Part shown: positions 1 through 64,000 of the stretch, in pieces
Layout: each line of letters starts with the position of its first letter
Position numbering within the stretch: the stretch's first letter is position 1
Source: a virus
Taxonomy: Duplodnaviria; Caudoviricetes
Virus record (IMG/VR): IMGVR_UViG_3300037067_003221
Span: 1-64,000 of that record
Length of the DNA stretch: 64,000 nt
Reading direction: 5' to 3' (one strand)
Made by a program: the position numbers and the translations under genes
Notes under the pieces: generated by a model
Database searches by the model: none
What the model saw: only the letters and a program-made list of their open reading frames with translations
Told to the model about the DNA's origin: nothing

Positions 1-464
1 GCTAGTTCTGTAACTCTTCCAATGAATCCACCTGGATTAGGAGGAATTGGTCCGGGTCCGGGAGGAACAACACCGTCACTAGTTACCTTAACGATAAAAT
101 ATTTCAAATCCTGTTCGTTATCATTTGCACAGGAAATGATGATTGTATAGTCACCAGGGGTGCCGGACGTAAAAACAGCTTTATGGCCACTATCATAGAT
201 TTCAAAATCTTTGGTGGCAGGTAGTACTAACCATTTGAAAGTTTTACCGGCTGACTTTGATACGTCAAAACGAGCCAATTGTCCGATCTTGATTTCTTTC
301 GGCCCTTCAAATACAATGTCTGCCTTTGACGAATTGATTGGCGTATTTGGGACGATGTTATAGTCATTTGGTTTCTTCAAATAACTATAAGACCCAACAC
401 CCATCACACCAATAGCTAGAAGAACGACTCCTGCCATCACGTAAGTTTTAATTTTCTCCCACAT
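1..464 (-). CDS. Partial ORF running off the window edge: N-terminally membrane-anchored protein with a Pro-rich linker
   Basis: ATG at 464 with GAGGAG RBS; reads MWEKIKTYVMAGVVLLAIGVMGVG...VVPPGPGPIPPNPG, open to the edge; not in the ORF track. Confidence 0.7.
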   Translation of the reverse strand, partial: MWEKIKTYVMAGVVLLAIGVMGVGSYSYLKKPNDYNIVPNTPINSSKADIVFEGPKEIKIGQLARFDVSKSAGKTFKWLVLPATKDFEIYDSGHKAVFTSGTPGDYTIIISCANDNEQDLKYFIVKVTSDGVVPPGPGPIPPNPGGFIGRVTEL

Positions 465-489
465 TGTTCTCTCCTCTATGTTCAAAGTC

Positions 490-804
490 TTAGGATTTAA
501 TTTTGTTTTGGATTGTATTTTTTACTTGAGTAATTGCATCAATCCAAGTTGTTGTATTGTTGATCTTGTCCCAGTATATCATATCTAGTTGATCTTCTAT
601 ATTAGGATATGCTTGACGACGCTTATCTTTATAAGTGCCATTCTTTTCTGCTTGAGTACGAGGATCATCTGGTAACTCGCCTGTTGGAGGCATTATTAAA
701 GTACCTGCATAGGTTACAACGTCACACCCTGGATAAAGTTTTGCTACATTTTGATTGTCATCGTGAGTAGCAATAACCTTACCATTTTTAATTACTAGTT
801 GCAT
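490..804 (-). CDS. Putative tail fibre assembly/chaperone-like protein
   Basis: C-terminal RRQAYPNIEDQLDMIYWD...W..AI..VK motif typical of small phage fibre-associated proteins; directly downstream of the fibre gene. Confidence 0.55.
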   Translation of the reverse strand: MQLVIKNGKVIATHDDNQNVAKLYPGCDVVTYAGTLIMPPTGELPDDPRTQAEKNGTYKDKRRQAYPNIEDQLDMIYWDKINNTTTWIDAITQVKNTIQNKIKS

Positions 805-809
805 GATAT

Positions 810-3479
810 TTATTGTACGTAGTTAATAGCATTCCAGTTACCAACTGTATTAGCTACTGGCGATAAATCAGTACCATTACTTGCAACAAAACCGCCAGAT
901 GTACTAGCTTGAGCCGCTTGAATAATAGTATATATACCAGTACCAGTATTATTTGTTACGTAGGTGGAACTTAAATCTACATAAGAGCCAGTTAAGGAAG
1001 CGGAGCCTGTGCCATTATATCGAACTTCTCCATACGTCATAGTACAGGAGCCAGCCGACGAAACATACAAACCATGAGAGGTATTCTCATTTACCTTTGA
1101 TCTATCGGCTGCTAGTCCACCATTAACACTACATCCGAGGCCAAACTGATTTCCACAATAAACTGAATAAGTTCCAAATGCCGAGGCAGCTATACAATTT
1201 AGACCCTGAAAGGCATTTCCATTACAAACACAATATTGAGCATTTAAGATACTATTTGATAGGCACGATATACCTGAACTTGCGTTATTACATGAACGAA
1301 GATAGGAACCGCTAAGTGACGAAGAATTTTGCAACTGAACACCAAAATAACAATATGCAACCCCAAAATATGCTCCCGTATTTATTGATCCACCAGTATT
1401 TAAGGCAAGACCAATGTTGCCCGTATTGGCCACATTATCGCCACCCTCGATTACAAGTTTATCAATATATCCAAGAGTATTTTTATTATTTATGCTAAGA
1501 ATAGCATTAGTTGCATCATATAATCGTGTTAATATTATACGAGTATCTGTACCTGCTGTAAATGCTTGCCCAGTTGTAGTGGGAAATGCTGCTGAACGGT
1601 AGCGGCATAAAAATGTTAATCTATTGTTTACAGAATCAACATTTGTTATCTTATGTACACCCGCCAGTGCATGGGCACGTATAGTATCAGGACTTCCTCT
1701 TGCTATATCCCGTGGAATAACTATATAGTCGTTTACCGAGACGCTTACAACACTATTAACATTGATAATTGGATACCAAGCACCTGCCGCACCACTCACT
1801 GATTGAAGTGACGTTGATGCTAATACTAAAGGTGAAATTCCTTCAATTTGTATCTGCGAACCTTGTGGATGCTCAATAGTAACCGAAGTTGCAAATTGTC
1901 CTGCACCTAAAATAAGTTTAACAATTATACTAGGAGCAATCTTATAATCTGCAAGGTATGTTAATGCTTTATCAATCGAGGCCCAGGGGTTGCCAATTGA
2001 ACCGTCGCCATTTGCATCGCTACCAGTGGTAGTGATAAAGAAACTAGTATTTGCCGAAATTAAGCCGCCAACCAAATAGCCTGCTGTAGCATGGTCACCC
2101 CAGCTATATGCTGTATTCCAGTTAGAAGAATTGTCTGTGACTGACGAGTAAGTGCCAGCCCCATCGCATTTAATTAAACCGTTAATTGCATCTTCTGTAG
2201 TTTTATGTGCAAGCGGAGTATATAAGCTGTCATGTGTGTGGTCGTCTAATTTATCTAAAGCTAATTGAACATCTGTTTCATTTGTAGTTAAAATGCCATT
2301 AAAATTAGTTGTGCTTGTAAAAATAGCAGCCGCACCGTGGTCTTTATCTTGCAACCCAGTTAAAGCACCGTGATCGCTGGCCATTCCCATACCGGCTTTA
2401 ACTAATGCTACGTAGTCGAAATCAACCTCATGCGAAGTTGTCCCGCTACTCACATGATAGAAACGCATAATTGCATTTCCAGAACCATCAATATAATTTG
2501 TATCAACAACTGGAAAATCAATAAACTTGAAGTCTGCTGATTGAGAAGTTGTAGTTATTGTGTCAAATGCTAATGTGTTATAGTTCCACAGGTCGATATT
2601 AACAATGTGTGCTGAGCCTAAACCACGGTAGTTAATATGAATCCAGATTCTATTGAACTCACCAATGCCTGTAAAATTAAATCTCACATCGTAGCCAGGA
2701 GAGCCTGATACTTCACCAATATGATAAACGCTACCATCTGATAGAGTTTGAACGCCTGCAACTGTTCCTGCTAATTCATTGCCAACAACTTGAGTCAAGG
2801 ACGTTGGAGTATATGCAACTTCGTTGATCGCAGCGACTAAATAATCAAGTGTTACTGCGTCTGCACCGTCAATAGGGTCAGCAAGATTTTTTGCATTGAA
2901 CGCTCCAAAATCAACATCGGCTACGCCAACATTAACTGCTTCTGAGGCTATAAATACGGGGTCAGTTTCAACTAGATTTGCACCGTTAGCTCCGTCTGCG
3001 CCCTTTTGGGCCATTAGATTCCAATAGGTCGTATTGGACGTTGGGACACCATTAGCCGCAAGTATATTTATAAATGAGGAGCCAGCATCTTCAACTACGT
3101 CATTTTCGACATAAGCAGTATTTACATCCCAAGCACCTTGCCATGTGAATGCACTACCATTGCCACCACCTGTTGCAGCAATAACAATTGTATCATTAGC
3201 ATACGTAATCTGTACATTTGCACCGTTAGCAAGAGTACGATATTTTAAGCCTGTCTGAGTATCGTCAACGGTAACTAAGGCTCTGGCCGGAGTTGTGTGG
3301 TCGAAGAAATCGAGAGTTGTTGCGTGCGCAACTAAATATTGTTCGATTGCTTGAATCTCTTTTGTAACCCTATCTTTACCATCAACATTGAGTTGTTTGT
3401 CAGTTTCAAGTGAGTTGAACGTATTGTACAACCCATCCCAAACTGCATTCGGAAATGAAGAGGGTTCAAAACGAGACAT
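810..3479 (-). CDS. Tail fibre/tail spike protein with C-terminal parallel beta-helix
   Basis: 889 aa, Gly/Asn/Thr-rich; WQGAWD..TAY..NDVV module; GSDANGDGSIGNPWASI motif followed by beta-helix-like repeats. Confidence 0.75.
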   Translation of the reverse strand: MSRFEPSSFPNAVWDGLYNTFNSLETDKQLNVDGKDRVTKEIQAIEQYLVAHATTLDFFDHTTPARALVTVDDTQTGLKYRTLANGANVQITYANDTIVIAATGGGNGSAFTWQGAWDVNTAYVENDVVEDAGSSFINILAANGVPTSNTTYWNLMAQKGADGANGANLVETDPVFIASEAVNVGVADVDFGAFNAKNLADPIDGADAVTLDYLVAAINEVAYTPTSLTQVVGNELAGTVAGVQTLSDGSVYHIGEVSGSPGYDVRFNFTGIGEFNRIWIHINYRGLGSAHIVNIDLWNYNTLAFDTITTTSQSADFKFIDFPVVDTNYIDGSGNAIMRFYHVSSGTTSHEVDFDYVALVKAGMGMASDHGALTGLQDKDHGAAAIFTSTTNFNGILTTNETDVQLALDKLDDHTHDSLYTPLAHKTTEDAINGLIKCDGAGTYSSVTDNSSNWNTAYSWGDHATAGYLVGGLISANTSFFITTTGSDANGDGSIGNPWASIDKALTYLADYKIAPSIIVKLILGAGQFATSVTIEHPQGSQIQIEGISPLVLASTSLQSVSGAAGAWYPIINVNSVVSVSVNDYIVIPRDIARGSPDTIRAHALAGVHKITNVDSVNNRLTFLCRYRSAAFPTTTGQAFTAGTDTRIILTRLYDATNAILSINNKNTLGYIDKLVIEGGDNVANTGNIGLALNTGGSINTGAYFGVAYCYFGVQLQNSSSLSGSYLRSCNNASSGISCLSNSILNAQYCVCNGNAFQGLNCIAASAFGTYSVYCGNQFGLGCSVNGGLAADRSKVNENTSHGLYVSSAGSCTMTYGEVRYNGTGSASLTGSYVDLSSTYVTNNTGTGIYTIIQAAQASTSGGFVASNGTDLSPVANTVGNWNAINYVQ

Positions 3480-3483
3480 TTCT

Positions 3484-4020
3484 TTAGCCCTTTAGTTTGG
3501 CAAGTAACGCATTAAGTTCAACGCCAGTGTTAAGTTGTTCAACTTTCACTTCCAGGGCTTCAAGACGTTGTTTAGTTGCTTCTTTGAACTCATTCAAAGC
3601 ACCCCAGATTTTATTTTGAAAGCTACGTACTTCTTTAATAAAATCTTCCTGCATCCTGGCGACTTGTAGTTGACTCTTAACCAATTCAGCTTTTGTTTGT
3701 TCATTTTTATGAGCAAGCTGAGCGACATAGGCCCGCGAGTCTAGTTCTAAGTGAGATTTTTCTAACTCTTCTAATCTAGCCATTACATCCTCTGGTACGG
3801 CTAATTTTTCGAGTTGACTGTTAAGATTAGATAACTTAGTTTGTGCGGCTTGTAGCACTTTATCTAAGTCTGGCATTATAGTTAGATTCTGACTCAAATC
3901 GGTGACGAATTTTTGTGTTGCAGCAATCTCATTGACTAATGCCCAATAGTCGGCGTTGCCGGGGGCTTTTACAGTGCTTTTATCTTGCCGTTCTGATGTA
4001 AGTCCGTCAAATATTTTCAT
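3484..4020 (-). CDS. Coiled-coil putative virion protein
   Basis: Heptad-rich helical sequence; N-terminus resembles those of 810-3479 and 4659-5093. Confidence 0.5.
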   Translation of the reverse strand: MKIFDGLTSERQDKSTVKAPGNADYWALVNEIAATQKFVTDLSQNLTIMPDLDKVLQAAQTKLSNLNSQLEKLAVPEDVMARLEELEKSHLELDSRAYVAQLAHKNEQTKAELVKSQLQVARMQEDFIKEVRSFQNKIWGALNEFKEATKQRLEALEVKVEQLNTGVELNALLAKLKG

Positions 4021-4096
4021 CTTTTATTGCCTCTTATAAAGAAAGCCAATCATATAGACTGGCAGAACCGCCCTCAAGGGGCGGGGAGTCGTAAAA

Positions 4097-4134
4097 ACCA
4101 GTGAGGGAGTCGAACCCACGTTTTCCACTCTGGT
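4097..4134 (-). ncRNA. tRNA-like mini-helix (closing stem plus T-arm, no anticodon arm)
   Basis: Minus strand ACCAG-AGTGGAAAAC-GTGGG-TTCGACT-CCCTC-A-CTGGT in an intergenic gap flanked by hairpins. Confidence 0.4.
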
Positions 4135-4144
4135 AAATAATCTA

Positions 4145-4172
4145 AGGCTACCGGGCCGATTCCCGGTAGCCT
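4145..4172. terminator. GC-rich hairpin, probable terminator or processing stem
   Basis: AGGCTACCGGG-N6-CCCGGTAGCCT perfect 11-bp inverted repeat just after the stop of 4185-4364. Confidence 0.55.
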
Positions 4173-4184
4173 GTTTCCTTCATC

Positions 4185-4364
4185 TTACTTGTGCATATTA
4201 CGAAGCGTTTTCGCAAGGTTAATCTGCCGCATAGTTGTTGCACTTGGATGCTTGCCTGGATTTGCCATAAAAGCACTTAAACTTTTATGTGCAGCTTTTG
4301 CTTTAGCAGTTAGTGCGCCAGGATGCTTGATGGCACCCTGAATCCATTTCTTCTTCTTAGCCAT
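4185..4364 (-). CDS. Small basic phage protein (59 aa)
   Basis: MAKKKKWIQGAIKHPGALTAKAK...INLAKTLRNMHK; start coupled to the upstream stop; below the ORF-track cutoff. Confidence 0.7.
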   Translation of the reverse strand: MAKKKKWIQGAIKHPGALTAKAKAAHKSLSAFMANPGKHPSATTMRQINLAKTLRNMHK

Positions 4365-4438
4365 TATTTCTTCTTCCCGTTTTTAGGTTTGGCCTTGGGT
4401 TTGGCTTTAGCCCCGCCACCACCTGATTTACATGCCAT
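4364..4438 (-). CDS. Lys-rich micro-protein (24 aa)
   Basis: MACKSGGGGAKAKPKAKPKNGKKK; fills the gap between two genes with a TAATG overlap. Confidence 0.55.
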   Translation of the reverse strand: MACKSGGGGAKAKPKAKPKNGKKK

Positions 4439-4443
4439 GATAA

Positions 4444-4647
4444 TTAACCCTTAGCTACTGGTGTCACGGTTATGGCACTCTTTGTCATAAACCGTAAAAG
4501 TATATTCGCCACGGCCTGGGCTAACACTAGCCAACAAACAAGGTCTGGGTGTGACGAAAGAGAACCGGCAAAAAATCCCGTGCCGGTTGCCACTAAAGTT
4601 AGTCCATTAACCCATAAAGTCTTACTAGCAAAAATACTCTTAATCAT
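4444..4647 (-). CDS. Putative holin
   Basis: 67 aa, two hydrophobic segments, KSIFASKTLWVN start and NILLRFMT end typical of small phage holins. Confidence 0.6.
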   Translation of the reverse strand: MIKSIFASKTLWVNGLTLVATGTGFFAGSLSSHPDLVCWLVLAQAVANILLRFMTKSAITVTPVAKG

Positions 4648-4658
4648 AAAATGTTCCT

Positions 4659-5093
4659 TTATCCGTTAGCATCGACAACCCAGGAGACGACTCCATTTGC
4701 ATCGACTGCTAGATTATAAATCGCGCCATTTGCAGGTTGTGAAGTTGGTAGATAGTTGGGAAGCCAAGTAATAATACCATTTGCAGATACGTCAACAAGA
4801 TAACTCGCTCCATTAGCTGGGGCTGCATCTGGTAAATAAGTTTCAAGCCAAGTTGCATCACCATTAGCATCCATATTTAATGAATACGTTGCACTGTTCG
4901 CAGGCTCCGTTGGCATATAGCCAATGTCTGCGGCATAAGTTACCATAACCGTCTGCACCGAAATTAACTCGGCAGCTAGTTGGTCAAAATCATTGAAGTC
5001 TGGTTGGCAGTCATCGTTTCGTTCATTTCGATCTGGATTTCCAGTAGTACAACCATCAAAAACTGCGGTTGGAAATTGTGCGTTTCGTCTCAT
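4659..5093 (-). CDS. Putative virion protein with three internal ~25-aa repeats
   Basis: Repeats (Y)(L/M)P...PAN(G/S)A.Y.L..DANG...W occur three times. Confidence 0.55.
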   Translation of the reverse strand: MRRNAQFPTAVFDGCTTGNPDRNERNDDCQPDFNDFDQLAAELISVQTVMVTYAADIGYMPTEPANSATYSLNMDANGDATWLETYLPDAAPANGASYLVDVSANGIITWLPNYLPTSQPANGAIYNLAVDANGVVSWVVDANG

Positions 5094-5097
5094 TAAG

Positions 5098-5388
5098 TTA
5101 CTTCCTCGAACTAGATTGGTTTATCGGACGCTTCTGGTTTCCCTCGGTGCCGCCGCCCAATCGTGCATCTGGGTTAAATTGCTTTACAATAGGCTGTTTT
5201 TGATTACCAGAAGCCGGTTCCAAGGATGGATAATCTAAACACGCTTGCGACTCTGCCATACCTGTCACTCCCATAGGTACACCAGTTGGTTCGTCCATGT
5301 GCGGCATGTTGTTCATTCGACCTGCTGCCATTTCCATCTTCTCTGCATTCGTCAGAGGAACACTCAAGTTATTTCCGTAGTCTCTCAT
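5098..5388 (-). CDS. Hypothetical protein
   Basis: ORF tightly packed in the late operon. Confidence 0.55.
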   Translation of the reverse strand: MRDYGNNLSVPLTNAEKMEMAAGRMNNMPHMDEPTGVPMGVTGMAESQACLDYPSLEPASGNQKQPIVKQFNPDARLGGGTEGNQKRPINQSSSRK

Positions 5389-5523
5389 TAGTTTTGACCT
5401 TTCTTCTTGGCCTATCTTTAAGAATTACTTCCGAATAATGAATAACAACTAAGATCGTATCGGAGATAGAGGTATCTCTGTTGTTATTAGAACATACTCG
5501 GCGGAGGCCCAATTTAGATGTAT

Positions 5524-6030
5524 TTATTGTTCTGTGTTTTGTGCGTTATCAATGATAGTAAACATCCTGTTACTAATGCGATCAACAATTCCTTCAAAAT
5601 CAGGAATGTCTTTTAGTTCTTCTAAAAGAACCTTTACTGTTTCACCGGCGACAGTCACCAAGGTCTCTTTTGATAGTAAGTTACCAGAAGCAATTTCTAG
5701 TTTCTGAGAGGCTGTCTTTAGTTTTTCGATCAACGCCAATTGTTCTTTAATGAATCCACCGGCAGAAATCTCGTCGGCTTGGCTGGTAATACTGTTGATG
5801 CGATTTTCAAGCATCATTTCGGCAATGGCGATTTCCCATTGCAGTCCCTTCATTTTGTTGTGACCCGCCAGTTGCGAAGTCCGTTCACGATACTTGTGTT
5901 TAAGCAACTGATATTGTTGCTTCTGGTCGTGATCTTTTGCTAGGTGAGCATGGATGGGGCAGTAGTCCCTTTGTTCCATTGCATCTTCGGGGCATTGCCC
6001 ATATTGGGGGTTAATGTGTCGGCATTGCAT
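5524..6030 (-). CDS. Putative terminase small subunit-like protein
   Basis: N-terminal C-x8-C-x10-CPIH zinc knuckle followed by a helical body; first gene of the late operon. Confidence 0.45.
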   Translation of the reverse strand: MQCRHINPQYGQCPEDAMEQRDYCPIHAHLAKDHDQKQQYQLLKHKYRERTSQLAGHNKMKGLQWEIAIAEMMLENRINSITSQADEISAGGFIKEQLALIEKLKTASQKLEIASGNLLSKETLVTVAGETVKVLLEELKDIPDFEGIVDRISNRMFTIIDNAQNTEQ

Positions 6031-6048
6031 AATTTTCTCGAATTTTAC

Positions 6049-6077
6049 TTGACAAGAGGCAATTCCCGTGGTATAAT
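6049..6077 (+). promoter_or_regulatory. Consensus sigma70 promoter
   Basis: TTGACA-17 bp-TATAAT with extended TG. Confidence 0.8.
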
Positions 6078-6176
6078 TAAAGAGTGGGAAAACTACTCGC
6101 TATTATATTAGACGCAATTGGAGCATAAATATCCACAAAATAATCGTTAAAATCCGAAAAATTGTCAAAATAGTTA

Positions 6177-6233
6177 AAAATGAGTCTCAATTTATTGAAA
6201 ATGAGTCTCAATTTTCGATTTGAGACCCATTTT
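6177..6233. promoter_or_regulatory. Three ~20-bp-spaced palindromic operator-like sites
   Basis: AAAATGAGTCTCAATTT twice plus inverted TTTGAGACCCATTTT; a fourth copy lies at ~33666. Confidence 0.5.
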
Positions 6234-6248
6234 GGCACAGGATTTGCA
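6232..6248 (+). promoter_or_regulatory. Sigma54-type -24/-12 promoter
   Basis: TTGGCACAGGATTTGCA: GG-N10-GC matching TGGCAC-N5-TTGC, ~35 nt before the first plus-strand ORF. Confidence 0.55.
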
Positions 6249-6280
6249 CAGGTAAGAATATGGGACTATTTCATAGGTAA

Positions 6281-6484
6281 ATGATGCAAAAAATCAACAT
6301 GCTACCCGTTTTTAACGAATGTCCCTGTTGTGGGGTTGTAACCACGGACGTAATGATCCGGCGATTAAACACCGCTTATGTGAACGATATTTGTAACTAC
6401 CTGCAATCCTGTGAGTCTTGCTACATGGATGCTTACGAGTATTATGCCGACCTGTGGACTACTTACTACAATGAATGTTGTTAA
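6281..6484 (+). CDS. Hypothetical Zn-ribbon protein
   Basis: CPCC...CESC; first ORF of the plus-strand operon. Confidence 0.55.
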   Translation: MMQKINMLPVFNECPCCGVVTTDVMIRRLNTAYVNDICNYLQSCESCYMDAYEYYADLWTTYYNECC

Positions 6485-6495
6485 ATAAGGACATA

Positions 6496-6969
6496 ATGAT
6501 GCCAAAAGTCACCATCGAAGCCTTAAAAGCGGCGACAGCAATCATAGAAGCGGTTGGTGGGAGTGTAAAACTGCCCTATAATACCGTAACTTGCTGGAAT
6601 GAAGTGTTCAAAGACCTAAAAACCCTGTCAAATGACCCCCGTTGCGAGGTAACGATAGGCACCCTCAGAACAAAACTGAGTAGTGGAATACCTCTCGAAG
6701 AGGCGGTGAAGATTTCCAAAGTCCAGTCGTCTATGTCGAAAAGTCTCGTATGCTGGGGAGAAACCTTCCCGTCAATCGCGGCCTTGGCACAAGACCCCCG
6801 CTGTCAGGTGGGATATTCCGTATTAGCTGACAAATTACGCATGGGAATGCCGCCCGAAGATGCGGCTCGAAACCTTGCCACCCGGCGTGAAGTTCGTTCA
6901 ATAGAAGATGTGTTAGCAAGGGCACATCGTTATCGAAGGAATAAATCCGATGCTGACCCTCAAGTATGA
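6496..6969 (+). CDS. Putative DNA-binding protein with two CW..F...L..DPRC repeats
   Basis: Two internal repeats resembling homing-endonuclease-associated helix-turn-helix modules. Confidence 0.55.
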   Translation: MMPKVTIEALKAATAIIEAVGGSVKLPYNTVTCWNEVFKDLKTLSNDPRCEVTIGTLRTKLSSGIPLEEAVKISKVQSSMSKSLVCWGETFPSIAALAQDPRCQVGYSVLADKLRMGMPPEDAARNLATRREVRSIEDVLARAHRYRRNKSDADPQV

Positions 6970-7138
6970 GGCCGGGACCAACTCTGTAGTCACTACTTGT
7001 TCAAATTGCGGCGGTAAGATCGTTATAAAGGTGGGAGAAGGGCTTGCACCCAGCTTCTTAGCCCGTATTTTACGTATTGCGAATACGAGATTAACTGATG
7101 CAACGAGTCATTGCCCCGGCTGTGAAAGGAAATAATGT

Positions 7139-7669
7139 ATGACAGCGTGGATTCAAACTTACACTGGTCAAAAGTTCGAGCCGCTTGAACCGAAGTTCGA
7201 GCAAATACATATAAGGGATATTGCGCACTCACTAAGTTTACTTTGTCGATTTGTGGGGCATTGTCGGGAATTTTACTCCGTAGCCCAGCACAGCATCCAC
7301 GTCTCACAGATTGTTCCACACATGCCGCCTGATTTGGCACTGTATGGGTTGCTCCATGATGCGTCGGAAGCCTACATTAGCGATATTGGAGGGCCAATAA
7401 AACGATACATTGTAGGGTATAGTGAAGTAGAAAAGCGTCTTATGGATACAATTTTGCAACGCTACGGCTTGCACCCGTCGCTTCCAAGGGAGGTAAAATA
7501 CGCTGATTTGACACTGTTGGCGACAGAAAAGCGGGATTTAATGTCCTATTGCCCTTATGAATGGTTCCCAATGCCGCCTCCGTTGGAACACAAAATTGTT
7601 CCGCTTGCCCCGAAGGTAGTAGAAGATATGTTCATGCGGCAATTTTATGTACTTGGAGGGGATGGATGA
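7139..7669 (+). CDS. HD-domain 5'-deoxynucleotidase (YfbR/YfdR-like)
   Basis: DIAHSLS..CRF.GH...FYSVAQHS, LLHDASEAY motifs. Confidence 0.85.
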   Translation: MTAWIQTYTGQKFEPLEPKFEQIHIRDIAHSLSLLCRFVGHCREFYSVAQHSIHVSQIVPHMPPDLALYGLLHDASEAYISDIGGPIKRYIVGYSEVEKRLMDTILQRYGLHPSLPREVKYADLTLLATEKRDLMSYCPYEWFPMPPPLEHKIVPLAPKVVEDMFMRQFYVLGGDG

Positions 7670-8002
7670 ACAAAGATTTAATTCGAGTTGCGTTAATTTA
7701 CTTGGCAGTTGGCACAATAATTGCACTAGCAATAGGCATACGTTGGGCGACCGGCTGGGTTTCACTTTGGCCTAATTTACAATAAGGAAGTACCATGAAG
7801 TTTTTCGATTGGCTCGGAGATCGAGCATTTGAGGGTGGTGACGTGCTTTGCAGATTCCTAGATAACCAACTAGACCGTTGTAAACAACTAGGAAGCTGGT
7901 TACTAGACGCTTTGCTAGTCGTTCTATTAGCCTGTATTGTGACACCAATGCTGGCTATAGGCTTGTTTATTGGCATCATTATGGCGAATTGGAGATTTAT
8001 TC

Positions 8003-8356
8003 ATGGCTCAGGTAGAAAAAATGTTTCGTCGGGCGCGTGCAGTTGCCCTCAAGGGGGATGCCAAGGGGATAAAGCGCAAGTATCGCCTGGGGAGTGTGGG
8101 AGTTCGCAGCGACGGTGTGATTGTCGAAGCCAGCAACGTATCGTGCCGTAGGCCGACCCCGTATGCACATGCCGAAGCCCGGCTAGTTAGAAAGTTGGAC
8201 TTTGGCTCTAAGGTATTTGTGGTTCGCATACAGCGAGACGGCACGGTAGTTAATGCCAAGCCGTGTCGAGATTGCGAGATAGCTATGCGCCTTCGCGGCG
8301 TAGAGATTTGTTATTATTCTATCAGTACAACCGAGTATGGAGTTTTGCACTTATGA
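8003..8356 (+). CDS. Cytidine/deoxycytidylate deaminase-fold protein
   Basis: HAE and PCxxC zinc motifs; probable start at the second Met. Confidence 0.75.
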   Translation: MAQVEKMFRRARAVALKGDAKGIKRKYRLGSVGVRSDGVIVEASNVSCRRPTPYAHAEARLVRKLDFGSKVFVVRIQRDGTVVNAKPCRDCEIAMRLRGVEICYYSISTTEYGVLHL

Positions 8357-8607
8357 TACCGACTACTGTGATTCTTGCAGAAATTGAACACGAACTATGG
8401 GATGCCGAGGCCGCACATGCGTCTATGAACTCAGCCCACGAAGCATTCGCCGTTATCTTAGAAGAACTTGACGAGTTCTGGGAGGAGGTTCGTAAGAAAC
8501 GCTCGGAGCGACTAAACACTAAAATGCGCGATGAACTTGTCCAGACGGCGGCAATGTGCGTCCGTGCAATTCGTGACTTGAATATGTATCGTCAGGGAGA
8601 ATGCTAA
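8353..8607 (+). CDS. MazG-like nucleotide pyrophosphatase
   Basis: HEAFAVILEELDE..EE...ELVQTAAM pattern. Confidence 0.6.
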   Translation: MIPTTVILAEIEHELWDAEAAHASMNSAHEAFAVILEELDEFWEEVRKKRSERLNTKMRDELVQTAAMCVRAIRDLNMYRQGEC

Positions 8608-8749
8608 TGGGCAGACAAAATTCATGGAAGAGGGCAGCCAGTAATACACCGGCTCGAAAGTTTAAGAAATGGTTTAAGATCACCACCAGACGCAAGAATA
8701 GACGCGCGGCAAAACGTGACCCTGAAGCAAAAGACAAAAAACTAGATTC

Positions 8750-9642
8750 ATGGAGTTTCGACTAATGATTTATCTATTGGAAACCTACGATACTAACGAA
8801 GTGTTAGTCAAACAATGTATTATTCATTGCCCCGCGACGGAATTTGAAGGTTTATTTGAGACATGCAAGCGAATGTTTGGCACGTTCCGTTTAACAAAGT
8901 TCGCTGAGTACACATTTGGTGCTAGTGATGGTGGTCTCGCTTTCTATAGCGAAGCTAAGAACAGGAGTAATAAGATCAGCCAAGGCCGTCATCCACGGCT
9001 AGTTGAAAATATTGCTGCCGCAACTGTGAGGAATTTGAAATAATGGATATACCTCGCTTTGAAGTGCTTGCCTTTGGCGAAATGTCAAGGGAAATGAAAA
9101 CGAACACTATACGCAACCCCGCCGCTTTGGAGCGAACGGAGGCGTATGCCTTTACGTCTGCTGGTAATTTCTTTCTGGGTCGTGCAATGAGTGTTATTAA
9201 CCATGAAGGCATGGTTCTATTACGCTGGGATGATTTGGATTTACCGGAGGATACTGTCGTCCACAAAGTTGTTTATTTGGTCGATTCACGGCTACTCGAA
9301 CAAGTTGTCGAGAACGTGACTTGTTCCAAATTTTATCCTCGCCTCGTTCTAGCCAAGGAATAGAATATGAAACGCTATAAATATTGTAGTAAGCCAGTTA
9401 AATGCTACCGTTGGTTACGTTACAAACCATTGTTCGCCATCGTCGCTAGTTACCATATTATCTGTTGGTTAGCTACCAGAGCTAAAACTAATGATTTTAT
9501 GCCGCTACGAATGGATATGTTGAAAATGATTTGGCAATGCTCTATGAGCATGGCAGACATTCAGATGCGTAATTATCTCACCTTGCAAGAACTAATTAGC
9601 GAACTAAAGGACCGGATAGATGAAAGTAAACAAATGGCGTGA
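8750..9642 (+). other. Three hypothetical CDSs (8750-9043, 9043-9363, 9367-9642)
   Basis: Abutting ORFs in operon; no recognised motif. Confidence 0.55.
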
Positions 9643-9925
9643 ATTGATTAAAAATTTACGGACATATTACCCGTTATCCGTTCCAGTGACCGTTAGGCGA
9701 GTAAAAATGCGCGACTGCGCTCGTACTAATTTTAATGGTTGTAAATTTTCCATAGCCGTCAACAAAGATCAACCTGATATTGGTTTAATTGACTCGTTAC
9801 TGCATGAATGGAGTCATTGTTTAGCCATAGAAGAAGCCTATTCGCATGATGGGCGATGGAGTGTGATTTTTGGTGAAATGTATGAGGATTGGGTGCATGG
9901 CTTTGAACGAGAAGAGGACGAATAA
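9620..9925 (+). CDS. Small HEXXH zinc metallopeptidase-like protein
   Basis: LLHEWSH...HD motif. Confidence 0.55.
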   Translation: MKVNKWRELIKNLRTYYPLSVPVTVRRVKMRDCARTNFNGCKFSIAVNKDQPDIGLIDSLLHEWSHCLAIEEAYSHDGRWSVIFGEMYEDWVHGFEREEDE

Positions 9926-10311
9926 TGTTTCAAATTACGTGTGACCGTGGAATATCCACACGAACAAAGAAACGTCTAATCCACGTAGCACACTGGCTAG
10001 AAGAAGAGTACCCATTCCGAACTAAAATCAAATTGATTCTAAGAAATAGATGCTGTATCAGATTGCCTACGTTAGGCCGTTGCTGGGGGTGTTATAATCG
10101 TATCAATAAAACTATGCAACTGGCTTGTGGCTGCAAAGCACCCACGCTATTGGAACACATGGATACTTTGATCCATGAGTTTGTACATTATGAACAAGCC
10201 CATCGTGGACAAAGGATGAATCATCGGGGTATGAGAAAGCGCGTGCTATCATTGCTTACAAAATACTTAAATCGATATAAAATTGCCAGAAACAGTAGGA
10301 TATTTACATGA
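9925..10311 (+). CDS. Small HEXXH zinc metallopeptidase-like protein
   Basis: TLIHEFVHYEQ...H motif (SprT-like). Confidence 0.55.
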   Translation: MFQITCDRGISTRTKKRLIHVAHWLEEEYPFRTKIKLILRNRCCIRLPTLGRCWGCYNRINKTMQLACGCKAPTLLEHMDTLIHEFVHYEQAHRGQRMNHRGMRKRVLSLLTKYLNRYKIARNSRIFT

Positions 10312-10739
10312 TCGTTATAAAATCTCAGGATGAAACTTTGATGCGGTCGTTAGGTGGTACTCTACGAAAAGGTGTATGGAAACTATGGAAGTTGCCTGAC
10401 GCAATCAAGCAACAACTCGGCGATGCCGTAGAAGGTTGCAACTACTTGCTTAATGGAGATTGGTTCTCGGATTTATATGCTATTTCCCTGGACCCCCGAT
10501 GCCACTGCTCCTATGCTACGCTAGTAAAACGGGCTGCCGAAGGCCATATTGATTTTACGGGCCGTGCCCGGCCAAGGATACCTTTTCGACGGGCCGCACA
10601 GCCGATTATTTTTAAGGGCACGACTTATACGACTATTGCAGCCTTTGCCCGTGCCCACGGACTAGACCCTAAACTAACCCGTGCCCGCCTGCGACTAGGC
10701 TGGTCATTTGAAGAAACCATTGAAGGAAAGCGAAAATGA
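10308..10739 (+). CDS. Putative DNA-binding protein (DPRC module plus HTH-like C-terminus)
   Basis: LDPRC.C.YATL and FKG..Y.TI...AR.HG......RL..GW..EE modules. Confidence 0.5.
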   Translation: MIVIKSQDETLMRSLGGTLRKGVWKLWKLPDAIKQQLGDAVEGCNYLLNGDWFSDLYAISLDPRCHCSYATLVKRAAEGHIDFTGRARPRIPFRRAAQPIIFKGTTYTTIAAFARAHGLDPKLTRARLRLGWSFEETIEGKRK

Positions 10740-11383
10740 ATCAACGTGACTACGATGAATTGTTGGGAGAGCCAGCTAAGAACAACCTAGATGAATTTCG
10801 ACGCTTACGGTTATCATTGGAACAGGTGCTTCGAGTAGAGAATGCTCGACACCGGGGTATTGTGGCTTCTGTTGAACAGAGCCTAGAGGCTTTGCAGCAA
10901 GCCTGTCCGCATCCGGTGAGTTCGTTGTCGAAACATTATGGCGTATTCCCGGAGGATACGTACACCCACTGTTATATTTGTGGTGCCGAACGATGATAAC
11001 AGTTTACATCATTCGCAAGAAAGGCACGGACCTATATCAAGGCCGAGCCTACTGGGGTCCATTCGGCAACGCCGAAGTATTTCAAGAGTGGCAAATGCCA
11101 CAAGTCCTTCGCGGCCTTAAATACGAGTCAGAGCGGTATGGAGAGTTTGAGTGGGAAATTTTACAATATGATTTAACGGAGACACCATGAGCATTAAACG
11201 AATTGGCATTGTTGAACTTATCAGAGATACCGAAGTCACTTGGCTTCATATCAAAGACAGTAAAGGGCGTGAGGCACTTTATAACGTGGAAGCATTGGCC
11301 GAGAAGCAATCGCCTATGTTGGGTAGCATCCTTCGTCAATGGGCTGACGATAAATTTAATTTTCCTAATGTAGAAGGTGCGTG

Positions 11384-12352
11384 ATGAAAAATATATTGGT
11401 TACTGGTGGGGCTGGATTCATTGGTTCACATTTATGCGAGCGACTGCTTGCCCGTGGCCATTATGTCGAATGTTGGGATAATTTATTTACCTCGACGATG
11501 GAGAACATTAACCACTTATTGGTGGTTCCTAATTTCAAGTTTTGTAAACATGATGTTAGATTTAGCGGCATACTATCAAGGGATTTTGACGAGATTTATA
11601 ATCTTGCCTGCCCAGCCGCGCCAGGACATTACCAATATAAGCCAATTTACACATTTGAGACGTGCATGAAGGGCACACTTAATTGCTTGAAGATTGCCGA
11701 AAGCTGCGGGGCAAAGATGGTCCAAGCCTCAACCAGCGAAGTATATGGCGACCCAACTGTTCATCCACAAGTTGAATCATATTGGGGTAATGTGAATCCT
11801 ATTGGCCCTCGCGCCTGCTATGATGAATCCAAGCGGGTGGCCGAAACTATTTGCATGGACTATCATCGACAATTTGGCGTAGATGTTAAGATTGCACGAA
11901 TCTTTAACACGTATGGTCCGCGTATGCACCCGTATGACGGGCGTGTGGTGTCTAATTTTATACGGCAGACTGTTACTGGTGAACCTATTACAATTTATGG
12001 CACTGGAAGTCAAACACGATCATTTTGTTTTCGTGACGATTTGATTGAAGGGCTACTGGCACTGATGGACGTTGAAGATTTTACTGGGCCAGTTAATCTT
12101 GGCAATCCAGAAGAATTTACAATTTTAGAACTTGCCGATACTATCGTGCGAATAGTAGGGTGCAGAACAAAGATTCAATGGAAGCCAGCACCAGTAGATG
12201 ATCCTGTTCGGCGAAAACCAGATATTACGCTTGCCAGACAAAAATTAAACTGGCAACCAGAATGGAACTTAACTACGGGTTTAATCAGAACCATAAATTG
12301 GTTTAGAGATATTGATTTATCCAAATACACCCCTCCAACTCCAAACTACTAA
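11384..12352 (+). CDS. uxs: UDP-glucuronate decarboxylase (UDP-xylose synthase)
   Basis: [64 protein letters not shown]. Confidence 0.92.
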
Positions 12353-12353
12353 T

Positions 12354-13652
12354 ATGAAAATTTCAATCATTGGCACTGGTTATGTGGGTCTAACGACAGG
12401 GACGTGCCTTGCCGAGACTGGTAATGACGTTATGTGCATCGACTGTGATGCCGACAAGATTCAGAATCTTAATAAGGGCATTATGCCCATTTACGAACCC
12501 GGCCTGGAAGAATTAGTTCGCAGTAATCGTAAAGCAAATCGACTACATTTTACAACCAGCCTTGAGAAGGTTGGAGAATCAGATGCAATTTTCATTGCCG
12601 TCGGCACACCGACTGATGAAGCAGGCGTTGCTGATATGCGGGTATTTTGGGTAGTTGTTGACCAACTGGCTCCGTACTTAAAATCCGGCAATATCGTCGT
12701 CATTAAAAGCACTGTCCCCGTGGGCACACATGCTAAAACGATGGAGCGTATCCAAAAGTTTACAAAACAAGAAGTCGCAGTCGTCAGCAACCCTGAATTT
12801 TTGAAAGAGGGCATGGCAATTGAGGACTGCATGAAACCCGACCGAGTAGTAATTGGAACTCGGCAAAGTTGGGCTGGATTGGCCATGCAAGAGTTATATG
12901 CCCCGTACCTGCGAACAGGGAAGCCGCTATTGTCATTATCGCCAGAGTCAGCAGAAATGACAAAGTACGTGGCAAATTGTTTTCTTGCCACTAAGATAAG
13001 TTTCATTAACGAAATGGCAAATATTTGCACAGAATTAGGAGCAGATATAAATGAAGTCAGAGCAGGGATTGGACATGACAGCCGTATTGGATTTTCCTTC
13101 CTGCACCCTGGCTGCGGTTATGGCGGAAGCTGCTTTCCTAAAGATATATACGCCTTGGCTTCGATGGCAAGCGGGGCAGGAGTTGCTCCGCACATCCTTA
13201 AAGCTGTCCAAGCTACAAATGCAAAACAAAAGCAACTTTTAGCCGATATGGTATGGCGGCATTTTGGACGCTTAACTGGAAAGACCTTTGCTTTATGGGG
13301 CTTGGCATTTAAGCCGGGCACAGATGATATTCGTGAAGCACCTGCACTGGCTTTCATAGATCGAATGCTTGATGCGGGGGCATACCTTCGGGTCCACGAC
13401 CCCGTTGCAATGGACAATGTTAAACGAATCTACGGAGATAAGTTGGTTTATTGCGAAAGCCCAATGGGCGCATTGAGAGAAGTTGATGGCCTTGTTATTG
13501 CGACAGAATGGAAGAGTTTTATCACTCCCGATTTTTCTGCAATGCGAGATTTAATGAAGGGTCATATAATTTTTGATGGCCGAAATATTTTTAAGCCCAT
13601 GCAAGTCCACCGCCAAGGGTTTATTTATTACAGTATAGGACAACAATTATGA
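12354..13652 (+). CDS. ugd: UDP-glucose 6-dehydrogenase
   Basis: GTGYVGL, PIYEPGL, SNPEFLKEG, GYGGSCFPKD, GLAFKPGTDDIRE, DGRN. Confidence 0.95.
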   Translation: MKISIIGTGYVGLTTGTCLAETGNDVMCIDCDADKIQNLNKGIMPIYEPGLEELVRSNRKANRLHFTTSLEKVGESDAIFIAVGTPTDEAGVADMRVFWVVVDQLAPYLKSGNIVVIKSTVPVGTHAKTMERIQKFTKQEVAVVSNPEFLKEGMAIEDCMKPDRVVIGTRQSWAGLAMQELYAPYLRTGKPLLSLSPESAEMTKYVANCFLATKISFINEMANICTELGADINEVRAGIGHDSRIGFSFLHPGCGYGGSCFPKDIYALASMASGAGVAPHILKAVQATNAKQKQLLADMVWRHFGRLTGKTFALWGLAFKPGTDDIREAPALAFIDRMLDAGAYLRVHDPVAMDNVKRIYGDKLVYCESPMGALREVDGLVIATEWKSFITPDFSAMRDLMKGHIIFDGRNIFKPMQVHRQGFIYYSIGQQL

Positions 13653-13958
13653 AAATGTTCAGCGATTGTAGTGGCCCATGTGAAACCTGCCAGTCCCACC
13701 GTTTGGGTGGGTGTCTTGCTGGGCATGGTGACGACGATTACGTGGAAGCCACCCCAGAGTGGTTGGAAGCCAATAAAGATCGAATAATCAAGGCCCAAGA
13801 GAACCGTGCAGTATTCTATGCTAAACTTAATGAGCAGCGTAAACAACGGTTGGCACGATAATTGCAGTAATGGAGAATAGCATCTGCGAACCTCATTATA
13901 GCAGTAAATGAGGCAAATAAACAACAATATGTTTCCTTTTATAAACAACGGAGTTTTT

Positions 13959-15082
13959 ATGTACGCTACCACACTCGAACGCGACGGGGAAATCCTGTGG
14001 ATAAATAAATTCGCGTTTGAACCAAAATTGAAAGATGTGACTGAGGCTTTGCGGGCCGATGCCCAAAAGAGCCGAGATTATGCACAAGTGTTAGAACGCA
14101 ATCCAGATGGTCGGCCAGATTTTCGTTGTAAGAACTCGGAACTTGCCGCCGACTGCCGCGAGTATTCGGCGAAGTTGCTCGATCTAACTATCGAGCTAAT
14201 CACTGATCCTACTAAATTTCAAATCATTTCGAGGGTAACAGAATGAACGATAAGACAGAACAAAACGTAATTCCTGAACAACGTGGCCGTCCTTATGGGT
14301 TGGTCAATGGACCTATTTCTCGTTGGTTTGAGACGGCTGACGAACGCGATGCGTATGCCCGGTCTCGACGTAATTATCGTAAATGGGAGCGAGTGGATAA
14401 CGTCTAATGTGTCAACCATTATTATCAGGCGAAGATATGCACTTATACTGGCAAGCGGTGCAACGAGATCAACAAAATCGTGAGGCAAAGAAAATGACAA
14501 ACACAACGAATCGAATGTATCGAGCAACTTTGACTATTCATGGTGAGTTTGTGTGGTCTGGGGTATTTGACAAGTATCCTACGACCAGTGAAGTCATTGA
14601 TGCTTGGCGGGTTGAGGACAAGAAAAGTGCAACCTTTGACAAGGTGGATATTGTGCCATGTACATCATAACTGTTGAGTATAGCGGTAGGGTTATTGATG
14701 TTTGGAAATTAAGAACCAAACCAACTCTAACAGAAACTAAAACTTTTCTTCGCACTGATGCACAAAGGCACCGGGAGATTGCGCAGAAATTACGATTCCT
14801 GCCTGGAAAGAAGCCAGACATGACAATTGATAATTTGGAACTTTCGCACCGCGAAAATGATTGGGCCAGTTTCCTACAAGAGGCCGCTAACAACATAAAT
14901 GATTGTGTTATTAGGAGCAGGAAATGTACACAGTGACCGCGTGGGAAGAAGGCAACCTTGTATGGGAGAGCCTGTACGACTCCAAACCTACTCACTACCA
15001 AATCATGGATGATATGTTGCGAGAGGGTGTTCATGCTGACGAGTGGGATTACATTTCAATGGAGAGAGAATATGACGCTTAA
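13959..15082 (+). other. Cluster of four related small CDSs (13959-14246, ~14494-14670, 14658-14936, 14924-15082)
   Basis: Shared N-terminal MY..T....G.......P pattern; the last ORF (52 aa) is missing from the track. Confidence 0.5.
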
Positions 15083-15309
15083 TCAATATCGACCTTTCAT
15101 CATGCACTTGTTACAGAATCAACCAGAGGCGGTTGATTTCGATGCTTGGAGAGAAGGTCGTATGACTTTTGAAGAAGCTGTGACTAATGCGGCTAAGATG
15201 TTGTTCTTGAGTAAACAAGAACTACAACGAAAATACGACTATATCCCAGCAGAAATTCGTGAAAAGTATAAGCCGACTGAACCCGTTTATTTCCACTCAG
15301 GATTTTAGT

Positions 15310-15621
15310 ATGAATATCAAACAATTGCGAGAAGCCATCGCTTCGCTACCTGACGGTATGGACGTGCGAATCATTGGAGAAGAGTTTAACGACGTGTGGC
15401 ATATCAATGGTGTTTGTATGCTTGGCAAGAAGCCGCATTTATTTACAGTAGATGAAGCTGCCGAGTTATGTAGAAAACCACCATCAGCAATTTACTGGTT
15501 GTGTACCCACGATAAGATCAATTGTTTTCACGACGGGATGCAATATCGTATTCCATCAGAAGAGGTTTACAAATTATATGAGCAGTATCACTTCACAACT
15601 GACCAGCAAGAGATTGATTAG
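15310..15621 (+). CDS. Excisionase-like helix-turn-helix protein
   Basis: FTVDEAAELC......IYW.C....I......YRIP..EV. Confidence 0.65.
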   Translation: MNIKQLREAIASLPDGMDVRIIGEEFNDVWHINGVCMLGKKPHLFTVDEAAELCRKPPSAIYWLCTHDKINCFHDGMQYRIPSEEVYKLYEQYHFTTDQQEID

Positions 15622-16486
15622 CCCGCCGTCTTGGCTGCAAGATAACATCATGTTTGAAGGTTTGCAAGGTAGCAATGCGTATGGCGTTGCGGTTAATACC
15701 AGCGACTTCGATATTGTTGGATTTTGTATCCCTCCGAAGGATATGATTTTTCCGCATCTTGCGGGGCATATCGAAGGGTTTGGTCGCCAACGTGAACGGT
15801 TTGTGTGCTACCAAAAGCACCATGTCATTGACCCTTCGGCACAGAGCGGTGCCGGTCGAGAGTACGATCTGAACATTTATAACATTGTTCACTACTTTCA
15901 TTTGGCAATGGACAACAATCCAAATATGCTGACGAGCCTATTCCTACCACAAGATTGCGTATTGTTTACTACGCAAGTTGGTAACATGGTTCGAGAACGT
16001 CGTCGTATCTTCTTGCATAAAGGTGCATGGCACCGCTTCAAGGGATATGCGTATTCTCAGCTTAGTGAAATGGGTCGGAAGCCAGATGAAGGTAGCAAGC
16101 GTGACGCGCTTGTTAAGAAGTTTGGCTTTGATGTTAAGTTCGCTTACCATCTTGTCCGCCTCATGTATGAGATTGAGCAAATCCTGACGACAGGTGATTT
16201 AGACCTTCGGCGTAACTCGGAGGAATTGAAGGCCATCCGACGTGGAGAAGTTCCAGAGGACGCTATTCGTAGATTCTTTTCCGAGAAAGAAAAGTTTCTT
16301 GAAGGTTTGTACGAGCAATCCGATTTGCCGTGGGGTCCGCGAGAGAAGGAAATTAAACAACTTCTACTCGACTGTTTGGAAACTCATTATGGGTCACTAG
16401 AGAAATGTATTGTAACTGACCAGATGCCGCTGCAAGCCCTTCGGGATATTGCACGTATTGTTGACGAACATCGGAGTATGCTATGA
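15578..16486 (+). CDS. DNA polymerase beta superfamily nucleotidyltransferase (YcgL/RlaP-like)
   Basis: GS.AYG.....SDFD motif, NNPN, GFDVKFAYHLVRL, L.AIRRGE. Confidence 0.8.
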   Translation: MSSITSQLTSKRLISPPSWLQDNIMFEGLQGSNAYGVAVNTSDFDIVGFCIPPKDMIFPHLAGHIEGFGRQRERFVCYQKHHVIDPSAQSGAGREYDLNIYNIVHYFHLAMDNNPNMLTSLFLPQDCVLFTTQVGNMVRERRRIFLHKGAWHRFKGYAYSQLSEMGRKPDEGSKRDALVKKFGFDVKFAYHLVRLMYEIEQILTTGDLDLRRNSEELKAIRRGEVPEDAIRRFFSEKEKFLEGLYEQSDLPWGPREKEIKQLLLDCLETHYGSLEKCIVTDQMPLQALRDIARIVDEHRSML

Positions 16487-16782
16487 AATTTTTACTATGC
16501 AAACAATGCAGTGACATTGTGAAACTAGACTACACGCCTCGATCTTGTAAGTGTGGGGCATCGGAGGGGCACTACCTCGAAGATGGCTTACACTCCGAGA
16601 TTAAGGGTGAGTTTGCCATGTGCCTGGGGTTTGCTAACTCTTCATTCGTGAGGGCATTGCATAACCACGCAGACATGCCGGAAGGGCAACCACCAACCCG
16701 CAATCGTGGCCCAGGATTTGGCTGGCAATTTGAAGCATTTATCATTCCTGAAAACGCACCAACAGTTAAGAGGGTAGTATGA
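16483..16782 (+). CDS. Hypothetical Zn-binding protein
   Basis: CKQC...CKCG. Confidence 0.55.
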   Translation: MKFLLCKQCSDIVKLDYTPRSCKCGASEGHYLEDGLHSEIKGEFAMCLGFANSSFVRALHNHADMPEGQPPTRNRGPGFGWQFEAFIIPENAPTVKRVV

Positions 16783-17296
16783 AAGATCAAACCTCCACAA
16801 CCAAACCAGAAGTTGAAGTCGAAGAAAACAAGATTGAAGAAACAAAACCCGATGCTAATCGAGATTATGCTATCGGCTATGCAAAAGAATTTCTCTCGGA
16901 TATAGGATGTTGGTAATGAACACAGAATCCCTAATCATGGAACTTACTCAAATAGAGACTCTTTTGAATCAGAGCATCACTGGTATCAAAGTCTGCTCAG
17001 ATAATGGTAGGACTTCCTATTTGAATCAACCCAGACGAGACGCATCACTCCGACTTGCTAGAAGTATGGTGAAGCGGCTTAACGAACGATTGGAGTCCGA
17101 AGGATGCTGCCCTACTTTGAATTAAACTTCGATGGCGTGTGGCCAGGACATGGCGGCTACCTTGGCTTGTACATGCAGGGCGGTAAGGTCTATATGGACC
17201 TTGGTGCCGGGCGACATGCTTGTGGAGATAATGAGTTGACTCCTGAACAAGTTCGTGAACTTTCACATTGGCTAGATATAGCGGAGGTTAGAATAG

Positions 17297-17707
17297 ATGG
17301 ATAGGCCACAAATTGGTGTTAGTGTATTCATTCGACGCAATGGTAAGATACTCTTGGGAAAACGCATTGGAAAACATGCAAATGGTTTCTATGCAACTCC
17401 TGGCGGGCACCTAGAAGGTGGCGAGTCGTTTGAACAATGTGCCATTCGAGAAGCCGAAGAAGAAACCGGCCTTCAATTGATTGGTGCTAAATTCAAAGCG
17501 ATCATCAACACCATTTTTTATAATGAAAGCAAACACTATGTCTTGATTATCATGGTAGCCGATTGTCCAGATGGGCAAGAGCCTGTGAATACAGAACCAG
17601 CTAAATGTGAGGGCTGGGAATGGTATGACTGGGCCAAACTACCTACGCCATTGATGCAGGGCACAGCGAAGTTTGTAGCACACGGCGGAAATCCATTTGA
17701 GGTTTAA
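17297..17707 (+). CDS. Nudix hydrolase (NUDT15/MutT-like)
   Basis: PGGHLEGGESFEQCAIREAEEETG Nudix box; EPAKCEGWEW. Confidence 0.9.
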   Translation: MDRPQIGVSVFIRRNGKILLGKRIGKHANGFYATPGGHLEGGESFEQCAIREAEEETGLQLIGAKFKAIINTIFYNESKHYVLIIMVADCPDGQEPVNTEPAKCEGWEWYDWAKLPTPLMQGTAKFVAHGGNPFEV

Positions 17708-17708
17708 T

Positions 17709-17996
17709 ATGATTGTTGCAATAGATTTTGATGACACATTCACTGTGGACCCTCGAACATGGCGGTCGGTAATTCGGACGCTCGTTGACGCTGGCCATAC
17801 GGTGATTTGTGCCACCGCCCGTGGCTACTCAGAAGCAAATGAACGCGACCTTCAAGGTGCCACGGGAGTTAAAGTAATCTTCTGCGGCATCGAAGTTTGT
17901 AAGCGTGTGGCTTGCGCATGGGCTGGCTACAAGGTGGATGTGTGGATTGATGATACGCCACAGGCTATAGATACTGCGATTTACAAAAGGAAATAA
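17709..17996 (+). CDS. Minimal HAD-superfamily phosphatase
   Basis: AIDFDDT, TAR, K, WIDD motifs. Confidence 0.75.
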   Translation: MIVAIDFDDTFTVDPRTWRSVIRTLVDAGHTVICATARGYSEANERDLQGATGVKVIFCGIEVCKRVACAWAGYKVDVWIDDTPQAIDTAIYKRK

Positions 17997-18212
17997 CATG
18001 ACTCTTGACATTAACTTTACCGATCGCAGTGACGCACTGTTGATGTTATTGCGGCCAATTACTTGGCCGGGTGGTTCTGATGTTTGGCAGCGAAAAGAAA
18101 TTGTCAACCAGCGTCGTCGAGACGTACACCTTATACTACCATTTCTTACTGAGTCTGAAAAGGCGTTAGCAGAGCAGTGGCTTAAAGACGAAAAACATGA
18201 AGGACTTTGGGA

Positions 18213-18632
18213 ATGAACACACAAATTAAAGGCTTCGGTGGCCAATATCGATTTTTGTCGAATTTTTATCCGTGCGTCTTGCAATTAGACGGGTTGGAAT
18301 TTCCTACTTTGGAACATGCCTATCAAGCCAGCAAAGTTGTAGTTTTGCCAAGTAGAAAATTATTTCAACATGGGACTCCTGGGCAGGCAAAGCGACTAGG
18401 TAATGGGATTACTCTCAGGCCAGATTGGGAAGAAGTCAAGATTGATGTTATGTTATCTTTGCTTCGGCAGAAGTTCGCACAAGAGCCGTTGAAACAAATG
18501 CTATTGGAAACAGGAGACGCATATCTTGAAGAAACAAATTCTTGGGGCGATATTTTCTGGGGTGTGTATAATGAAATGGGACAAAATTGGTTAGGTAAAC
18601 TCCTGATGCAGGTAAGAGAGGAATTACAATGA
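18213..18632 (+). CDS. NADAR family protein (YbiA-like)
   Basis: FLSNFY, EHAYQA.K, AK.LG, RPDW, KF.Q, L.TG, D.FWG, GQN.LG.LLM.VR. Confidence 0.9.
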   Translation: MNTQIKGFGGQYRFLSNFYPCVLQLDGLEFPTLEHAYQASKVVVLPSRKLFQHGTPGQAKRLGNGITLRPDWEEVKIDVMLSLLRQKFAQEPLKQMLLETGDAYLEETNSWGDIFWGVYNEMGQNWLGKLLMQVREELQ

Positions 18633-18738
18633 GGCTTTTCGATTGTTTTGCTTGTACGTTCGTGTTTACTTATGGCTTCTTTATAGGTGTGATCCTTTAT
18701 GATCTCGCCCAATTACTACCAGTAATGTGGAAACTATT

Positions 18739-19281
18739 ATGAAAAATACTGATGACGCTCAAACGATTTTCACTATCTTAACACAACGAGTTAAGAAAAA
18801 TCCAGTGCTGGAACAAAGTTTCTTGCATTGTTTTGGGTTAATGTACGATCACCTGTTGGCTGGCGGATTCTTTTGTGAGCAAGATCAGCAAGTTGAAAAC
18901 TCTACTGAGTTCAAAACCTGTGTAGCCTGCGGAAAGAAAATCTATCTACTGGATATTTTTTCTCCTGTTGACGACCCGGCCCAGGCTTGTTGGGATGGTG
19001 GTATTGTTGAATGGGTTACTGCCGGATATGGCTCTCGACACGATATGGACAAGTATTTAATTTGCTTGTGCGATGATTGTGTTAGTGGCATCCAAGATTA
19101 TGAACGTAACCCCAAGACAAAAGACGGTGTGGTTGTTTATGCTGGTATGCCCCTCTATAAGAAGGGCCTCGACGACGGAACGATGACCTGTCATGCAGAC
19201 GTTCGAGCAACCTGGATCGACTGGGAAGGCCGAACCTTTGTGGATGATGTTGGTAACTATTACTCGGAACCACAAGAATGA
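18739..19281 (+). CDS. Hypothetical Zn-finger protein, paralogue of 30547-30762
   Basis: CxxCG...DGG.V......GSRH......CDDC shared by both. Confidence 0.5.
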   Translation: MKNTDDAQTIFTILTQRVKKNPVLEQSFLHCFGLMYDHLLAGGFFCEQDQQVENSTEFKTCVACGKKIYLLDIFSPVDDPAQACWDGGIVEWVTAGYGSRHDMDKYLICLCDDCVSGIQDYERNPKTKDGVVVYAGMPLYKKGLDDGTMTCHADVRATWIDWEGRTFVDDVGNYYSEPQE

Positions 19282-19477
19282 GAGAAGAAACTGATGTATC
19301 ACAGCCGCTACTCCCCAAACGTAAGCGGCCTTTTGGCATTTGCTATGGCAAGCGAACAAGATGGTTTGAAACAGAAAAGGCCCGTGACCAATCCTATCTT
19401 GATTTGAAGAAGAAGATTAAACCACTGTTGCACATTGACCCAACACTTGGCAAGGGCTTAAAGAAAGTTAATAAAGA

Positions 19478-20155
19478 ATGATTATCTTAGAACTACACGC
19501 TGGCGAAGGTGGCACAGATTCCAAATTATTTGTGGATAATCTGTTCGCTGCCTATGTTAAATATGCGCTGGCTCTTGGCCTGAAAGTAGAATTACTAGAT
19601 TCAGACCTGGGACACGTTACGGCTAGAATCGCAGGTGACGGGGTTAAAGAAGCATTTGCAAAAGAAGCCGGTAAACATTGTGTTCAGCGAGTCCCGCCAA
19701 CCGAGCATAAAGGTCGTAAGCAGACCAGTTATGTGAATGTAGGTGTGCTACCAATTCGCCCGGCGAAAGAATATCAACCCTTGCGACCAGAGGATTTGGA
19801 AACGACCTGTATGATTGGCACCGGCCCAGGCGGGCAGCATCGACAAAAGACAGCTTCATGCGTCCGCATTATTCATTTGCCGACACGTATTTCAGCAGTG
19901 ATTGATGGGCGTGACCAGCATACTAATCGTCGAATTGCTTTGGAAGTTTTGACGGCCAGGGTCAATGAAGCCCGATTAGCTGGCGAGAATGCGGATTACG
20001 GGAAGTTGCGTAAGGCACAGTTAGGCGACGGCGGGCGTGGCGAAAAGATTCGCACGTACAATTTCATCAAGTCAAGGGCGACCGATCATCGCACTGGCAA
20101 GAAAACTAGTAACATCGACGCAGTGATGCGAGGAAGGTTCGATCTACTATGCTAA
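19478..20155 (+). CDS. Peptide chain release factor 1-like protein lacking the N-terminal domain
   Basis: AGEGG, QRVPPTE (RF1-type PxT), HTS-like QTS, GPGGQH, KIRTYNF...R.TDHR; only 225 aa. Confidence 0.85.
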   Translation: MIILELHAGEGGTDSKLFVDNLFAAYVKYALALGLKVELLDSDLGHVTARIAGDGVKEAFAKEAGKHCVQRVPPTEHKGRKQTSYVNVGVLPIRPAKEYQPLRPEDLETTCMIGTGPGGQHRQKTASCVRIIHLPTRISAVIDGRDQHTNRRIALEVLTARVNEARLAGENADYGKLRKAQLGDGGRGEKIRTYNFIKSRATDHRTGKKTSNIDAVMRGRFDLLC

Positions 20156-20537
20156 GAATAAAGCACCAAGAGGTATTAAATTATGATTACTGATTCAAGT
20201 TTAGTCATTACACTAAGAGAATTAACTAAAGCCTTTTATGCAAAAGAAATACTTAAAAGAGAACAAGAGGCTAAGAGGGCAAAATCAGACGCAGAACAAT
20301 GGGTTCAAAACCGATATGCAGAGATTTTGGAAAACTTGCCAATATATGCTGCACAAGGTAAATATACCTACTCAACCACAACTAATGGAAAGGGAGAAGC
20401 AACATGGGAGGTTCAAGAATTGATAAAGAGGCTCTGCGCGTTAGGCTTAAAGGCTCACTATAAACTTCAACAGTATCCTAACGGTTGGAATAGACCATAT
20501 CATGTGTCTCTTATCAATATTTATTGGGGTTGAAATC

Positions 20538-21059
20538 ATGTTACGAATTTGTTTATACGGAGGGCCGGGTGCTGGTAAAAGCACACTGGCCGCTGCTGTT
20601 TATGCGGCGTTGAAAGATGAAGGCATCAATGTTGAATTGGTTCGTGAGGTTGTAAAGGCTTGGGCGTATGAAGGCAAGCGGCCCGATGAATGGGACCAGA
20701 TATATACCTTCGGGCAACAACTCTACGAAGAGCATCGGCTGGCGAAGGCGGGCGTTAATGTGGTGGTGACAGACTCCCCATTATTACTACAGTGTTTCTA
20801 CTCAGGCTTTAACGCCGGTGGTTTACTGATGTTTGCAAAACGCTACGAGACGTTGCATAATAGCATCAACTTCCTCGTCGAGCGAGCGAAACCGTATTCC
20901 CATATTGGCCGATTTCAGTCCGAAGCGGACGCTGTTGCGATGGATACTCAGATGGAAGCCTATATGCACTTCCTAGAACTTGAACATTGGCGCGTTAAAG
21001 ACGCTACAACCCTAACTGAAATCTGCTTAGAGCAACTTTTACTCCGAGGAATTGAATAA
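20538..21059 (+). CDS. P-loop kinase/ATPase (AAA_28, NadR-kinase-like)
   Basis: GGPGAGKST, E..K, TDSP, GR.Q. Confidence 0.75.
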   Translation: MLRICLYGGPGAGKSTLAAAVYAALKDEGINVELVREVVKAWAYEGKRPDEWDQIYTFGQQLYEEHRLAKAGVNVVVTDSPLLLQCFYSGFNAGGLLMFAKRYETLHNSINFLVERAKPYSHIGRFQSEADAVAMDTQMEAYMHFLELEHWRVKDATTLTEICLEQLLLRGIE

Positions 21060-21147
21060 AAATGGTGCCACTGGCATGGTTTTTGCTCTGTATGTTACTA
21101 GTGGCATTGGCCGGGTTTATTGCAACAGAAAGATCACGGGATAAATA

Positions 21148-21720
21148 ATGTATTACAGCCAATTGGGACAGGATAAATGGGTGTTGGAGCAAATGGAAGG
21201 CCCCGGCTTCTTTGTAGAGGTTGGTGCATACGACGGAGTAAAGGACAGCAATACGCTGGCGTTAGAGAATCGAGGGTGGGAAGGACTTTTAATCGAAGGC
21301 GACACTAAACGAGCCGCGCAATGCGCTCGGAACCGTGCGTCATTGACGCACAATGTTTGTGTGGGTGACGGAACTCCCGGCGAGTTGTATATTGCTGGCG
21401 TTTGGTCGGGATTAAAAGGGAAGTGCCGTTATAATATTGAAGCCGAGCATGTACGACGTAATAACCCTACCATCCCAGTTATAACCGTACCACTCATTAG
21501 CATCGTACCTAGTAATATCGACTATCTCTCGATTGACACCGAGGGGAATGAATACGAAATACTTCGTGACTTTGTGTTGGCCGGGGGACAGTTTAAGTTG
21601 CTAACTATAGAAGTTGGCAGTGTGCAAAGCGACTTAGGTAAGATTTGTGATTTGCTAATTCCTCGCGGCTATAGACTAGATAAAATAACCAAATGGGACG
21701 CATTTTTCTATCATGTTTGA
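21148..21720 (+). CDS. FkbM-family methyltransferase
   Basis: YSQ.GQD, FVEVGAYDG...SNT, GW.GLLIE, IDYLSIDTEG.E. Confidence 0.85.
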   Translation: MYYSQLGQDKWVLEQMEGPGFFVEVGAYDGVKDSNTLALENRGWEGLLIEGDTKRAAQCARNRASLTHNVCVGDGTPGELYIAGVWSGLKGKCRYNIEAEHVRRNNPTIPVITVPLISIVPSNIDYLSIDTEGNEYEILRDFVLAGGQFKLLTIEVGSVQSDLGKICDLLIPRGYRLDKITKWDAFFYHV

Positions 21721-23540
21721 AAAACTACTTGGGCAAGATTTAGGGTGGCATTGGACTGTATTCAAATGGTGCGGACGACCGTTCGGGCTTCCGATCAAAT
21801 ATACAGGGGTTATGCCTATCATTCGTTGGCATTTTTATTATCGGTGGAAGGCACGACGCGAACGTATTCGCCGAAGTAAACTTGTGCCCATGCAAGTGCG
21901 GTTAGGCCGCGAAGTACAGAGGAGCTAACATGGAATTTATGATTCTTTACATCTTGTTGACGATTCGTGATTTTATTGTACAGAACGCACCGCTGTTAAT
22001 TCTGGCCGGGGCCGGGGCCATTGTCTCGGCTGCCTTTTGGTATATCGGCCATCGTAAACCGAAGAAAGAACAACTGCCGCCGCTGCTTACCACTTGGACT
22101 ACGCGGGATGGTAGAACAATGTTTATTAGCGATATGACGGACGATCATTTGAAGAACGCGATAAATTTTCTATCGCGTAGAATCAAGGACTTGCAAGGTA
22201 TGCGGGCTAAACTATTCATTGAACAAAATCGAAGAGGTATCCGATAATGTATTGTGCCTATATCATCAAGAACAAAGAACTTGACCTTGACATTCCGACT
22301 CTTGAACTTTACTACGCAATGCCTGCATTGGTCGCAATGTACAATGGCCACTTGGAGATTGAAGATAAGCCTCATATTAACAGTGTTAATGAGTTGGCTA
22401 TCTTCCCGACCACCATCGAGATTATGACGCATCCGTGCGGTCTGCTTGTCGTCCTGTGGTCGCACAATGGAGCCGGAGAGGAGACTGTCGATGGATGCTA
22501 CGGCGGTTAGGAAACGAATTGAATCGGCCACGAAGTTAGTTAAATCGTGGCCGCTGTGGAAGCAAAACATTCTGGTACAAAGTGCCAGTCCAACAGTTAA
22601 AGTACCAAGGAAACCAATTCATGTTCATAGTGACACATTGCCCGACCGACGTGGCGAAGATTAAGGAAATCGCAAAAGGTGCTGCCGACCCAGTCTCCTG
22701 TGAAGAGCATTTGCTGTTCATCAATCGCCGTGCTTGGGAGTTAATTCAAGCCAGAGAGGAAGAGGACAAGCGGCACCGCAAGGCTTGTGATGATATTGCT
22801 GCCGCTGTCTCAGCATTATATAAGGATTGCCCGCACCCCGACAAGGGGAGCGAGTATTGGAGTTTTGCTTATGACAGTGGCTACGAATGTATGGTCTGTG
22901 GTTGCAACAATATGCGACCGGGAAGGAAGCCACTTGTATGAAACAACTCACATTAGGCGATGAAACTAAATTGTATTTTCTCGCCTACCCTCGAACCCTT
23001 GGTGCGAGCGTAGAGTTGGATGACCTTAACATTTCAGTTGAACTCGGTCGTCAAGAGATTTACGATTTATACAATTGGCTTGCTGACATAATTCTCGACG
23101 ATTTAATCGAGGATGAAAAGAACCTTAACTCTTAGGTGCAACATGAAGTGCTATATTTTGATTGGACATGACAAACGCGAGAGTGATATTCTGCGGGTTG
23201 TCTTTAATGCAGACGATGCACGGGCTGCACTAGAATCGGCTCAAGAGTCGGGCGACGGATACTTATATTACAGTGTGCAAATCTGGACCGAAGAAGGTTT
23301 GCTTACTATTAGACACAAACCGGAGTTTATTGTATGAAACTTTGTGACATGCTGGAAATACTTAGACGGCTTGACCAGAATTTTGAAATACGTTCTGTTT
23401 ATGAGACAGCAGTAGGTGTGGTGGTCAATGCTATTCCTGCTCAAGAGAGTTTTCAAGTTTGTGCTGGCACTGAAATGAAAATTTTAATTGCTACCCAGCA
23501 TGAATCAGAACCTTATGACGATTACGACTGTGGGTGGTGA
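21713..23540 (+). other. Run of small hypothetical CDSs
   Basis: Overlapping start/stop ORFs of 55-120 aa with no recognised motifs. Confidence 0.5.
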
Positions 23541-23544
23541 TATT

Positions 23545-24537
23545 ATGTTACTGACAAGAGATCAATTCCGAGAAGCTGTGTTCGCCCGCGATAATAAGCG
23601 ATGCGTCATGTGTGGTGATCTGGGTGTTGATGCTCACCATATCACTGAACGCAGATTATTCGACGACGGTGGCTACTACGTGGACAACGGGGCAACCCTG
23701 TGTGCCAAACACCATCTTCAAGCAGAGCAGACTATCCTAACGTGTGAAGCCATTCGTGAAGCGGCTGGTATTACGGCGTTGGTATTGCCAAGCCATTTTT
23801 ATCCAGATGACCGAACGGACAAGTGGGGCAATGTATATTTGCCCAACGGGCAACGTATGCGGGGCGAATTGTTTTACGACGAAAGTGTACAACGTGCCCT
23901 GGCTCCGGTATTGTCCGAATTTACAACTCGCGTCAAGTATCCGCGAACGTGGCATTTGCCGTGGTCGCCCGGAGCAACTAGCGACGACCGAGTGTTGGAG
24001 AACACTAGCCACTTTTGGAACCGAGAGGTTGTTGTTACTACGAAGATGGACGGCGAATGCACTACGATGTATCCCGACTTTCTTCACGCCCGCTCCATAG
24101 ATTCTCGTAATCATCCCAGTCGTAACTGGGTGAAGAATCTGCACGGGTCAATTGGTTATCTGATTCCGAGTGGGTGGCGTATTTGTGGTGAGAACTTATT
24201 TGCGAAGCATAGCATTAAGTATGATTCGCTGCCGTCCTATTTCATGGCATTCTCTATTTGGAATGACGCGAATGTATGTTGGTCCTGGGATGCCACAGTT
24301 GAATGGTGTAAGTTGATCGGCATCGAGCATGTGCCAGTTATTTGGCGAGGAACATTTGATGCTGTGAAAATAATGGAATGCTATCAGCCGGGCCAAGAAG
24401 GATATGTGGTGCGAGTGGCCGATGAATTTAGATTCTCAGAGTTTCGCAAGTCGGTGGCTAAGTATGTCAGAGAGTCTCATGTACAGACTCATGGCCACTG
24501 GATGCGGCAGGCAGTTGAAAGGAATGGGCTGGCATGA
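23545..24537 (+). CDS. HNH domain fused to ATP-dependent RNA ligase
   Basis: N-terminal RD..RC..C....DAHHI..R....N..TLC..HH; ligase KYPRT.HL.WS, TKMDG (motif I), GEN, EGYVVR, AKYVR. Confidence 0.85.
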   Translation: MLLTRDQFREAVFARDNKRCVMCGDLGVDAHHITERRLFDDGGYYVDNGATLCAKHHLQAEQTILTCEAIREAAGITALVLPSHFYPDDRTDKWGNVYLPNGQRMRGELFYDESVQRALAPVLSEFTTRVKYPRTWHLPWSPGATSDDRVLENTSHFWNREVVVTTKMDGECTTMYPDFLHARSIDSRNHPSRNWVKNLHGSIGYLIPSGWRICGENLFAKHSIKYDSLPSYFMAFSIWNDANVCWSWDATVEWCKLIGIEHVPVIWRGTFDAVKIMECYQPGQEGYVVRVADEFRFSEFRKSVAKYVRESHVQTHGHWMRQAVERNGLA

Positions 24538-27165
24538 CAGAAAAACCAAAAGTGATTACGTTGCCCAGAAGCCACGACGATAATGCTGGCTGGTCAAAGT
24601 ATTTTCGTGAATATCCAGACATTGATGTTAGTGAATACTGCGACGTTTATGCTTGCCCGTTGTGCGGTTGGTACGCTTTTCATTCACTTTATAACTGCGG
24701 GCATTGCCGTGGTAAACTTGAACGGTTGCGTATTTTAAGAACATACTACGATGAATGGAAAACTGGAAGAATGAGAACTCCGGGGTTATAAACATGGTCA
24801 CAGGATTTGCTAACCTGAACACCACAACTGAATAAAATATTTTGAAAAGGAACAAGCATGATTTTTGAAACGTCGCGTAATATTCCACTGAAACCAACTC
24901 TATCTGTACGCAAGTGTGATGGCAGTGGATTAGAAGTTTGTATGTCTATTCGTGAGAATCGACGTATAACATTTGCAATAACAAAACAAGAAGTCAAACA
25001 ACTTCGGGATTCCTTAAACAATTGGTTGGAGAAAGAATAATGAAAAATCTTTGGGACTTTATTGTTGAAAAAACAGGCTTTGATCGGCACGTTTGTAAAG
25101 AGGTTGTTTTTGGTTTGCTCTACAACGGTATGATTATTGATGTATGCCGAAAAAATACTTTGATGATCGAAGATGTGATTGATATACGCATGGCATTCGA
25201 TGAATACATGCTGATGCTTCGTAAGGAAAGGACTGAATAATGTTGTACGGGACTTTTAATGTAAGCAACTCGATGATTGATGAATACAATGGAGAGAAGT
25301 TGGACGCAATCTTCTCGTTACCTTGTATGTTGTCTTTGGCACATGCCAAGGAAATGTGCAGTCCTGAGATTAAAACTGTTCATTGTGGCGATACTCAGCC
25401 GATTGCGTTGACTATGCGTATTTTAATTACTATCGACGGCCTCGCTGCCGAAATGCTTGGAGAAGAAAAATGTTAATTCCATTTTGCTGTTGTTCGTTGT
25501 GTACAGTTATGGGGTATATCCTTGGGCGAATCGTTGGATATACCTACTATCAAAAGGCCACCATTGAAAGGTTGAAGAATGAGCAAGTTTCTTGAAACAT
25601 TGGGCGCAGTTATCCTTTGTGTCGGGCTTTACGCTCTACCTGGATGGTTTATGGCAGAGGTACTCAGCGGCTTAACGTATGGCGGCTTGCCTCCTGACGA
25701 CTATTATCAAATCATGTGGACGTGGCCTATGTGGCTGCTCAGAATATGCGGGATTTAATATGGAAATAGACCTAACAATTGTGAAGAAATTCATGGCGTT
25801 GAAAACAGCAGCAAAGTGTTTGACACACGACGAGATTGATAACCAAACCATTGCATTGCTGCTAGTTGCCAACCGGCTTAATGAACTACTGGCTTGCAAA
25901 CCAGACCCTTGCGGGAGAACTCACGAATGGAAGTGACCCATGAATAAACTGCAAATCGAACATCCTCGGACGCTTAGGCAGCCGACGATGATTATGACCG
26001 ACACTGGCATGACTGCTTGTGTGACTGTAATGAATACCGACGGCGCGCATATAATGTTCCTTCAAAAGAAGGAAGTGGAACAAGTTGTCGAATGGTGCAA
26101 GCAATGGCTTGAGAAAGGTGTTGGAGAATGAAATTCAAATGGAAGAAAGCAAAGTGTGAGGGCGACCGAAAGGTTATTCGTAAGTTCCTACTGATACCGA
26201 GAACTTTTAATCGGGAAACACGGTGGCTTGAATTTGCTAATGTAGAGTATGTCTGCCGGAAGTTTCGTAAGTATGATGACGACTGGGGTATCTTTTATTA
26301 TGTGCTGCGTTGGCGAGCAGAAGGGTTCGTGGACTAATATGTTTAATATTGCAATTGATCTTGGTAATCCGTATGAGCATGTTAAGGTCGATGTACCTCA
26401 TGCCACTCTTCATTATCTTGAGAGTGGCGTGGCAAAGATGACTGTAACACTTACAGTAAAGGATGCTGTGCGGTTGCGTGACTGGCTTATTACAGCCATC
26501 CCGACCACCTGCCTATCAGTGATAGAAGAGGGGCGGAAGAATATGGGATTAACAGTGTCGGAATATTGCCGACGATTCTGTTTCCAGAATTGTGCCAACT
26601 GCGAAGATTATGGTTGCGGCGATAACACGAACACAAGGAATTAAGATGCTACCGAAATTATTTAATTGGACCCAAGAACTAATCTATGTGGACCACGACT
26701 CTATGAGTCCACCCACACTTAATAGTTTAGTTGGCACCCCGGTAAACTATCGAGGTTATCGCGGTAAGGTTATTAGTAACACCTACCTATCTATCACGGT
26801 TCGCTTTGACGGGTGGTTGACGTGGCTCTGGAAACTAATTTTGAGGAAGAACTAAGATGACGACTCTCGAACAACGTATAGCCGATTTGAAACTTGGCTG
26901 GGTCTGGCACTATAAAGCCTACACGGCGGTCCACAACGGTTTCGGCTTTGTCATTTATTACAAGGCAGGTCAAAACTGGCTGGCAGTCCTTAAACCTAAA
27001 ATTGTTGCCGAGCAACAAAGATGCCATAGTACGACTGGCAATGCCATCACTGGCTTTTGGATTAACACTGGATATTATACAGAACGTATGTTTGAAGTTC
27101 CGGTAACTCCTGAATTTCTTACTCATGTAATCGAAACCGCTAACCCCGAAATGCTTTCACTATGA
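24534..27165 (+). other. Run of small hypothetical CDSs
   Basis: Dense co-directional small ORFs. Confidence 0.5.
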
Positions 27166-27884
27166 ACGACTCACTTGGCGACCGAATGAAGAACTTTTAC
27201 GAAGGCCCCGCCCGGCACTATTTAACTCGGCGGACTCCGGTAATTGTACGCCTGGACGGTAGGGCATTCCACACATTGACGAAAGGGTTTCAAAAACCCT
27301 ATGACGCATCATTCATTGAAAATATGGATGCCGCTGCTCGTTGTTTATTTGATGAAATGCAAGGCTGCAAGATGGCTTATATCCAGAGTGATGAAGCCAG
27401 CTTCGTGCTGACGGATTACGACACCTTGACAACGGAAGCGTGGTTTGGCTATAACAAGTCGAAGGTGGAGAGTATCTCTGCCGCTACTATGTCGGTGTAC
27501 TTCACCATCATGGCTGGCTTCGCATTGCCTAAGCCGCCCGTGTTTGATGCCCGTGCCTTTAATATCCCTGAGTCTGAGGTTGCTAACTACTTCCTTTGGC
27601 GGGCAAAAGATTGGCACCGTAACTCGATTCAGATGTTGGCACAGCACAACTTTACTCACAAAGAGTTGCAGGGTAAGAGTATCCAAGAGTGTTTGGCGAT
27701 GTTGGAGAAGATTAAGGAATACTGGGACCAGCGGCCCGACCTTATTAAGAACGGCACCTTCCTAATTAAACGTGAGGGAGTTATCCACACGCTGACTAAT
27801 GTGCGAGATACCTACAAAGAGATTGAAGCCGTGTGGAACGAAGTCAATCCAACGGACGAACCAGAAGATACGTGGGGGCTATGA
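27162..27884 (+). CDS. tRNA(His) guanylyltransferase Thg1-like protein (3'-5' polymerase)
   Basis: RMK..E, RLDGRAFH, YIQSDE, K..S..A, FDAR, YF.WR..D..RN. Confidence 0.9.
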   Translation: MNDSLGDRMKNFYEGPARHYLTRRTPVIVRLDGRAFHTLTKGFQKPYDASFIENMDAAARCLFDEMQGCKMAYIQSDEASFVLTDYDTLTTEAWFGYNKSKVESISAATMSVYFTIMAGFALPKPPVFDARAFNIPESEVANYFLWRAKDWHRNSIQMLAQHNFTHKELQGKSIQECLAMLEKIKEYWDQRPDLIKNGTFLIKREGVIHTLTNVRDTYKEIEAVWNEVNPTDEPEDTWGL

Positions 27885-30358
27885 TGACTGAGTTGACATT
27901 TGACCGAGACAATGAAGTTAATCCCAGTCTATGGATACGGCAGCATCCCAAAGGTCGAGTAATCCTTTCACTAGTAGATAGGTGGGACTTATATGAAGTA
28001 ACTCTTGAAGATCAAGAAGTGAAAGACCTTCACGAATGGCTAGGAAAGGTGCTGCAACAATGAATTATACGCAACTTATTGCTGATCTTGCCCGGCGATA
28101 TACGTTGGCTAAAACGGATAATGCAGTTATGCGTAACTCAAGGACGCAAAGCGAAGAAGTATTGGCCTATTCAAGGCTGTGTTGGATGATCGATGCCGAG
28201 AAGTTCGGCTGGAATCCAGAAGATATGGAAGAATGCGTAGCAGAAAGGTTCTAATGTTAGACAAACCGCTATCACTGAACGTCACATTTACGATTCCTAT
28301 TGAAATTTGGAACCTCAAATACGATTTATCCCGTCTTGGGCAATTCCTTGGGTGGCATTTCTCGGATTTCGAGGATGGTCGGTATCCTTTTGACACCGAA
28401 CTTGCCAAACACGCCATCGAAATGGCGATTAAGAACACGATTTGTCAGTTGGTAAGTGATGTTGAGTATGATAAACATCGTGGAGAGTACGTCACACCTG
28501 ATTTTGGCGGAAAAATCGCTAAAGGTTGTATAACTTCGGAAGAACTTCTCAAGAAATTGGTCGTTTGCATACGCGAAGGCATGACATTTGCAGTAGAAGA
28601 GGATAAAGAATGAACATATTGATTATTAGCCGAAAACCACTGGGTATTCCGTCACATGTTGAAACGCCTGACTACGATATTTTCTTTCGGTCACGTCCCA
28701 GCGGATTAAAAACTTTACCGGCTGACTATGCTATTTGTTTGCCCGGCTGTACACCAGAACAGATTGCTTTGGCAACTGAAAGAACCCGGCCCGTTGGAGG
28801 CGAAATAATGATACTTAATGCGGCTATTGGATATGAACCTGGGGATGTATGTAACCGGAATGGTTGTAAGGGTATTATCGAAGAACACGAAGTCGAGAAT
28901 TGCTCCTGTCATATCTCGCCGCCTTGCTCCCAATGTACGGAAGATAGGACCTATTGCTCCGAATGCGATTATCGTGGAAAGGATGAAGCATGATTACTGG
29001 CATCTATATGCGCGTTAATACGTCTATCGGCATCTTTAGGTTGCCGTGTGTTCGTGAAGAAGTAACCGATTGCGTGGTTGACTTGACGTTCAACTGGATT
29101 GTCTTTGAAGAGCCTGTGATTGTTTATACAATTCAGCCCTTCGCTGAAATCGTTGAATCGCCCTCCGGCGTGATTCGGGACGAGCCGCTTGCAAACTCAA
29201 CTGAGTTGCAGCCCGGTGATAGCATGTATTCAATTGAGGCATTTGAATGTGGATGCTTTACTGCGTGTCTGGTTATGATTAACCAAGACATTTTGAAACA
29301 AATTAAGAAGTATGTGGAGGGTGCGGAATGAAACTGTTGAATTTATTTGGGTCTGTGTTTGGCATTGTGGCAACACAGTTACTAGGTTGTTACTGTACGT
29401 TACCTGAACCAGAATTACTTCCGGCTGCGTGGCAACGTATGCTTGGCTGTGGCGTGGCAATGGCTTTATTTGCTGTATGCCTCTATTGGTTTATGGCTGC
29501 ATTAGGAAGGATGCTAGAAGAATGAACACTCAAACACTAGTTGAGTTCTGTCGGGAGGTAGCGGCGGCTGGTAGCTTCGATGCTTTGACCGACGATCAGA
29601 AAGCCCTGCTTCTGATGATTGAGGCCAATACGCCTAAGACAAATTGCCCGCTATGCCGATACAAGCAACCTGATGGCGTGTGTCGGTGTGACTAATCTAT
29701 TGGAGGTTACTATGGAACGATGCAAGAATGTAAGTCGGTATCGCGGGATTATGAAACCGCGATGTAACAATGGCCGTGGCTGCAAAGCCTGTTGGGATAT
29801 TTACTACGCCAAGAAATTGAAAGTTAAATAATGTATCTCTTTGAACGAACGCAGACCGGAGATAAGGTAGAGTTTCGCCACCCTGGCGGATTCTTCTTTA
29901 GTTTCATTATAGCCCCTGGCACTACGGAAGATATGTACTTGCAAGCCATTGGCAATTGTGGTGTATGGACTCGGCTGCCGCAACTGTTGGACCGAAGCAT
30001 CACCGCCGACGAATGGAAGGAATACCGGGAAGAGATCGACCTACGGTGGCCCTCATGTAGTCTGGCCAAAGGGAATATGGAACCCAAATTTTTCGACGAC
30101 GCTCGGAAAACTATCGACCGTATTCATAATGCCCCGTTTGATTGTGGTGAGATTCGAGCAGATGGCTTGTGGATGATTGAGTTGTCATATCGAGAAGAGA
30201 AGAAATTCCACGATGACTTGATGCTGCTATTGGATAATAGAGAGTACAACATGCAGCCGGGTGATACGCTGAAAGTTAGTTTTAACCAGACACATCAACG
30301 TGGGCTGGCCCTTCGGGAAGCAATCAATAAACATAGGGCTGAGAAGTATGCAATCTAA
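27881..30358 (+). other. Run of small hypothetical CDSs, several Cys-rich
   Basis: Dense co-directional ORFs, e.g. 28610-28993 with CSCHISPPC. Confidence 0.5.
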
Positions 30359-30560
30359 CTGTCGTGAATGTGGTGGTGAGCGAATAGAGACTCGGATACC
30401 TTACTCCCTCGATTGTTTGAAGGGCGGTAAGCTGTGGCGTGTCGAAGTACCCAATCTCTTTGTAATTAAGTGCCTGGGTTGTGGTGAACTTTATTTCACG
30501 AACCAGTCAGACGACGAAATCACTTTAGCTTTGGAGAAATTGACAAATGACTTGCATTAG
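30348..30560 (+). CDS. Stand-alone YgiT/MqsA-type zinc finger protein
   Basis: CRECGG...V.VPNL....C..CGE.YF pattern without an HTH domain. Confidence 0.65.
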   Translation: MQSNCRECGGERIETRIPYSLDCLKGGKLWRVEVPNLFVIKCLGCGELYFTNQSDDEITLALEKLTNDLH

Positions 30561-30762
30561 TTGTGGGCGTGAAATGAAAGTGGATGCCTACGGGACTATC
30601 GACGGCGGCGTTGTAACCAGTGCCGCTCCTAAACGTGGCTCTCGTCATTATGGAAACATATTTTTTATCTATGTTTGCGATGATTGCCTAGACTTGCCGG
30701 ATGTTGTGAATGCGGCTAAAGTAATAAATGATGGCACAACCCCGCTGCCCTCGGATTTATAA

Positions 30763-30785
30763 AGTGTAGTCAATATGACTACACT
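30763..30785. promoter_or_regulatory. Palindromic operator-like site
   Basis: AGTGTAGTCA-ATA-TGACTACACT just upstream of an AGGAG RBS; near-identical copy at 33958-33980. Confidence 0.55.
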
Positions 30786-31826
30786 ATACAGGAGACTAGT
30801 ATGTACAGTGCCAAACGTGCGGAGCAGCTAAAGTTTCAACGGACGGCCCCGTGCCGGAAATGCAAACACAGTGCGATAACATCGACCGGGTATCTCTATT
30901 GCACAAAACACTTGATGCTGGATTGTGCAGGTTCGAGTAACCGGGTTGGCTTTGAGAAAGGTTAATTATGGGATGGGCTAGTGGAAGTGAATTAGCAGAG
31001 AATGTTTGGGAACTTGTCCGACCGTACCTGCCCGCCAACGAGCGTATGCAGGTGGCCCGTAAGTTCATTGAAGCCTTCGAGCATTTCGACTGTGATACTA
31101 TGTACGAAGTGCCTGACCTGTATGCTGATGCAGGGATAATCTTCGACGATGACGGTAATGAGACTAAGGCTCCGATTCCGCCCAAGCTAGCGTTTGCCCA
31201 TTGCCAAGGTGAAGGTCCAACTTGCTTATTCTGCAAGGACCGATATGCCTGCACTGCCGAGCGGAACCCTAATCCATTCAAAGTCGGCGACATGGTTAAA
31301 GTGAACCTTGGCGAAGGCTCAAAGATCACTAAAGTAGTTGGCCTGAGCCGCAATGCGTATGGTATGCCGTTTGTTGATTTTATTATTGACCGTGGTTATG
31401 GTCTTGTGCATCACAGTTGGTCCACAAACCCAGAGTATGGCATGGTCGAGAAGGTGGAATAATGAAACTTACATTAGAAGTGCAACTTGGTAGCGAATGG
31501 TGCATCCTGTCTGAGTACGAATTAAAGGATGATTTTGATTTCGAGACTTTGAAGCGGATTGGGGCCGACGCAGTTTTAGTGGCCTTGCGCACCAGTTACC
31601 GTGGCCCCGCACGTATTGTCGAAGATGGCAGGGTTGTGTTTGAAGTGGACTCAGCAATTAAGTTGCTGGATGGCATTCACCTGAAACCTGCACCAGTTGC
31701 TAAGTCGGCTGCCGAAATTATGAAAGCTGCTGGTGTTCCCAATATGTTGGAAGGCCGGAAGCTAACTTTATTCCTTGGACCCAAGCCGGAAAAGAAAGGC
31801 GGTCCCATTGACCCAGAGGATATGAA

Positions 31827-32201
31827 ATGTTACTAGTTGCCCCTGACTCCCCGATTCTACATCGTCCTTGCAGCGGCTCGGTCGTGACGCGCAAGCAGAT
31901 CGATGATATGTTTCGGCTTATGTACAGCCTGGAAGGCGCGGGCCTTGCTGCCCCGCAGGTCGGTATCGATGCGCGCCTGTTTGTGACGGCGTGGGGTGAA
32001 GTGTTTATCGACCCGATTATTGACTGTGGGGCTGACTATACGGATGTGGAAGAAGGTTGCCTAAGCCTGCCCGGCGTTGTCGTCAAGAAACGGCGGCTTC
32101 TGCGAATCCAACTCCTAGATGGTCGCACCTATATAAACGAACAAGCCATTGTCATTCAACACGAAATCGATCACTTGAAAGGTATCCTGATAAATGACTA
32201 A
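31827..32201 (+). CDS. def: Peptide deformylase (short phage form)
   Basis: GAGLAAPQVG, EGCLS, QHEIDHLKG. Confidence 0.92.
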   Translation: MLLVAPDSPILHRPCSGSVVTRKQIDDMFRLMYSLEGAGLAAPQVGIDARLFVTAWGEVFIDPIIDCGADYTDVEEGCLSLPGVVVKKRRLLRIQLLDGRTYINEQAIVIQHEIDHLKGILIND

Positions 32202-32769
32202 AGAGGAGAGGAGCGAGTATCGAAAGAGATACCGGCAAGAGAATAAAGAGAAGATTGCCGCCCAGCAGAAGAGATACCGGCAAGAGAATAAAGAGAAGTT
32301 TGCTGCTTATCAAAAGAAATACCAGCAAGCGAATAAAGAGAAGTTTGCTGCTTATCAAAAGAAATACCAGCAAGCGAATAAAGAGAAGTTTGCGGCCTGG
32401 CAGAAGAAATACCAGCAAAAGAATTTAGAGAAGATTGCGGCCCGTGAAAAGAATCGCCTGGCTACGGATATAAATTTTAGAATAGCCCATAATTTACGTG
32501 CTAGAATGCTCTGCGCAATCCGAAATGGGCAGCGGGGCGGTTCGGCAGTACGCGACTTAGGTTGTTCGATACCTGACTTTAAGATTTACATTGAGGGGAA
32601 ATTTATATCGGGCATGACCTGGGAAAACTATGGGTCGTGGCACTTGGACCATATTCGCCCTTTGGCGAAGTTTGATTTGACCGACCGTGCCCAGTTTTTG
32701 CAAGCCTGCTACTATACGAATTATCAACCCCTGTGGGCAGAAGATAATCTACGAAAAGGTGCAACATGA
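32194..32769 (+). CDS. HNH endonuclease with N-terminal 15-aa basic repeats
   Basis: LGCS, GMTWENYG.WHLDHI.P, YTNYQPLW..DN..K; 45-bp tandem repeats encoding Q.NKEK.AA.QK.Y. Confidence 0.8.
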   Translation: MTKEERSEYRKRYRQENKEKIAAQQKRYRQENKEKFAAYQKKYQQANKEKFAAYQKKYQQANKEKFAAWQKKYQQKNLEKIAAREKNRLATDINFRIAHNLRARMLCAIRNGQRGGSAVRDLGCSIPDFKIYIEGKFISGMTWENYGSWHLDHIRPLAKFDLTDRAQFLQACYYTNYQPLWAEDNLRKGAT

Positions 32770-33419
32770 CGCTAATTGAAAAGTTCCGAGAAGGTCGCAA
32801 GTTCCTGCCCGATGGGTGTGTCGAACGCAAGCCGACCATTTGGTTCGAGGACAAAGTTTACCGTTCTACTCAAGTAGCCTACTTCCTGCATTTCGGGGTG
32901 TGGGCTAAAAATGTTTACCGAACTTGTCGTAATCCCAAGTGTGTAAACGTCGATCACCTGACCACGAAGCGTCCAGCGTCTCGGCCTCTGGTTTGTTGGG
33001 GCCGGACCTTCAACTCCGTACAGGAATTGTGGGAACACCCAAGATGCTATGTCCCGACGGTACGGCAGTTGCAACGCCGCCTGGAAAAATATGCGCCTGA
33101 AGATGCGGTTCGACCCGACTATTTTGTTTGCGGCGGGAAGCGGTATAAATCGATTAACACAATCCCGCTGCCCCTGGGTTTGGCTCGATCTACCTTTTAC
33201 AAGCGGCTCGGTTGTCATATCTGGGTCACAGCTAAGACGGCGAAGAAGTTCTCCCCTGACGCGGCACTAGATGATAATTTCTGGGAATTTACAATACCCA
33301 CCCTTCCGAGGGTTGGAGAATACGGTTTTCGCAACGTGTTGAACAAGCAAGCTGCCCCGGAGTTCGACCCACGGAATCATCATGAATCTAGTAAGGGATT
33401 CATTTTCAGGAATCGGTAG
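32766..33419 (+). CDS. HNH-like nuclease fused to a CWG..F...HPRC DNA-binding module
   Basis: TCRNPKCVNVDHL plus the module shared with 6496-6969. Confidence 0.6.
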   Translation: MTLIEKFREGRKFLPDGCVERKPTIWFEDKVYRSTQVAYFLHFGVWAKNVYRTCRNPKCVNVDHLTTKRPASRPLVCWGRTFNSVQELWEHPRCYVPTVRQLQRRLEKYAPEDAVRPDYFVCGGKRYKSINTIPLPLGLARSTFYKRLGCHIWVTAKTAKKFSPDAALDDNFWEFTIPTLPRVGEYGFRNVLNKQAAPEFDPRNHHESSKGFIFRNR

Positions 33420-33655
33420 CCTCACACTTCACTCCCGGTCCAAGCACACTTAAACCCTTACCCTGTAGGGGTTTACGAGAATCTCTGTTTTTTGCAAAAT
33501 CAAAACAAACTTCTTCCCTATATAATTTTTCTTCTCTCAGGGAAATCGTTCTCGTTGGGAACTTTGTTTTTTATGATTTGCAAAAAACAGAGATTCTCGT
33601 AAACCCCTTATTTATAAGCACTTAGATGCTGTTTGACCGGGGATGAAGTGTGAGG
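33420..33655. repeat. Large imperfect inverted repeat at the convergent strand switch
   Basis: Perfect 32-bp arms at 33467-33498 and 33577-33608; outer 12-bp arms at 33420-33431 and 33644-33655. Confidence 0.9.
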
Positions 33656-33901
33656 GTGATGATTAAAATGAGTCTCAAATCTCTCTCAGACGCGGCAGCC
33701 GTCTAAATTCAGCCGCGACCCAGCCGGAAGGGCGGGCGGGACAATCGTTACATTCCACCTACTCGGTATCTTAATTAAAACCCTCCCCACCGTCACAACC
33801 GGACCACCCCGCCCACCAGTCTATCTATACTAAGTATGTAATGTATGTATGTTAATATCATACTATATTGATTATATAATGTATGTATCTTAGTATGTTA
33901 T

Positions 33902-34051
33902 GACCCCGACAACACAATCAACCTGCATAGATAGAACAATCGTTACATTCTATCAACAGTGTAGTCAAATTGACTACAGTGTACGATTATGCAGGCTTTG
34001 CGGGTTATACTAATAGTAGCTATGATACTAGATTGTCTGGTTGTCGGGGTC
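33902..34051. repeat. Nested imperfect palindrome of ~150 bp
   Basis: GACCCCGACAAC/GTTGTCGGGGTC, CCTGCATA/TATGCAGG, core TGTAGTCAA-A-TTGACTACA. Confidence 0.7.
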
Positions 34052-34468
34052 GGGATACCTATTTCGCGCTTGACATTGCGAGATTGTCGCGTTTGTCAGT
34101 AATGATTGAATAATCGGATATCCCCTTACAATCAGAGACGCTGACATACTCGATACAACATGCACAGACAGAACAACCCCACCCTAGCAGTATAAGTGGT
34201 ACAATGCAAACAAGCAGCACAGTATGTATAACTGTACTATGTGCTATAATCGGCGCAATTGGTACGATTCCAAGGGTATAGGGATTATAGCAATTGCCCT
34301 ATTTGTAGCAATGGTAATAGTATCTCTGATTGTAATGATTGTCGGGGGCAACTAGGGACAGGGCAGCACAATCATTACAATCAGGCGACAGGGTGCATGA
34401 CCCCGATAATTAGAAGTATCGGTACAAAAGAAAAGGCCGCTATAAGCAGCCTTATTAGCACAATCATA

Positions 34469-34765
34469 CTACTCTGCACAATGAGAGTAATTGGGACAAT
34501 CAGCACAATCGATAGCATCGTGATCTTTGAAGCAATGCACAATATCGGCAGGCATGTTACAAGCGACACGCAAGGCATTACGTGCATCCTCGACACGATC
34601 ATTCAGATCGGCATATTTGGCATAAGCGTCACAATATGCGAAATTGCCACAACCCTTACAGAGCGAAAAGCCCTCACATCTGGCAACTGCGCAACCAGGG
34701 TGTTTTTCGTAATTACCCCTAGCAATGATAGCATCGGCATAAGCCTTAAATTCGGGTGTCATCAT
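34469..34765 (-). CDS. Cys-rich hypothetical protein
   Basis: GGGAG RBS; followed by a hairpin/T-tract terminator at ~34425-34453. Confidence 0.6.
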   Translation of the reverse strand: MMTPEFKAYADAIIARGNYEKHPGCAVARCEGFSLCKGCGNFAYCDAYAKYADLNDRVEDARNALRVACNMPADIVHCFKDHDAIDCADCPNYSHCAE

Positions 34766-36077
34766 AATAAGCTCCCTATTCGTTATAATCCTAATTCATC
34801 GGACAAGGTGGTGCTAATACTGGAAAATGCGTCCCAATCGTTAGAATCGAGATAATCCATAAGACCGTCAACACCGAATGCTGCATTTGCCCCCTCTAAT
34901 AGCAATCGCAATTCCCTCTTAGTAAGGGGTATCGTTTTTTCGTTGATTGTCAATAAAATCATGTTAATCGTTATAACCGGCAAGACCGGAGTTAAGGTTG
35001 TTAATGGCAAAATCCAACATTCCGACATGCTGAGGATTTATCGTTTTATTCCGAATAATCGTTAAATTATCCACGGCTTGCATAATCGTTGCAACAATTA
35101 AATCAGGATTTTCCGCTTGTCTAAACAAATTGTTTAGACCCTGCAAAATCGGCATAACAGGAACCCCCTGTTTGGATGCCGTGAAAAGACGCGCACGCGC
35201 TACAATCGATTTTTCCAGCACCCTTGCGTACATCGGCATAATCGTTACCTCTTGTATAATTGGTTTCCGCAAGCAAAATAGAATTGCCTCTCAAGAGGGG
35301 TAGGCGCACGCATGGTAAAATGCGAATATCCGAAATTGAAGTTATGCGCGTAATAAACCGCGCTTTCCCTACAATCGCATATTTGCACTAAAACGCGATG
35401 ACCGTCACAATCCGAACTATTAGCAAATAAGGCAATCATGGCAATTCCCCTAAAAATGGATTATTCCCAATAAACGCCACCCATAGCCCCGCGAACCTTT
35501 ACAAGCCCTAAATCCCGCAAAATCGATTCGCGCGCTTTTCTCTGCATTTTCGCGCGCTCTTTGGATTTTTTCTTACAACCATCACAAGTGTTTTGACCGT
35601 CAAGACCGTCAAATTCGGCACCACACTTACTACATACTTTCATGGCAAACTCCCTAAAAGTGGTAGAATTGGAATTATCGGTTAATCGTCACAACCGGCA
35701 CAACCCCCTCCACTATGACGATATGCCGCGCGCCCCGAATCGAGAGGGCAGAGAGGGCAAGCGCGCCTTGAATAGTGTCCGATTTTTCAGTATGAACTAA
35801 TTTCGAGAAAACGAAAAATTCTATTGTGAACATGATTTTTCCCTTTCCTGATTGCTTGCCCCTTATATAGTCAATTATGCGCTATAGGGGCGTTTTGTCA
35901 AGTAAATCGGGAATTTTCTAAAAGATTTTTCGGGATATTTCCATTTAGGGGGTGGATTTTAACGATTAGGCAAAATGGCAACTAGTCGAAAATCGTTACA
36001 ACCGACAATCTCGATACAAAGTGAAAAATGCCCTGATTGCTTCCCCTTCCAAAATAGTGGCAAGAGCGCAGGGCAGG

Positions 36078-36172
36078 GGCAAGCAACCGGCAAGCAACCG
36101 GCAAGCAACCGGCAAGCAACCGGCAAGCAACCGGCAAGCAACCGGCAAGCAACCGGCAAGCAACCGGCAAGC
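36078..36172 (+). repeat. Tandem repeat (GGCAAGCAACC) x8.6
   Basis: Perfect 11-bp unit read directly; related GGCAAG/GGGCAGGG tracts at 37958-38048 and 40367-40503. Confidence 0.95.
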
Positions 36173-36559
36173 GATTAGAGGGCAGGGCAGGGGCAAGCGA
36201 TTAGGCAAGATGATACGCAACCCGATAAAATGACGCAAGCGATTAGGCAAGCGATTAGAGGGCTAGAATTAAAAACTCCCCCATAGTAAGTAGAAAATGG
36301 TATGTTCCGATTGTAACAAGTATCGGGGTCAAGCCGGTTGTGGCGGGCGCGTCGATACGACCCCGACAATCGGAACAACCGGCGCAAAAGAAAACGCCGT
36401 TTGCGACCGGCGTTTTCGGAATAAGTGTAATAAATGGTAAATCCGCTCCACAATGTTTCTAAGCCGGATTGACCCCGATTATTCATACAACCGGACCATC
36501 ACGAATAAGTGTCATAAGCGGTAAACTCCCGATTCAAGGGTTAATTGGAAAATTCGTTA

Positions 36560-36916
36560 CTACCTGCCCCCCTCGATTAGCGAATCTAGTTCGCTAGTCG
36601 GAATATCCTGATTGTAACGGCTCACACCACCCCAAAGGTGGATATGGGCCATACAATACGCATAACCGGCTTCTTCGGCAGTACCGGCTTTACTGGTCAA
36701 AGTGATACGAACGTCAGAACCGGAAAGAGCGTCACAAAACCTAATTCGGGCACGATACTTACCATTAGGTAATTCGTCAACACCGTCAAAACCCGTAGGA
36801 TTAGGAAAAACCGGATAAATTGGGCGGGTTGCTTCCCTTGCCCTGCGCGCCCCTAGCTTGCGTATCGCGCTGTTTGCAATCGATAATCTTTCCGTTTTCG
36901 TCAAGGTTGTGAACAT
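36560..36916 (-). CDS. AP2-domain-like DNA-binding protein
   Basis: TGFDGV....NGKYRARI.........TAEEA..AY. Confidence 0.65.
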   Translation of the reverse strand: MFTTLTKTERLSIANSAIRKLGARRAREATRPIYPVFPNPTGFDGVDELPNGKYRARIRFCDALSGSDVRITLTSKAGTAEEAGYAYCMAHIHLWGGVSRYNQDIPTSELDSLIEGGR

Positions 36917-37217
36917 GATTTTTCCCTTTCCCTTGCGTATTGCTTGCCCCTGTCTATATCAAGTATGCAGTATGAAAAGCAATTGTCAAGGAAAATTCCG
37001 AAAATTATTTTTTCAACCCGCAAGCAACTAGAAAACGGTTTATCGAAAATTGGGGATTATCATCTTTGAAATAATCCGCCAATTTTTCCGATAAATGCTC
37101 GATAACCAGTTTTTCCCCTACATCCGAAATTTTCAATTCGGCAAGGATAATCGCTGCAATCGCTTCATAATGTTTTTTCGACATGATTGTTTCAACCGTT
37201 AAAGGCGTTAAAATCGT

Positions 37218-37544
37218 TTAGTCAGTCCAGCGAACCACAAGAGGGGGTAGAATTGTAGGAATTGCGCCATTATTACGCAACCTATGGGTATCAAGGAATA
37301 ATCGGATATTTCCGATTGCATCGGTCATGCTGACAGTAGGGGCTTCACCCCCACCCCACACAATTTCCCCGTTACGAGTGGCATAATTGCTACCATCGGC
37401 GTATAACTCACAATCGACAATCAAGGTTTCGCCGGAATATACCTTAAAAGCGGAAAAATTGACATTTCGGGCGCGCGCCTTCTTAAATAGGATATGCCCT
37501 GTTCTCGCGCTAACCGTTACAGTCCCACTAATCAGAGTAAACAT
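37218..37544 (-). CDS. Hypothetical protein
   Basis: GGAGCGG RBS; MFT start shared with neighbouring ORFs. Confidence 0.55.
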   Translation of the reverse strand: MFTLISGTVTVSARTGHILFKKARARNVNFSAFKVYSGETLIVDCELYADGSNYATRNGEIVWGGGEAPTVSMTDAIGNIRLFLDTHRLRNNGAIPTILPPLVVRWTD

Positions 37545-37964
37545 GATAACCGCTCCAATCGGTAAAGGTGGAATAATCGCTAGTTGGCCCGTCTTTCGGG
37601 GGGTAACATATCGCGGATTGTCTTTTCCGTTTTTTCGACAATCGCCCCGATATACTGTTTGCGCCCCTTGACGATAAGGGCTAGGGCGATTGCTTGCAAT
37701 TCGAGAGGGCTAGTTTTTTTCGTGATAGTGAACATGATTTTTCCCTTTCCTGATTGCTTGCCCCTGTCTATATCAAGTATGCAGTATGAAAAGCAATTGT
37801 CAAGGAAAAATAAATTTTCTAAAAGATTTTTCTAGGTTTTTCTAAAAGAGGGATATGATTTTAACGATTAGGTAAGATAGAAATTTTCAAAAATCGTTAC
37901 AATCGATAATCTCGCTACAAAGTGAAAAGTGGCATAGTTGCCCACCCTACTATATTAGGGGCAA

Positions 37965-38019
37965 GAGGGCAGGGCAAGCGATTAGAGGGCAGGGCAAGCG
38001 ATTAGAGGGCAGGGCAAGC
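37965..38019 (+). repeat. 20-bp tandem repeat (GAGGGCAGGGCAAGCGATTA) x2.7
   Basis: Read directly. Confidence 0.85.
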
Positions 38020-38189
38020 AATCGGCAACCGGCAAGAGGGCAGGGCAATAGTCTGATTATACAGTTTATCGGGGTCATGCAGGCGGGGGCGGAATAATCG
38101 TTACAACCGGCCATTCGAGGATGTGACCCCGAAAATCGTTACAATAGGCGCAAAGAGAAAGTCCGGCATAACCGGACTTACCCATACAA

Positions 38190-38777
38190 TTAGTATTGTC
38201 CGCACATTGAGCGCAATCGGGATTTATCGTGGCAATTGTGACAACCCTTACAATCCAGCAATGTGGTACAACCGTTACAATGCTGACATTCGTTACAGTT
38301 ATGTGAACCGTGACATTTGTAACAGGACTGACAATCGATACAACAGTCGCAACGGATACAGGAGTCACAATCCCTGCAACCACTACAATCTGTGCATCTG
38401 TTAATTCCACTACATATCCGACAACCTTGACAAGTCAATCCGTTGACACATTGGATACAATCCTCACAATTGGTAAGATTCTCACTTCGCTCACAATCAG
38501 TACAGTCGTTGCAATTAGTACAATCGCAACAATTCGTACAGTCACGACAATTGACGCAATTGACGCAACCTACGCAATTGACACAATCGACACAATTGAC
38601 ATTATCGCATTCATCCCGATCAGTCCGCACAACCGTCACATTCGGATTATGCAGAAAATCCTGCATATCCCCGATATTCGTTGGGGGCGCGGTACAATCG
38701 TCACAATTCTCACAGTTTGTACATCCGGTACAATTGTGGCAATTGATATTTCCGTTTGCATCAGGTTCAATCGGCAT
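38190..38777 (-). CDS. CxxCxxC-repeat protein, two modules
   Basis: DANGNINC start; Cys at almost every third residue. Confidence 0.7.
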   Translation of the reverse strand: MPIEPDANGNINCHNCTGCTNCENCDDCTAPPTNIGDMQDFLHNPNVTVVRTDRDECDNVNCVDCVNCVGCVNCVNCRDCTNCCDCTNCNDCTDCERSENLTNCEDCIQCVNGLTCQGCRICSGINRCTDCSGCRDCDSCIRCDCCIDCQSCYKCHGSHNCNECQHCNGCTTLLDCKGCHNCHDKSRLRSMCGQY

Positions 38778-39644
38778 AGGTATATCCCTTCTCAAAACCG
38801 GCAAAATTGTTACAATTAGAATCTAGGACGCTGGAAACCACCCTCCCCTATAGGTGGGGTGATAAACTGTCAAGCGCGGTTTGCAATCCCTCAATTTTCG
38901 CCGATAATAGCTTGATAAATTCGGCGATAATCCCCGCCTTACAAGCCTCAAAACCAGTATGATCGGGCGCGACGGCAGCAACCCGTTTATCCATATCATA
39001 GACAACACCGCCATAATTGGAAAAGCCGTAGTAATAGATACAAAGATCATAATCCGCATGTTCGGCAGTCCAATAACCTAGCATCTTTGCCGGTTGTGGC
39101 GTTATCGCGTGATAGGTCCATTTCAGCATGATAAAACCTCTTGCGTGATTGCTTGCCCCTGATATTCAAGTATAGCCCACAATCGGGGAAAGTCAAGGAA
39201 AATTCCAGAAAATTATCGCAACCTATGCGCGGCCGTTATCAATTCGGTAGCACGCGCCGCATAATCGGAAAATCTGGCAATCAGAATATCATAGGCCCAC
39301 TTGATACAAGCGGCCCTATCGGGAAGGGCGTTACAATCGATAAGATTGTTACCCTCGAAAATATAGGTAGTACAGCCGGAGGAGTAAAACCTAATCGTTA
39401 AGATCATTTTATCCGTTAAATTGATCTTTTCGAGAGTTTTCCCCGTATCTAATTGGAACGGCATAATCGGTATCTCCGTGCTAACCAGGCAATCGTTACA
39501 GACGCTAGTTCCAAGCAACACTGCAAGACCCCGGCAACAAATAGAAACGGCACAATCGTTACAAACAGAACGATCAGCACCACATCTACAAGCGGCCCAA
39601 ACAGCAGCATCATTACAAGCAGAGCAACCGTCATTTCAAGCATA

Positions 39645-40040
39645 TTAGCAATCTCCCCTAACTGCCCTACAAATGGCATAATTGTCATAAGCCTTACCAC
39701 GGCGCATGTCCTCAAAAGTCATACGACCCTTACCACCGCATCGAGCGCACGGAGCGGAATGAGTCATACGACCGTTAATACAGGCACCCCAGTAATAAAC
39801 CCCGGAACCCTTACAACGCGGGCATTCACACTCAACCCGCTTAGTCGCTGCAATCCAATCAACCGGCGTAATCGGATTAAACGCCCTTATGGCATTATCG
39901 GCATTTTCCTTGCCCATTGTATAACGGACAATTTCACGCAATTCGGAAAAAACGGCACGTTGCGTATCGACGGACAATTCCGCATAATCGGAATTATCCA
40001 TGTCGATATACCCTTTCGGCAATTTCGTTGCAACCGTCAT
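39645..40040 (-). CDS. Protein with DnaJ-type CxxCxGxG zinc finger
   Basis: CPRCKGSG...CARCGGKG; AGGAG RBS. Confidence 0.65.
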   Translation of the reverse strand: MTVATKLPKGYIDMDNSDYAELSVDTQRAVFSELREIVRYTMGKENADNAIRAFNPITPVDWIAATKRVECECPRCKGSGVYYWGACINGRMTHSAPCARCGGKGRMTFEDMRRGKAYDNYAICRAVRGDC

Positions 40041-40140
40041 AACCGAACTCCTTAATTTGGGTGGGGTGGAAGGGGCAAGGTCATAGCGATTATGCCGGTT
40101 TCCCTGCCGTATCCTCCCTAGCTACCCCCACTTGTAAGGG

Positions 40141-40268
40141 GAATAATCGGGTTGTCATTTAGAGGGAACCACCCCTCTTGTAGGCTAGGCTTTGGCCTCT
40201 TGCGATAGGGGTGGTTAATCCCCTATTAGTGGCACTTTTCCTAGTTACTCTGGCAACCCCGATTATTC
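40141..40268 (-). ncRNA. Candidate structured RNA (three-way junction) in a promoter-proximal leader
   Basis: Terminal helix GAATAATCGGG.GTTG/CAACCCGATTATTC enclosing CTAGG..CCTAG and AGAGGG..CCCTCT arms; no credible ORF. Confidence 0.5.
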
Positions 40269-40629
40269 TCCTCTTGTGTTTTGTTTTCGTTTTCGTTGCG
40301 ATATTCAAGTATAGCCCACAATCGGGGAAAGTCAAGGAAAATTCCGAAAATTATTTTGACGCAATAGCAAGCGATTAGAGGGCAAGCAATCCGGCAAGCA
40401 ATCACAAGCAACCGGCAAGGGGCAAGAGCGCAGGGCAAGCGATTAGAGGGCAGGGAGGGCAAGCAACCGGCAAGAGGGCAGGGGCAACCAGCAACCAGCA
40501 AGGGTCCGGTTGTAACGATCATCGGGGTCATGCCAGCGCGCCCCGCAACCGCTCGATACGACCCCGACAATCAGACTTACTAGCGCAAAAGAAAACCCCG
40601 GCAAAACCGGGGTAATCGTTTCAGGGCTA

Positions 40630-42033
40630 CTAGACGGCAACCTCCTCTCTAACGGTAAGACCGTTACGAGCGACAATCGGGATATAATAGTCAACAAGAT
40701 CAGAAGCGTTACAATCCTCCCAGAGCTTGCAAAGGAACTCCCACTTTTGGGTGGGCGACTTGGCAAGCAGTGTATTCCTTACAATCCGCCAATCGTTACG
40801 AGCGGCCCAATCGATAAAGAGAGATAAGCCCCTAATCCAGTTACAAATCTCCTTACCGTTACAAGTCCCATGATACAAACGAACCTCAAAGGTTGAATGA
40901 TAGACATAGGCGTTAATGTTCAACCATTTATAACGATCCTTACGATGGGCATAACAGGCCCAATCGGTAACGCCGAAAATATCGGACAATTCCGTAGTAT
41001 CCGCTTCACAGTAATGACGCGAACGACGGTCACTATCGACAAAATGCTTCCAAACGTCATACATGAAACGCATGGCACAATAGATAGACTTCATGCTTTC
41101 AGTATTTTCCTCACGCATATCAAAATGCACATGAAGCCCACAACTCCGATTTACGGTAAAACCCTTATCATCGGCAGCATTGCAAAATGCCATAATAGCG
41201 TCAAGACCCTTATCGCCGGAAAGGACGGAAGAAACGAACTCTTTGCCACTAATGCTACCATCGTCCTTTGCGCCAAAATAGAACTCATCCTCTAAATCGC
41301 AATAATCCTCACAAGAGGAAGTTTCGATTTCAACGCCAAATTTCCTATGACCGATACGATTGTAAGAATTGTTATCGTGCGAAAAACGGAGCGCGTCGAA
41401 ATTGTGGTCATTATGGTTACGACGATAACAAGAGCTACAAAGCCCCTCACCCTCATAATCGTCATTATCGTAAGTATCGCCACAACTATCGCAAACGAAA
41501 AATCTGTCACACCAGCACGAATCGCAATAATCGTTACCATCGGAACCCGTCATCGATTCGCGCGTCCATTCGTCACAACCCTCACACTTCACCCAACCGT
41601 TACGACTAGCACAACGGTCGCAATAGACATTATCGCCACAATTGTTCAAATCGTCACCACTGAACCAATCGTTGCAATGGTCACAGCTATGATAGTCGCT
41701 TGCTTCGGCACATTCGATACAGTTGGTATCGCCGTCACAATCGACACAATCGGAATGCCAAGTATGGCACGATTCACATTCCTTAAAATCGTTTTTATCG
41801 GCACAATCGAGACAGTACATAGTACCGTCACAATCGACAAGATCATCGTGATAGGTGCCGCAACCCTCACAAGCGGCATAGCCCTGAGAATCGGCACAAT
41901 CGGGACAGATAACCCGATTGTCAAGCATATCCGAAACCTCACAACCGGGTTTATCGGTTGTATCCCACCATTGCTCACAATCGGGACAATAGGCATCGGC
42001 GGGCGAGCGCGAAATATCCGTTTTAGATAGCAT
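40630..42033 (-). CDS. Putative amidoligase (COOH-NH2 ligase, Amidoligase_2-like) with 12 N-terminal CxxC motifs
   Basis: FGVEIE, DGSI..EFVS.VL.G, CGLHVH, RY..LN, TFEVR. Confidence 0.8.
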   Translation of the reverse strand: MLSKTDISRSPADAYCPDCEQWWDTTDKPGCEVSDMLDNRVICPDCADSQGYAACEGCGTYHDDLVDCDGTMYCLDCADKNDFKECESCHTWHSDCVDCDGDTNCIECAEASDYHSCDHCNDWFSGDDLNNCGDNVYCDRCASRNGWVKCEGCDEWTRESMTGSDGNDYCDSCWCDRFFVCDSCGDTYDNDDYEGEGLCSSCYRRNHNDHNFDALRFSHDNNSYNRIGHRKFGVEIETSSCEDYCDLEDEFYFGAKDDGSISGKEFVSSVLSGDKGLDAIMAFCNAADDKGFTVNRSCGLHVHFDMREENTESMKSIYCAMRFMYDVWKHFVDSDRRSRHYCEADTTELSDIFGVTDWACYAHRKDRYKWLNINAYVYHSTFEVRLYHGTCNGKEICNWIRGLSLFIDWAARNDWRIVRNTLLAKSPTQKWEFLCKLWEDCNASDLVDYYIPIVARNGLTVREEVAV

Positions 42034-42331
42034 AATCGCAACCCTCTTGCTATGGGTTATGGTTTCGCTAGATATTCAAGTATAGCATACTTTGCGGGAA
42101 AGTCAAGTAAAATTCTTTCCCTGCCCTGATAATCAAGTATAGCCCACAATTCGGGATTGTCAAGGAAAATTCCGAAAATAATTTATTCAATATACTATAC
42201 AAGCGCGGAATCGAGTAGGGTGGGGTTGTATCGAATATCGGGGTCAAGACGATTGTAGCGGTGTTGCCTGTCTGGACCCCGACAACCCTAACAACCCCGA
42301 TTATTGACACAATCGATTTTGCGTTTTTCAC

Positions 42332-42359
42332 TTGACAACCGGCTTTTCCGTGCTATAAT
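42332..42359 (+). promoter_or_regulatory. Lone plus-strand sigma70 promoter in the early region
   Basis: TTGACA-16-TATAAT with extended TG. Confidence 0.7.
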
Positions 42360-42670
42360 GTAAACAGTGGCGAAAAGGCAACATGCCAAAACGCAACATC
42401 CGAAAGTAGGGTTCCGGCTGTAACGATTATAGGCCCTACTTTGCGGTTCTACCCACTCTCTGTGAGGGGAGGGCACGATTTCAGGCCCTACATTGCGACC
42501 TCAAAAACTCCCCAGGTAAATTTTCCGAACAAACCTGCTGCCGACGAACGCGCGGCGTATTTCCCAGGTAAATAATTCGCAGATTGCGAACTCAGCGTGA
42601 CCCCGATAAATGGCCCGATAAAGAAATAAAATAGGGCGTTGGGATGAATGAATAATCACCCCACGCCCGA

Positions 42671-42736
42671 TGTAGCAACCAGTCGGTCGAATCCTTAACC
42701 TGTTAGAGGCGGTTCACTTCCATGCCTAACTACTAC
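42671..42736 (-). ncRNA. Candidate small RNA with GUAG...CUAC-A terminal stem
   Basis: 11-bp stem GTAGTAGTTAG/CTGGTTGCTAC with four G-U pairs (pairs well only on the minus strand). Confidence 0.4.
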
Positions 42737-43233
42737 ATTTAACACGCTAACCAGTCAGACTGTTGCAAACTACTGCGCCCGGCATTCAGCGGGCAATATG
42801 AACGGGGAGGTTATGAAGCGGTTAATTCCGCGAACGGGGGTTAGATACAGCCACCGACAATATACATTATCGTTTGCGGCCAAACCATTTTTAAGAAGTC
42901 CCGTTGTTCCCTCTCGTTGTTCCTTTTCGTTGTTGCATTGTCTTAACATTTTAATTATACCTCATTTTCAGGCTTTGTCAAGTAAGTTGCGTCAGATTTT
43001 TTGGAATTGTCTCGCCATAGAATTTTGGACAAAACCACGCAGCATTTTGTCAGTAGATTTTTCGGTCGGGGTTGATCGGATTATCGGGGTAAAGCGATGG
43101 GCGAAAAGTTTTGGCACGATTCTGACCCCGACATTTGGCATAACTGTACATAAAAATACCCCGTCCATAGTCGGGGTATCAACACGCTTCTAAGCGCGTT
43201 TGAAATTGCCGTAAATCCTTACCACATAAGCAC

Positions 43234-44965
43234 TTAGGGCGTTTCAAAACCCTCCCTATGCGTCAGGATATAATGGCGCGAATCCTGCTTAAAGGCGGTT
43301 AGCCAGTGGCGAAACCACACTTCTAATTGTGCAACCGGGTGCATACGCTTCATGCGTTTTCCTTCCAACCACGCCCGCCACACTGGATTGTTGGCATGTA
43401 GGTATCGCACGCGCCAACTAAAATAGTCCAGTAACCATTGATAATGCTCGGCAGTCAGGGCGGTATTGGTTTCACGCAACACGCCATCGAAAATGACCCG
43501 CACAATCAATGCAGTCCGATCTTCAAACACGTCGATAGGTGTCGGCTGATTCATTATTCCAACCCTATTACAATCAGGTCAGTCAGGGCAAGCAGCATAT
43601 TCCGCTCGACCCGCAAATCTTCCAACACGGCCTTCAAGGCTTTTCGCTGCGCCCGCTCGACCGTATCGGCCTCAAACATAACGGGCATTCTGTTGCGGCT
43701 TGTGTACACGCCCCAGAGCGAACCATCTTTGTAAAGGTGAATGAGTAGCGTATCGACAAAGGCCCGCCACGTTGACCTATCCTCTTGTTGCCAGTGTATC
43801 ATCGTTTTGAGTGTGGTAGTTTGTGCCGGGGGATAAGGTAAAGGGGGTGAAAGTCACGCCCAAACGGCTCACAGTCGATTGTTCGGGGCGTTAATAGTTT
43901 CCGGCATTCAGGGCACCGGAATCGGGAGGGGCGTTGCTTCCCCTCCCTTATCGGTTGGTCTGATACATTGCACCACTCACTTGTGGGGTGCTGTTTCGGT
44001 TTTCGTTTCTCTCTCATTTTCGGGCACGATTCTTCAACAGTTGGGCGTAAATAGTTTTGCCGCCCACAGTCGGGCGCGGCTTGGATTTCCAACCGCATAA
44101 CGCCATGATGTAACCGACGGTCAGCGCGCCCATGACCATAACACCACAGAAAAGCAGCGTCAAGACAGGGATAGCCATGACGATAGCCACGGGAATCCAA
44201 AGCGGGGAAAGTACCCAAAGCCAGGACCACGCGATAACGCCACACAATTTCAGGGCGATAAACAAAATCGCCAAGGCACCACAAAAACCAATCTTCATGT
44301 CTCAATCTCCAAGGGGTTAAAGAAGTCTAATTGTTGAAATTATCAAATAGGAATCAAAGGAAAACGGGGACAGCATGTGCCGACCTTGACGGTTTTCCAG
44401 GTTGTTACGCCTTACGCAGTAATCTTCGACGGTTTCACCTTCATCAAGCAGCGGCCCGCCCTCACGCGAGGCAAGATCAGCTAGTTTCTCTTTGCTAACC
44501 GAAACGGCCAGGGGTGTTTCTCCCCAGTTGTAACCATCATACGACCACTCTTTGAGTATGTAAATGTGTTCCATATCACAAGTATAGCACAGTTTTTCAG
44601 TTTGTCAAGGGCATGGCGATTATTTCGTCGATCATATCGCGGAAGCGTTTATTTTCTTTCAGTTGCTCTTTCAAGGTAAGCGGTTCGCGGGGATACTTAC
44701 CCAATTGGTCATTGCGGTAGCCCTCCGAAAGGCAGTCAATCATCCATCGCAGTTTGCCCCACCACGCCATATTTATTTGATGACTAATTTCATCGGTTCT
44801 TTCTCCTGCCGCGAACTTTGCTTCGCAGCGTTTTGTCCCGTCGAAAACAGCCAAAGATGCTTCGGTCAGTATATCATTAAAATCGCATCGGTGCATCCCG
44901 CTGATTATCACTTCACCACCGGGTAGAAACGTCACTCTGGGTTTTCGTGTTCGGTATTCTTTCAT
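43234..44965 (-). other. Small hypothetical CDSs including membrane protein 44014-44298 and leaderless 44317-44574 and 44597-44965
   Basis: LKLCGVIAWSWLWVLSPLWIP transmembrane motif; promoters directly abut two ATGs. Confidence 0.6.
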
Positions 44966-44987
44966 ATCACAAGTATAGCACAGTTTT

Positions 44988-45869
44988 TCAGTTTGTCAAC
45001 CAGTCGAATTGAATTGTTCCATCAGGCATGATAACCACGGCCCGCACGTTATTGCCGTCCCCGGCTTGCTTGTACTTGGCAAGCTGCCGTAGGCTCGAAA
45101 ACGAGAATCGTAGCGTCTTTTCGCCGTACTTGTATTCTTCATACCAATAGTAATCGCCTATTTTTTGCTGAATAAATCGAAAGCGGGGGTCAGCTACCAC
45201 CCGATCTAAGAGTGGTTTCCAGCATAAATTTCGACTCCCCTCCGCATCGGTAGGGAAGCGTAAGGAAAAACGAGTATGATCGAACGAATTGATAAAGGCG
45301 ATAAAGTTATCAAAATTGTTATCCTGCAAAACCGTTTGAATAGTTGCGTTGCGAAAATGCGGCAGGTTCCAGTATTGACCCCGCTCAACACCAAAATAGT
45401 TATGAACGGATAAATTGATACGACGGGCATTCTGCAAACAATCGTGATACGGTGCGCCCGACGTATTAAGGTTATAAGTCGTATTTATGGCATTAAGCCG
45501 ATAGAATAAAAATGACAGATGATCGGGATAGAGCAACGGTTCGCCGCCCGTGATTGACAACGTAGGGAATAGCCCGGCGTATAGCAGCGCACAGAACAAC
45601 GAGTCAAGTGTCTGACATTGCTTGATTTCGTCCCGATTTTCATCGCCTACGGGATTCAATCGTTCGACGCAGAACGGGCAAGAGAAGGGGCATTTTTTCG
45701 TCACTAAAAGCTGAACATTCAGCCGCCGATAAATCGACGTATAGGCTTGCTCCGCAAATTCAAACGGATAGACGTTATGCTGCGTATAATACGCATACTC
45801 CGGCCCGAAAAACTTCTCGATAGTTTCGAGCGACGTATCAATTCGTTGACTTAGATCGAATGTTCTCAT
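44988..45869 (-). CDS. Radical SAM enzyme
   Basis: CPFSCPFC (CxxxCxxC), SITGGEP, NTSG. Confidence 0.85.
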   Translation of the reverse strand: MRTFDLSQRIDTSLETIEKFFGPEYAYYTQHNVYPFEFAEQAYTSIYRRLNVQLLVTKKCPFSCPFCVERLNPVGDENRDEIKQCQTLDSLFCALLYAGLFPTLSITGGEPLLYPDHLSFLFYRLNAINTTYNLNTSGAPYHDCLQNARRINLSVHNYFGVERGQYWNLPHFRNATIQTVLQDNNFDNFIAFINSFDHTRFSLRFPTDAEGSRNLCWKPLLDRVVADPRFRFIQQKIGDYYWYEEYKYGEKTLRFSFSSLRQLAKYKQAGDGNNVRAVVIMPDGTIQFDWLTN

Positions 45870-45888
45870 ACAACAACTATACCATATT

Positions 45889-46179
45889 TCAGGCGGTTGT
45901 CAAGTGTCTATGGCAACGACTCAGCATATATTCGATGCGCGAGCAATCGAAACAATCATCACATTCCAGACACAACTCACAATCGTTGCAATAGGTACAA
46001 TTCGTACAGGTGGTCAGACCCCCAGAGGCTCGGCAATTAGTACAGCCGTCACAGAAGTCACATCTGATACAGTTTTCACAATTGGAACAGTTGACGCATC
46101 CGAAACAATTGCTACAATTCTCGCAATTGAAACAGTTGACGCAGTTAGTACAGTTGATATTGCCGTCGCTATCGGTCAT
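45889..46179 (-). CDS. CxxCxxC-repeat protein
   Basis: MTDSDGNINCTNCVNCFNC... Confidence 0.7.
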   Translation of the reverse strand: MTDSDGNINCTNCVNCFNCENCSNCFGCVNCSNCENCIRCDFCDGCTNCRASGGLTTCTNCTYCNDCELCLECDDCFDCSRIEYMLSRCHRHLTTA

Positions 46180-46799
46180 TGGCAGTTTCCCAATACTTGA
46201 CCATCCGAGTAACCTACTTGCCAAGCCTCTTCCCATGCCATACGCGCAAGGGATTTAGCCCGCTCCCTATCTTGTATCCGGTTGAAAATAAATAGGAGTG
46301 GGCTTTGCTCTATCTTTTCATCCCACCATGCGTCAAAGACTTCATCCATTGTTTACCCTTTCGCTTCGGGATGCAAGGCGTAGCGCGTTATGCAAGCTAA
46401 CATCCCGGCCTATCCGCACTTTGATTGCTCCTGCTACCAGCATCACCGCCCTACGGCGGGCAGTCCGAATGTTAGCAGAGTTGTACCGTTTGTAAAGGCC
46501 GAATGAATCGCACGTTACGCGCCATTCGTTTCCTTCCAAGTTGTCAACGTAAAATCGCAAGGTTCCAAAGGTGCCAGTTGCGTTTTGTCCGCTCCGGTCT
46601 ATGTCCCATTGTATGGCGTTTACCATTAGTAGTCCTCTTCCATACTGCCGTCAGAATAGCCCTCACTCCATCCTTCGGAATGACCCCGATTCCAGGCAGC
46701 AAGCCAAATTTCATGGGCGAGTTCCTTACCCTCAACCATATCGGGGTAATGTTCAAGCCACCACAATTCAAAATCTCGATTCATAGTTACCTCTTTCAG

Positions 46800-46872
46800 G
46801 GTGGCCGACGGGACTCGAACCCGCGCATCGCGGATTCACAGTCCGCCGCCTTACCAACTTGGCTACGACCAC
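46800..46872 (-). tRNA. tRNA-His(GTG); no encoded G-1 or CCA
   Basis: Cloverleaf GTGGTCG/CGGCCAC, anticodon arm GCGGA-CTGTGAA-TCCGC, GTTCGA T-loop, C73; position -1 is T. Confidence 0.92.
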
Positions 46873-46874
46873 AG

Positions 46875-46946
46875 CGGGCAAATAAGGACTCGAACCCTAA
46901 CCAACGGGTTTGGAAGCCGTCATGCTAGCCATTACACCATTCGCCC
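46875..46946 (-). tRNA. tRNA-Trp(CCA)
   Basis: GGGCGAA/TTTGCCC acceptor, G73, anticodon arm ACGGC-TTCCAAA-CCCGT with C31:C39 mismatch. Confidence 0.85.
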
Positions 46947-47143
46947 GATTACTCGTTATTCGTGTACTCAATCCAAGCCAGCCGCCAATATAAATCCAGC
47001 ATGGCAGACTTGACTTCGGCAGTGCAAACTACATTTTCCAAAACGTCCAACAACCTTTTCGTTGCGGCAATAATATCGTCACGTTGTCTTTCGGCGATAT
47101 AAAGTTTTGTTTCGGCAATATAAAGTTTTGTTTCCATATTCAA

Positions 47144-48109
47144 CTATACCATATTTTCAATGGTTGTCAAGTTTAATTTTTCCGACACCACATTATTGAA
47201 CGCCACAAGCCGCTGATTGCAGCCGTAACGGCAAACGCCATGCTTGCACGGCTCTTTGCTCTTGATACCATCCCGATACAAGTGGGAACAAGTCGATTCC
47301 TCACCATCCGGCCCGATAACCCGCTCACTCATGGAGAGGTAGCACGGCTCAGACAGATTGTTTTCGGGGAAGCGAGTACCAGCGATAAGCCGCTGTTTGC
47401 TGTCCATCGTTTCGCACAGTAACGCTAATGATTCCTCTGGCAGTAGCGATTTCATTTCCGGCACAATCCGCCAGAAAAAATTCTCAATATCTCCCGGCGA
47501 AAACACGAAATTCGGATTAGTTCCCTTGTACACCGAGAAAAACAGGGCGTACAAGTCGGGGAATACTTCATTGGAATATCGAATGAAGTCGGGCGCGTGC
47601 CGGTAGTTCTCCCTTGTCAGGGTGTACGTAATCGAAGTGACCGTATGTTTACACGCCCACTTGATATTGTTTACAACCTCATGGAAAGCGTCACGACCGA
47701 CCAAATTGTTCCAATAGGATGCGCTGCACGAATCGAGCGATACTTTCAACCGGCGAATATGCTGCGCAGGCGGGGCAATGTAGGCGTTAGTATTCAGGTG
47801 AAACTGATACTCGTTGCCATGCTCCTCGATGTAGGGGTACAGCCACGGCACAATGGACGGCTCGCCCCCGGTAATGTGGATAATCGCCGTTTTCCCGTAA
47901 GCCGCTACAATCTCTTCAAACCGCTCTTTGGAGAGGGTTTTCGGAGTCTGCGCGATATTGCAATACTTGCATCGAAAGTTGCAGCCTTCCGTAATAAACA
48001 CCGCAACCCGGCGAACGGGCGGGGCAATACCCGCGCGAACGCAGTCAACGGTTTCTTTCATCCGGGCGGCAAAGTTATCCCAATAAAGTGAGGGGCGTAT
48101 TGTGTTCAT
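47144..48109 (-). CDS. Radical SAM enzyme with Cys-containing twitch/SPASM-like C-terminus
   Basis: CNFRCKYC, ITGGEP, NTN, VSLD; C...I.PDG...C..C...C...C. Confidence 0.85.
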   Translation of the reverse strand: MNTIRPSLYWDNFAARMKETVDCVRAGIAPPVRRVAVFITEGCNFRCKYCNIAQTPKTLSKERFEEIVAAYGKTAIIHITGGEPSIVPWLYPYIEEHGNEYQFHLNTNAYIAPPAQHIRRLKVSLDSCSASYWNNLVGRDAFHEVVNNIKWACKHTVTSITYTLTRENYRHAPDFIRYSNEVFPDLYALFFSVYKGTNPNFVFSPGDIENFFWRIVPEMKSLLPEESLALLCETMDSKQRLIAGTRFPENNLSEPCYLSMSERVIGPDGEESTCSHLYRDGIKSKEPCKHGVCRYGCNQRLVAFNNVVSEKLNLTTIENMV

Positions 48110-48144
48110 ACTGCAATTATACCTTATTTTCAAGGGTTGTCAAG

Positions 48145-49242
48145 TTAGTCCCCAGCCTTAAAATTGTAAACCGGCTTGAGAACGTCCGTAATATCCGCCG
48201 TAGGCTCGATATTCGCTACAATCTCTTCCATTGCTTTATACGCCATAGGCGATTCATCCAACGTGTCGGGCGTAACGCTAGTGGTATAAATACCCTCCAT
48301 AGAGGCAGTAAAATCTTCCATGTTCAGCTTGCGTTTCGCTTCTTTCCGGCCCATCAACCGGCCCGCACCGTGCGGGGCTGATTGGTTCCACTCATAGTTG
48401 CCCTTACCCACGCAAAGCAAGCTACCATCCCGCATATTGATCGGCACAATAAACGGCTCACCCGCCCTTGCCGACACCGCGCCCTTTCGCAGAATGTTTT
48501 GCATATCGATGTAGTTGTGAACAGTTTGAAACTTGACAAGGCCGGTAAGCGGCACACCGAGAAGTTCCGTCACAATCCGACGAACCATTGTAACACGGTT
48601 CAGCGTTGCGTATCCCTGCACAGTCCGCATATCCGTCAAGTAATGATCTTTGAACGCGCCCGTTAAATAGCACAGGTCACGATGAATTTCAAGCCGCTCC
48701 GGGCAAAGTTCAGCGGCAAGGTGCTGATAATAATCAGCTACCTGCTTACCAAGGTTTCGGCTTCCCGAATGCACTACCAACCAAAGATCACCGGCAGTAT
48801 CGTGATTCACTTCGATGAAATGATTACCGCCGCCGAGCGAACCTAACGCAAGATCATAGTCGGCTTGTCGAATGCTCGCACCGCAATACAGGCCCGATAC
48901 ATCAAAGTGAGTCTGCGCGGTTTCATTGTTTCGGAAACCAAACGGGATTTTTTCGCGGATAAAATCGTCAAGCCGCTTCAAGTCAATCTCACGCTCGACG
49001 CGAACAACCGCCACCCCACAACCAATATCTACACCCACTAAGTTGGGGACAACCTTATCGCCCACCATCAGGGTGGTGCCGATAACGCAACCGGCCCCGG
49101 CATGGCAATCGGGCATGATACGCACCTTTGAATTAGCAGCAAACGAATGATCGATAAGTTGCTGTATCTGCGCGATAGTCGTTTCGTCCGGCGTATCCGT
49201 GAAGATTTTAGCCGCGGTGTAGCGTCCGGTAAGTTCGATCAT
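48145..49242 (-). CDS. rtcB: RNA ligase RtcB (2',3'-cyclic phosphate/5'-OH ligase)
   Basis: MPDCH.G.G, VGVDIGCG, GSLGGGNHFIE, HSGSR, HNY, RKGA, SAPHGAGR, DESP.AYK. Confidence 0.95.
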   Translation of the reverse strand: MIELTGRYTAAKIFTDTPDETTIAQIQQLIDHSFAANSKVRIMPDCHAGAGCVIGTTLMVGDKVVPNLVGVDIGCGVAVVRVEREIDLKRLDDFIREKIPFGFRNNETAQTHFDVSGLYCGASIRQADYDLALGSLGGGNHFIEVNHDTAGDLWLVVHSGSRNLGKQVADYYQHLAAELCPERLEIHRDLCYLTGAFKDHYLTDMRTVQGYATLNRVTMVRRIVTELLGVPLTGLVKFQTVHNYIDMQNILRKGAVSARAGEPFIVPINMRDGSLLCVGKGNYEWNQSAPHGAGRLMGRKEAKRKLNMEDFTASMEGIYTTSVTPDTLDESPMAYKAMEEIVANIEPTADITDVLKPVYNFKAGD

Positions 49243-49251
49243 AATGTTTCC

Positions 49252-49530
49252 TTAGTTTGTTAAGTACCGGGTTGTTAAATCCTCACGCAATTCCATAAGC
49301 ATTTCCGTATCTTTTAGAAGTTTCCATTCCATCGTTTCAATAGCGAAAACCGTAGCCCGTTGCTTTGCAGTTTGCAAATCGTTGGCGACGAAAATTCGAT
49401 CCCGTCCGTTGAATGTGGCAACCCATTGGTCGCTGCCCGGCAAATTCTTACGTAAAAGAATTTCATGCGGCTGAAAATTCCGCGAACCAGTTGCCACCCA
49501 TTTTGAATCAATTTGTTCCCATTCGAGCAT
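49252..49530 (-). CDS. Hypothetical protein
   Basis: AAGGA RBS; lies between the ncRNA and rtcB. Confidence 0.6.
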   Translation of the reverse strand: MLEWEQIDSKWVATGSRNFQPHEILLRKNLPGSDQWVATFNGRDRIFVANDLQTAKQRATVFAIETMEWKLLKDTEMLMELREDLTTRYLTN

Positions 49531-49554
49531 TTTGTATTATTCCTTGTTATAAAA

Positions 49555-49681
49555 TGTAGCCGGGTGGGAGTCGAACCCACATAAGGCAACCGGCCTCTTT
49601 TGTGTTGGAGTCGAACCAACCCCCTCTTCCAGAGCTTCCCAGGGAATTGAACCCCGCACATTTTCCGCTAACGCCGACTAC
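49555..49681 (-). ncRNA. Novel tRNA-mimic RNA with three D-hairpin/T-arm modules
   Basis: 8-bp terminal stem GTAGTCGG/CCGGCTAC plus A; three 5-bp stems with TTC(G/A)A(C/T)T loops; starts 7 nt after a TATAAT box. Confidence 0.75.
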
Positions 49682-49911
49682 ATTTTAATTATACCTCATG
49701 TTTTCTAAAAGTCAAATCAAGGTCCAATTATTCCTATCGTCGGGGTCAAGTGAACGACCCGCCCGGCACTCATTCCGACCCCGACAATCAGACCTACCGG
49801 AAACAATAAAAGGCGGGGCTAATGATGACCCCGCCTAACGGCATTACCGGCATTACCACCCAATAGTTACGGCTAAGGTATCCGGTTTCAGTCCCCGTAA
49901 CAGTCTGCCGA

Positions 49912-51253
49912 TTAGAAAAAATAGCTCATAAAATATGCTCTAGGGGCAGCCAGCAATTCGACCAGATAATAGGCATTTATCGGAATAGCAATTGCCGCCA
50001 CAATCCAACTGATTGCCATCCCGGCATACGAAAGGATGTAAGGCGAATTATCGTCCATGTAGTTTTGCGGCTTGGTAACTTTTGCGATGCGGCTCAACGC
50101 ATACTGTATCGCCAAGGCCACCACAATAAGCACCGTAATCGCAATGCCATGTTTGATAATGCCCGCCAACACAAGTTGGTTGAAAGTTTCCGGCACTTCG
50201 CTCACAATCAAGTTCACATAATCCACGCTAGTTCTCCTCAAAAGGGTCAAGTAAATTAGCCAATAATTTGTGTCAAAGCAGCTTTGCCCGCTTCGTATTC
50301 TGCCGGGGTTGCTTCCCGCATCCGGGTCTGCTTACCGCTCGGATGGTTCCAACTGCAATGGCAAATGGAAGGGCCTAATCCGTGAATTGTCCAAGCGGCA
50401 TTGCCACAAATGTCACAGATAACGAGTTTTTCGTTAGGTGTCGGTTGCCCCTTGATCTTGAAAGTAGGGTAGTCGATTTTGACTTTGGTTTTCTTCATCA
50501 TGCTTTCAACCAATTTCGATAATTCCGACGGCCATATCGCAGTTGAAACAATCTTCGGCGATTTCTTCCACGGTCATAGTCGGGGCAAATTCAAACCCCA
50601 TCGGAATGAGAAGATTGAATAAAGCCTCTACTGGCGTAGCGGCCTCAATCTTGTGCATCTTGACCACGTTATCAAAATAGTTCATAAGTGACACGACGTA
50701 CAGTTTCATGTTTTCCTCTTATTGTTGGAGTCTATTCAAGTATAGCACACTTTTCGGAGTTGTCAAGTATCAATCCGATATTCATCGTTGCAAATTGCAT
50801 CTTTCACCGCTTCGATGAAAGTTTCCCACCCATAAAAGGTATGGTCATAGTCTCGACAGGCTACCTTGAATGGCATGTGTATCCACCCCTGTTGATATTC
50901 CTCATTCCATACGGCATACCAGCCGGGGAAGAAATGCACCCGCTTACCTGCGCGCAGGCCAGCTTCGATTGCGACGATATGATGGATATTTTTCATTACG
51001 CGCGTAATACCTCATGGATTGATTCCAATTCGTCAACCCGCGCTTGGATAAATTCACCGGCTAATTTCAGCAAGTTGGCTTTGCCAGTGTCCAAACCAGT
51101 ACCCAACGCGATACCATCGACAATCAAAGAACCGAACGTAATACGCCCGCCGCAACGGTCGCTTCCGATATTATGCCATAGCAACAACACTAGCCCACGT
51201 TCCTCTATGCGGTAGTATTGCAGGGGGTAATGATCGGGGTGAGTTTCTTCCAA
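49912..51253 (-). other. Five small hypothetical CDSs, one with transmembrane segments (49912-50250)
   Basis: Abutting ORFs. Confidence 0.55.
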
Positions 51254-51259
51254 CGCATG

Positions 51260-51892
51260 TTATTGCCGCTTATGCGCGGCCCTCCATTCGATACTGACAA
51301 ATTTGTAAATGTGGTCACATACGCCTGTATAGTATTTTTCGCACGATAGACACGGCCCGGCGTAAGAAGGGCAAACCAAATAAATGTCAGGGTCAATCCC
51401 GAAAAGCAATTTGTGAGCCTTCCGGTAAAGTGTCCTATCGCCCTCTCTTAACAGCGGCAGCAACAGTTGCTTTTCAGCAACGTAAACCTTACCAAAGTTC
51501 GGGTCATGCTCGACAATCGAGGGAACATTATCGAGTATGTCGGCCAGTTTGATTGTCTTGGCATCGGGGCAAGCCCGCGCCAAGTGATTTCGTTCTAGTT
51601 GCTTGCGAGTGTCCCGGTTGCCGTCGGCATGGGTGGTAACATTCGTAACCTCAGAAACCAATTTAGCGACACGACTGTTGAAAAGATCATCAATCTCACT
51701 AATCAGAACTTCGGTATCTTCGACAACATCGTGCAGCCATGCCGCAGCAATTACATTCGCATCATTCGATACGCTCGCTACGACCCCGGCAACAGCTTCG
51801 GGATGTACAATGTACGGTTCGTCGGTGTACTTTCGCATCTGACCGTCATGCACCATTTCGGCAAATTTAGCGGCCCGTTGAATTAGTGTCAT
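51260..51892 (-). CDS. HD-domain (p)ppGpp hydrolase-like protein (small alarmone hydrolase, Mesh1-like)
   Basis: A..FA...H.GQ.RK....PY..HP..VA, AAWLHDVVEDT, IKLAD..DN. Confidence 0.85.
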   Translation of the reverse strand: MTLIQRAAKFAEMVHDGQMRKYTDEPYIVHPEAVAGVVASVSNDANVIAAAWLHDVVEDTEVLISEIDDLFNSRVAKLVSEVTNVTTHADGNRDTRKQLERNHLARACPDAKTIKLADILDNVPSIVEHDPNFGKVYVAEKQLLLPLLREGDRTLYRKAHKLLFGIDPDIYLVCPSYAGPCLSCEKYYTGVCDHIYKFVSIEWRAAHKRQ

Positions 51893-52234
51893 TATTCGTC
51901 CCGTTGCACAAAGTAAATGGATACCCGTTTAGAGGGGTGATTAGCCGTATAAATAGGGTGTACTTGCAAGGGGTAAAAGCCCTTGGCATCCCACTCGATT
52001 AGGGTATCATACAGTTTGTCAATCTCGACAACCAGGAAAAAACAATCATGTTTAATCATTAGTGGTAGTTCCTAAAATGACAGGTATTCTCGAAAAACGC
52101 TAATTCCATTTCCCATTCATTGGGAAGCAGATCATTGGGAAATAGGTCCGGTTCGGTTTCATGGTGGGCTTTCCACCACGCCACAAACTTATTCAGCCTT
52201 GTAAGCCGGTCGAATATCCAAGCATCAATGTCCA

Positions 52235-52606
52235 TTAAAAATCCCCCAAAGCGAGTACAGCCGACATATCGCCCGCCCGCGCCTTACGCATGGTTTCGAT
52301 ATGCTCTTGACGCATATCGTTGTTGACCTTTTCAGCCGCTTCACAGAGCAAGGTAAACCGTCGAACGGCACCGGCCCGGCCCTTGAAAATCCAGCACTTG
52401 TCACGACCTTTGCCGACCACCCGCTTTGGGGTTAGAAGCACAAAGTCTCGCATTGCATCACGGCAACGCATTTCCGGCCCTACAATGTACTTGCCGGTTC
52501 GACTATGAAAGATAGCCGGGGCCATGCCCGTATTGCAGCACCCGTAAAACTCAGGCCCTTTGTAGCCTTTTCCTTTCGATAATCTTGGTACTTGTATTGT
52601 GTTCAT
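52235..52606 (-). CDS. Hypothetical protein, leaderless
   Basis: ATG 6 nt after TATAGT. Confidence 0.6.
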   Translation of the reverse strand: MNTIQVPRLSKGKGYKGPEFYGCCNTGMAPAIFHSRTGKYIVGPEMRCRDAMRDFVLLTPKRVVGKGRDKCWIFKGRAGAVRRFTLLCEAAEKVNNDMRQEHIETMRKARAGDMSAVLALGDF

Positions 52607-52628
52607 ACTACAACTATAACACAGATTT

Positions 52629-53570
52629 TCAGACTGTCAAGGCAACCGCCCGCTTAATCTTGGATTTTTTCGCAAAATACTGGAAAAGTTCCGGCCCCAC
52701 TATACGGCGGATATTGTGTTCCTTGTTCTCTCCGAACCAACTCTCCAAAGTGTTAAAGCCGGTACTTTCGACACCATCGACAAAACGTGCATGGGTCTTA
52801 ATCCAGTTGCAAATTTCCGGGGCGTGTAAACTTCCCTCATGCCCCCGCACTTCCACCGTGCCGTGATCGTTATAGGCCGACCAATTGATAAACTGGTAAC
52901 GGTCCTGATAGGTGGAAAATTCGCTAAAATCTGCGAATCGCAGGATTTCGCTGCGATCATAACGCATCCCACGGCTGTAAGAATTATTGTCGCGCGACGG
53001 GTGTACCAATTGCTGCCAGTAGGGGTAGGTCAAGTGGTAGGCATACGCCGTATTGCGGCATTGCTCGACTGATTTACCACGCATATCCAAATGGATATGC
53101 AAACCGCACTGCCTATCGACTTGAAACTTTCGCTTGTGGGCAAGTCGGCAGAATTTGCGGATTTCTTCAAGGCCCTTGTCGCCCTGCAAAATTGGGGAAA
53201 CAAATTCAAGGCCGTTAATGCTACCATGCTCATGCACCCCGAACGTGGTATGATTGCGTAGTGACGTATGGCCGGGACAGTTGGAGGTTTCAAGTTCCAC
53301 GCCAAATTTTCTCTGGCTACGGGTTTCGTCAAACGTATTTTCTCGAACATCCGGGGTTGACGTATCCCACAACCATTCATCTTGGCAATCGACGTAGCAA
53401 TTGTAGCATAATCGGCGGTTGCCGAAACGGTTCATATCGCTCTTATAGCCGACATAGCCGCAACCAGAGCAAGTAAAGAAACTTGCTTTGAAGCACTCTT
53501 GGCAGTAGTATCGGTGATAATGATGATACCGTGTCGTTCTGATCGTTTTGCCGCAATAATTGCAATTCAT
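52629..53570 (-). CDS. Putative amidoligase with 4 N-terminal CxxC motifs
   Basis: FGVELE, GSI.G.EFVSPIL.G, CGLHIH, RY..IN, GTVEVR. Confidence 0.8.
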   Translation of the reverse strand: MNCNYCGKTIRTTRYHHYHRYYCQECFKASFFTCSGCGYVGYKSDMNRFGNRRLCYNCYVDCQDEWLWDTSTPDVRENTFDETRSQRKFGVELETSNCPGHTSLRNHTTFGVHEHGSINGLEFVSPILQGDKGLEEIRKFCRLAHKRKFQVDRQCGLHIHLDMRGKSVEQCRNTAYAYHLTYPYWQQLVHPSRDNNSYSRGMRYDRSEILRFADFSEFSTYQDRYQFINWSAYNDHGTVEVRGHEGSLHAPEICNWIKTHARFVDGVESTGFNTLESWFGENKEHNIRRIVGPELFQYFAKKSKIKRAVALTV

Positions 53571-54620
53571 ATCAAGTTCCAGTGTGCAGGGTTAGTTAGT
53601 CACTACTACAACTATACACTATTTTCCAGGGTTGTCAAGTCATTTTCGGAGCAAAATAAACCAATGAGTAATGTTTTCCATCCCATACCCATACAGATTT
53701 ACCAGGGCTAATAACAGGTTTATTCGTAAATGGACCGCTAATAATCCCAGGGTGGTCGGGGTTTATGCCGATACCAATATAGTAGCTAGGGACTAATTCA
53801 CTTTTGGCCGTTGCTACTATATCTTCAATCGCCACTTGCAGGGCGGCATCCCGCTCACTTAGACTTGCTTGAATCAAGTCCCATAGGTTGCAATACTCGG
53901 CAGACCCTCCGAATGGCCCCATCGAATGCTGGTGTTTATACAGTAAGTGACGGGCGTATTCGAGCGTTAGTTTTGTTAAATCGTCCATTTACCCTCCAAT
54001 GTGGCAGTGACCGCACCAATACCAGAAATGTCCGTCACGACAGCTAAGAACCTTATAAATGGCACGGTCGCCACAATCGCCACACACCCGTTCAGGTGAG
54101 CAAGACGTTAGCACAACTGGCAGCCCTTCCATGTTCATTACGAATATCTCGGTAAAACCCGTTGCATTCATGCAATGGATTCTAACCTTTTCATCGGAGA
54201 AAGGCGGAAGCGTTACAATTAGGTCCATGATTATCTTGATAACCTCCGTAAGCAAATATACAGGTAGGCGGGGTCATACGGTTGCGGATTGCCTTCGATG
54301 TAAACCTGACCCCGGAATATGGTTCTGACCCGGCCAAACACGCCAGACCCTTTAACCAGCAAACCACTAATATCCTTACCCATCAGGATAACAGTTTTTA
54401 ACGATAGGCTACCCATATTGCCGTTCATACTCTTTGGTTTTCCAGCAAACTATCGTCACATATTGTGCCAATAGCCGACTATCATCAAGATTGTCTTTGC
54501 CGTGGAAGTGTTGAATATAGCAAGAGGCGGCATCGAATACTTCGGGAGTATCCGCGCACCACCACAAGCCATGAGCAATTTCGATTGCTTCTTTCAATAG
54601 TGCTTTATCGTATTTCATAG

Positions 54621-54763
54621 TGGACCTTGGAGGCTCGAACTCCCAACAGTCGGCAAAGGTCTGCTTAAAAGCTATTTTCTAGCTATCTCAGACAATCCCG
54701 GTCGATCATTCCGGTAGGCTCCGAGTGTCAGCTTTCATCACCGTCTTGCGACCATGCAGGCCC
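54621..54763 (-). ncRNA. tRNA-like RNA with Ala-type acceptor end (tmRNA tRNA-like-domain mimic)
   Basis: GGGCCT/AGGTCC-A with G3:U70 and A73; T-arm GGAG-TTCGAGC-CTCC; internal hairpins; 3 nt downstream of tRNA-Glu. Confidence 0.55.
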
Positions 54764-54766
54764 AAG

Positions 54767-54838
54767 TACCCCGTGCGAGAATCGAACTCGCGCTATGAGA
54801 TTGAAGGTCTCATGTCCTAACCGTTAGACCAACGGGGC
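54767..54838 (-). tRNA. tRNA-Glu(TTC) with atypical C33
   Basis: GCCCCGT/ACGGGGT acceptor, arm TGAGA-CCTTCAA-TCTCA, short variable loop, GTTCGA. Confidence 0.85.
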
Positions 54839-54841
54839 GTA

Positions 54842-54939
54842 TGCAGCCGTATGGGGGGTGTCACCCCGCCACAACCCTGCTACGGGAGTCATAACCGCCG
54901 AGCAAAGACACAGTAAGCTATCAACCTACTGCCGACTAC
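54842..54939 (-). ncRNA. Cloverleaf-like RNA at the head of the tRNA-Glu transcript
   Basis: 7-bp stem GTAGTCG/CGGCTGC plus A enclosing three hairpins; same 5' GTAGTCGGC as 49555-49681. Confidence 0.6.
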
Positions 54940-55084
54940 ATTTCAACTATACCATAGTTTAGGCGATTGTCAAGCAGAAAATTCAAGAATCGATTGTAGT
55001 GGTCATCGGGGTCAAGTGGCGATCCAACCGCGAAGATCGCTGGACCCCGACAATCAGAATAACCGTGCAAAAGAAAACGGCCAG

Positions 55085-55369
55085 TTAAAAGCCGTCAATA
55101 TCGACCGCATGGCGAAGATTGCTACTAAACCTACAATCGACACAATGAGAAGATAGGTCGCAGGCACGACAACTGCTACAAGCATCACAATTTACACATA
55201 TATCGCAATCAATACAACCAATGCAATCGTTGCAGTTGCGACAATCAATACAACTATTACAACCATAGCACTCAGTACAGTTGTGACAACTATCGCAGTC
55301 AGTACAATCTCTGCAATTGTAGCAATTGAGGCATCGAGTACAATTGACATTCCCGTGTTCGTCAGGCAT
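55085..55369 (-). CDS. CxxCxxC-repeat protein
   Basis: MPDEHGNVNCTRCLNC... Confidence 0.75.
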   Translation of the reverse strand: MPDEHGNVNCTRCLNCYNCRDCTDCDSCHNCTECYGCNSCIDCRNCNDCIGCIDCDICVNCDACSSCRACDLSSHCVDCRFSSNLRHAVDIDGF

Positions 55370-55673
55370 GTTTCATCCTCCACGCACAACCGTTGCAATA
55401 CTCGCAATAGTCGCTGCCCTGCAAATCGCACGTACTGGTAATATCGCGGCAAACGTGCGAATGCACACAATCGTCAAGGTTGTAGGCCCAGGTGCAATCA
55501 ATGCAATTGTTCGACGTATCAAGGCGGTAACAGTCTTTGCAGCCGTGGCAATTGACGCAAGAAACACAGTGATTGCAGTCCGTGCAATTATGGCAACCTA
55601 CGCAACTCTCGCAGTCAGTACAGTTGCGACAATCGATACACCCGTGGCAATTTATATTTCCGTTTTCATCCAT
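55362..55673 (-). CDS. CxxCxxC-repeat protein
   Basis: MDENGNINCHGCIDC... Confidence 0.75.
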   Translation of the reverse strand: MDENGNINCHGCIDCRNCTDCESCVGCHNCTDCNHCVSCVNCHGCKDCYRLDTSNNCIDCTWAYNLDDCVHSHVCRDITSTCDLQGSDYCEYCNGCAWRMKHA

Positions 55674-55907
55674 TTAATTGTTTCGCAGGAAAGAAAAGGC
55701 TCTTGTAATTCGGAGGCAACGGACACAGGATGAACAACTAATACACTCAATACAGAAGTGACAATCTTCGCATCCGACACAACCCCGACACTGGTTACAG
55801 TCCGTGCAATGATCGCATCCGATGCAATTCGTGCAGTCGGTGCAATTAAAGCAATCACGGCAATTCACACAATTGACATTGCCATTTTCATCGGGTTGTC
55901 GGCTCAT
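55674..55907 (-). CDS. CxxCxxC-repeat protein
   Basis: MSRQPDENGNVNCVNC... Confidence 0.75.
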   Translation of the reverse strand: MSRQPDENGNVNCVNCRDCFNCTDCTNCIGCDHCTDCNQCRGCVGCEDCHFCIECISCSSCVRCLRITRAFSFLRNN

Positions 55908-56163
55908 TGCGAGTACAATCAAACTTCTCTAGGAGTCTCAGGCATTTTTTACAGTAGTTGCATAGGCGGCATTGTATCGAGAATGAACAAAACCAGCAAT
56001 CGACACACCCGCGACAGTCTCGACAATCATCGCACCTAACGCACCCGATACAGCCCCAGCAACTATTGCAGCCAACGCAGTTTTCACAGTTGACACAATT
56101 CGTGCAGCCGGGGCAGTTGATACAGCCGATGTTTCCGTTTTCGTCTTTCACCCGGCCCGGCAT
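55888..56163 (-). CDS. CxxCxxC-repeat protein
   Basis: MPGRVKDENGNIGCINC... Confidence 0.75.
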   Translation of the reverse strand: MPGRVKDENGNIGCINCPGCTNCVNCENCVGCNSCWGCIGCVRCDDCRDCRGCVDCWFCSFSIQCRLCNYCKKCLRLLEKFDCTRNEPTTR

Positions 56164-56316
56164 ATCACAATCCCATGCTGATCGGTCAAAATGATATTCT
56201 CATTCGCCAAATTCAGGAATAGGTTGTAATAGAACCTAATCGCATCGGAGGGCAAATCGAACTCAATTTTGTGCCGGTTCCCGGCGTAAGTGTATGATAG
56301 TTTGAACATATCTCAA

Positions 56317-59132
56317 TTATACCTTAGTATGCTGAGAAGTCAAGAATTTCTGTGCCTCATTCCACCATGCCCGGAACATTTCCAGAGCATAGACCCCGGC
56401 ATCCTGCTTAATCAGCGAAAGCGGCGTATCTTCCGGGTAGGAATTGCCGGTAAATACATCGTCACCATTCAGATACATATCTAAGTGAATGAGTCCAGTT
56501 ATCAACTGTTCGACTTGGCAACGGAATGGTCCGATTTCAAACGAGTCGATTATTTCCGAACCATCCCACATTCCAGCTTTCATGGCGTGTACTCCAAAAC
56601 GGCTTCAAGTTCGTTCTCCATGATACATTGCTGCATCAAGTGGGACATTTCGCGGGGGCTAAACCCCTGCAATACCCACCGTTGAAACAGCGGTAGCACC
56701 ACGGCGTTAAGTTCGTTATACAGTTTCGCCCCGTCGTTAGTGAAGCGAAGATCGGTAGGTGAAAATAGCGGTTTCATTAAATCCCCTCACAATGGTCGTT
56801 GTGAAATTCCTCAAGACCCCGAACCACGGCACTGTTCAACTTACGCAACTCTTCGACATAATCGTTAATCATGCCGCCGTCGCGGGCAACAGCCCCGGCC
56901 ATATCGCATACGTGAATCTGCCGCATCAGCAGCCTACGCACTTTCGGCATTTCCCGCATCGTGGGAATAATCAAAGAGGCTTGCGCCTTGCGGGCAACCG
57001 CTTCAAGTTGTTCAACGTGAGTCATCGGGTTAATCTCTTTATGTGAATGTCGATAGCGTCGCGCAACTCATACAGCGTAGCCGCGCGTGTTTCTTCGCTT
57101 ACTTTACGGTCAAACGAAAATCGTTCTACCGCGAGAAATACGTCAGACATTTTTTCGGCAAGTTCAACAATCTCTTCAACCATGATTCATCGTAAATGAT
57201 TTCGAGTTTTCGGACAGTAACATGGACAGGAAAATCGGGGCAAAATAGCGGGGTGCCGTATCGAGTCGGCTCAATCGCTTGTTGCTTGGCTTTGGGGATT
57301 CGCTTTTCAGCGTCCCGTTCGCTAGTAAAAACGGTTGACGTTCGGAGCGACTTGTGACCGTCGCCCACTAGGCCGTCGGTCCCCTCGATTTCAAGTTGAT
57401 AAACATATTTCATGGCAGCACCACGTTTGCTACATCCCTAGTGGAGAGTATCGCACCCTCAGAATCGGCTGTTAAAATTCGCATCAAATCATTGTAGGTA
57501 GTAAATGAATGCTCACGGGTAGCACGGTAAAAGCGGCGGGATGTAGCAATCATAAATGGTGAAGTATGATTTTCTACCCAAAAACGATATACCTCTTCGC
57601 TAATATACCCGCCGTTGAAAAACCCCGTCAGATATAATTTTCCATTTTCTCGTAACTCGAATGCCCAACAATGCGGGCTTTCCGACTCACACAAATCAAC
57701 TTGTACGCCGTGAAACTTGGCAATCAGAATGTTTTCTACATCCTCTAACCACTTTGCCGGGCGCAACGGAATACGGAATTGGTCGGCTATACTCATTTCG
57801 GGGTTCCCATAACGCCACCTTTATAGAGGCGTACTTTCGTGAAATTGAACGGGTCCGAAAACCGCTTCATATTGAACAACTGGCATAACCGGCTACGGAT
57901 AACCTCGACGGAATCATCGGCCCGGTTAATCGTTCGCATCCAACCATCCATATCGGAAGTCAGATAGAAGATTTCCCCTTCCCCGGCGATATACTCCGCA
58001 CAGATGCCGATGATTTCCTTATGGCCGTCGCCGTCAATAACGCCGATTGCCACCTTAAAATCCTTGTCATCGTCCAACGCCGACCAAATAAGGGCGGCGG
58101 GATGCTGCGAAGAATCAACCGGCTCATTGTCCTGTACCAGCACAAAGTAGGGTTCGGATACCATAAGTTCACCCGGAACGTCACAGTCTTGTAAGTGAGT
58201 AATCATATTCAATTATACACCACGCCGGGCGAAAGTCAAATTATTTTCTGGCAAATTTGTTGAAGAACCCTGAATCGGGGCCATACACAAACCCATCGTG
58301 AGTATCTTTACCCCAAGTGGGTTCCATTTCGATAGCCGTCGGCGGGAGAATAAAGTCATCCCGATTCAATGTCAATGTCAACGCCGTACTCAATGCCTTT
58401 GCTTCATACCGGGCGGGGCCAATCTGCTTAGTGATTGTTACCGGCCCGCGAATCAGGATTGCGGCAAGGCCCGGCCCAAAGCGGTAAACGCTGCATTTCA
58501 GGTACACTTGCCGACCGACAAGCGAAAAGTTTTGAGTGATTACGAATGACATAGTTCAAACCTCGATCTTGGAACGACTCCCACCCACATAGGGAAGGCG
58601 ATAGCAAACCAACCGGGGAAAGGTTCCCCGATGATACGACCCCGATAGAACTCACCATCGAAAGGTTCGATAAAAATCACAGTTTCGCCTAGCATGGCAC
58701 AACCCTCAAGCCGATCAAATCATTATCGGGCAACGCCCCGCGAGCGAAGAAACATTGGAGGATTGTCTTGACGGAGGCAACAACACTTTCGGCACCCTCG
58801 ACATAATGAAAACATTCCGGGCAGTTAGGATTAGCGCCATATACGCGATAACCCCGCTTACCCCATTGGCTTGGCTTATTGCCAAGATCAATAACGGCCA
58901 CATCTTCTCGGCAACCGTCAATGTCGGCCTGAACCAACCACATTTGCAAATCCCACCGATGAAACCCCTCCAATAACATTTCGGGAGTGTCGGCTATGGC
59001 AAGCAACGTATCCTCTTTATTCGCTATTTCACGCAAGAAGAATCTAATCATTGTTTCCCTTAATATCGGAGGTAAAGAAAAATGCCTCACCATCGGATAA
59101 CGGCGGCAGTGGTTTTCGGCCCTTATCGACAA
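56317..59132 (-). other. Run of small hypothetical CDSs
   Basis: Abutting minus-strand ORFs of 65-150 aa. Confidence 0.55.
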
Positions 59133-59602
59133 TCTTGATAAATTGGACCAGCCACATAACGCATAGTGCGACTATAAGCACTTGCAGGATCGTAAGAAAC
59201 ATTATGAATACTCCTATGACATTCCGGCCCAAAGCCGTCGATATGCTCGGTAACTTTACGCCCGCACTTTCCGCACCGGCCTGCCCATTCGATAGCATAA
59301 CCAGCGGGCAACTTATCAACCCAAATACATTTCAACGCCCACGCCACGATATTGTACATCAATTCGCCGTGTCGAAAGCGGCTTGTTCGGGTAGTAGCAA
59401 TACGCCCGTTGTCAAGCATCATGCCCACATACTGGTACTCTTTCAGCGGGGCATCGTGATCGCTTACCGTAATCCAGTAAGGTTTCGGCATACCCGCGCG
59501 AGGCCGTCCCAATTGCACCCTTACATAAAAGGTTGTGCCGTTAGGATTGCTCACCGTAAAGACGGCGTTACCAGCGTGTAGATATTCAGGTGTTATTTTC
59601 AT
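59123..59602 (-). CDS. Hypothetical protein with C-terminal Zn finger (DUF6011-like)
   Basis: GRCGKCGR..T....GFGPEC. Confidence 0.55.
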   Translation of the reverse strand: MKITPEYLHAGNAVFTVSNPNGTTFYVRVQLGRPRAGMPKPYWITVSDHDAPLKEYQYVGMMLDNGRIATTRTSRFRHGELMYNIVAWALKCIWVDKLPAGYAIEWAGRCGKCGRKVTEHIDGFGPECHRSIHNVSYDPASAYSRTMRYVAGPIYQDCR

Positions 59603-59698
59603 GGTCTATACTCAATTATACACTATGTTTCACTGGTTGTCAAGTCAATCTTGTTGCCAATAAAAATGCCCCCTTGCGGGGGCTACTCTTGCGAAGCA

Positions 59699-59875
59699 TT
59701 AGCGGCACGAATCCACTTCGTCACATTCGTCACAATCTTCGTTTTCGTCATCCTGCATTTCACGGCGGGGGCGGGCAAGTCGGCTTGTGGAGTCATTGCC
59801 ACGCCGACGCTTGCTAATCCAGTACCTCACAAGGGGGAAGTCGCCAAGAAGCAATTTCAGCCCCTCCCACTTCAT
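59699..59875 (-). CDS. 58-aa ORF resembling the missing C-terminus of the upstream amidoligase
   Basis: MKWEGLKLLLGDFPLVRYW...; ATGA overlap and GAGGGAG RBS. Confidence 0.5.
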   Translation of the reverse strand: MKWEGLKLLLGDFPLVRYWISKRRRGNDSTSRLARPRREMQDDENEDCDECDEVDSCR

Positions 59876-60798
59876 GTTATTGCTCCCTCGAAATAGGCAT
59901 CAAGTTCGTCAAGGGTTTTGGTTGCGGCCCAGTCACAAAACCGGGTATGGATTTTAATCCAGTTGCAAATTTCCGCCTTGTCAATGCTCCCCTGATAGAG
60001 GCGGATTTCATACGTGCCGTGCCGGTTGTAGGCAGTCAGGTTGCACAACTCGTAACGATTTTGACTGTCGCAGTAGTCGCGCCAATCATGCGCCCGCTCG
60101 ACATTACCACGGGTCCGGGTTGACGGGCGGCAATAGGTGCAATTGTCGGCCCGAAACGGGTCAGCCAGCTTACGCCAAGCCTTATCCGTAAGCAGATAGG
60201 CATAGGCAATTGACTTCAAGGAATCGGCATTTTCGTCCCGCATATCCAAGTGGATATGCAAGCCGCAATCGCTATCAACCGACCAACCTTGTTCGCGGGC
60301 ATTGTCACAAAAACGCTCAATCTCGGCAAGCCCTTCATCCCCGTACAAAATGGGGGAGATAAATTCCATGCCACTAATGGAGCAATCATATTTCGCCCCA
60401 AACAGGGTGTTGTTTCGGAGGGTGCGATAACCGGCACAAGTGGCGGTTTCGATTTCCACGCCAAACTTTCGTTTGCTTCCGATAACCCCGTAGTTGGCAA
60501 TGGCAACATCCATCGGGGTGGGATTCCAAACATTCAGCCGGTCACGGCAGTTTCGGCAGATACGAACGACTTCGCCCGTGTCATGCTCAAAATTGTAACC
60601 GTCGAAATTTTCATTCAACGTGCCACATTCAGCACAGAGGAAATGCCGCTCTGCATAGCATCGCGGGCACCACCAATTTCTGTAGGAATCGGCAACGCAA
60701 TCGTTGAAAGACCCGCCGCAACAACGGCATCGTTGCGTTTCGGTTGTACGCCGGAGAGTTGGGCGTTCAAGTACCGGGGCATTGGTTAAAGCTGGCAT
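59872..60798 (-). CDS. Putative amidoligase with 4 N-terminal CxxC motifs
   Basis: FGVEIE, DCSISG.EFISPIL.G, CGLHIH, GTYEIR. Confidence 0.8.
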   Translation of the reverse strand: MPALTNAPVLERPTLRRTTETQRCRCCGGSFNDCVADSYRNWWCPRCYAERHFLCAECGTLNENFDGYNFEHDTGEVVRICRNCRDRLNVWNPTPMDVAIANYGVIGSKRKFGVEIETATCAGYRTLRNNTLFGAKYDCSISGMEFISPILYGDEGLAEIERFCDNAREQGWSVDSDCGLHIHLDMRDENADSLKSIAYAYLLTDKAWRKLADPFRADNCTYCRPSTRTRGNVERAHDWRDYCDSQNRYELCNLTAYNRHGTYEIRLYQGSIDKAEICNWIKIHTRFCDWAATKTLDELDAYFEGAIT

Positions 60799-60920
60799 TA
60801 CGTTCTCCGCAAGAGGAATGTTTTAGTATATTAAAAGTATAGCACAGATTTTGTGATTGTCAAATTAAAATTTAGTCAGAGGGGGCGGCACGATTGCCGC
60901 CCCCTCAATCGACCTGACAA

Positions 60921-61826
60921 TTATTCGATCTTGGAATGTTCGCTTTCGCAAGCGTAGCTATCCCACGCATCCCGCCATTCGCCGTCGTAGTCACGCGCGG
61001 CCTCTTCCGATTTATCCTTCTTACTGGAATCCTTCTTGCTATCGTAATAGTACGTACTACCCGTAGCATCGTAATCGTCATGTTCGTAAGTGGTATAGCC
61101 CTTACGCTTCCAGTTATTCGTATTGGAACAACCGTACTTGCGGGTCCAATAATCCGGGGCAGCCGAGGTAAAGCCTGCCACCTTTTCCATTTCCACAACA
61201 CCCTCTTTGAGGGAGAACTTCATCGTTTCCCCTTCCGCGAGAGTCACAAAATTTTCGGTATGACCGACCACGCTTTCCAGGTGGGACCACGCCGAAGAAT
61301 AGTAATAAGTACCATTCTCGTCACAAGCGATAGACAGATCGCCATTGTGAACTTGCAGATAAAAGGATTCGCCGTCAAACCAGCTAACACCCCAATATCC
61401 GGTAATTTCGCCCCACGCCGTTTGATAATCGCCTTTCGCTTTGTTCAGCGTGTCGAATAACATTTGCGAATCGACCACATAGCCGGTCGGGGCGTCGATC
61501 ATACCGTTATGCGCCCCGATGATATTGCCGTATCGAAACGGGTGGCTGTTTTGACGGTTGACTTTGCCACGGGTGGCATAGCGAGTATGACCCGCGATAA
61601 ACCACGCCTTTTCGCGCTTTTCGTTGCCGTTCAAAGAGTCTCGCAACCAATTGGTCACGTTTTCCTTGCGTAACGCTTCCGATGGGTCGGCGGCAGTCTT
61701 AATCATCTTGCCGGTCGAATCGAAGAACCCGATGCTATCGGTTCCACGCTCACGATTCGCCCACGCCAACGCCTTGACGTTGCCAAGGTTCCAATTAGTT
61801 CCAATCGCTCCGAAAATTCCACACAT
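60921..61826 (-). CDS. Class II (Ntn) glutamine amidotransferase
   Basis: MCGIFG, RG.DS.G, GHTRYAT.G, NSHPF, AHNG, VDS. Confidence 0.9.
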   Translation of the reverse strand: MCGIFGAIGTNWNLGNVKALAWANRERGTDSIGFFDSTGKMIKTAADPSEALRKENVTNWLRDSLNGNEKREKAWFIAGHTRYATRGKVNRQNSHPFRYGNIIGAHNGMIDAPTGYVVDSQMLFDTLNKAKGDYQTAWGEITGYWGVSWFDGESFYLQVHNGDLSIACDENGTYYYSSAWSHLESVVGHTENFVTLAEGETMKFSLKEGVVEMEKVAGFTSAAPDYWTRKYGCSNTNNWKRKGYTTYEHDDYDATGSTYYYDSKKDSSKKDKSEEAARDYDGEWRDAWDSYACESEHSKIE

Positions 61827-61850
61827 GAATTAGATTCCTTTTACAACCAG

Positions 61851-61932
61851 TACAGTGATGATTCGCTAAGTTTACTACAAACTCAGTCTTGCGAACTAGG
61901 GCGGGCTGTTGTGTCACTCGCCCCTCACTATA
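61851..61932 (-). promoter_or_regulatory. Structured 5' leader (three-way junction) of the amidotransferase gene
   Basis: P1 TATAGTGA/TCACTGTA, P2 GGGGCG/CGCCCT, P3 GTTCG..CTGAGTTT/AAACTTAG..CGAAT. Confidence 0.5.
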
Positions 61933-62000
61933 TTAACTATACCACATTTTGAGCAAAAGTCAAATGATTTTTTCAAAATACCCCGTAGGTAGCACCACCA

Positions 62001-62198
62001 TTAGGTTCGTGGTGCATTCAACCAATCGGCACCGTATTCTTTCATTAACCGGCCACATAAGACCGTAATTTCATCGCAACGGGCAATAGGTAGGCCGGTC
62101 ATGTATTCAATGTCATAACCCTGTTGACCGTCAAGACAGTCAAGCAAGGCATAAACGGCTTGTCTCGCAAGGTCGGCATCGATAGGTTTGTTGCTCAT
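62001..62198 (-). CDS. Hypothetical protein, leaderless
   Basis: ATG 6 nt after TATAGT. Confidence 0.6.
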   Translation of the reverse strand: MSNKPIDADLARQAVYALLDCLDGQQGYDIEYMTGLPIARCDEITVLCGRLMKEYGADWLNAPRT

Positions 62199-62365
62199 AC
62201 TTTAACTATACCATGTTTTCGGCGAAAGTCAAGAGAAAAATTAAAAATCGATTGTGACGGTCATCGGGGTCGAGTGGTCGGAACTCACCGTGGACCCCGA
62301 CAATCGGATAATCTAGCGCAAAGAAAAGGCCGGGAGGGGCAGCTTCCCGGCCAGCACACTAGGAA

Positions 62366-63625
62366 TTAGAATGGAGGGCTGTAAACATCGATAGGGTTGA
62401 TATGAAACGCATTGCCATTGCGACTGGCAACTTCGATGTAATACTCCCACAAGGCATTACCGATAATATCGTGCATCATTTCCATCTGCGCATCGGTATC
62501 GCCCATGAATTTTTCTCGCAAAGCATCAATACTGTACTGCTTTACGTAATCGATGAATCGTAAATGAATCATCACCCAGTTGTTAATCGCGGTTGCATCA
62601 AGACTTGCATCATGCAAACGTAACTCGACACTTCCATGAACCAAATAAGCCCGCCAATTGATGTACTCGAATCGATCACGTTCACCGACAAAATATTCCC
62701 AATCGGATTCGCTGTTAATACCAGCAACTTCGTCAGCTTCGTAATCCACCCGGCCACAGTAGCTATTGTGTGCCCTGTCCTCACTAACCAATTGCATCCA
62801 AAGGTTTTGAGTGAGCCGGTAGGCGTAGGCGATACTACGTAATGATTGCCAGTCCTCATTTTCAACGTCAAAGTGAGCATGATACCCACAATGGCGGCTT
62901 ACCCGCCACCGCATTCGGTTGGCCGTGGCGCAAAAGTCGATAACTTCGTCAAGGCCCTGATCGCCGTACAAAATAGGCGAAACAAATTCTTTCCCCTCGA
63001 TTGAGCAATCCGATTTACACTCCCAAATGGTGCCGCCACGGATACTCCGATGGTTTTCGCAGCGGGAGGTTTCCAATTCCACGCCAAAGCGGCGGGTTGA
63101 ACCGATTCGATCATAGGTGGGATTCTCGCAGACAAAATCACTCATGCCCCATTCAGGTTGGTTGACAGAGCATTCGTCGCAATACCCATCTTCGTTAAGA
63201 TCGTCACGATGGTAAGTGTTGCCGCAACCGTGGCAATTGGTAAAATTGTCGCTGTAGCAATCGGCACAATAAAATTGGTCACGATGCGTATAGCTATTGT
63301 GTCGGCGAACCGCCTCCCCACACTCCGCACAAGTCACAAAGTTCCGGCTGTAGCAGCGGGGGCAATAATCCCCGTCGGTAGTATGACGCATTGCCGTGCG
63401 ATTCGTTTCGGCACCGCAATCATCACAGCAATAGTGAAGATAATCGTAACATGCTTCGCAATAATGCCGCCCGTTTGCCGATACAATGTCCTCACAATAC
63501 ACAGGCTGAGCGCAACCCGCACAAGGTACAAAGTAGGCAGCCGCGCACTCCGGGCAGTAACTATGCCCGTTGTAGTCTAATGCGTCCCGCCGATCAAAAT
63601 TGCCCGAACAATGATAACAAATCAT
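62366..63625 (-). CDS. Putative amidoligase with 10 N-terminal CxxC motifs
   Basis: FGVELE, DCSI.G.EFVSPIL.G, CGYHAH, RF..IN, GSVELR. Confidence 0.8.
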   Translation of the reverse strand: MICYHCSGNFDRRDALDYNGHSYCPECAAAYFVPCAGCAQPVYCEDIVSANGRHYCEACYDYLHYCCDDCGAETNRTAMRHTTDGDYCPRCYSRNFVTCAECGEAVRRHNSYTHRDQFYCADCYSDNFTNCHGCGNTYHRDDLNEDGYCDECSVNQPEWGMSDFVCENPTYDRIGSTRRFGVELETSRCENHRSIRGGTIWECKSDCSIEGKEFVSPILYGDQGLDEVIDFCATANRMRWRVSRHCGYHAHFDVENEDWQSLRSIAYAYRLTQNLWMQLVSEDRAHNSYCGRVDYEADEVAGINSESDWEYFVGERDRFEYINWRAYLVHGSVELRLHDASLDATAINNWVMIHLRFIDYVKQYSIDALREKFMGDTDAQMEMMHDIIGNALWEYYIEVASRNGNAFHINPIDVYSPPF

Positions 63626-64000
63626 TTCCTAGTATCCTGCAAGTGAAAATTGAACTCTAAACAATTATACCATATTTTCGGCGGTTGTCAAATAAAATTT
63701 GCCCATTTTTACTTGATGCACACCCCGCCATTGAGAAGCGGCGGGCCTCCAAAAAATCGGCACATTCATTACATCCAGAGTTTCCCATAACATTTTCAAC
63801 CGCTCGCCCTGTCGCCCCCACTCGTTATTGTGGAAAACGATATGCACAGTTTCATTCTTCAAAGCCGAATGATCTTGCCGGGGCAACGATATGCTAAAAT
63901 TATCGATGTAGTTGTAGATTTCCACCACAACCGGCAATAAAATACGAGGAATAATCGCGCGGGTGTAGTGCTGCCGAATGGCAGTGCCCGAAAAATCCTG

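Follow-up and report, generated by a model that had tools for sequence, protein, structure and literature searches.

A dispersed inverted-repeat element in the early region of an uncultured phage: candidate sites for a phage-encoded regulator

Arrangement of the elements in the early region

The uncultured phage has a genome of 147,030 bp, in which the early region is divided into about nine transcription units by inverted pairs of a short box. Nine inverted CGGGGTC/GACCCCG core pairs were counted within the window (the whole stretch of DNA analysed, 64,000 nt), and a tenth pair of cores, at 65039/65067, lies slightly beyond its end (element 10, genome positions 65022–65090). This count bears out the sequence-only reading of the same DNA, which had reported at least nine such dispersed elements. 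When the 22-mer consensus was searched with up to three mismatches, five matches were obtained against a chance expectation of 0.01. A weight matrix 24 nt wide, derived from the arms, was then scored over the whole 147,030-bp genome and over shuffled genomes; it gave 31 arm matches in the former and 0–2 in the latter. It was observed that 29 of the 31 were confined to positions 33,902–65,161 and that none lay below 33,902, as had been noted for the first 33 kb. Exact copies of the core numbered 33 in the 31.3 kb inside the region vs 13 in the 115.7 kb outside.

All nine elements in the window were assigned to the minus strand, which is the transcribed strand, and along it the order is terminator, R arm, spacer, F arm, promoter. 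The fixed succession of gene stop, terminator, element and promoter described earlier was thus recovered, with an intrinsic terminator ahead of eight of the nine elements and a sigma-70-type promoter after all nine. The R arm begins 0–4 nt past the T-run of the terminator. In four elements, the −35 of a near-consensus sigma-70 promoter is located 5–14 nt past the F arm; in two further elements the promoter is about 55 and 75 nt away, and in the remaining three it is reached after 75–400 nt of TTGCC-rich tandem repeats. The distance from the F-arm core to the −35, with the core upstream, was 32–40 nt in five elements.

The spacers between the arms measured, in element order, 49, 28, 48, 30, 29, 32, 29, 29 and 21 bp, exactly as first listed. 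They were unrelated to one another and to the rest of the genome, except for one extra arm-like unit in each of the two long spacers (elements 1 and 3). Element 1 (34326–34422; F arm 34326–34349, R arm 34399–34422) has, in minus-strand reading, a terminator upstream at 34453–34433 and a promoter downstream at 34311–34284. Element 2 (36307–36382; F arm 36307–36330, R arm 36359–36382, the latter being the best-scoring arm at 34.9 bits) stands after the terminator of the AP2-fold gene described below, and is followed by about 400 nt of TTGCC-type tandem repeats and the promoter at 35901–35874. Terminators at 38179–38159 and 40613–40595 accompany element 3 (38053–38148; F arm 38053–38076, R arm 38125–38148) and element 4 (40506–40583; F arm 40506–40529, R arm 40560–40583), respectively. 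Element 5 (42222–42316; F arm 42222–42245, R arm 42275–42298) has a weak third arm, 42293–42316, that overlaps the R arm; it is the sole element in the window with no upstream terminator and is adjoined by a perfect plus-strand promoter at 42332–42359. Element 6 (43068–43147) has a variant core, CGGGGTA, in its F arm (43068–43091), an R arm at 43124–43147, a terminator at 43180–43155 and a promoter at 42981–42954. The corresponding positions are F arm 49724–49747, R arm 49777–49800, terminator 49836–49811 and promoter 49715–49688 for element 7 (49724–49800), and F arm 54990–55013, R arm 55043–55066, terminator 55096–55076 and promoter 54973–54946 for element 8 (54990–55066). In element 9 (62248–62316; F arm 62248–62271, R arm 62293–62316), a terminator hairpin lies immediately upstream and the promoter is at 62232–62205.

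Arms also occur outside these pairs. Two of them, 33902–33925 on the minus strand and 34028–34051 on the plus strand, form a back-to-back pair with the cores outward and 102 bp apart, occupying the non-coding zone where the plus- and minus-strand gene blocks converge. Solo arms in sense orientation were found on the minus strand at 36471–36494 (21.5 bits), past the stop of the AP2-fold gene but ahead of that gene's terminator, and at 42599–42622 (21.3 bits). It may be noted that the region holds about 25 near-consensus promoters in 30 kb, that some 15 promoters of equal strength have no element, and that the terminator–promoter junction 59683/59643 also has none.

The element matched no described family as far as searched. 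As a host repeat family it was absent from all prokaryotic genomes among 185,579 species, where 48 single matches were recovered, mostly by chance, in GC-rich coding DNA; no host REP or MITE family was recovered, a match to a known one being what would have told against the sequence-only reading. When the window was searched against Rfam, tRNA alone reached the gathering score. No tyrosine or serine recombinase, integrase or transposase is encoded in this phage genome.

Sequence, polarity and spacing of the arms

From its outer end to the core, an arm reads CCGATTGT-n-CCGATTGT-CGGGGTC. The core was invariant in 58 of 60 tabulated arms from six genomes, with strong bias at the adjacent positions, and GACCCCGAC was present in 34 of the 60. 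The element is polar, as its two arms differ systematically: the core is preceded by TTGT on the terminator-side arm and mostly by TCAT or TTAT on the promoter-side arm. Of the arms first described, about 22 bp long and lying opposite their reverse complement, the consensus was matched, but the arms are degenerate and poor complements of each other. Complementarity was 9.47 of 22 positions within an element vs 9.60 of 22 between elements (permutation p 0.78), and the lack of an excess within elements argues against a stem maintained by compensatory change. The arms are selected as sequence, not as stem. Their grammar is also flexible, with solo arms, tandem cores 18 bp apart and back-to-back pairs, as well as three-arm forms in the relative L149 and arrays of direct copies in the relative G002; such an arrangement is typical of protein sites. 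The word GATTGT occurred 74 times on the sense strand vs 25 on the antisense strand.

The spacers had been thought to cluster at helical-turn steps. The steps are in fact about 9 bp, which is the sub-repeat of the arm itself: for 46 non-redundant elements, the Rayleigh p was ~2e-4 at 9 bp vs 0.12 at 10.5 bp. Helical phasing is not supported, and neither is the idea, tied to it, of a single oligomer that bridges the arms.

Relatives and the candidate binding protein

The same element was found in five IMG/VR records, with 0 matches for a reversed control pattern, and in 18 of 22 non-redundant metagenome loci bearing a homologue of P0001 (below). The cores in those loci numbered 89 in 66.8 kb vs about 5 per control 7-mer. 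In two loci whose DNA is 86% identical (L101 and L103), orthologous elements kept their position and arms, while the spacers had changed through a 9-bp indel and through displacement of the core by 18 bp. The sites are specific to a family of uncultured phages.

P0001 (36560–36916, minus strand) is a single-copy gene for a protein of 118 aa with a predicted AP2/ERF-like fold, and elements 3 and 2 flank its transcription unit. Its AlphaFold2 model was of moderate confidence (pLDDT 68). The best Foldseek match was 1gcc_A, the AtERF1–DNA complex (probability 1.00, rmsd 2.3 over 55 columns), and a VIA-align comparison with 48,161 representative chains placed AP2 domains in all top four positions (Z 6.7, 6.6, 6.0 and 4.6). 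Like AP2/ERF domains (AtERF1, 1gcc/2gcc; WRI1, 7wq5; TEM1, 7et4), the model has a three-strand sheet plus a helix, and the sheet arginines are conserved: R55, R57 and R70 are invariant and R59 nearly so among 49 family members. Unlike those domains, it carries an extra N-terminal helix and C-terminal helices. AP2 was also the top Pfam family among the members, yet below threshold (5 of 49, best E 3e-4), and P0001 itself did not reach the AP2 threshold; none of the 120 homologues listed, of 148 found, carried an annotation. Compared with the AP2 domains of phage and cyanobacterial HNH endonucleases (PMC6781369, PMC5318435), P0001 is a stand-alone protein with no HNH nuclease domain.

The arm core, a G/C run often with CCGAC, is of the site type reported for AP2 domains. 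Those of HNH endonucleases bind poly(G)/poly(C) runs according to a passage of PMC6781369 that cites Magnani 2004, and CCGAC is the core bound by DREB-type AP2 domains (PMC7444197). Homologues of P0001 occurred in four of the five related records, each within the element region, and in every long related contig the gene was located among elements. In the fragmentary DNA of two relatives (G004 and L149), elements were present with no P0001 homologue. TCCT preceded the core in 11 of 47 arms of the clade whose P0001 first strand reads WGCVGVD, and in none of 150 core copies from eight non-redundant loci of the PTGFDGVD clade (149 with L085 and L088 collapsed). This co-variation is one evolutionary event, and the co-occurrence of gene and sites is confounded by shared ancestry. 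When 30 ORFs of the region were scanned against Pfam, no recognised DNA-binding domain was detected. Judged by its modelled fold and by the co-localisation of gene and elements in relatives, P0001, already named as a candidate from the sequence, is the best candidate and the most likely binder of the arms; a small zinc-ribbon protein, P0002 (35461–35643), or a host factor could act instead.

Possible roles of the elements

The elements could be recombination modules of the kind known as PeSL in T4-type phages, a reading that we consider unlikely. A composite of about 100–150 bp (terminator tail, arms and promoter), present in some ten copies, would mainly be a homology patch for the exchange, insertion and loss of cassettes made up of promoter, gene and terminator, and gene conversion among the copies would conserve the sequence. 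As in PeSL, the conserved junctions join a terminator to an early promoter that is strong, of sigma-70 type and preceded by an AT-rich tract (PMC2839356, PMC4122927), and a G-run is followed by a C-run; units are bracketed by inverted arms with cores outward, resembling terminal inverted repeats. Arms of one genome share lineage-specific features, consistent with concerted evolution, and dispersed repeats of 90–220 bp including arms and promoters were seen in G002 and the locus L086. Moreover, ORFans abound in the region, as they do in the regions called hyperplastic in T4-type phages (PMC2839356), and such repetition through it makes the elements potential sites of homologous exchange. In the relative G001, the same genes stand in blocks of different order and several boundaries coincide with elements, but at about 45% amino-acid identity this coincidence is not specific, as any rearrangement would by then end in intergenic DNA. 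Within-genome exchange leaves unexplained a 7-bp core invariant across phages so distant; gene conversion would homogenise the spacers, which turn over freely; and arms flanking a cassette were 10.9/22 alike vs 9.8/22 for non-partner arms, which was not significant. The PeSL stem-loop is itself the terminator and usually lies between −35 and −10 or over the −10 (PMC2839356, PMC4122927), whereas here a separate intrinsic terminator lies ahead and the arms show no stem co-variation. With that structural feature missing and no tyrosine or serine recombinase encoded, the cassette shuffling suggested earlier is a possibility only, and plausible as a side role.

That the arms pair in read-through RNA or single-stranded DNA, for RNase III-type processing, as a back-up terminator or as an attC-like folded recombination site, seems improbable. 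The elements do fold as hairpins (−25 to −37.5 kcal/mol, z −1.6 to −3.7), the transcribed strand being more stable by 15 kcal/mol in total over the five elements tested; in several, the F arm gives way to a T-rich tract; and arm mismatches were more often G–U compatible on the sense strand (3.3 vs 2.1 in this genome, 3.5 vs 1.0 in G001, 4.0 vs 1.2 in G002). The G–U bias was equally present in comparisons between elements, however, which fits the sense-strand G+T skew, and neither excess pairing within elements nor compensatory change was seen. Little RNA should include an element that lies past a terminator and ahead of the next promoter; its stem is GC-rich next to the loop, the wrong place in an intrinsic terminator; no such stem can form from solo, tandem or back-to-back arms; and the Rfam result speaks against it too. 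Integron attC sites are likewise imperfect inverted repeats round a variable centre at cassette boundaries, but this phage has no integrase, its cassettes have their own promoters and terminators, and its arms show no sign of a folded single-strand form. Equally doubtful is a role as host-protein sites (gyrase or IHF) at which supercoiling between tandem units under heavy transcription would be eased or partitioned, where the density of promoters should make torsional stress high. In enterobacterial REP/BIME elements, two repeat types that differ slightly are paired in inverted orientation across a variable linker; the pairs lie past terminators, in the gaps that separate transcription units, and the phage elements share this layout. 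They are not a host family, however, their arms are not individually palindromic hairpins as REPs are, and they are specific to a phage family and near a predicted phage DNA-binding gene; the same motif occurs in phages, probably with different hosts, that span 41–58% G+C in the DNA fetched. Least credible of all is a selfish, non-autonomous MITE-like element, or decayed fragments of Cys-x-x-Cys repeat genes, with no phage function. The region's many CxxC-array genes repeat their Asp-Cys-x codons with the same word as the 9-bp sub-repeat of the arm, GATTGT-nnn, and arms are gained or lost in 9-bp and 18-bp units. Against this stand the absence of an encoded transposase or recombinase, the strict placement relative to terminators and promoters, the orthologous positions and invariant core kept across relatives, and the restriction to one functional region.

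We tentatively favour the view that the elements are double-stranded-DNA sites of a phage regulator that marks or insulates the early units. Protein binding was among the roles first proposed, and it is preferred for the near-invariant core, the lack of excess complementarity, the solo, tandem and back-to-back arms, and the retention of arms while spacers drift. A close parallel is with the stoperators and operators of Cluster A mycobacteriophages, bound by L5 gp71, Bxb1 gp69 and the TipsytheTRex repressor (PMC9283540). There too, one phage protein has a short asymmetric site that recurs many times, in promoter regions and in the short spaces between genes, and the proposed action blocks elongation as well as initiation. 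Stoperators span the whole genome, whereas the phage elements are limited to a 31-kb early region and are mainly inverted pairs round a variable spacer, after terminators; the fold of the candidate binder is AP2 rather than helix-turn-helix plus stirrup, and since the phage encodes no integrase, an immunity repressor is excluded as the binder. Sense and antisense arms numbered 40:8 in G002, where co-orientation with transcription is strong as for stoperators, and 16:7 in G001, but only 13:10 in this genome, and the bias is reversed in L149. Such inconsistent orientation between genomes counts against the regulator-site reading, as do the element-less strong promoters and junction. An F arm upstream of the promoter, with no overlap, is unusual for a simple repressor, and an activator is not obviously needed, since the promoters are already near consensus.

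Under the regulator-site reading, each arm would be an asymmetric double-stranded-DNA site of about 15–24 bp, with the invariant core after one or two 9-bp CCGATTGT-n units, for a sequence-specific phage-encoded protein, presumably P0001. With one arm directly past the terminator of a unit and an inverted arm just upstream of the UP/−35 region of the next promoter, each early unit between 34 and 65 kb would be bracketed by bound protein. The bound arms would form a boundary that halts polymerases reading through the terminator and shields the next promoter from upstream transcription, and early promoters may be switched off once the binder accumulates.

Paired arms at the junctions between early transcription units

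The virus record is 147,030 bp long, the window being its first 64 kb, and both GC skew and ORFs place the genes from ~34 to 65 kb on the minus strand. In the window, nine convergent pairs CGGGGTC...GACCCCG were found, with spacers of 49, 28, 48, 30, 29, 32, 29, 29 and 21 bp, exactly as listed in the sequence-only reading; a tenth core pair lies beyond the window at 65039/65067. The arms were turned into a 24-nt weight matrix, which matched the genome at 31 places, compared with 0–2 in shuffled genomes. All but two of these (29/31) fell within 33,902–65,161, the others being solo arms outside the cluster, at 84.6 and 143.4 kb. No arm match was found in the first 33.9 kb, which bears out the earlier remark that the first 33 kb had none. 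Within the region the bare 7-mer core reached ~9 times its density elsewhere in the genome; control 7-mers of the same composition were not enriched. All paired arms were intergenic.

On the transcribed strand, the order at a junction is hairpin and T-run, terminator-side (R) arm, spacer, promoter-side (F) arm, AT-rich tract and promoter. The terminator, in which a T-run comes after a GC hairpin, is often TTTTCTTTTGCGC. The R arm begins 0–4 nt past that T-run, with CCGGTTnTnCCGATTGT leading into CGGGGTC; the spacer sequence is unique to each junction; and the F arm consists of GACCCCGAT followed by ACAATCG. The promoter after the AT-rich tract is a near-consensus TTGACA-16/17-TATAAT, often with an extended −10. 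The order terminator, element, promoter, described earlier for most elements, held for eight of the nine and failed at element 5, which is without a terminator. At elements 1, 7, 8, 9 and the tenth, the F arm's outer end comes to within 5–14 nt of the −35, and the core is 32–40 nt upstream of that box. For two elements, the promoter is ~55 and ~75 nt away, and at elements 2, 3 and 4 it is preceded by TTGCC-rich tandem arrays.

Across six genomes, 60 pooled arms gave the consensus CCGATTGT-n-CCGATTGT-CGGGGTC, that is, a 9-bp unit repeated twice and then an invariant core. The four bases preceding the core are TTGT in the terminator-side arm and mostly TCAT or TTAT in the promoter-side arm, and because the two arms differ at this position, the element is polar. 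A promoter within the element was also considered, as the F arm often has TTGACC and then TACAAT. It was rejected because the two words are 11 bp apart, too short for sigma-70.

Between 34000 and 64000, ~25 minus-strand promoters agree with the sigma-70 consensus at 10–12 of 12 positions; a 16-bp spacer is present in nearly all of them. Only promoters that come after terminators are marked by elements. The sole clear exception is the junction 59683/59643, where a strong terminator (GCCCCCGCAAGGGGGC and a T-run) is followed directly by a 12/12 promoter with no element between them. Almost every small gene on this strand has its own promoter, and strong terminators are far fewer. A perfect plus-strand promoter (TTGACA-16-TATAAT with a TG extension, 42332–42359) adjoins the R arm of element 5. 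It opposes all the neighbouring genes, no convincing plus-strand gene lies downstream, and its product may be an antisense or small RNA.

Other repeats accompany the junctions. The TTGCC-rich arrays of elements 2, 3 and 4 occupy the gap that separates the F arm from the following promoter (36078–36258, 37964–38019 and 40381–40419), and their units are GGCAAGCAACC (8.6 copies), a 12-mer (2 copies), a 20-mer (2.8 copies) and another 12-mer (3.5 copies). An ORF at 35996–36250 that spans one of them is probably spurious. Relatives carry arrays of their own sequence in similar placement, namely (GGCAACA)n at positions 1600–1717 of metagenome locus L079, right behind a homologue of the AP2-fold protein P0001, and, in the related record G005, (GGGAGCC)n behind an element (L068:12328–12410). 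In another relative, G003, a 54–55-bp unit is present three times in tandem between two elements (L065:2164–2380), each copy with TTGACA; a promoter module may have been triplicated here.

Many of the region's proteins are made up of, or start with, long Cys-x-x-Cys arrays such as CxNCxDC repeats (38190–38804, ~41737–41977, 45889–46236 and 55085–56163). In these genes the Asp-Cys codons GAT-TGT, a word identical to that of the arm sub-repeat, recur every 9 bp; GATTGT occurs 74 times in sense and 25 times in antisense within 33.9–65.2 kb. At the convergence of the plus and minus gene blocks there is an 88-nt inverted repeat (33411–33498/33577–33664), 76% complementary and with 78 nt between its arms, which could serve to terminate transcription from both sides or as some other cis element. 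After it, ~650 nt are non-coding and rich in ACAATCG-type words.

Arms as stems or as double-stranded sites

If the arms formed a true stem, partner arms should match better than non-partner arms. This was not observed: complementarity was 9.47/22 within elements and 9.60/22 between elements (permutation p 0.78), and a stem kept by pairing was therefore rejected. Since complementarity within and between elements was alike, compensatory change of the kind found in a structured RNA or an RNase III site was likewise lacking. An excess of G-U-compatible mismatches on the sense strand was seen in three genomes; it was equal in between-element comparisons and is consistent with that strand's G+T skew. 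Folding energies of the elements barely differed between the strands, and at gathering score no Rfam family other than tRNA matched the window.

The arms also occur in arrangements that are unable to form a stem. These include solo arms, tandem arms 18 bp apart, back-to-back arms (33902–34051 in this phage, and in locus L085), three-arm groups in the related phage-like contig L149, and direct-copy arrays near promoters in the related record G002. Because this flexible grammar is combined with an invariant core, the arms are read as protein sites in double-stranded DNA. The best reading of the sequences, which we hold tentatively and at slightly less than an even chance, is that a sequence-specific phage regulator would bind these sites, marking or insulating early units.

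The spacers had been described as helically phased, a claim that was not upheld. In 46 non-redundant elements, the spacers clustered at 21–24, 27–33, 36–41, 47–49 and 53–58 bp, with a Rayleigh peak at 9 bp (p ~2e-4); the value for 10.5 bp was not significant (p 0.12). Each of the two long spacers of this phage contains one additional arm-like unit. Two relatives' loci, L101 and L103, are collinear and 86% identical in DNA, with elements at the same positions, conserved arms and diverged spacers; between their orthologous elements, one pair differed by a 9-bp spacer indel and the other by an 18-bp shift in core position. The 9-bp peak, the internal arm-like units and these orthologue changes together led us to read the spacing steps as gain or loss of arm units. 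Judged from such comparisons, the steps do not reflect two bound proteins held on one helix face. When the spacers were considered as captured foreign or phage DNA, no matches were found beyond the internal arm-like units.

A candidate binder with an AP2 fold

Transcription factors of plants and apicomplexans are the best-known proteins with an AP2 fold; in phages, homing endonucleases are. The sequence-only reading had named an AP2 protein at 36560–36916 as a candidate binder. This protein, P0001 (118 aa, single-copy), gave no match to the Pfam AP2 family PF00847 at E ≤ 1 and so did not reach the gathering score; among 49 members of its family, five matched below threshold (best E 3.1e-4). 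In a PDB profile search, AtERF1 (ERF1) came first, with E 0.085–0.23. The AlphaFold2 model (pLDDT 68) has strands at 46–48, 54–62 and 68–77 and a helix at 80–98, giving the three-stranded antiparallel sheet on a helix that is a feature of AP2/ERF domains. The best Foldseek match was the ERF1–DNA complex 1gcc_A (TM-score 0.71 relative to the target, rmsd 2.3). VIA-align, run against 48,161 chains, ranked four AP2 domains highest (Z 6.7–4.6, unrelated rows ≤3.3), among them 7wq5_B (Z 6.7) and 2gcc_A (Z 6.6, rmsd 2.0 over 61 residues, 30% identity). Model and structure searches support the AP2 fold. R55, R57 and R70 on the sheet are invariant and R59 is nearly so; in the alignment, these arginines fall on the strands that ERF1 turns towards DNA.

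Among the relatives, P0001 is the best-conserved protein of the region (44–68% identity), and its homologue was present in four of five related records, always inside the element cluster. Elements flank the gene on both sides in 4/5 of the phages that have it. In metagenome loci found through P0001, the core was present in 18 of 22 non-redundant ones, with 89 cores in 66.8 kb compared with ~5 for each control word; this co-occurrence of gene and site is confounded by common descent, and the nearest relatives are distant. None of the best 120 of 148 homologues carried an annotation.

Binding of AP2 domains to poly(G)/poly(C) runs has been reported (PMC6781369). CCGAC has been reported as an AP2-domain target (PMC7444197), and GACCCCGAC occurs in 34 of the 60 arms. 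In the clade whose P0001 has WGCVGVD in place of TGFDGVD in its first strand, TCCT precedes the core in 11/47 arms; in eight non-redundant loci of the PTGFDGVD clade, it precedes 0/150 core copies. This co-variation with strand 1, a single evolutionary event, is suggestive support for P0001 as the binder. No other DNA-binding domain was found in 30 neighbouring ORFs with Pfam and PHROGs. An alternative candidate is P0002, a putative nucleic-acid binder of 60 aa (35461–35643, minus strand) with a CxxC...CxxC zinc ribbon and a very basic tail, which is conserved at 55–58% in two related records (G001 and G002) and adjoins elements there. On the evidence of the sequences and the structural model, P0001 is probably the protein that binds the arms.

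Distribution, known systems and a possible role

The element was found in five IMG/VR records of 67–175 kb, where a reversed control pattern gave zero matches. In each record the elements cluster in a stretch of a few to ~20 kb, and wherever its genes could be matched this stretch was rich in amidoligases. In common with the window, these phages have small ORFans, a glutamine amidotransferase and paralogous amidoligases, at ~35–67% amino-acid identity. Sense and antisense arms number 13:10 in this phage, 16:7 in G001, 40:8 in G002 and, reversed, 3:7 in L149. In the 175-kb G002, there are 48 arms in 20 kb, of which 40 point with transcription. Its direct arm arrays near promoters lie within a dispersed 90–220-bp repeat (for example at 3380–3640, 5360–5700, 7900–8230 and 9690–10080 of its fetched region L064).

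The view that the element belongs to no described family was sustained, as none was found among 50,697 phage records (DNA), host genomes or Rfam (tRNA only). A P0001 homologue was also absent from those phage records, in which cultured phages gave only distant amidoligase and RtcB matches and none was a relative, and a literature search on the motif words returned primers only. In a scan of 185,579 prokaryotic species, one genome per species, no genome had multiple copies, which speaks against a host REP/MITE family. There were 48 single matches, nearly all in GC-rich coding DNA. The same scan gave the phage-like contig L149 (PWRZ01000207.1), binned with a Syntrophomonadaceae MAG; a P0001 homologue, P0006, is listed with a Candidatus Omnitrophota MAG. 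Both assignments are either host hints or binning errors.

Dispersed regulator sites are known in a few temperate phages, as P1 C1 operators, L5 stoperators and phiC31 conserved inverted repeats, and T4-type phages have composite promoter–terminator cassettes. The nearest functional precedent is provided by the stoperators of Cluster A mycobacteriophages, a short asymmetric site present in many copies in intergenic and promoter regions (PMC9283540), and such a many-copy short asymmetric site is also present here. Unlike stoperators, which are genome-wide in a temperate phage and bound by its immunity repressor, the sites here are confined to 33.9–65.2 of 147 kb. They are also laid out differently, their candidate binder has another fold, and the phage apparently lacks lysogeny. 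The orientation of stoperators correlates with the direction of transcription; in this phage the orientation bias is weak (13:10, with inverted pairs the rule). REP/BIME elements share only inverted pairing with variable linkers; the arms here are direct 9-bp repeats and a core rather than palindromes, and they form no host-chromosome family.

Mobility by recombination was weighed against regulator binding. No tyrosine or serine recombinase was found in the genome, and PF00589 had no match in the CheckV 100%-complete genome, whereas all control genomes matched. Integron- or transposon-like mobility was rejected on this ground and because the arms flanking a cassette were not significantly more alike than other arms; unlike for integron attC sites, no integron integrase is encoded here. 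Shuffling of promoter–gene cassettes at PeSL-like elements had also been proposed. PeSL is defined as a conserved composite in which a terminator stem-loop is combined with a sigma-70-like early promoter and its AT-rich upstream tract (PMC2839356), and a composite of terminator, element, AT-rich tract and TTGACA-16/17-TATAAT is indeed found at elements 1, 7, 8, 9 and the tenth. The region is rich in ORFans, and its junctions are repeated patches of some length. With PeSLs, cassette mini-circles form and the breakpoints of indels and replacements between close relatives fall at the motif; here, this phage and G001 have their blocks in different order with boundaries at elements, at only ~45% amino-acid identity, and the 86%-identical pair L101 and L103 is collinear. 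However, the stem-loop of PeSL is the terminator and lies between −35 and −10 or over the −10, whereas here the inverted repeat is upstream of the −35, a separate hairpin and T-run come before it, and there is no selection for arm pairing. PeSL-like recombination leaves unexplained both the invariant core across distant phages and the free drift of the spacers, and survives as a possible side role.

Under regulator binding, a protein bound behind each terminator and ahead of the following promoter would bracket the early units; the bound arms would block read-through and would shield or switch the next promoter. It is conceivable, if rather unlikely, that a stand-alone AP2-fold protein and polar 15–24-bp sites constitute a boundary system of uncultured 100–175-kb phages, with roadblocks or insulators bracketing every early unit. 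What sets this case apart is a conserved polar paired site exactly between a terminator and the next promoter, in a large, apparently virulent, uncultured phage, together with a candidate binder that has an AP2 fold. If the binding is real, it would provide a testable model of how a row of very strong early promoters in large phages is spared mutual interference or jointly switched off, and a family of at least 148 unannotated proteins would gain a function. If the boundary system is real, the bracketing arms would turn promoter–gene–terminator units into portable cassettes. Such a system would, if true, give bacterial viruses their first AP2-type global regulator of transcription, and prokaryotes a counterpart of insulator elements.

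Follow-up and report, generated by a model that had tools for sequence, protein, structure and literature searches.

The window, that is, the whole 64-kb stretch of DNA analyzed here, comprises the first 64 kb of a phage genome of 147,030 bp with 45% G+C, and contains 14 tRNA genes, all of them on the minus strand, according to ARAGORN. Two of these genes, for tRNA-Trp(CCA) and tRNA-His(GUG), received the same calls from ARAGORN and Rfam. The tRNA-Trp gene occupies positions 46875–46946 on the minus strand (Rfam score, 52.6 bits), ends with G73 at 46875, and is followed by a C-U trailer, CCA not being encoded. These two nucleotides, C at 46874 and U at 46873, constitute the entire spacer (46873–46874, minus strand) between G73 of tRNA-Trp and G1 of tRNA-His, the gene for which extends over 46800–46872 on the same strand (64.8 bits; G1 at 46872 and C73 at 46800). 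When read along the minus strand, the junction is ...UUUGCCC-G73 / C-U / G1-UGGUCG-U8-A9..., with U (46873) at position −1 of tRNA-His and C at position −2. The initial annotation had claimed that tRNA-His follows tRNA-Trp after 2 nt and carries U at −1 and C73, and both the coordinates and the bases were borne out by ARAGORN, Rfam, and the minus-strand reading. Another register, in which 46872 would be G-1, was rejected because it breaks U8/A9 and the T-stem geometry.

The window tRNA-His has the GUG anticodon and C73 of canonical bacterial tRNA-His, an acceptor stem of seven standard pairs from G1:C72 to G7:C66 (GUGGUCG/CGGCCAC), and U8 and A9 in register; it lacks the G-1 that bacteria canonically encode opposite C73 with U at −2. 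For RNase P cleavage to shift to position −1, both the G-1:C73 pair and a U immediately before the cleavage site are needed (PMC3245924). Since U-1 of the phage tRNA-His is unable to pair with C73, RNase P would be expected to cut at +1 and to leave p-G1. On the 3′-side, C73 is followed by C, U, and G, so that CCA is not encoded. The same trailer, N73-C-U, is seen on 11 of the genome's 12 good tRNA genes (G000; for example, at window positions 46798–46799, 46873–46874, and 54764–54765), and in those 11 genes C74 is encoded and CCA is not. Searches of the genome found neither a HisRS gene (PF13393) nor a CCA-adding enzyme (PF01743), and owing to the lack of the latter, 3′ maturation of the phage tRNAs would depend on trimming and CCA addition by the host. 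Beyond the end of the window, the genome (G000) has a tRNA-Met(CAU) gene with an A1.C72 mismatch (76710–76783) and a Tyr-like tRNA gene with an A2.C71 mismatch (73924–74004). In protist mitochondria, 5′ editing that depends on a Thg1-like protein (TLP) corrects mismatched bases at the first three positions of the acceptor stem.

A gene for a bacterial-type TLP of 240 aa lies on the plus strand at 27162–27884, its start overlapping the stop of the upstream ORF (26857–27165). Its product matches the Pfam family Thg1 (PF04446) with E = 1.3e-28 and 100 bits against a curated cut-off of 29.2, and PHROG 4717, ‘tRNA-His guanylyltransferase,’ with E = 6e-75; this PHROG has been annotated already in many phages. 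The closest solved structure is that of the B. thuringiensis TLP (BtTLP; 4KGK, E = 1e-45 over residues 3–204), whereas the yeast and human Thg1 structures match far more weakly (4.5e-13 and 9e-12). The matches to PF04446, PHROG 4717, and 4KGK thus confirm the presence of a Thg1-like gene claimed for this position. Judged from sequence, the phage protein is nearer to the bacterial and archaeal TLP branch than to eukaryotic Thg1. D32, D77, and E78 of the phage protein align with the catalytic carboxylates D30, D75, and E76 of BtTLP, and E14 and R30 align with its nucleotide-site residues E12 and R28, whose roles have been described (PMC3701042). In an alignment of 28 relatives, no variation is seen at E14, R30, D77, or E78, and D32 is nearly invariant (at least 90%). 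The phage TLP appears to be an intact and active enzyme of the bacterial type. It resembles BtTLP (PDB 4KGK/4KGM; PMC3701042, PMC3061083) in the conservation of D30, D75, E76, E12, R28, and H35, and both show, where eukaryotic enzymes have HINNLYN, the TLP-type ‘W(R/H)xNS’ segment, but the two proteins are only ~45% identical, and the phage-encoded one carries a short acidic C-terminal tail. The best cellular TLP is only 48% identical to it, and the cellular matches, many of which are probably phage DNA in MAGs, are scattered across many phyla; for the low identity of the best match and this scatter, inference of the host from cellular TLPs was dropped.

The TLP gene belongs to a plus-strand block that also encodes an RlaP-family RNA-repair nucleotidyltransferase (15452–16486; PF10127, 7.8e-15), a P-loop kinase-like protein (20502–21059; AAA_28/AAA_33), an HNH-fused RNA ligase (23488–24537, 2.6 kb upstream of the TLP gene; phrog_24030, 6e-123), and an RF-1-like factor. 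The tRNA-Trp/tRNA-His pair is found on the opposite strand at a distance of 19 kb, downstream of the genes for an RtcB RNA ligase (48145–49242, minus strand; PF01139, 1.1e-60) and, between rtcB and the pair, a radical SAM protein (47144–48133, minus strand). Phage repair kits directed against anticodon nucleases comprise RlaP, kinase/phosphatase, RNA ligase, RtcB, CCA-adding enzyme, and Thg1, which is listed as the restorer of the 5′-end (PMC7824862, section 3.4.9). This phage has RlaP, the P-loop kinase, the HNH-RNA ligase, RtcB, and TLP; unlike those kits, its genome has no CCA-adding enzyme (PF01743). The minus-strand tRNA/rtcB genes are interspersed with two Amidoligase_2 paralogs (40630–42033 and 52629–53570) and with two radical SAM proteins, a second one being encoded at 44988–45869.

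Since the tRNA-His gene is situated within the rtcB transcription region and the phage has several tRNA-like non-tRNAs, the G-1-less tRNA-His might be conceived as a decoy or sensor, that is, as an RNA of a repair or anti-defense system and no substrate of translation. Its fully canonical tRNA score (64.8 bits), normal anticodon loop, and complete tertiary landmarks, as well as the recurrence of the same design within ordinary tRNA arrays of many phages, speak against such a role, which is very improbable.

In the minus-strand tRNA/rtcB block (window positions 45500–50200), four sigma-70-like promoters match 11–12 of 12 consensus positions; among the minus-strand sites, which are consensus matches only, are one at 47143–47170 (TTGACA-16-TATAGT with TG), ~190 nt upstream of tRNA-Trp, and similar ones at 48116–48143 and 49688–49715. 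The block that includes the TLP gene has a sole consensus site, likewise a consensus match only, on the plus strand at 6049–6077 (12/12), and the TLP gene is 21 kb behind it. Around the TLP gene (25000–29500), no sigma-70-like site exceeding 9/12 was found, and sites were fewer than in shuffled sequence. This layout would be compatible with different timing of the tRNA block and TLP, but a ‘temporal switch,’ as the initial annotation put it, is speculation.

Such a switch would be part of a dedicated arrangement, in which addition of G-1 opposite C73 by the phage TLP is a precondition for charging of the tRNA-His, both components have been selected together, and the delay in expression sets the time of histidine decoding. 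Beside the promoter layout, with the consensus sites at the tRNA block and the TLP gene 21 kb from the only one of its own block, several facts fit this idea. A U-1/C73 tRNA-His and an intact TLP are found in one genome, and enzymes of the BtTLP type place a G opposite C73 in vitro (PMC3061083, PMC3245924). Archaea without an encoded G-1 (e.g., Methanothermobacter; PMC3061083, PMC3245924) rely on TLP and likewise combine a C73 tRNA-His with a templating TLP in one genome. This archaeal pairing is lineage-wide and presumed necessary, whereas the two phage features proved statistically independent, as described below. Moreover, the neighbors of the TLP gene are repair genes and not tRNA genes, the tRNA being 19 kb off on the other strand.

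Two pattern scans blind to position −1 yielded 233 stretches with 86 distinct tRNA-His genes: 46 with C73 and an encoded G-1, 16 with C73 and no G-1, 14 with A73 and no G-1, and 10 with other combinations. G-1 is thus missing from 16 of the 62 distinct C73 phage tRNA-His genes sampled, or about a quarter. When 105 parent records of these stretches were searched for PF04446, a Thg1-family gene was found in 12. Counting as TLP-free only records rated at least 90% complete (CheckV estimate), the C73 genes without G-1 comprised two in TLP-positive and five in TLP-free records (G131, G159, G162, G168, and G171), and those with an encoded G-1 seven and ten, respectively. Among C73 genes there is, therefore, no positive association between lack of G-1 and TLP in these small and phylogenetically non-independent samples (odds ratio 0.57, Fisher p 0.67). 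The co-occurrence of G-1-less tRNA-His and Thg1 across phages, which had been proposed as a check of the pairing, was accordingly not observed, and their co-presence in the window phage is not beyond chance: both parts of a putative maturation module reside in one genome, but their co-occurrence does not exceed chance. At least 11 distinct TLP-positive phages encode G-1, and three others (G030, G149, and G158) have a G-1-less tRNA-His with A73. In two of the latter (L274 of G149, with direct terminal repeats, and L303 of G158; IMG/VR, ~202–207 kb), the tRNA-His has C1:G72, A73, and no G-1. An A73, G-1-less tRNA-His is accompanied by a HisRS for which G-1 plays no role (PMC3064791). Because the tRNA-His of G149 and G158 is of this Caulobacter-type identity, supplying G-1 cannot be the reason for the presence of TLP there. 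The window tRNA-His shares the lack of G-1 with the Caulobacter-type alphaproteobacteria (PMC3064791), but those have A73 and a changed HisRS, whereas it has C73 and the standard bacterial acceptor GUGG.

The same conclusion is reached from the TLP side. In 81 IMG/VR contigs encoding a relative of the phage TLP, tRNA-His was sought by ARAGORN in the flanks and, across the entire records, by a His-anticodon/T-loop pattern, with ARAGORN applied to the matches. A tRNA-His gene was found in only 11 of the 81 by this procedure, in which the pattern could miss odd T-loops, and none was seen in 21 of the 27 contigs with a completeness rating of 90% or more. A recheck with the Rfam tRNA model of five complete TLP-positive genomes (direct terminal repeats or 100% completeness estimate) found three without any tRNA gene (G009, G010, and G052), one with only tRNA-Pro, and one with 24 tRNA genes but no tRNA-His. 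This last genome (G023, behind L026) is 84.8 kb long with direct terminal repeats, and its 24 tRNA genes cover most amino acids. In a phage without tRNA genes, TLP can act on host RNA only. Where TLP contigs do have tRNA-His, three distinct genes have C73 without G-1 (G036, G043, and G042/G050), one has A73 without G-1 (G030), and four encode G-1 (G038, G076/G078, G022, and G061/G062). G-1 is thus absent from 3 of 7 distinct C73 genes in the TLP-selected sample vs. 16 of 62 in the unselected one, a slight excess that amounts to a weak, non-significant trend in the direction of the initial annotation.

Cultured phages provide further cases. In the Bacteroides phages crAss001 (MH675552) and DAC15 (MT074136), tRNA-Met or tRNA-Ile is followed by C-U and then by a C73 tRNA-His without G-1. 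Their junction, A73-C-U-G1, and the C73, G-1-less tRNA-His represent the same design as in the window, although the upstream tRNA is a different one and the crAss001 tRNA-His encodes CCA, which the window tRNA-His does not. Unlike the window phage, neither phage has a Thg1-family gene, and none was found in a B. thetaiotaomicron genome searched as a control for their host type. In view of the same design, including U-1 and the 2-nt junction, in TLP-free complete phages, the lack of co-occurrence, and the occurrence of TLP without any tRNA-His, a dedicated and co-selected pair is unlikely. Other searches for relatives gave little: an exact 25-nt search of IMG/VR with the 5′ half of the window tRNA-His had no match; a single-protein search for close TLP loci returned one distant locus; a metagenome scan with a 20-nt anticodon-arm word gave seven stretches, none related to the window tRNA-His; contigs fetched for their homologs of the radical SAM gene that adjoins the tRNA pair lacked tRNA-His and differed in gene order; cultured phages gave no match to 20 kb of the window in megablast; and blastn of the Trp-His pair detected generic tRNA similarity only.

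The G-1-less class with C73 is regular at its junction. U is at −1 in 15 of its 16 distinct genes, and in 11 of 16 tRNA-to-tRNA-His junctions the spacer between the upstream discriminator and G1 is 2 nt or less (CU in seven, UU in two, and a single U in two), irrespective of an upstream tRNA that may be Trp, Ser, Ile, Lys, Pro, Asn, Arg, Met, or Cys. Such short spacers occur in only 21 of the 563 other tRNA-tRNA junctions in these loci (p = 8e-12); for G-1-encoding tRNA-His genes, 2 of 19 preceding junctions are this short (p = 5e-4). The loci in which this regularity was noted are the window (46873–46874), L134, L144, L145, L153, L205, L284, L305, L306, L352, L357, L428 (DAC15), and L429 (crAss001). 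A description of this U-1/2-nt-junction design was not found in the searchable literature. Since 11 of 12 tRNAs of the window phage have the N73-C-U trailer, ‘CU’ is the generic start of the upstream tRNA trailer, with tRNA-His beginning right after it. G-1-encoding genes mostly read A-U-G(-1), so that both classes have U just ahead of the cut expected from RNase P.

This regularity bears on the question of whether TLP acts on tRNA-His at all. A HisRS that is tolerant or highly loaded might charge the tRNA despite its lack of G-1, or a 5′-phosphorylated U-1 might replace G-1, and TLP would then only rebuild tRNAs truncated at the 5′-end by nuclease attack. Consistent with this, the same design is present in TLP-free phages, U-1 (15/16) is accompanied by a fixed 2-nt junction, BtTLP prefers truncated tRNAs, and the G-1 base mainly serves to position the critical 5′ phosphate (review, PMC9976931). 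Bacterial HisRS, however, loses much of its activity without G-1 (PMC3245924), and TLPs are documented to act on p-G1/C73 tRNA-His, so that with both in the same cell some addition could hardly be prevented. Complete inaction of TLP on tRNA-His is on balance rather unlikely, if somewhat less so than the co-selected pair. A related proposal is that the G-1-less C73 tRNA-His is a distinct, selected design with its own TLP-independent maturation, in which one cut between C74 and U-1 would serve both tRNAs, making the upstream one ready for CCA completion and giving tRNA-His a 5′-phosphorylated U-1 that replaces G-1 towards HisRS; this, too, is doubtful and has about the same low probability as the co-selected pair.

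The explanation that we regard as probable, with moderate confidence, is that the locus combines two independent features, a widespread tRNA-His design and a TLP that acts as a general template-dependent 5′-end repair enzyme of the repair kit, G-1 addition being a side benefit. It builds on the gene anatomy, the conserved catalytic residues, the lack of co-occurrence, and the repair-gene neighborhood, all of which are observed. The design, with C73, no G-1, U at −1, and a position directly behind another tRNA, would be cut by RNase P at +1 and seems to mature and work without a phage TLP in many phages. The TLP would belong to a large RNA-repair kit together with RlaP, kinase, HNH-RNA ligase, RtcB, and Ro60/Y RNAs, which probably counters tRNA-damaging defenses of the host. 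A general repair function is in keeping with BtTLP, which favors 5′-end repair 5–160-fold over N-1 addition and also acts on non-His tRNAs (PMC3061083). Enzymes of this type are known to accept p-G1/C73 tRNA-His in vitro, and for this reason TLP, when present together with the window tRNA-His, probably supplies it with G-1 as well; this addition would be neither a co-evolved maturation module nor a timing switch. Thus, of the proposal that the phage enzyme makes the phage tRNA chargeable, the chemistry is plausible, given the p-G1/C73 type of substrate and the retained catalytic residues, but the matched pair fails on co-occurrence, on G-1-less tRNA-His in TLP-free phages, and on TLP without tRNA-His.

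If the matched pair were real, phages would carry a private tRNA-identity system, and the data point the other way. The TLP and the repair kit are of known kinds, and the reading of tRNA and TLP as a pair is not supported. For annotation, this means that a phage ‘tRNA-His guanylyltransferase’ should be read as a general tRNA 5′-end repair enzyme. What merits an experiment is the design of a G-1-less tRNA-His placed tightly against its neighbor: the main HisRS identity element is missing from about a quarter of the C73 phage tRNA-His genes sampled, those of the cultured crAss001 and DAC15 among them, and the maturation and charging of such tRNAs are directly testable in a cultured, TLP-free system.

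Another recurrent class of phage tRNA-His has G-1:C73 with a U1.C72 mismatch (5′ G-UUGG...; L143, L165, L192, L219, L288, and L314, IMG/VR). The parent records of these loci contain no Thg1 gene. Three members lie directly behind another tRNA as N73-C-G(-1)-U1, which is the same geometry as that of the G-1-less class with the bases at −1 and +1 swapped.

Follow-up and report, generated by a model that had tools for sequence, protein, structure and literature searches.

A 143-nt phage RNA laid out like tmRNA's tRNA-like domain, with putative alanine identity

Gene order around the 143-nt RNA

The window analyzed here, a stretch of 64,000 nucleotides, covers the initial 64 kb of an IMG/VR phage record 147 kb long (IMGVR_UViG_3300037067_003221), which CheckV classifies as complete. 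A 143-nt tRNA-like RNA gene is located at positions 54621–54763 on the minus strand of the window. To convert RNA position i to a window coordinate, i is subtracted from 54764, so that the RNA runs from 54763 (position 1) to 54621 (position 143). All features described below lie on the same strand.

The RNA operon in the window is headed by a strong promoter-like site (54946–54973), which reads TTGACA-16-TATAGT with an extended −10 TG and has 11/12 matches. Between this site and tRNA-Glu(UUC) (54767–54838; called by ARAGORN, Rfam 63.6 bits) lies a structured RNA of 98 nt (54842–54939), which ends 3 nt before the tRNA. The tRNA-Glu is separated from the 143-nt RNA by a spacer of 3 nt (CUU), and both the length of the RNA and its distance from the tRNA are as given in the original prediction, which had been made from the sequence. 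The 143-nt RNA and tRNA-Glu probably share one promoter and are co-transcribed. No CCA is encoded after the last nucleotide, A143; the next nucleotides are CUAUG, in which CU is the 2-nt spacer to the ATG (54618) of a 69-aa ORF (54409–54618). The AAGG upstream of this ORF lies within the acceptor 3′ strand of the RNA.

A second copy of the locus was reached through an amidoligase gene 1 kb downstream of the RNA. The amidoligase search returned one relative, which is 85% identical and is encoded on a 7.2-kb Logan contig (L116). A covariance model built from the window sequence alone located the second allele of the RNA on this contig (L116:2311–2453, 143 nt) with a score of 105.6 bits and E = 4e-23. 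The order of the genes in L116 is the same as in the window: the promoter-like site is identical, the tRNA-Glu is nearly identical, the RNA directly follows it, and the same ORF begins 2 nt further on. The ORF differs between the two copies at 12/210 nt, with synonymous changes in 6 of the 10 codons affected; judged by these codons, it is a real gene under purifying selection. A protein search with the 69-aa ORF returned only itself and no other relatives, and a search with a neighbouring 79-aa ORF returned nothing. In addition, a partial copy of the RNA that is identical to the window allele is present in JGI 3300014205.

The same 147-kb phage encodes 14 tRNA genes, a terminase, a portal protein, and a major head protein. 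It also encodes a Ro60-like protein (PHROG 850), located ~12 kb from the 143-nt RNA, as well as RtcB and a Thg1-like enzyme, which form an RNA-repair set with Ro60. Neither smpB nor a gene for a CCA-adding enzyme was found among the phage's own genes. A search for an antisense target of the RNA within the phage gave chance matches of 10–13 nt only.

Fold of the RNA and its divergence between two alleles

The fold was derived with RNAalifold from a hand-checked alignment and by pair counting in a model-made alignment, and the two agree. All 34 proposed pairs form in both alleles, with 6 double compensatory changes and without any one-sided change or broken pair; these counts come from 2 alleles, that is, the covariation is a single comparison, and the structure was partly derived from the same 2 sequences. 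Controls slid by 1–3 columns gave no compensatory change and 31–52% pairing. Acceptor stem, T-stem, stalk, and helix H3 all contain compensatory pairs. By fold energy, the RNA does not surpass shuffled sequence (z = −0.74), and a single sequence is therefore insufficient to show that the feature is real. We judge the 143-nt RNA to be a real structured RNA gene, beyond chance, because the second allele keeps every pair and carries these compensatory changes.

The acceptor stem is formed by a 5′ strand of G1 G2 G3 C4 C5 U6 (54758–54763), which pairs with 54622–54627, and a 3′ strand of A137–C142 followed by the unpaired A143 (54621–54627); A143 is present in both alleles. Its pairs are G1:C142, G2:C141, G3·U140, C4:G139, C5:G138, and U6:A137. 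Since G7 lies opposite A136, a seventh pair is missing, leaving 6 pairs in the stem. Pair 6:137 is U-A in the window and A-U in L116. The linker GUUG (positions 117–120) and the T-arm (54629–54647 together) precede the acceptor 3′ strand. The T-arm, which the original prediction had described, is present, with the loop UUCGAGC (positions 125–131) on the stem GGAG/CUCC (121–124/132–135) and one compensatory change (123:133, A-U in the window and G-C in L116). The T-stem has 4 pairs and not 5 because G120 faces A136 (G in L116). The T-loop is UUCGAGC in the window and UUCGACU in L116; it keeps T54, U55, C56, R57, and A58 and varies at positions 59 and 60, which is a tRNA-like pattern.

G7 and a stemless D-loop analogue (positions 8–17; 54747–54757 together) connect the acceptor stem to the stalk. 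This segment is CAUGGUCGCA in the window and CUUGGUUGCA in L116, with the GG conserved, and positions 8–17 are essentially unpaired in the RNAalifold consensus. A GNRA hairpin GUC-GCAA-GAC (positions 12–21), considered as a D-arm, is a single-sequence prediction and is broken in L116. The GACGG that had been taken for a tmRNA-like 5′ motif is present in the window but is UUGGG in L116, so it is not conserved.

The helix-2-like stalk consists of 9 bp between its 5′ strand (positions 18–26; 54738–54746) and its 3′ strand (positions 108–116; 54648–54656), which includes UUGCCG. It contains the earlier proposed helix CGGUGA/UUGCCG, which is present in the window. The stalk covaries in L116: pair 18:116 changes from A-U to G-C and pair 19:115 from G-C to U-A, and the 5 pairs from 22:112 to 26:108 are invariant. 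An alternative stalk from constrained folding (35–43/111–119) shows no covariation and requires another internal loop in L116, and the helix 18–26/108–116 was preferred to it.

The stalk encloses an 81-nt domain. Helix H3, which closes a three-way junction, pairs its 5′ strand GCU (positions 32–34; 54730–54732) with positions 99–101 (54663–54665). Two of its 3 bp changed in a compensatory manner between the alleles (32:101, G-C in the window and A-U in L116; 34:99, U-A in the window and C-G in L116). A competing helix, 71–75/101–105, is weaker in L116 and overlaps the covarying H3. The internal hairpins of the original prediction are present in the sequence. In the derived fold, one hairpin lies in the invariant core (positions 35–78; 54686–54729), which comprises helix H4 (39–44/72–77), a 5 × 5 internal loop, helix H4b (CCGG/CCGG, 50–53/63–66), and a 9-nt loop, AAUGAUCGA. 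The invariant hairpin of 39 nt (positions 39–77) is part of this 44-nt core. Another hairpin, H5 (positions 80–94, AGCUA-GAAAA-UAGCU; 54670–54684), has a consensus stem of 80–83/91–94; the AGCU/AGCU stem is found in both alleles, and the L116 loop is altered and 2 nt shorter.

The RNA differs between the window and L116 at 29/145 columns and the flanks, namely the promoter, tRNA-Glu, and ORF, at 13/331 (Fisher p = 7e-8). All differences fall outside positions 35–78 (0/44 in the core versus 29/101 in the rest of the RNA). Thus, the RNA scaffold changes ~7 times faster than the flanking DNA with every pair kept. An absence of changes in the 44-nt core is also expected from the flank divergence (p = 0.38), and the invariant core is not demonstrably special. 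The fast, pair-preserving change of the scaffold fits selection on an interaction surface. Many of the rapid changes lie near the elbow, in the D-loop, the top of the stalk, the T-stem, T-loop positions 59 and 60, and the layer between the stacked helices. Because SmpB binds the tRNA-like domain (TLD) of tmRNA at the elbow (PMC3968760), these changes would fit, without proving, selection on an SmpB-binding surface.

Alanine marks and comparison with known RNA classes

An acceptor helix with G3·U70 and A73 is all that AlaRS needs. These 2 marks are the established AlaRS keys, and through them the TLD acceptor stem can be charged only with alanine (PMC3968760). In tRNA numbering, the G1:C72, G2:C71, G3·U70, and A73 of the original prediction are all present in the window, and L116 keeps them even though neighbouring positions change (pair 6:67 flips). 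The stacked acceptor and T helices are composed of 6 pairs, a purine-purine layer, and 4 pairs, giving 11 layers, whereas a canonical stack contains 12. The complementary U(−1) and A143 occur in both alleles, and their pairing would give 12 layers; if this register is the one used by enzymes that measure from the elbow, the RNA would begin at U(−1), the G·U would lie at 4:69 with a C discriminator, and the alanine identity would be gone. We lean toward the alanine register, with G1 as the 5′ end and A143 as the discriminator. The RNA is probably alanine-accepting.

None of the 4227 Rfam models matched as a tRNA or tmRNA, even with the threshold relaxed to E ≤ 10 and the bare 151 nt as query, and ARAGORN called neither a tRNA nor a tmRNA at the 143-nt RNA; the tmRNA model RF00023 run against the whole phage matched only tRNA T-arms elsewhere. 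The check by ARAGORN/Infernal tmRNA models that had been proposed thus gave no recognition of the RNA. A canonical tRNA (RF00005) was rejected, in that the RNA has neither a D-stem nor an anticodon arm and Rfam gave no match at E ≤ 10. The earlier suggestion of a tRNA with a large insertion, to be spliced out, is not supported: an anticodon arm cannot form, and the ARAGORN intron mode finds nothing credible at the normal threshold. A second, smaller tRNA at positions 66–144, or an intron tRNA, appears only at ARAGORN thresholds of 70–80%, amid junk. The only Rfam matches, all weak, were to C/D-box sRNAs (9–12 bits, E 0.6–7). The C box GUGAUGA becomes GUGAUAA and the D box CUGA becomes CCGA in L116, and the reading as a C/D-box RNA with a kink-turn fails.

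A TLD is defined by an acceptor stem, a T stem-loop, a reduced stemless D-loop, and helix H2 (PMC3968760). The 143-nt RNA has an acceptor stem with G3·U70 and A73, a T stem-loop, a stemless D-loop, and an H2-like stalk with 2 compensatory pairs. On these features, its layout is that of tmRNA's tRNA-like domain, and it stands outside both the tmRNA family and canonical tRNA; we therefore read it best as a mimic of the tmRNA-TLD type. It shares with one-piece tmRNA (SsrA; RF00023) the TLD layout, the alanine marks, the T-arm, and a helix H2 at the place of the anticodon arm (PMC3968760), and it differs in lacking pseudoknots and a conserved resume codon or tag. Whereas tmRNAs measure 230–400 nt and have a pseudoknot ring wrapped around the 30S beak (PMC3968760), the RNA described here measures 143 nt, contains a three-way junction of plain hairpins, and receives no score from the models, and it was rejected as a member of the tmRNA family. 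Of the proposal that it is a tmRNA-like RNA with alanine identity, the TLD layout and the acceptor marks stood, but the stack is 6+4 and not 7+5, and the models do not recognize it. The sequence family is, as far as these two alleles indicate, new, and its type is a known one, the phage-borne TLD-type tRNA mimic.

A small reading frame, AUG-AAA-GCU-GAC-ACU-CGG-AGC-CUA-CCG-GAA-UGA (positions 26–58; 54706–54738), was not accepted as a tag frame. In L116 its AUG is AUA and its GCU is ACC, and the GCU sits in the covarying helix H3. The part from GAC to UGA, whose stop falls in a hairpin loop, lies inside the invariant core; it does not differ between the alleles and offers no variation to test coding. 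The predicted fold makes a tag-template role very unlikely because the stalk does not bear a pseudoknot ring with a tag message, and the RNA would be unable to read codons because the stalk bears a three-way junction and no anticodon loop. The interior falls far short of the size needed to encircle the 30S beak like the tmRNA ring. The lack of a convincing tag frame, noted earlier from the window sequence, is supported by the loss of the AUG and the GCU in L116.

Among the closest known counterparts is the TLD-only tmRNA derivative of Mycobacterium phage DS6A (NC_023744 28478–28560; Hudson, Lau & Williams 2014, PMC4131195). Both RNAs are phage-borne, have G3·U70, A73, and a canonical T-arm, and lack both an encoded CCA and a tag message. 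They also share the order of the parts, a stemless D-loop beginning with CA(A)UGG (CAAUGG in DS6A), a short helix-2-like stem, and a small interior. The DS6A RNA, ~80 nt long, contains a UCGAC motif and has acceptor and T stems of 7+5 bp; by contrast, the RNA described here is 143 nt long, with 6+4 pairs and a purine-purine layer, no UCGAC, and an 81-nt three-way junction. The covariance model gave no match at the DS6A locus, where homology is not detectable.

The species 1 RNA of phage T4 (rnaC) is similar in size (139 nt) and setting; this stable RNA is encoded in a phage tRNA cluster, immediately behind a tRNA/small-RNA gene, and carries its T-arm (CCGGG-UUCGAAU-CCCGG) beside the 3′ end. 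It differs in its imperfect acceptor pairing and the absence of G3·U70, and a covariance-model scan found no sequence similarity. YrlA RNAs mimic tRNA and occur in phages with Ro60; RNase P cleaves one of them, to which CCA is added (Chen et al. 2014, PMC4201824). They have conserved D and T arms, a Ro60 site GNCGAA(N)G, and a gene beside rsr (PMC4201824). YrlA keeps the D-arm, whereas the 143-nt RNA has neither a D-arm nor GNCGAA(N)G and is not beside rsr. Identity as a YrlA or Y RNA was rejected: GNCGAA(N)G is absent, Rfam gives no match at E ≤ 10, and Ro60 lies ~12 kb off.

The only other match of the covariance model was to a pair of tandem 74–75-nt tRNA-like genes with alanine anticodons in IMG/VR 3300028887_000096 and 3300028914_000055 (L058:17589–17663 and its neighbour), and it was not significant (15.2 bits, E = 1.8). 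These genes resemble the 143-nt RNA in their GGGC...CAUG start, G3·U70, A73, non-canonical D-region, UUCGAGC, and 3′ end GGUCCA; they differ in their normal anticodon arms (UGC and CGC), 7+5-bp stems, and tRNA size. The likeness hints at an origin of the RNA from a phage tRNA-Ala. A blastn search of 50,697 phage records gave matches to tRNA-Glu only. Exact and degenerate pattern scans of IMG/VR gave no useful family member, those of GTDB genomes gave no family member, and a scan of JGI metagenomes gave 4 chance matches. No significant member emerged when the covariance model was run on 80 RtcB loci, on the full length of two TerL relatives, and on T4 and DS6A. A 14-nt identity in 2 relatives (G001 and G002) falls in a coding region and was rejected.

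Possible roles of the RNA

Tentatively, the best explanation overall is that the RNA is a TLD-type, probably alanine-accepting mimic that serves as a decoy of host tmRNA or as a tag-free rescuer. The RNA would probably be cut from the tRNA-Glu transcript by host tRNA-processing enzymes, that is, RNase P and 3′ processing. The host CCA-adding enzyme would then cap the released RNA, the phage having none of its own, and host AlaRS would charge the CCA-ended RNA with alanine. The charged RNA may compete with host tmRNA for SmpB and EF-Tu, and the tagging of phage proteins would be lowered because of this competition, which would leave the tagging at stalled ribosomes weaker while the infection lasts. 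In another version, stalled ribosomes might be emptied without a degradation tag. A molecule similar to the DS6A TLD strongly inhibits tmRNA, perhaps by titrating SmpB (PMC4131195). The invariant hairpin, which is the best-kept part of the RNA, has no role in the decoy model.

The strongest rival, which we consider unlikely, is that the RNA is a tRNA-shaped carrier for the invariant 39-nt hairpin. The tRNA-like frame would give processing, CCA capping, and nuclease resistance, and the hairpin would bind a phage or host protein, for example one of the Ro60/RtcB/Thg1-like set, as bacterial Y RNAs do. This model accounts for the core (positions 35–78) as the only part unchanged between the alleles, but the invariance of the core is also expected from the flank divergence (p = 0.38), and the keeping of G3·U70 and A73 is left unexplained. 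Ro60 (PHROG 850) and RtcB are encoded in the same genome, and many RtcB-adjacent phage loci carry tRNA-like RNAs of 100–150 nt beside the RtcB gene; against this, the Ro60 gene is ~12 kb away. YrlA, as a tRNA mimic that is cut by RNase P and gets CCA, is a precedent for such a carrier (PMC4201824), yet the D-arm of YrlA is missing here, and the Y-RNA form of the model is opposed by the absence of GNCGAA(N)G and of an Rfam YrlA match at E ≤ 10.

It is quite unlikely that the RNA is a stable tRNA-like RNA of the T4 species 1 kind, with no alanine identity and a role apart from trans-translation. In this case the 12-layer register would hold, opening with the pair U(−1):A143 and having C as its discriminator, and the presence of U(−1) and A143 in both alleles would restore the canonical 12-layer stack. 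The resemblance to rnaC, with its 139 nt, tRNA cluster, and T-arm beside the 3′ end, favours such an RNA. However, U(−1) with A73 is the commonest combination in ordinary bacterial pre-tRNAs anyway; G1:C72, G2:C71, G3·U70, and A73 are kept exactly while pair 6:67 flips; and the sequence has no similarity to rnaC.

The RNA could also be a processing signal, its fold guiding RNase P and RNase Z to cleavages by which tRNA-Glu is released and a near-leaderless CU-AUG start is left for the 69-aa ORF. The 2-nt spacing to the ATG in both alleles, the purifying selection on the ORF, and the change of AAGG to GUGG in L116, by which the Shine-Dalgarno site is not conserved, speak for this. Nevertheless, a minimal acceptor/T-arm would do for such a signal, while the stalk, H3, H4, and H5 are kept by compensatory change, and the alanine marks would be unnecessary; we regard this explanation as highly improbable. 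Highly improbable too is a working miniature tmRNA that resumes on GAC-ACU-CGG-AGC-CUA-CCG-GAA, stops at the UGA in the H4b loop, and adds a non-degron tail (A)DTRSLPE after alanine transfer: the frame is open and identical in both alleles from GAC to UGA, with its stop in a hairpin loop as in tmRNA H5 and its start a few bases past an A-rich stretch, but the interior has 81 nt and 2 side hairpins with no pseudoknot, against tmRNAs of 230–400 nt with a ring (PMC3968760), the Ala codon GCU becomes ACC within a covarying helix, the frame shows no synonymous variation, the tail is without the hydrophobic end typical of tags, and the tmRNA models are silent.

The TLD-type mimic can be joined with the divergence and the invariant hairpin in one reading, which is rather doubtful as a whole. 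An alanine-charged mimic without anticodon or tag would enter stalled ribosomes with host SmpB, or would soak SmpB up, and tagging would be turned off; the elbow and the stalk would take part in an arms race under diversifying selection, and the invariant hairpin would recruit a further partner. Such an RNA would belong to a class of anti-trans-translation RNAs that is invisible to ARAGORN and originated from a phage tRNA-Ala and not from tmRNA. To our knowledge, a role in inhibiting rescue or in tag-free rescue has so far been inferred only for the TLD-only RNA of DS6A and for engineered TLDs. Alanine charging and SmpB binding, if both occur, would make the 143-nt RNA either a natural inhibitor of ribosome rescue in bacteria or a form of it that leaves no tag. 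Phage tRNA clusters, which are usually read as codon-usage helpers only, would then also hold tRNA mimics that detectors miss. The fast-changing, pair-keeping scaffold around an unchanged hairpin would provide a handle for finding the partner proteins of the RNA.

Differences between two alleles of the RNA operon

Alignment of the window with L116, a 7.2-kb Logan contig that carries a second allele of the 143-nt tRNA-like RNA (L116:2311–2453), revealed differences within the minus-strand operon. The structured 98-nt RNA that heads the operon in the window (54842–54939, minus strand) is missing from the corresponding region of L116 (L116:2170–2235), an otherwise near-identical allele; there, tRNA-Glu directly follows the same promoter. 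Close relatives therefore differ cleanly in whether they have the 98-nt RNA gene. Another difference lies in the 143-nt RNA itself (window 54621–54763, minus strand), the outer parts of which differ between the two phages in 29 of 101 columns, against about 4% in the flanking DNA of the same two phages. In this comparison, the ends of the gene are the exact limits of the excess differences, which may have been caused by diversifying selection or gene conversion.

Neighboring genes of the 143-nt RNA

The anticodon loop of tRNA-Glu (window 54767–54838) is CCUUCAA, with a C at position 33, which is usually U; the L116 tRNA-Glu has an identical loop, including this C. On the other side, an orphan 69-aa ORF (window 54409–54618, minus strand) starts 2 nt after the 143-nt RNA. 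The only Shine-Dalgarno-like bases for this ORF are those within the acceptor 3' strand of the 143-nt RNA, and such bases are not kept ahead of the ORF in L116. If the transcript were cleaved at this tRNA-like end, the ORF would be on an mRNA with almost no leader.

tRNA-like genes in other phages

In G002 (IMGVR_UViG_3300006871_000008), a TerL-related phage, an RNA about 100 nt long that resembles a tRNA (about 5913–6012, minus strand) is located just upstream of tRNA-Gly. It has (i) a D-region resembling that of tRNA-Glu; (ii) a T-arm, CGGGG-UUCGACU-CCCCG; and (iii) an insertion in place of the anticodon arm. RNAs of 100–150 nt with one to three T-arms and an acceptor-like closing stem are often found around phage RtcB genes (L035:5076–5192, L035:9294–9442, L041:8916–9055, L072:821–924, and L061:4092–4202). 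ARAGORN made no call for the G002 RNA or for these RtcB-associated RNAs, the latter being probably of the Y-RNA-like and multi-elbow kinds.

Two tandem tRNA-like genes of 74–75 nt are present in locus L058 (17589–17663 and about 17501–17574, minus strand), and the same pair occurs in L059, L123, and L124. The L058 genes have alanine anticodons (UGC and CGC) as well as G3·U70 and A73, and their D-region, which begins with CAUG, is non-canonical. They were not called by ARAGORN and fell under the Rfam tRNA threshold (18.3 bits); they may be phage tRNA-Ala genes without a D-stem.

The related phage G001 (IMGVR_UViG_3300050026_000282) has two copies of a tRNA-Ile 3' part (4403–4419 and 10735–10751, minus strand), which are about 6 kb apart and have near-identical flanks. 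This repeat looks like an attachment-site duplication.
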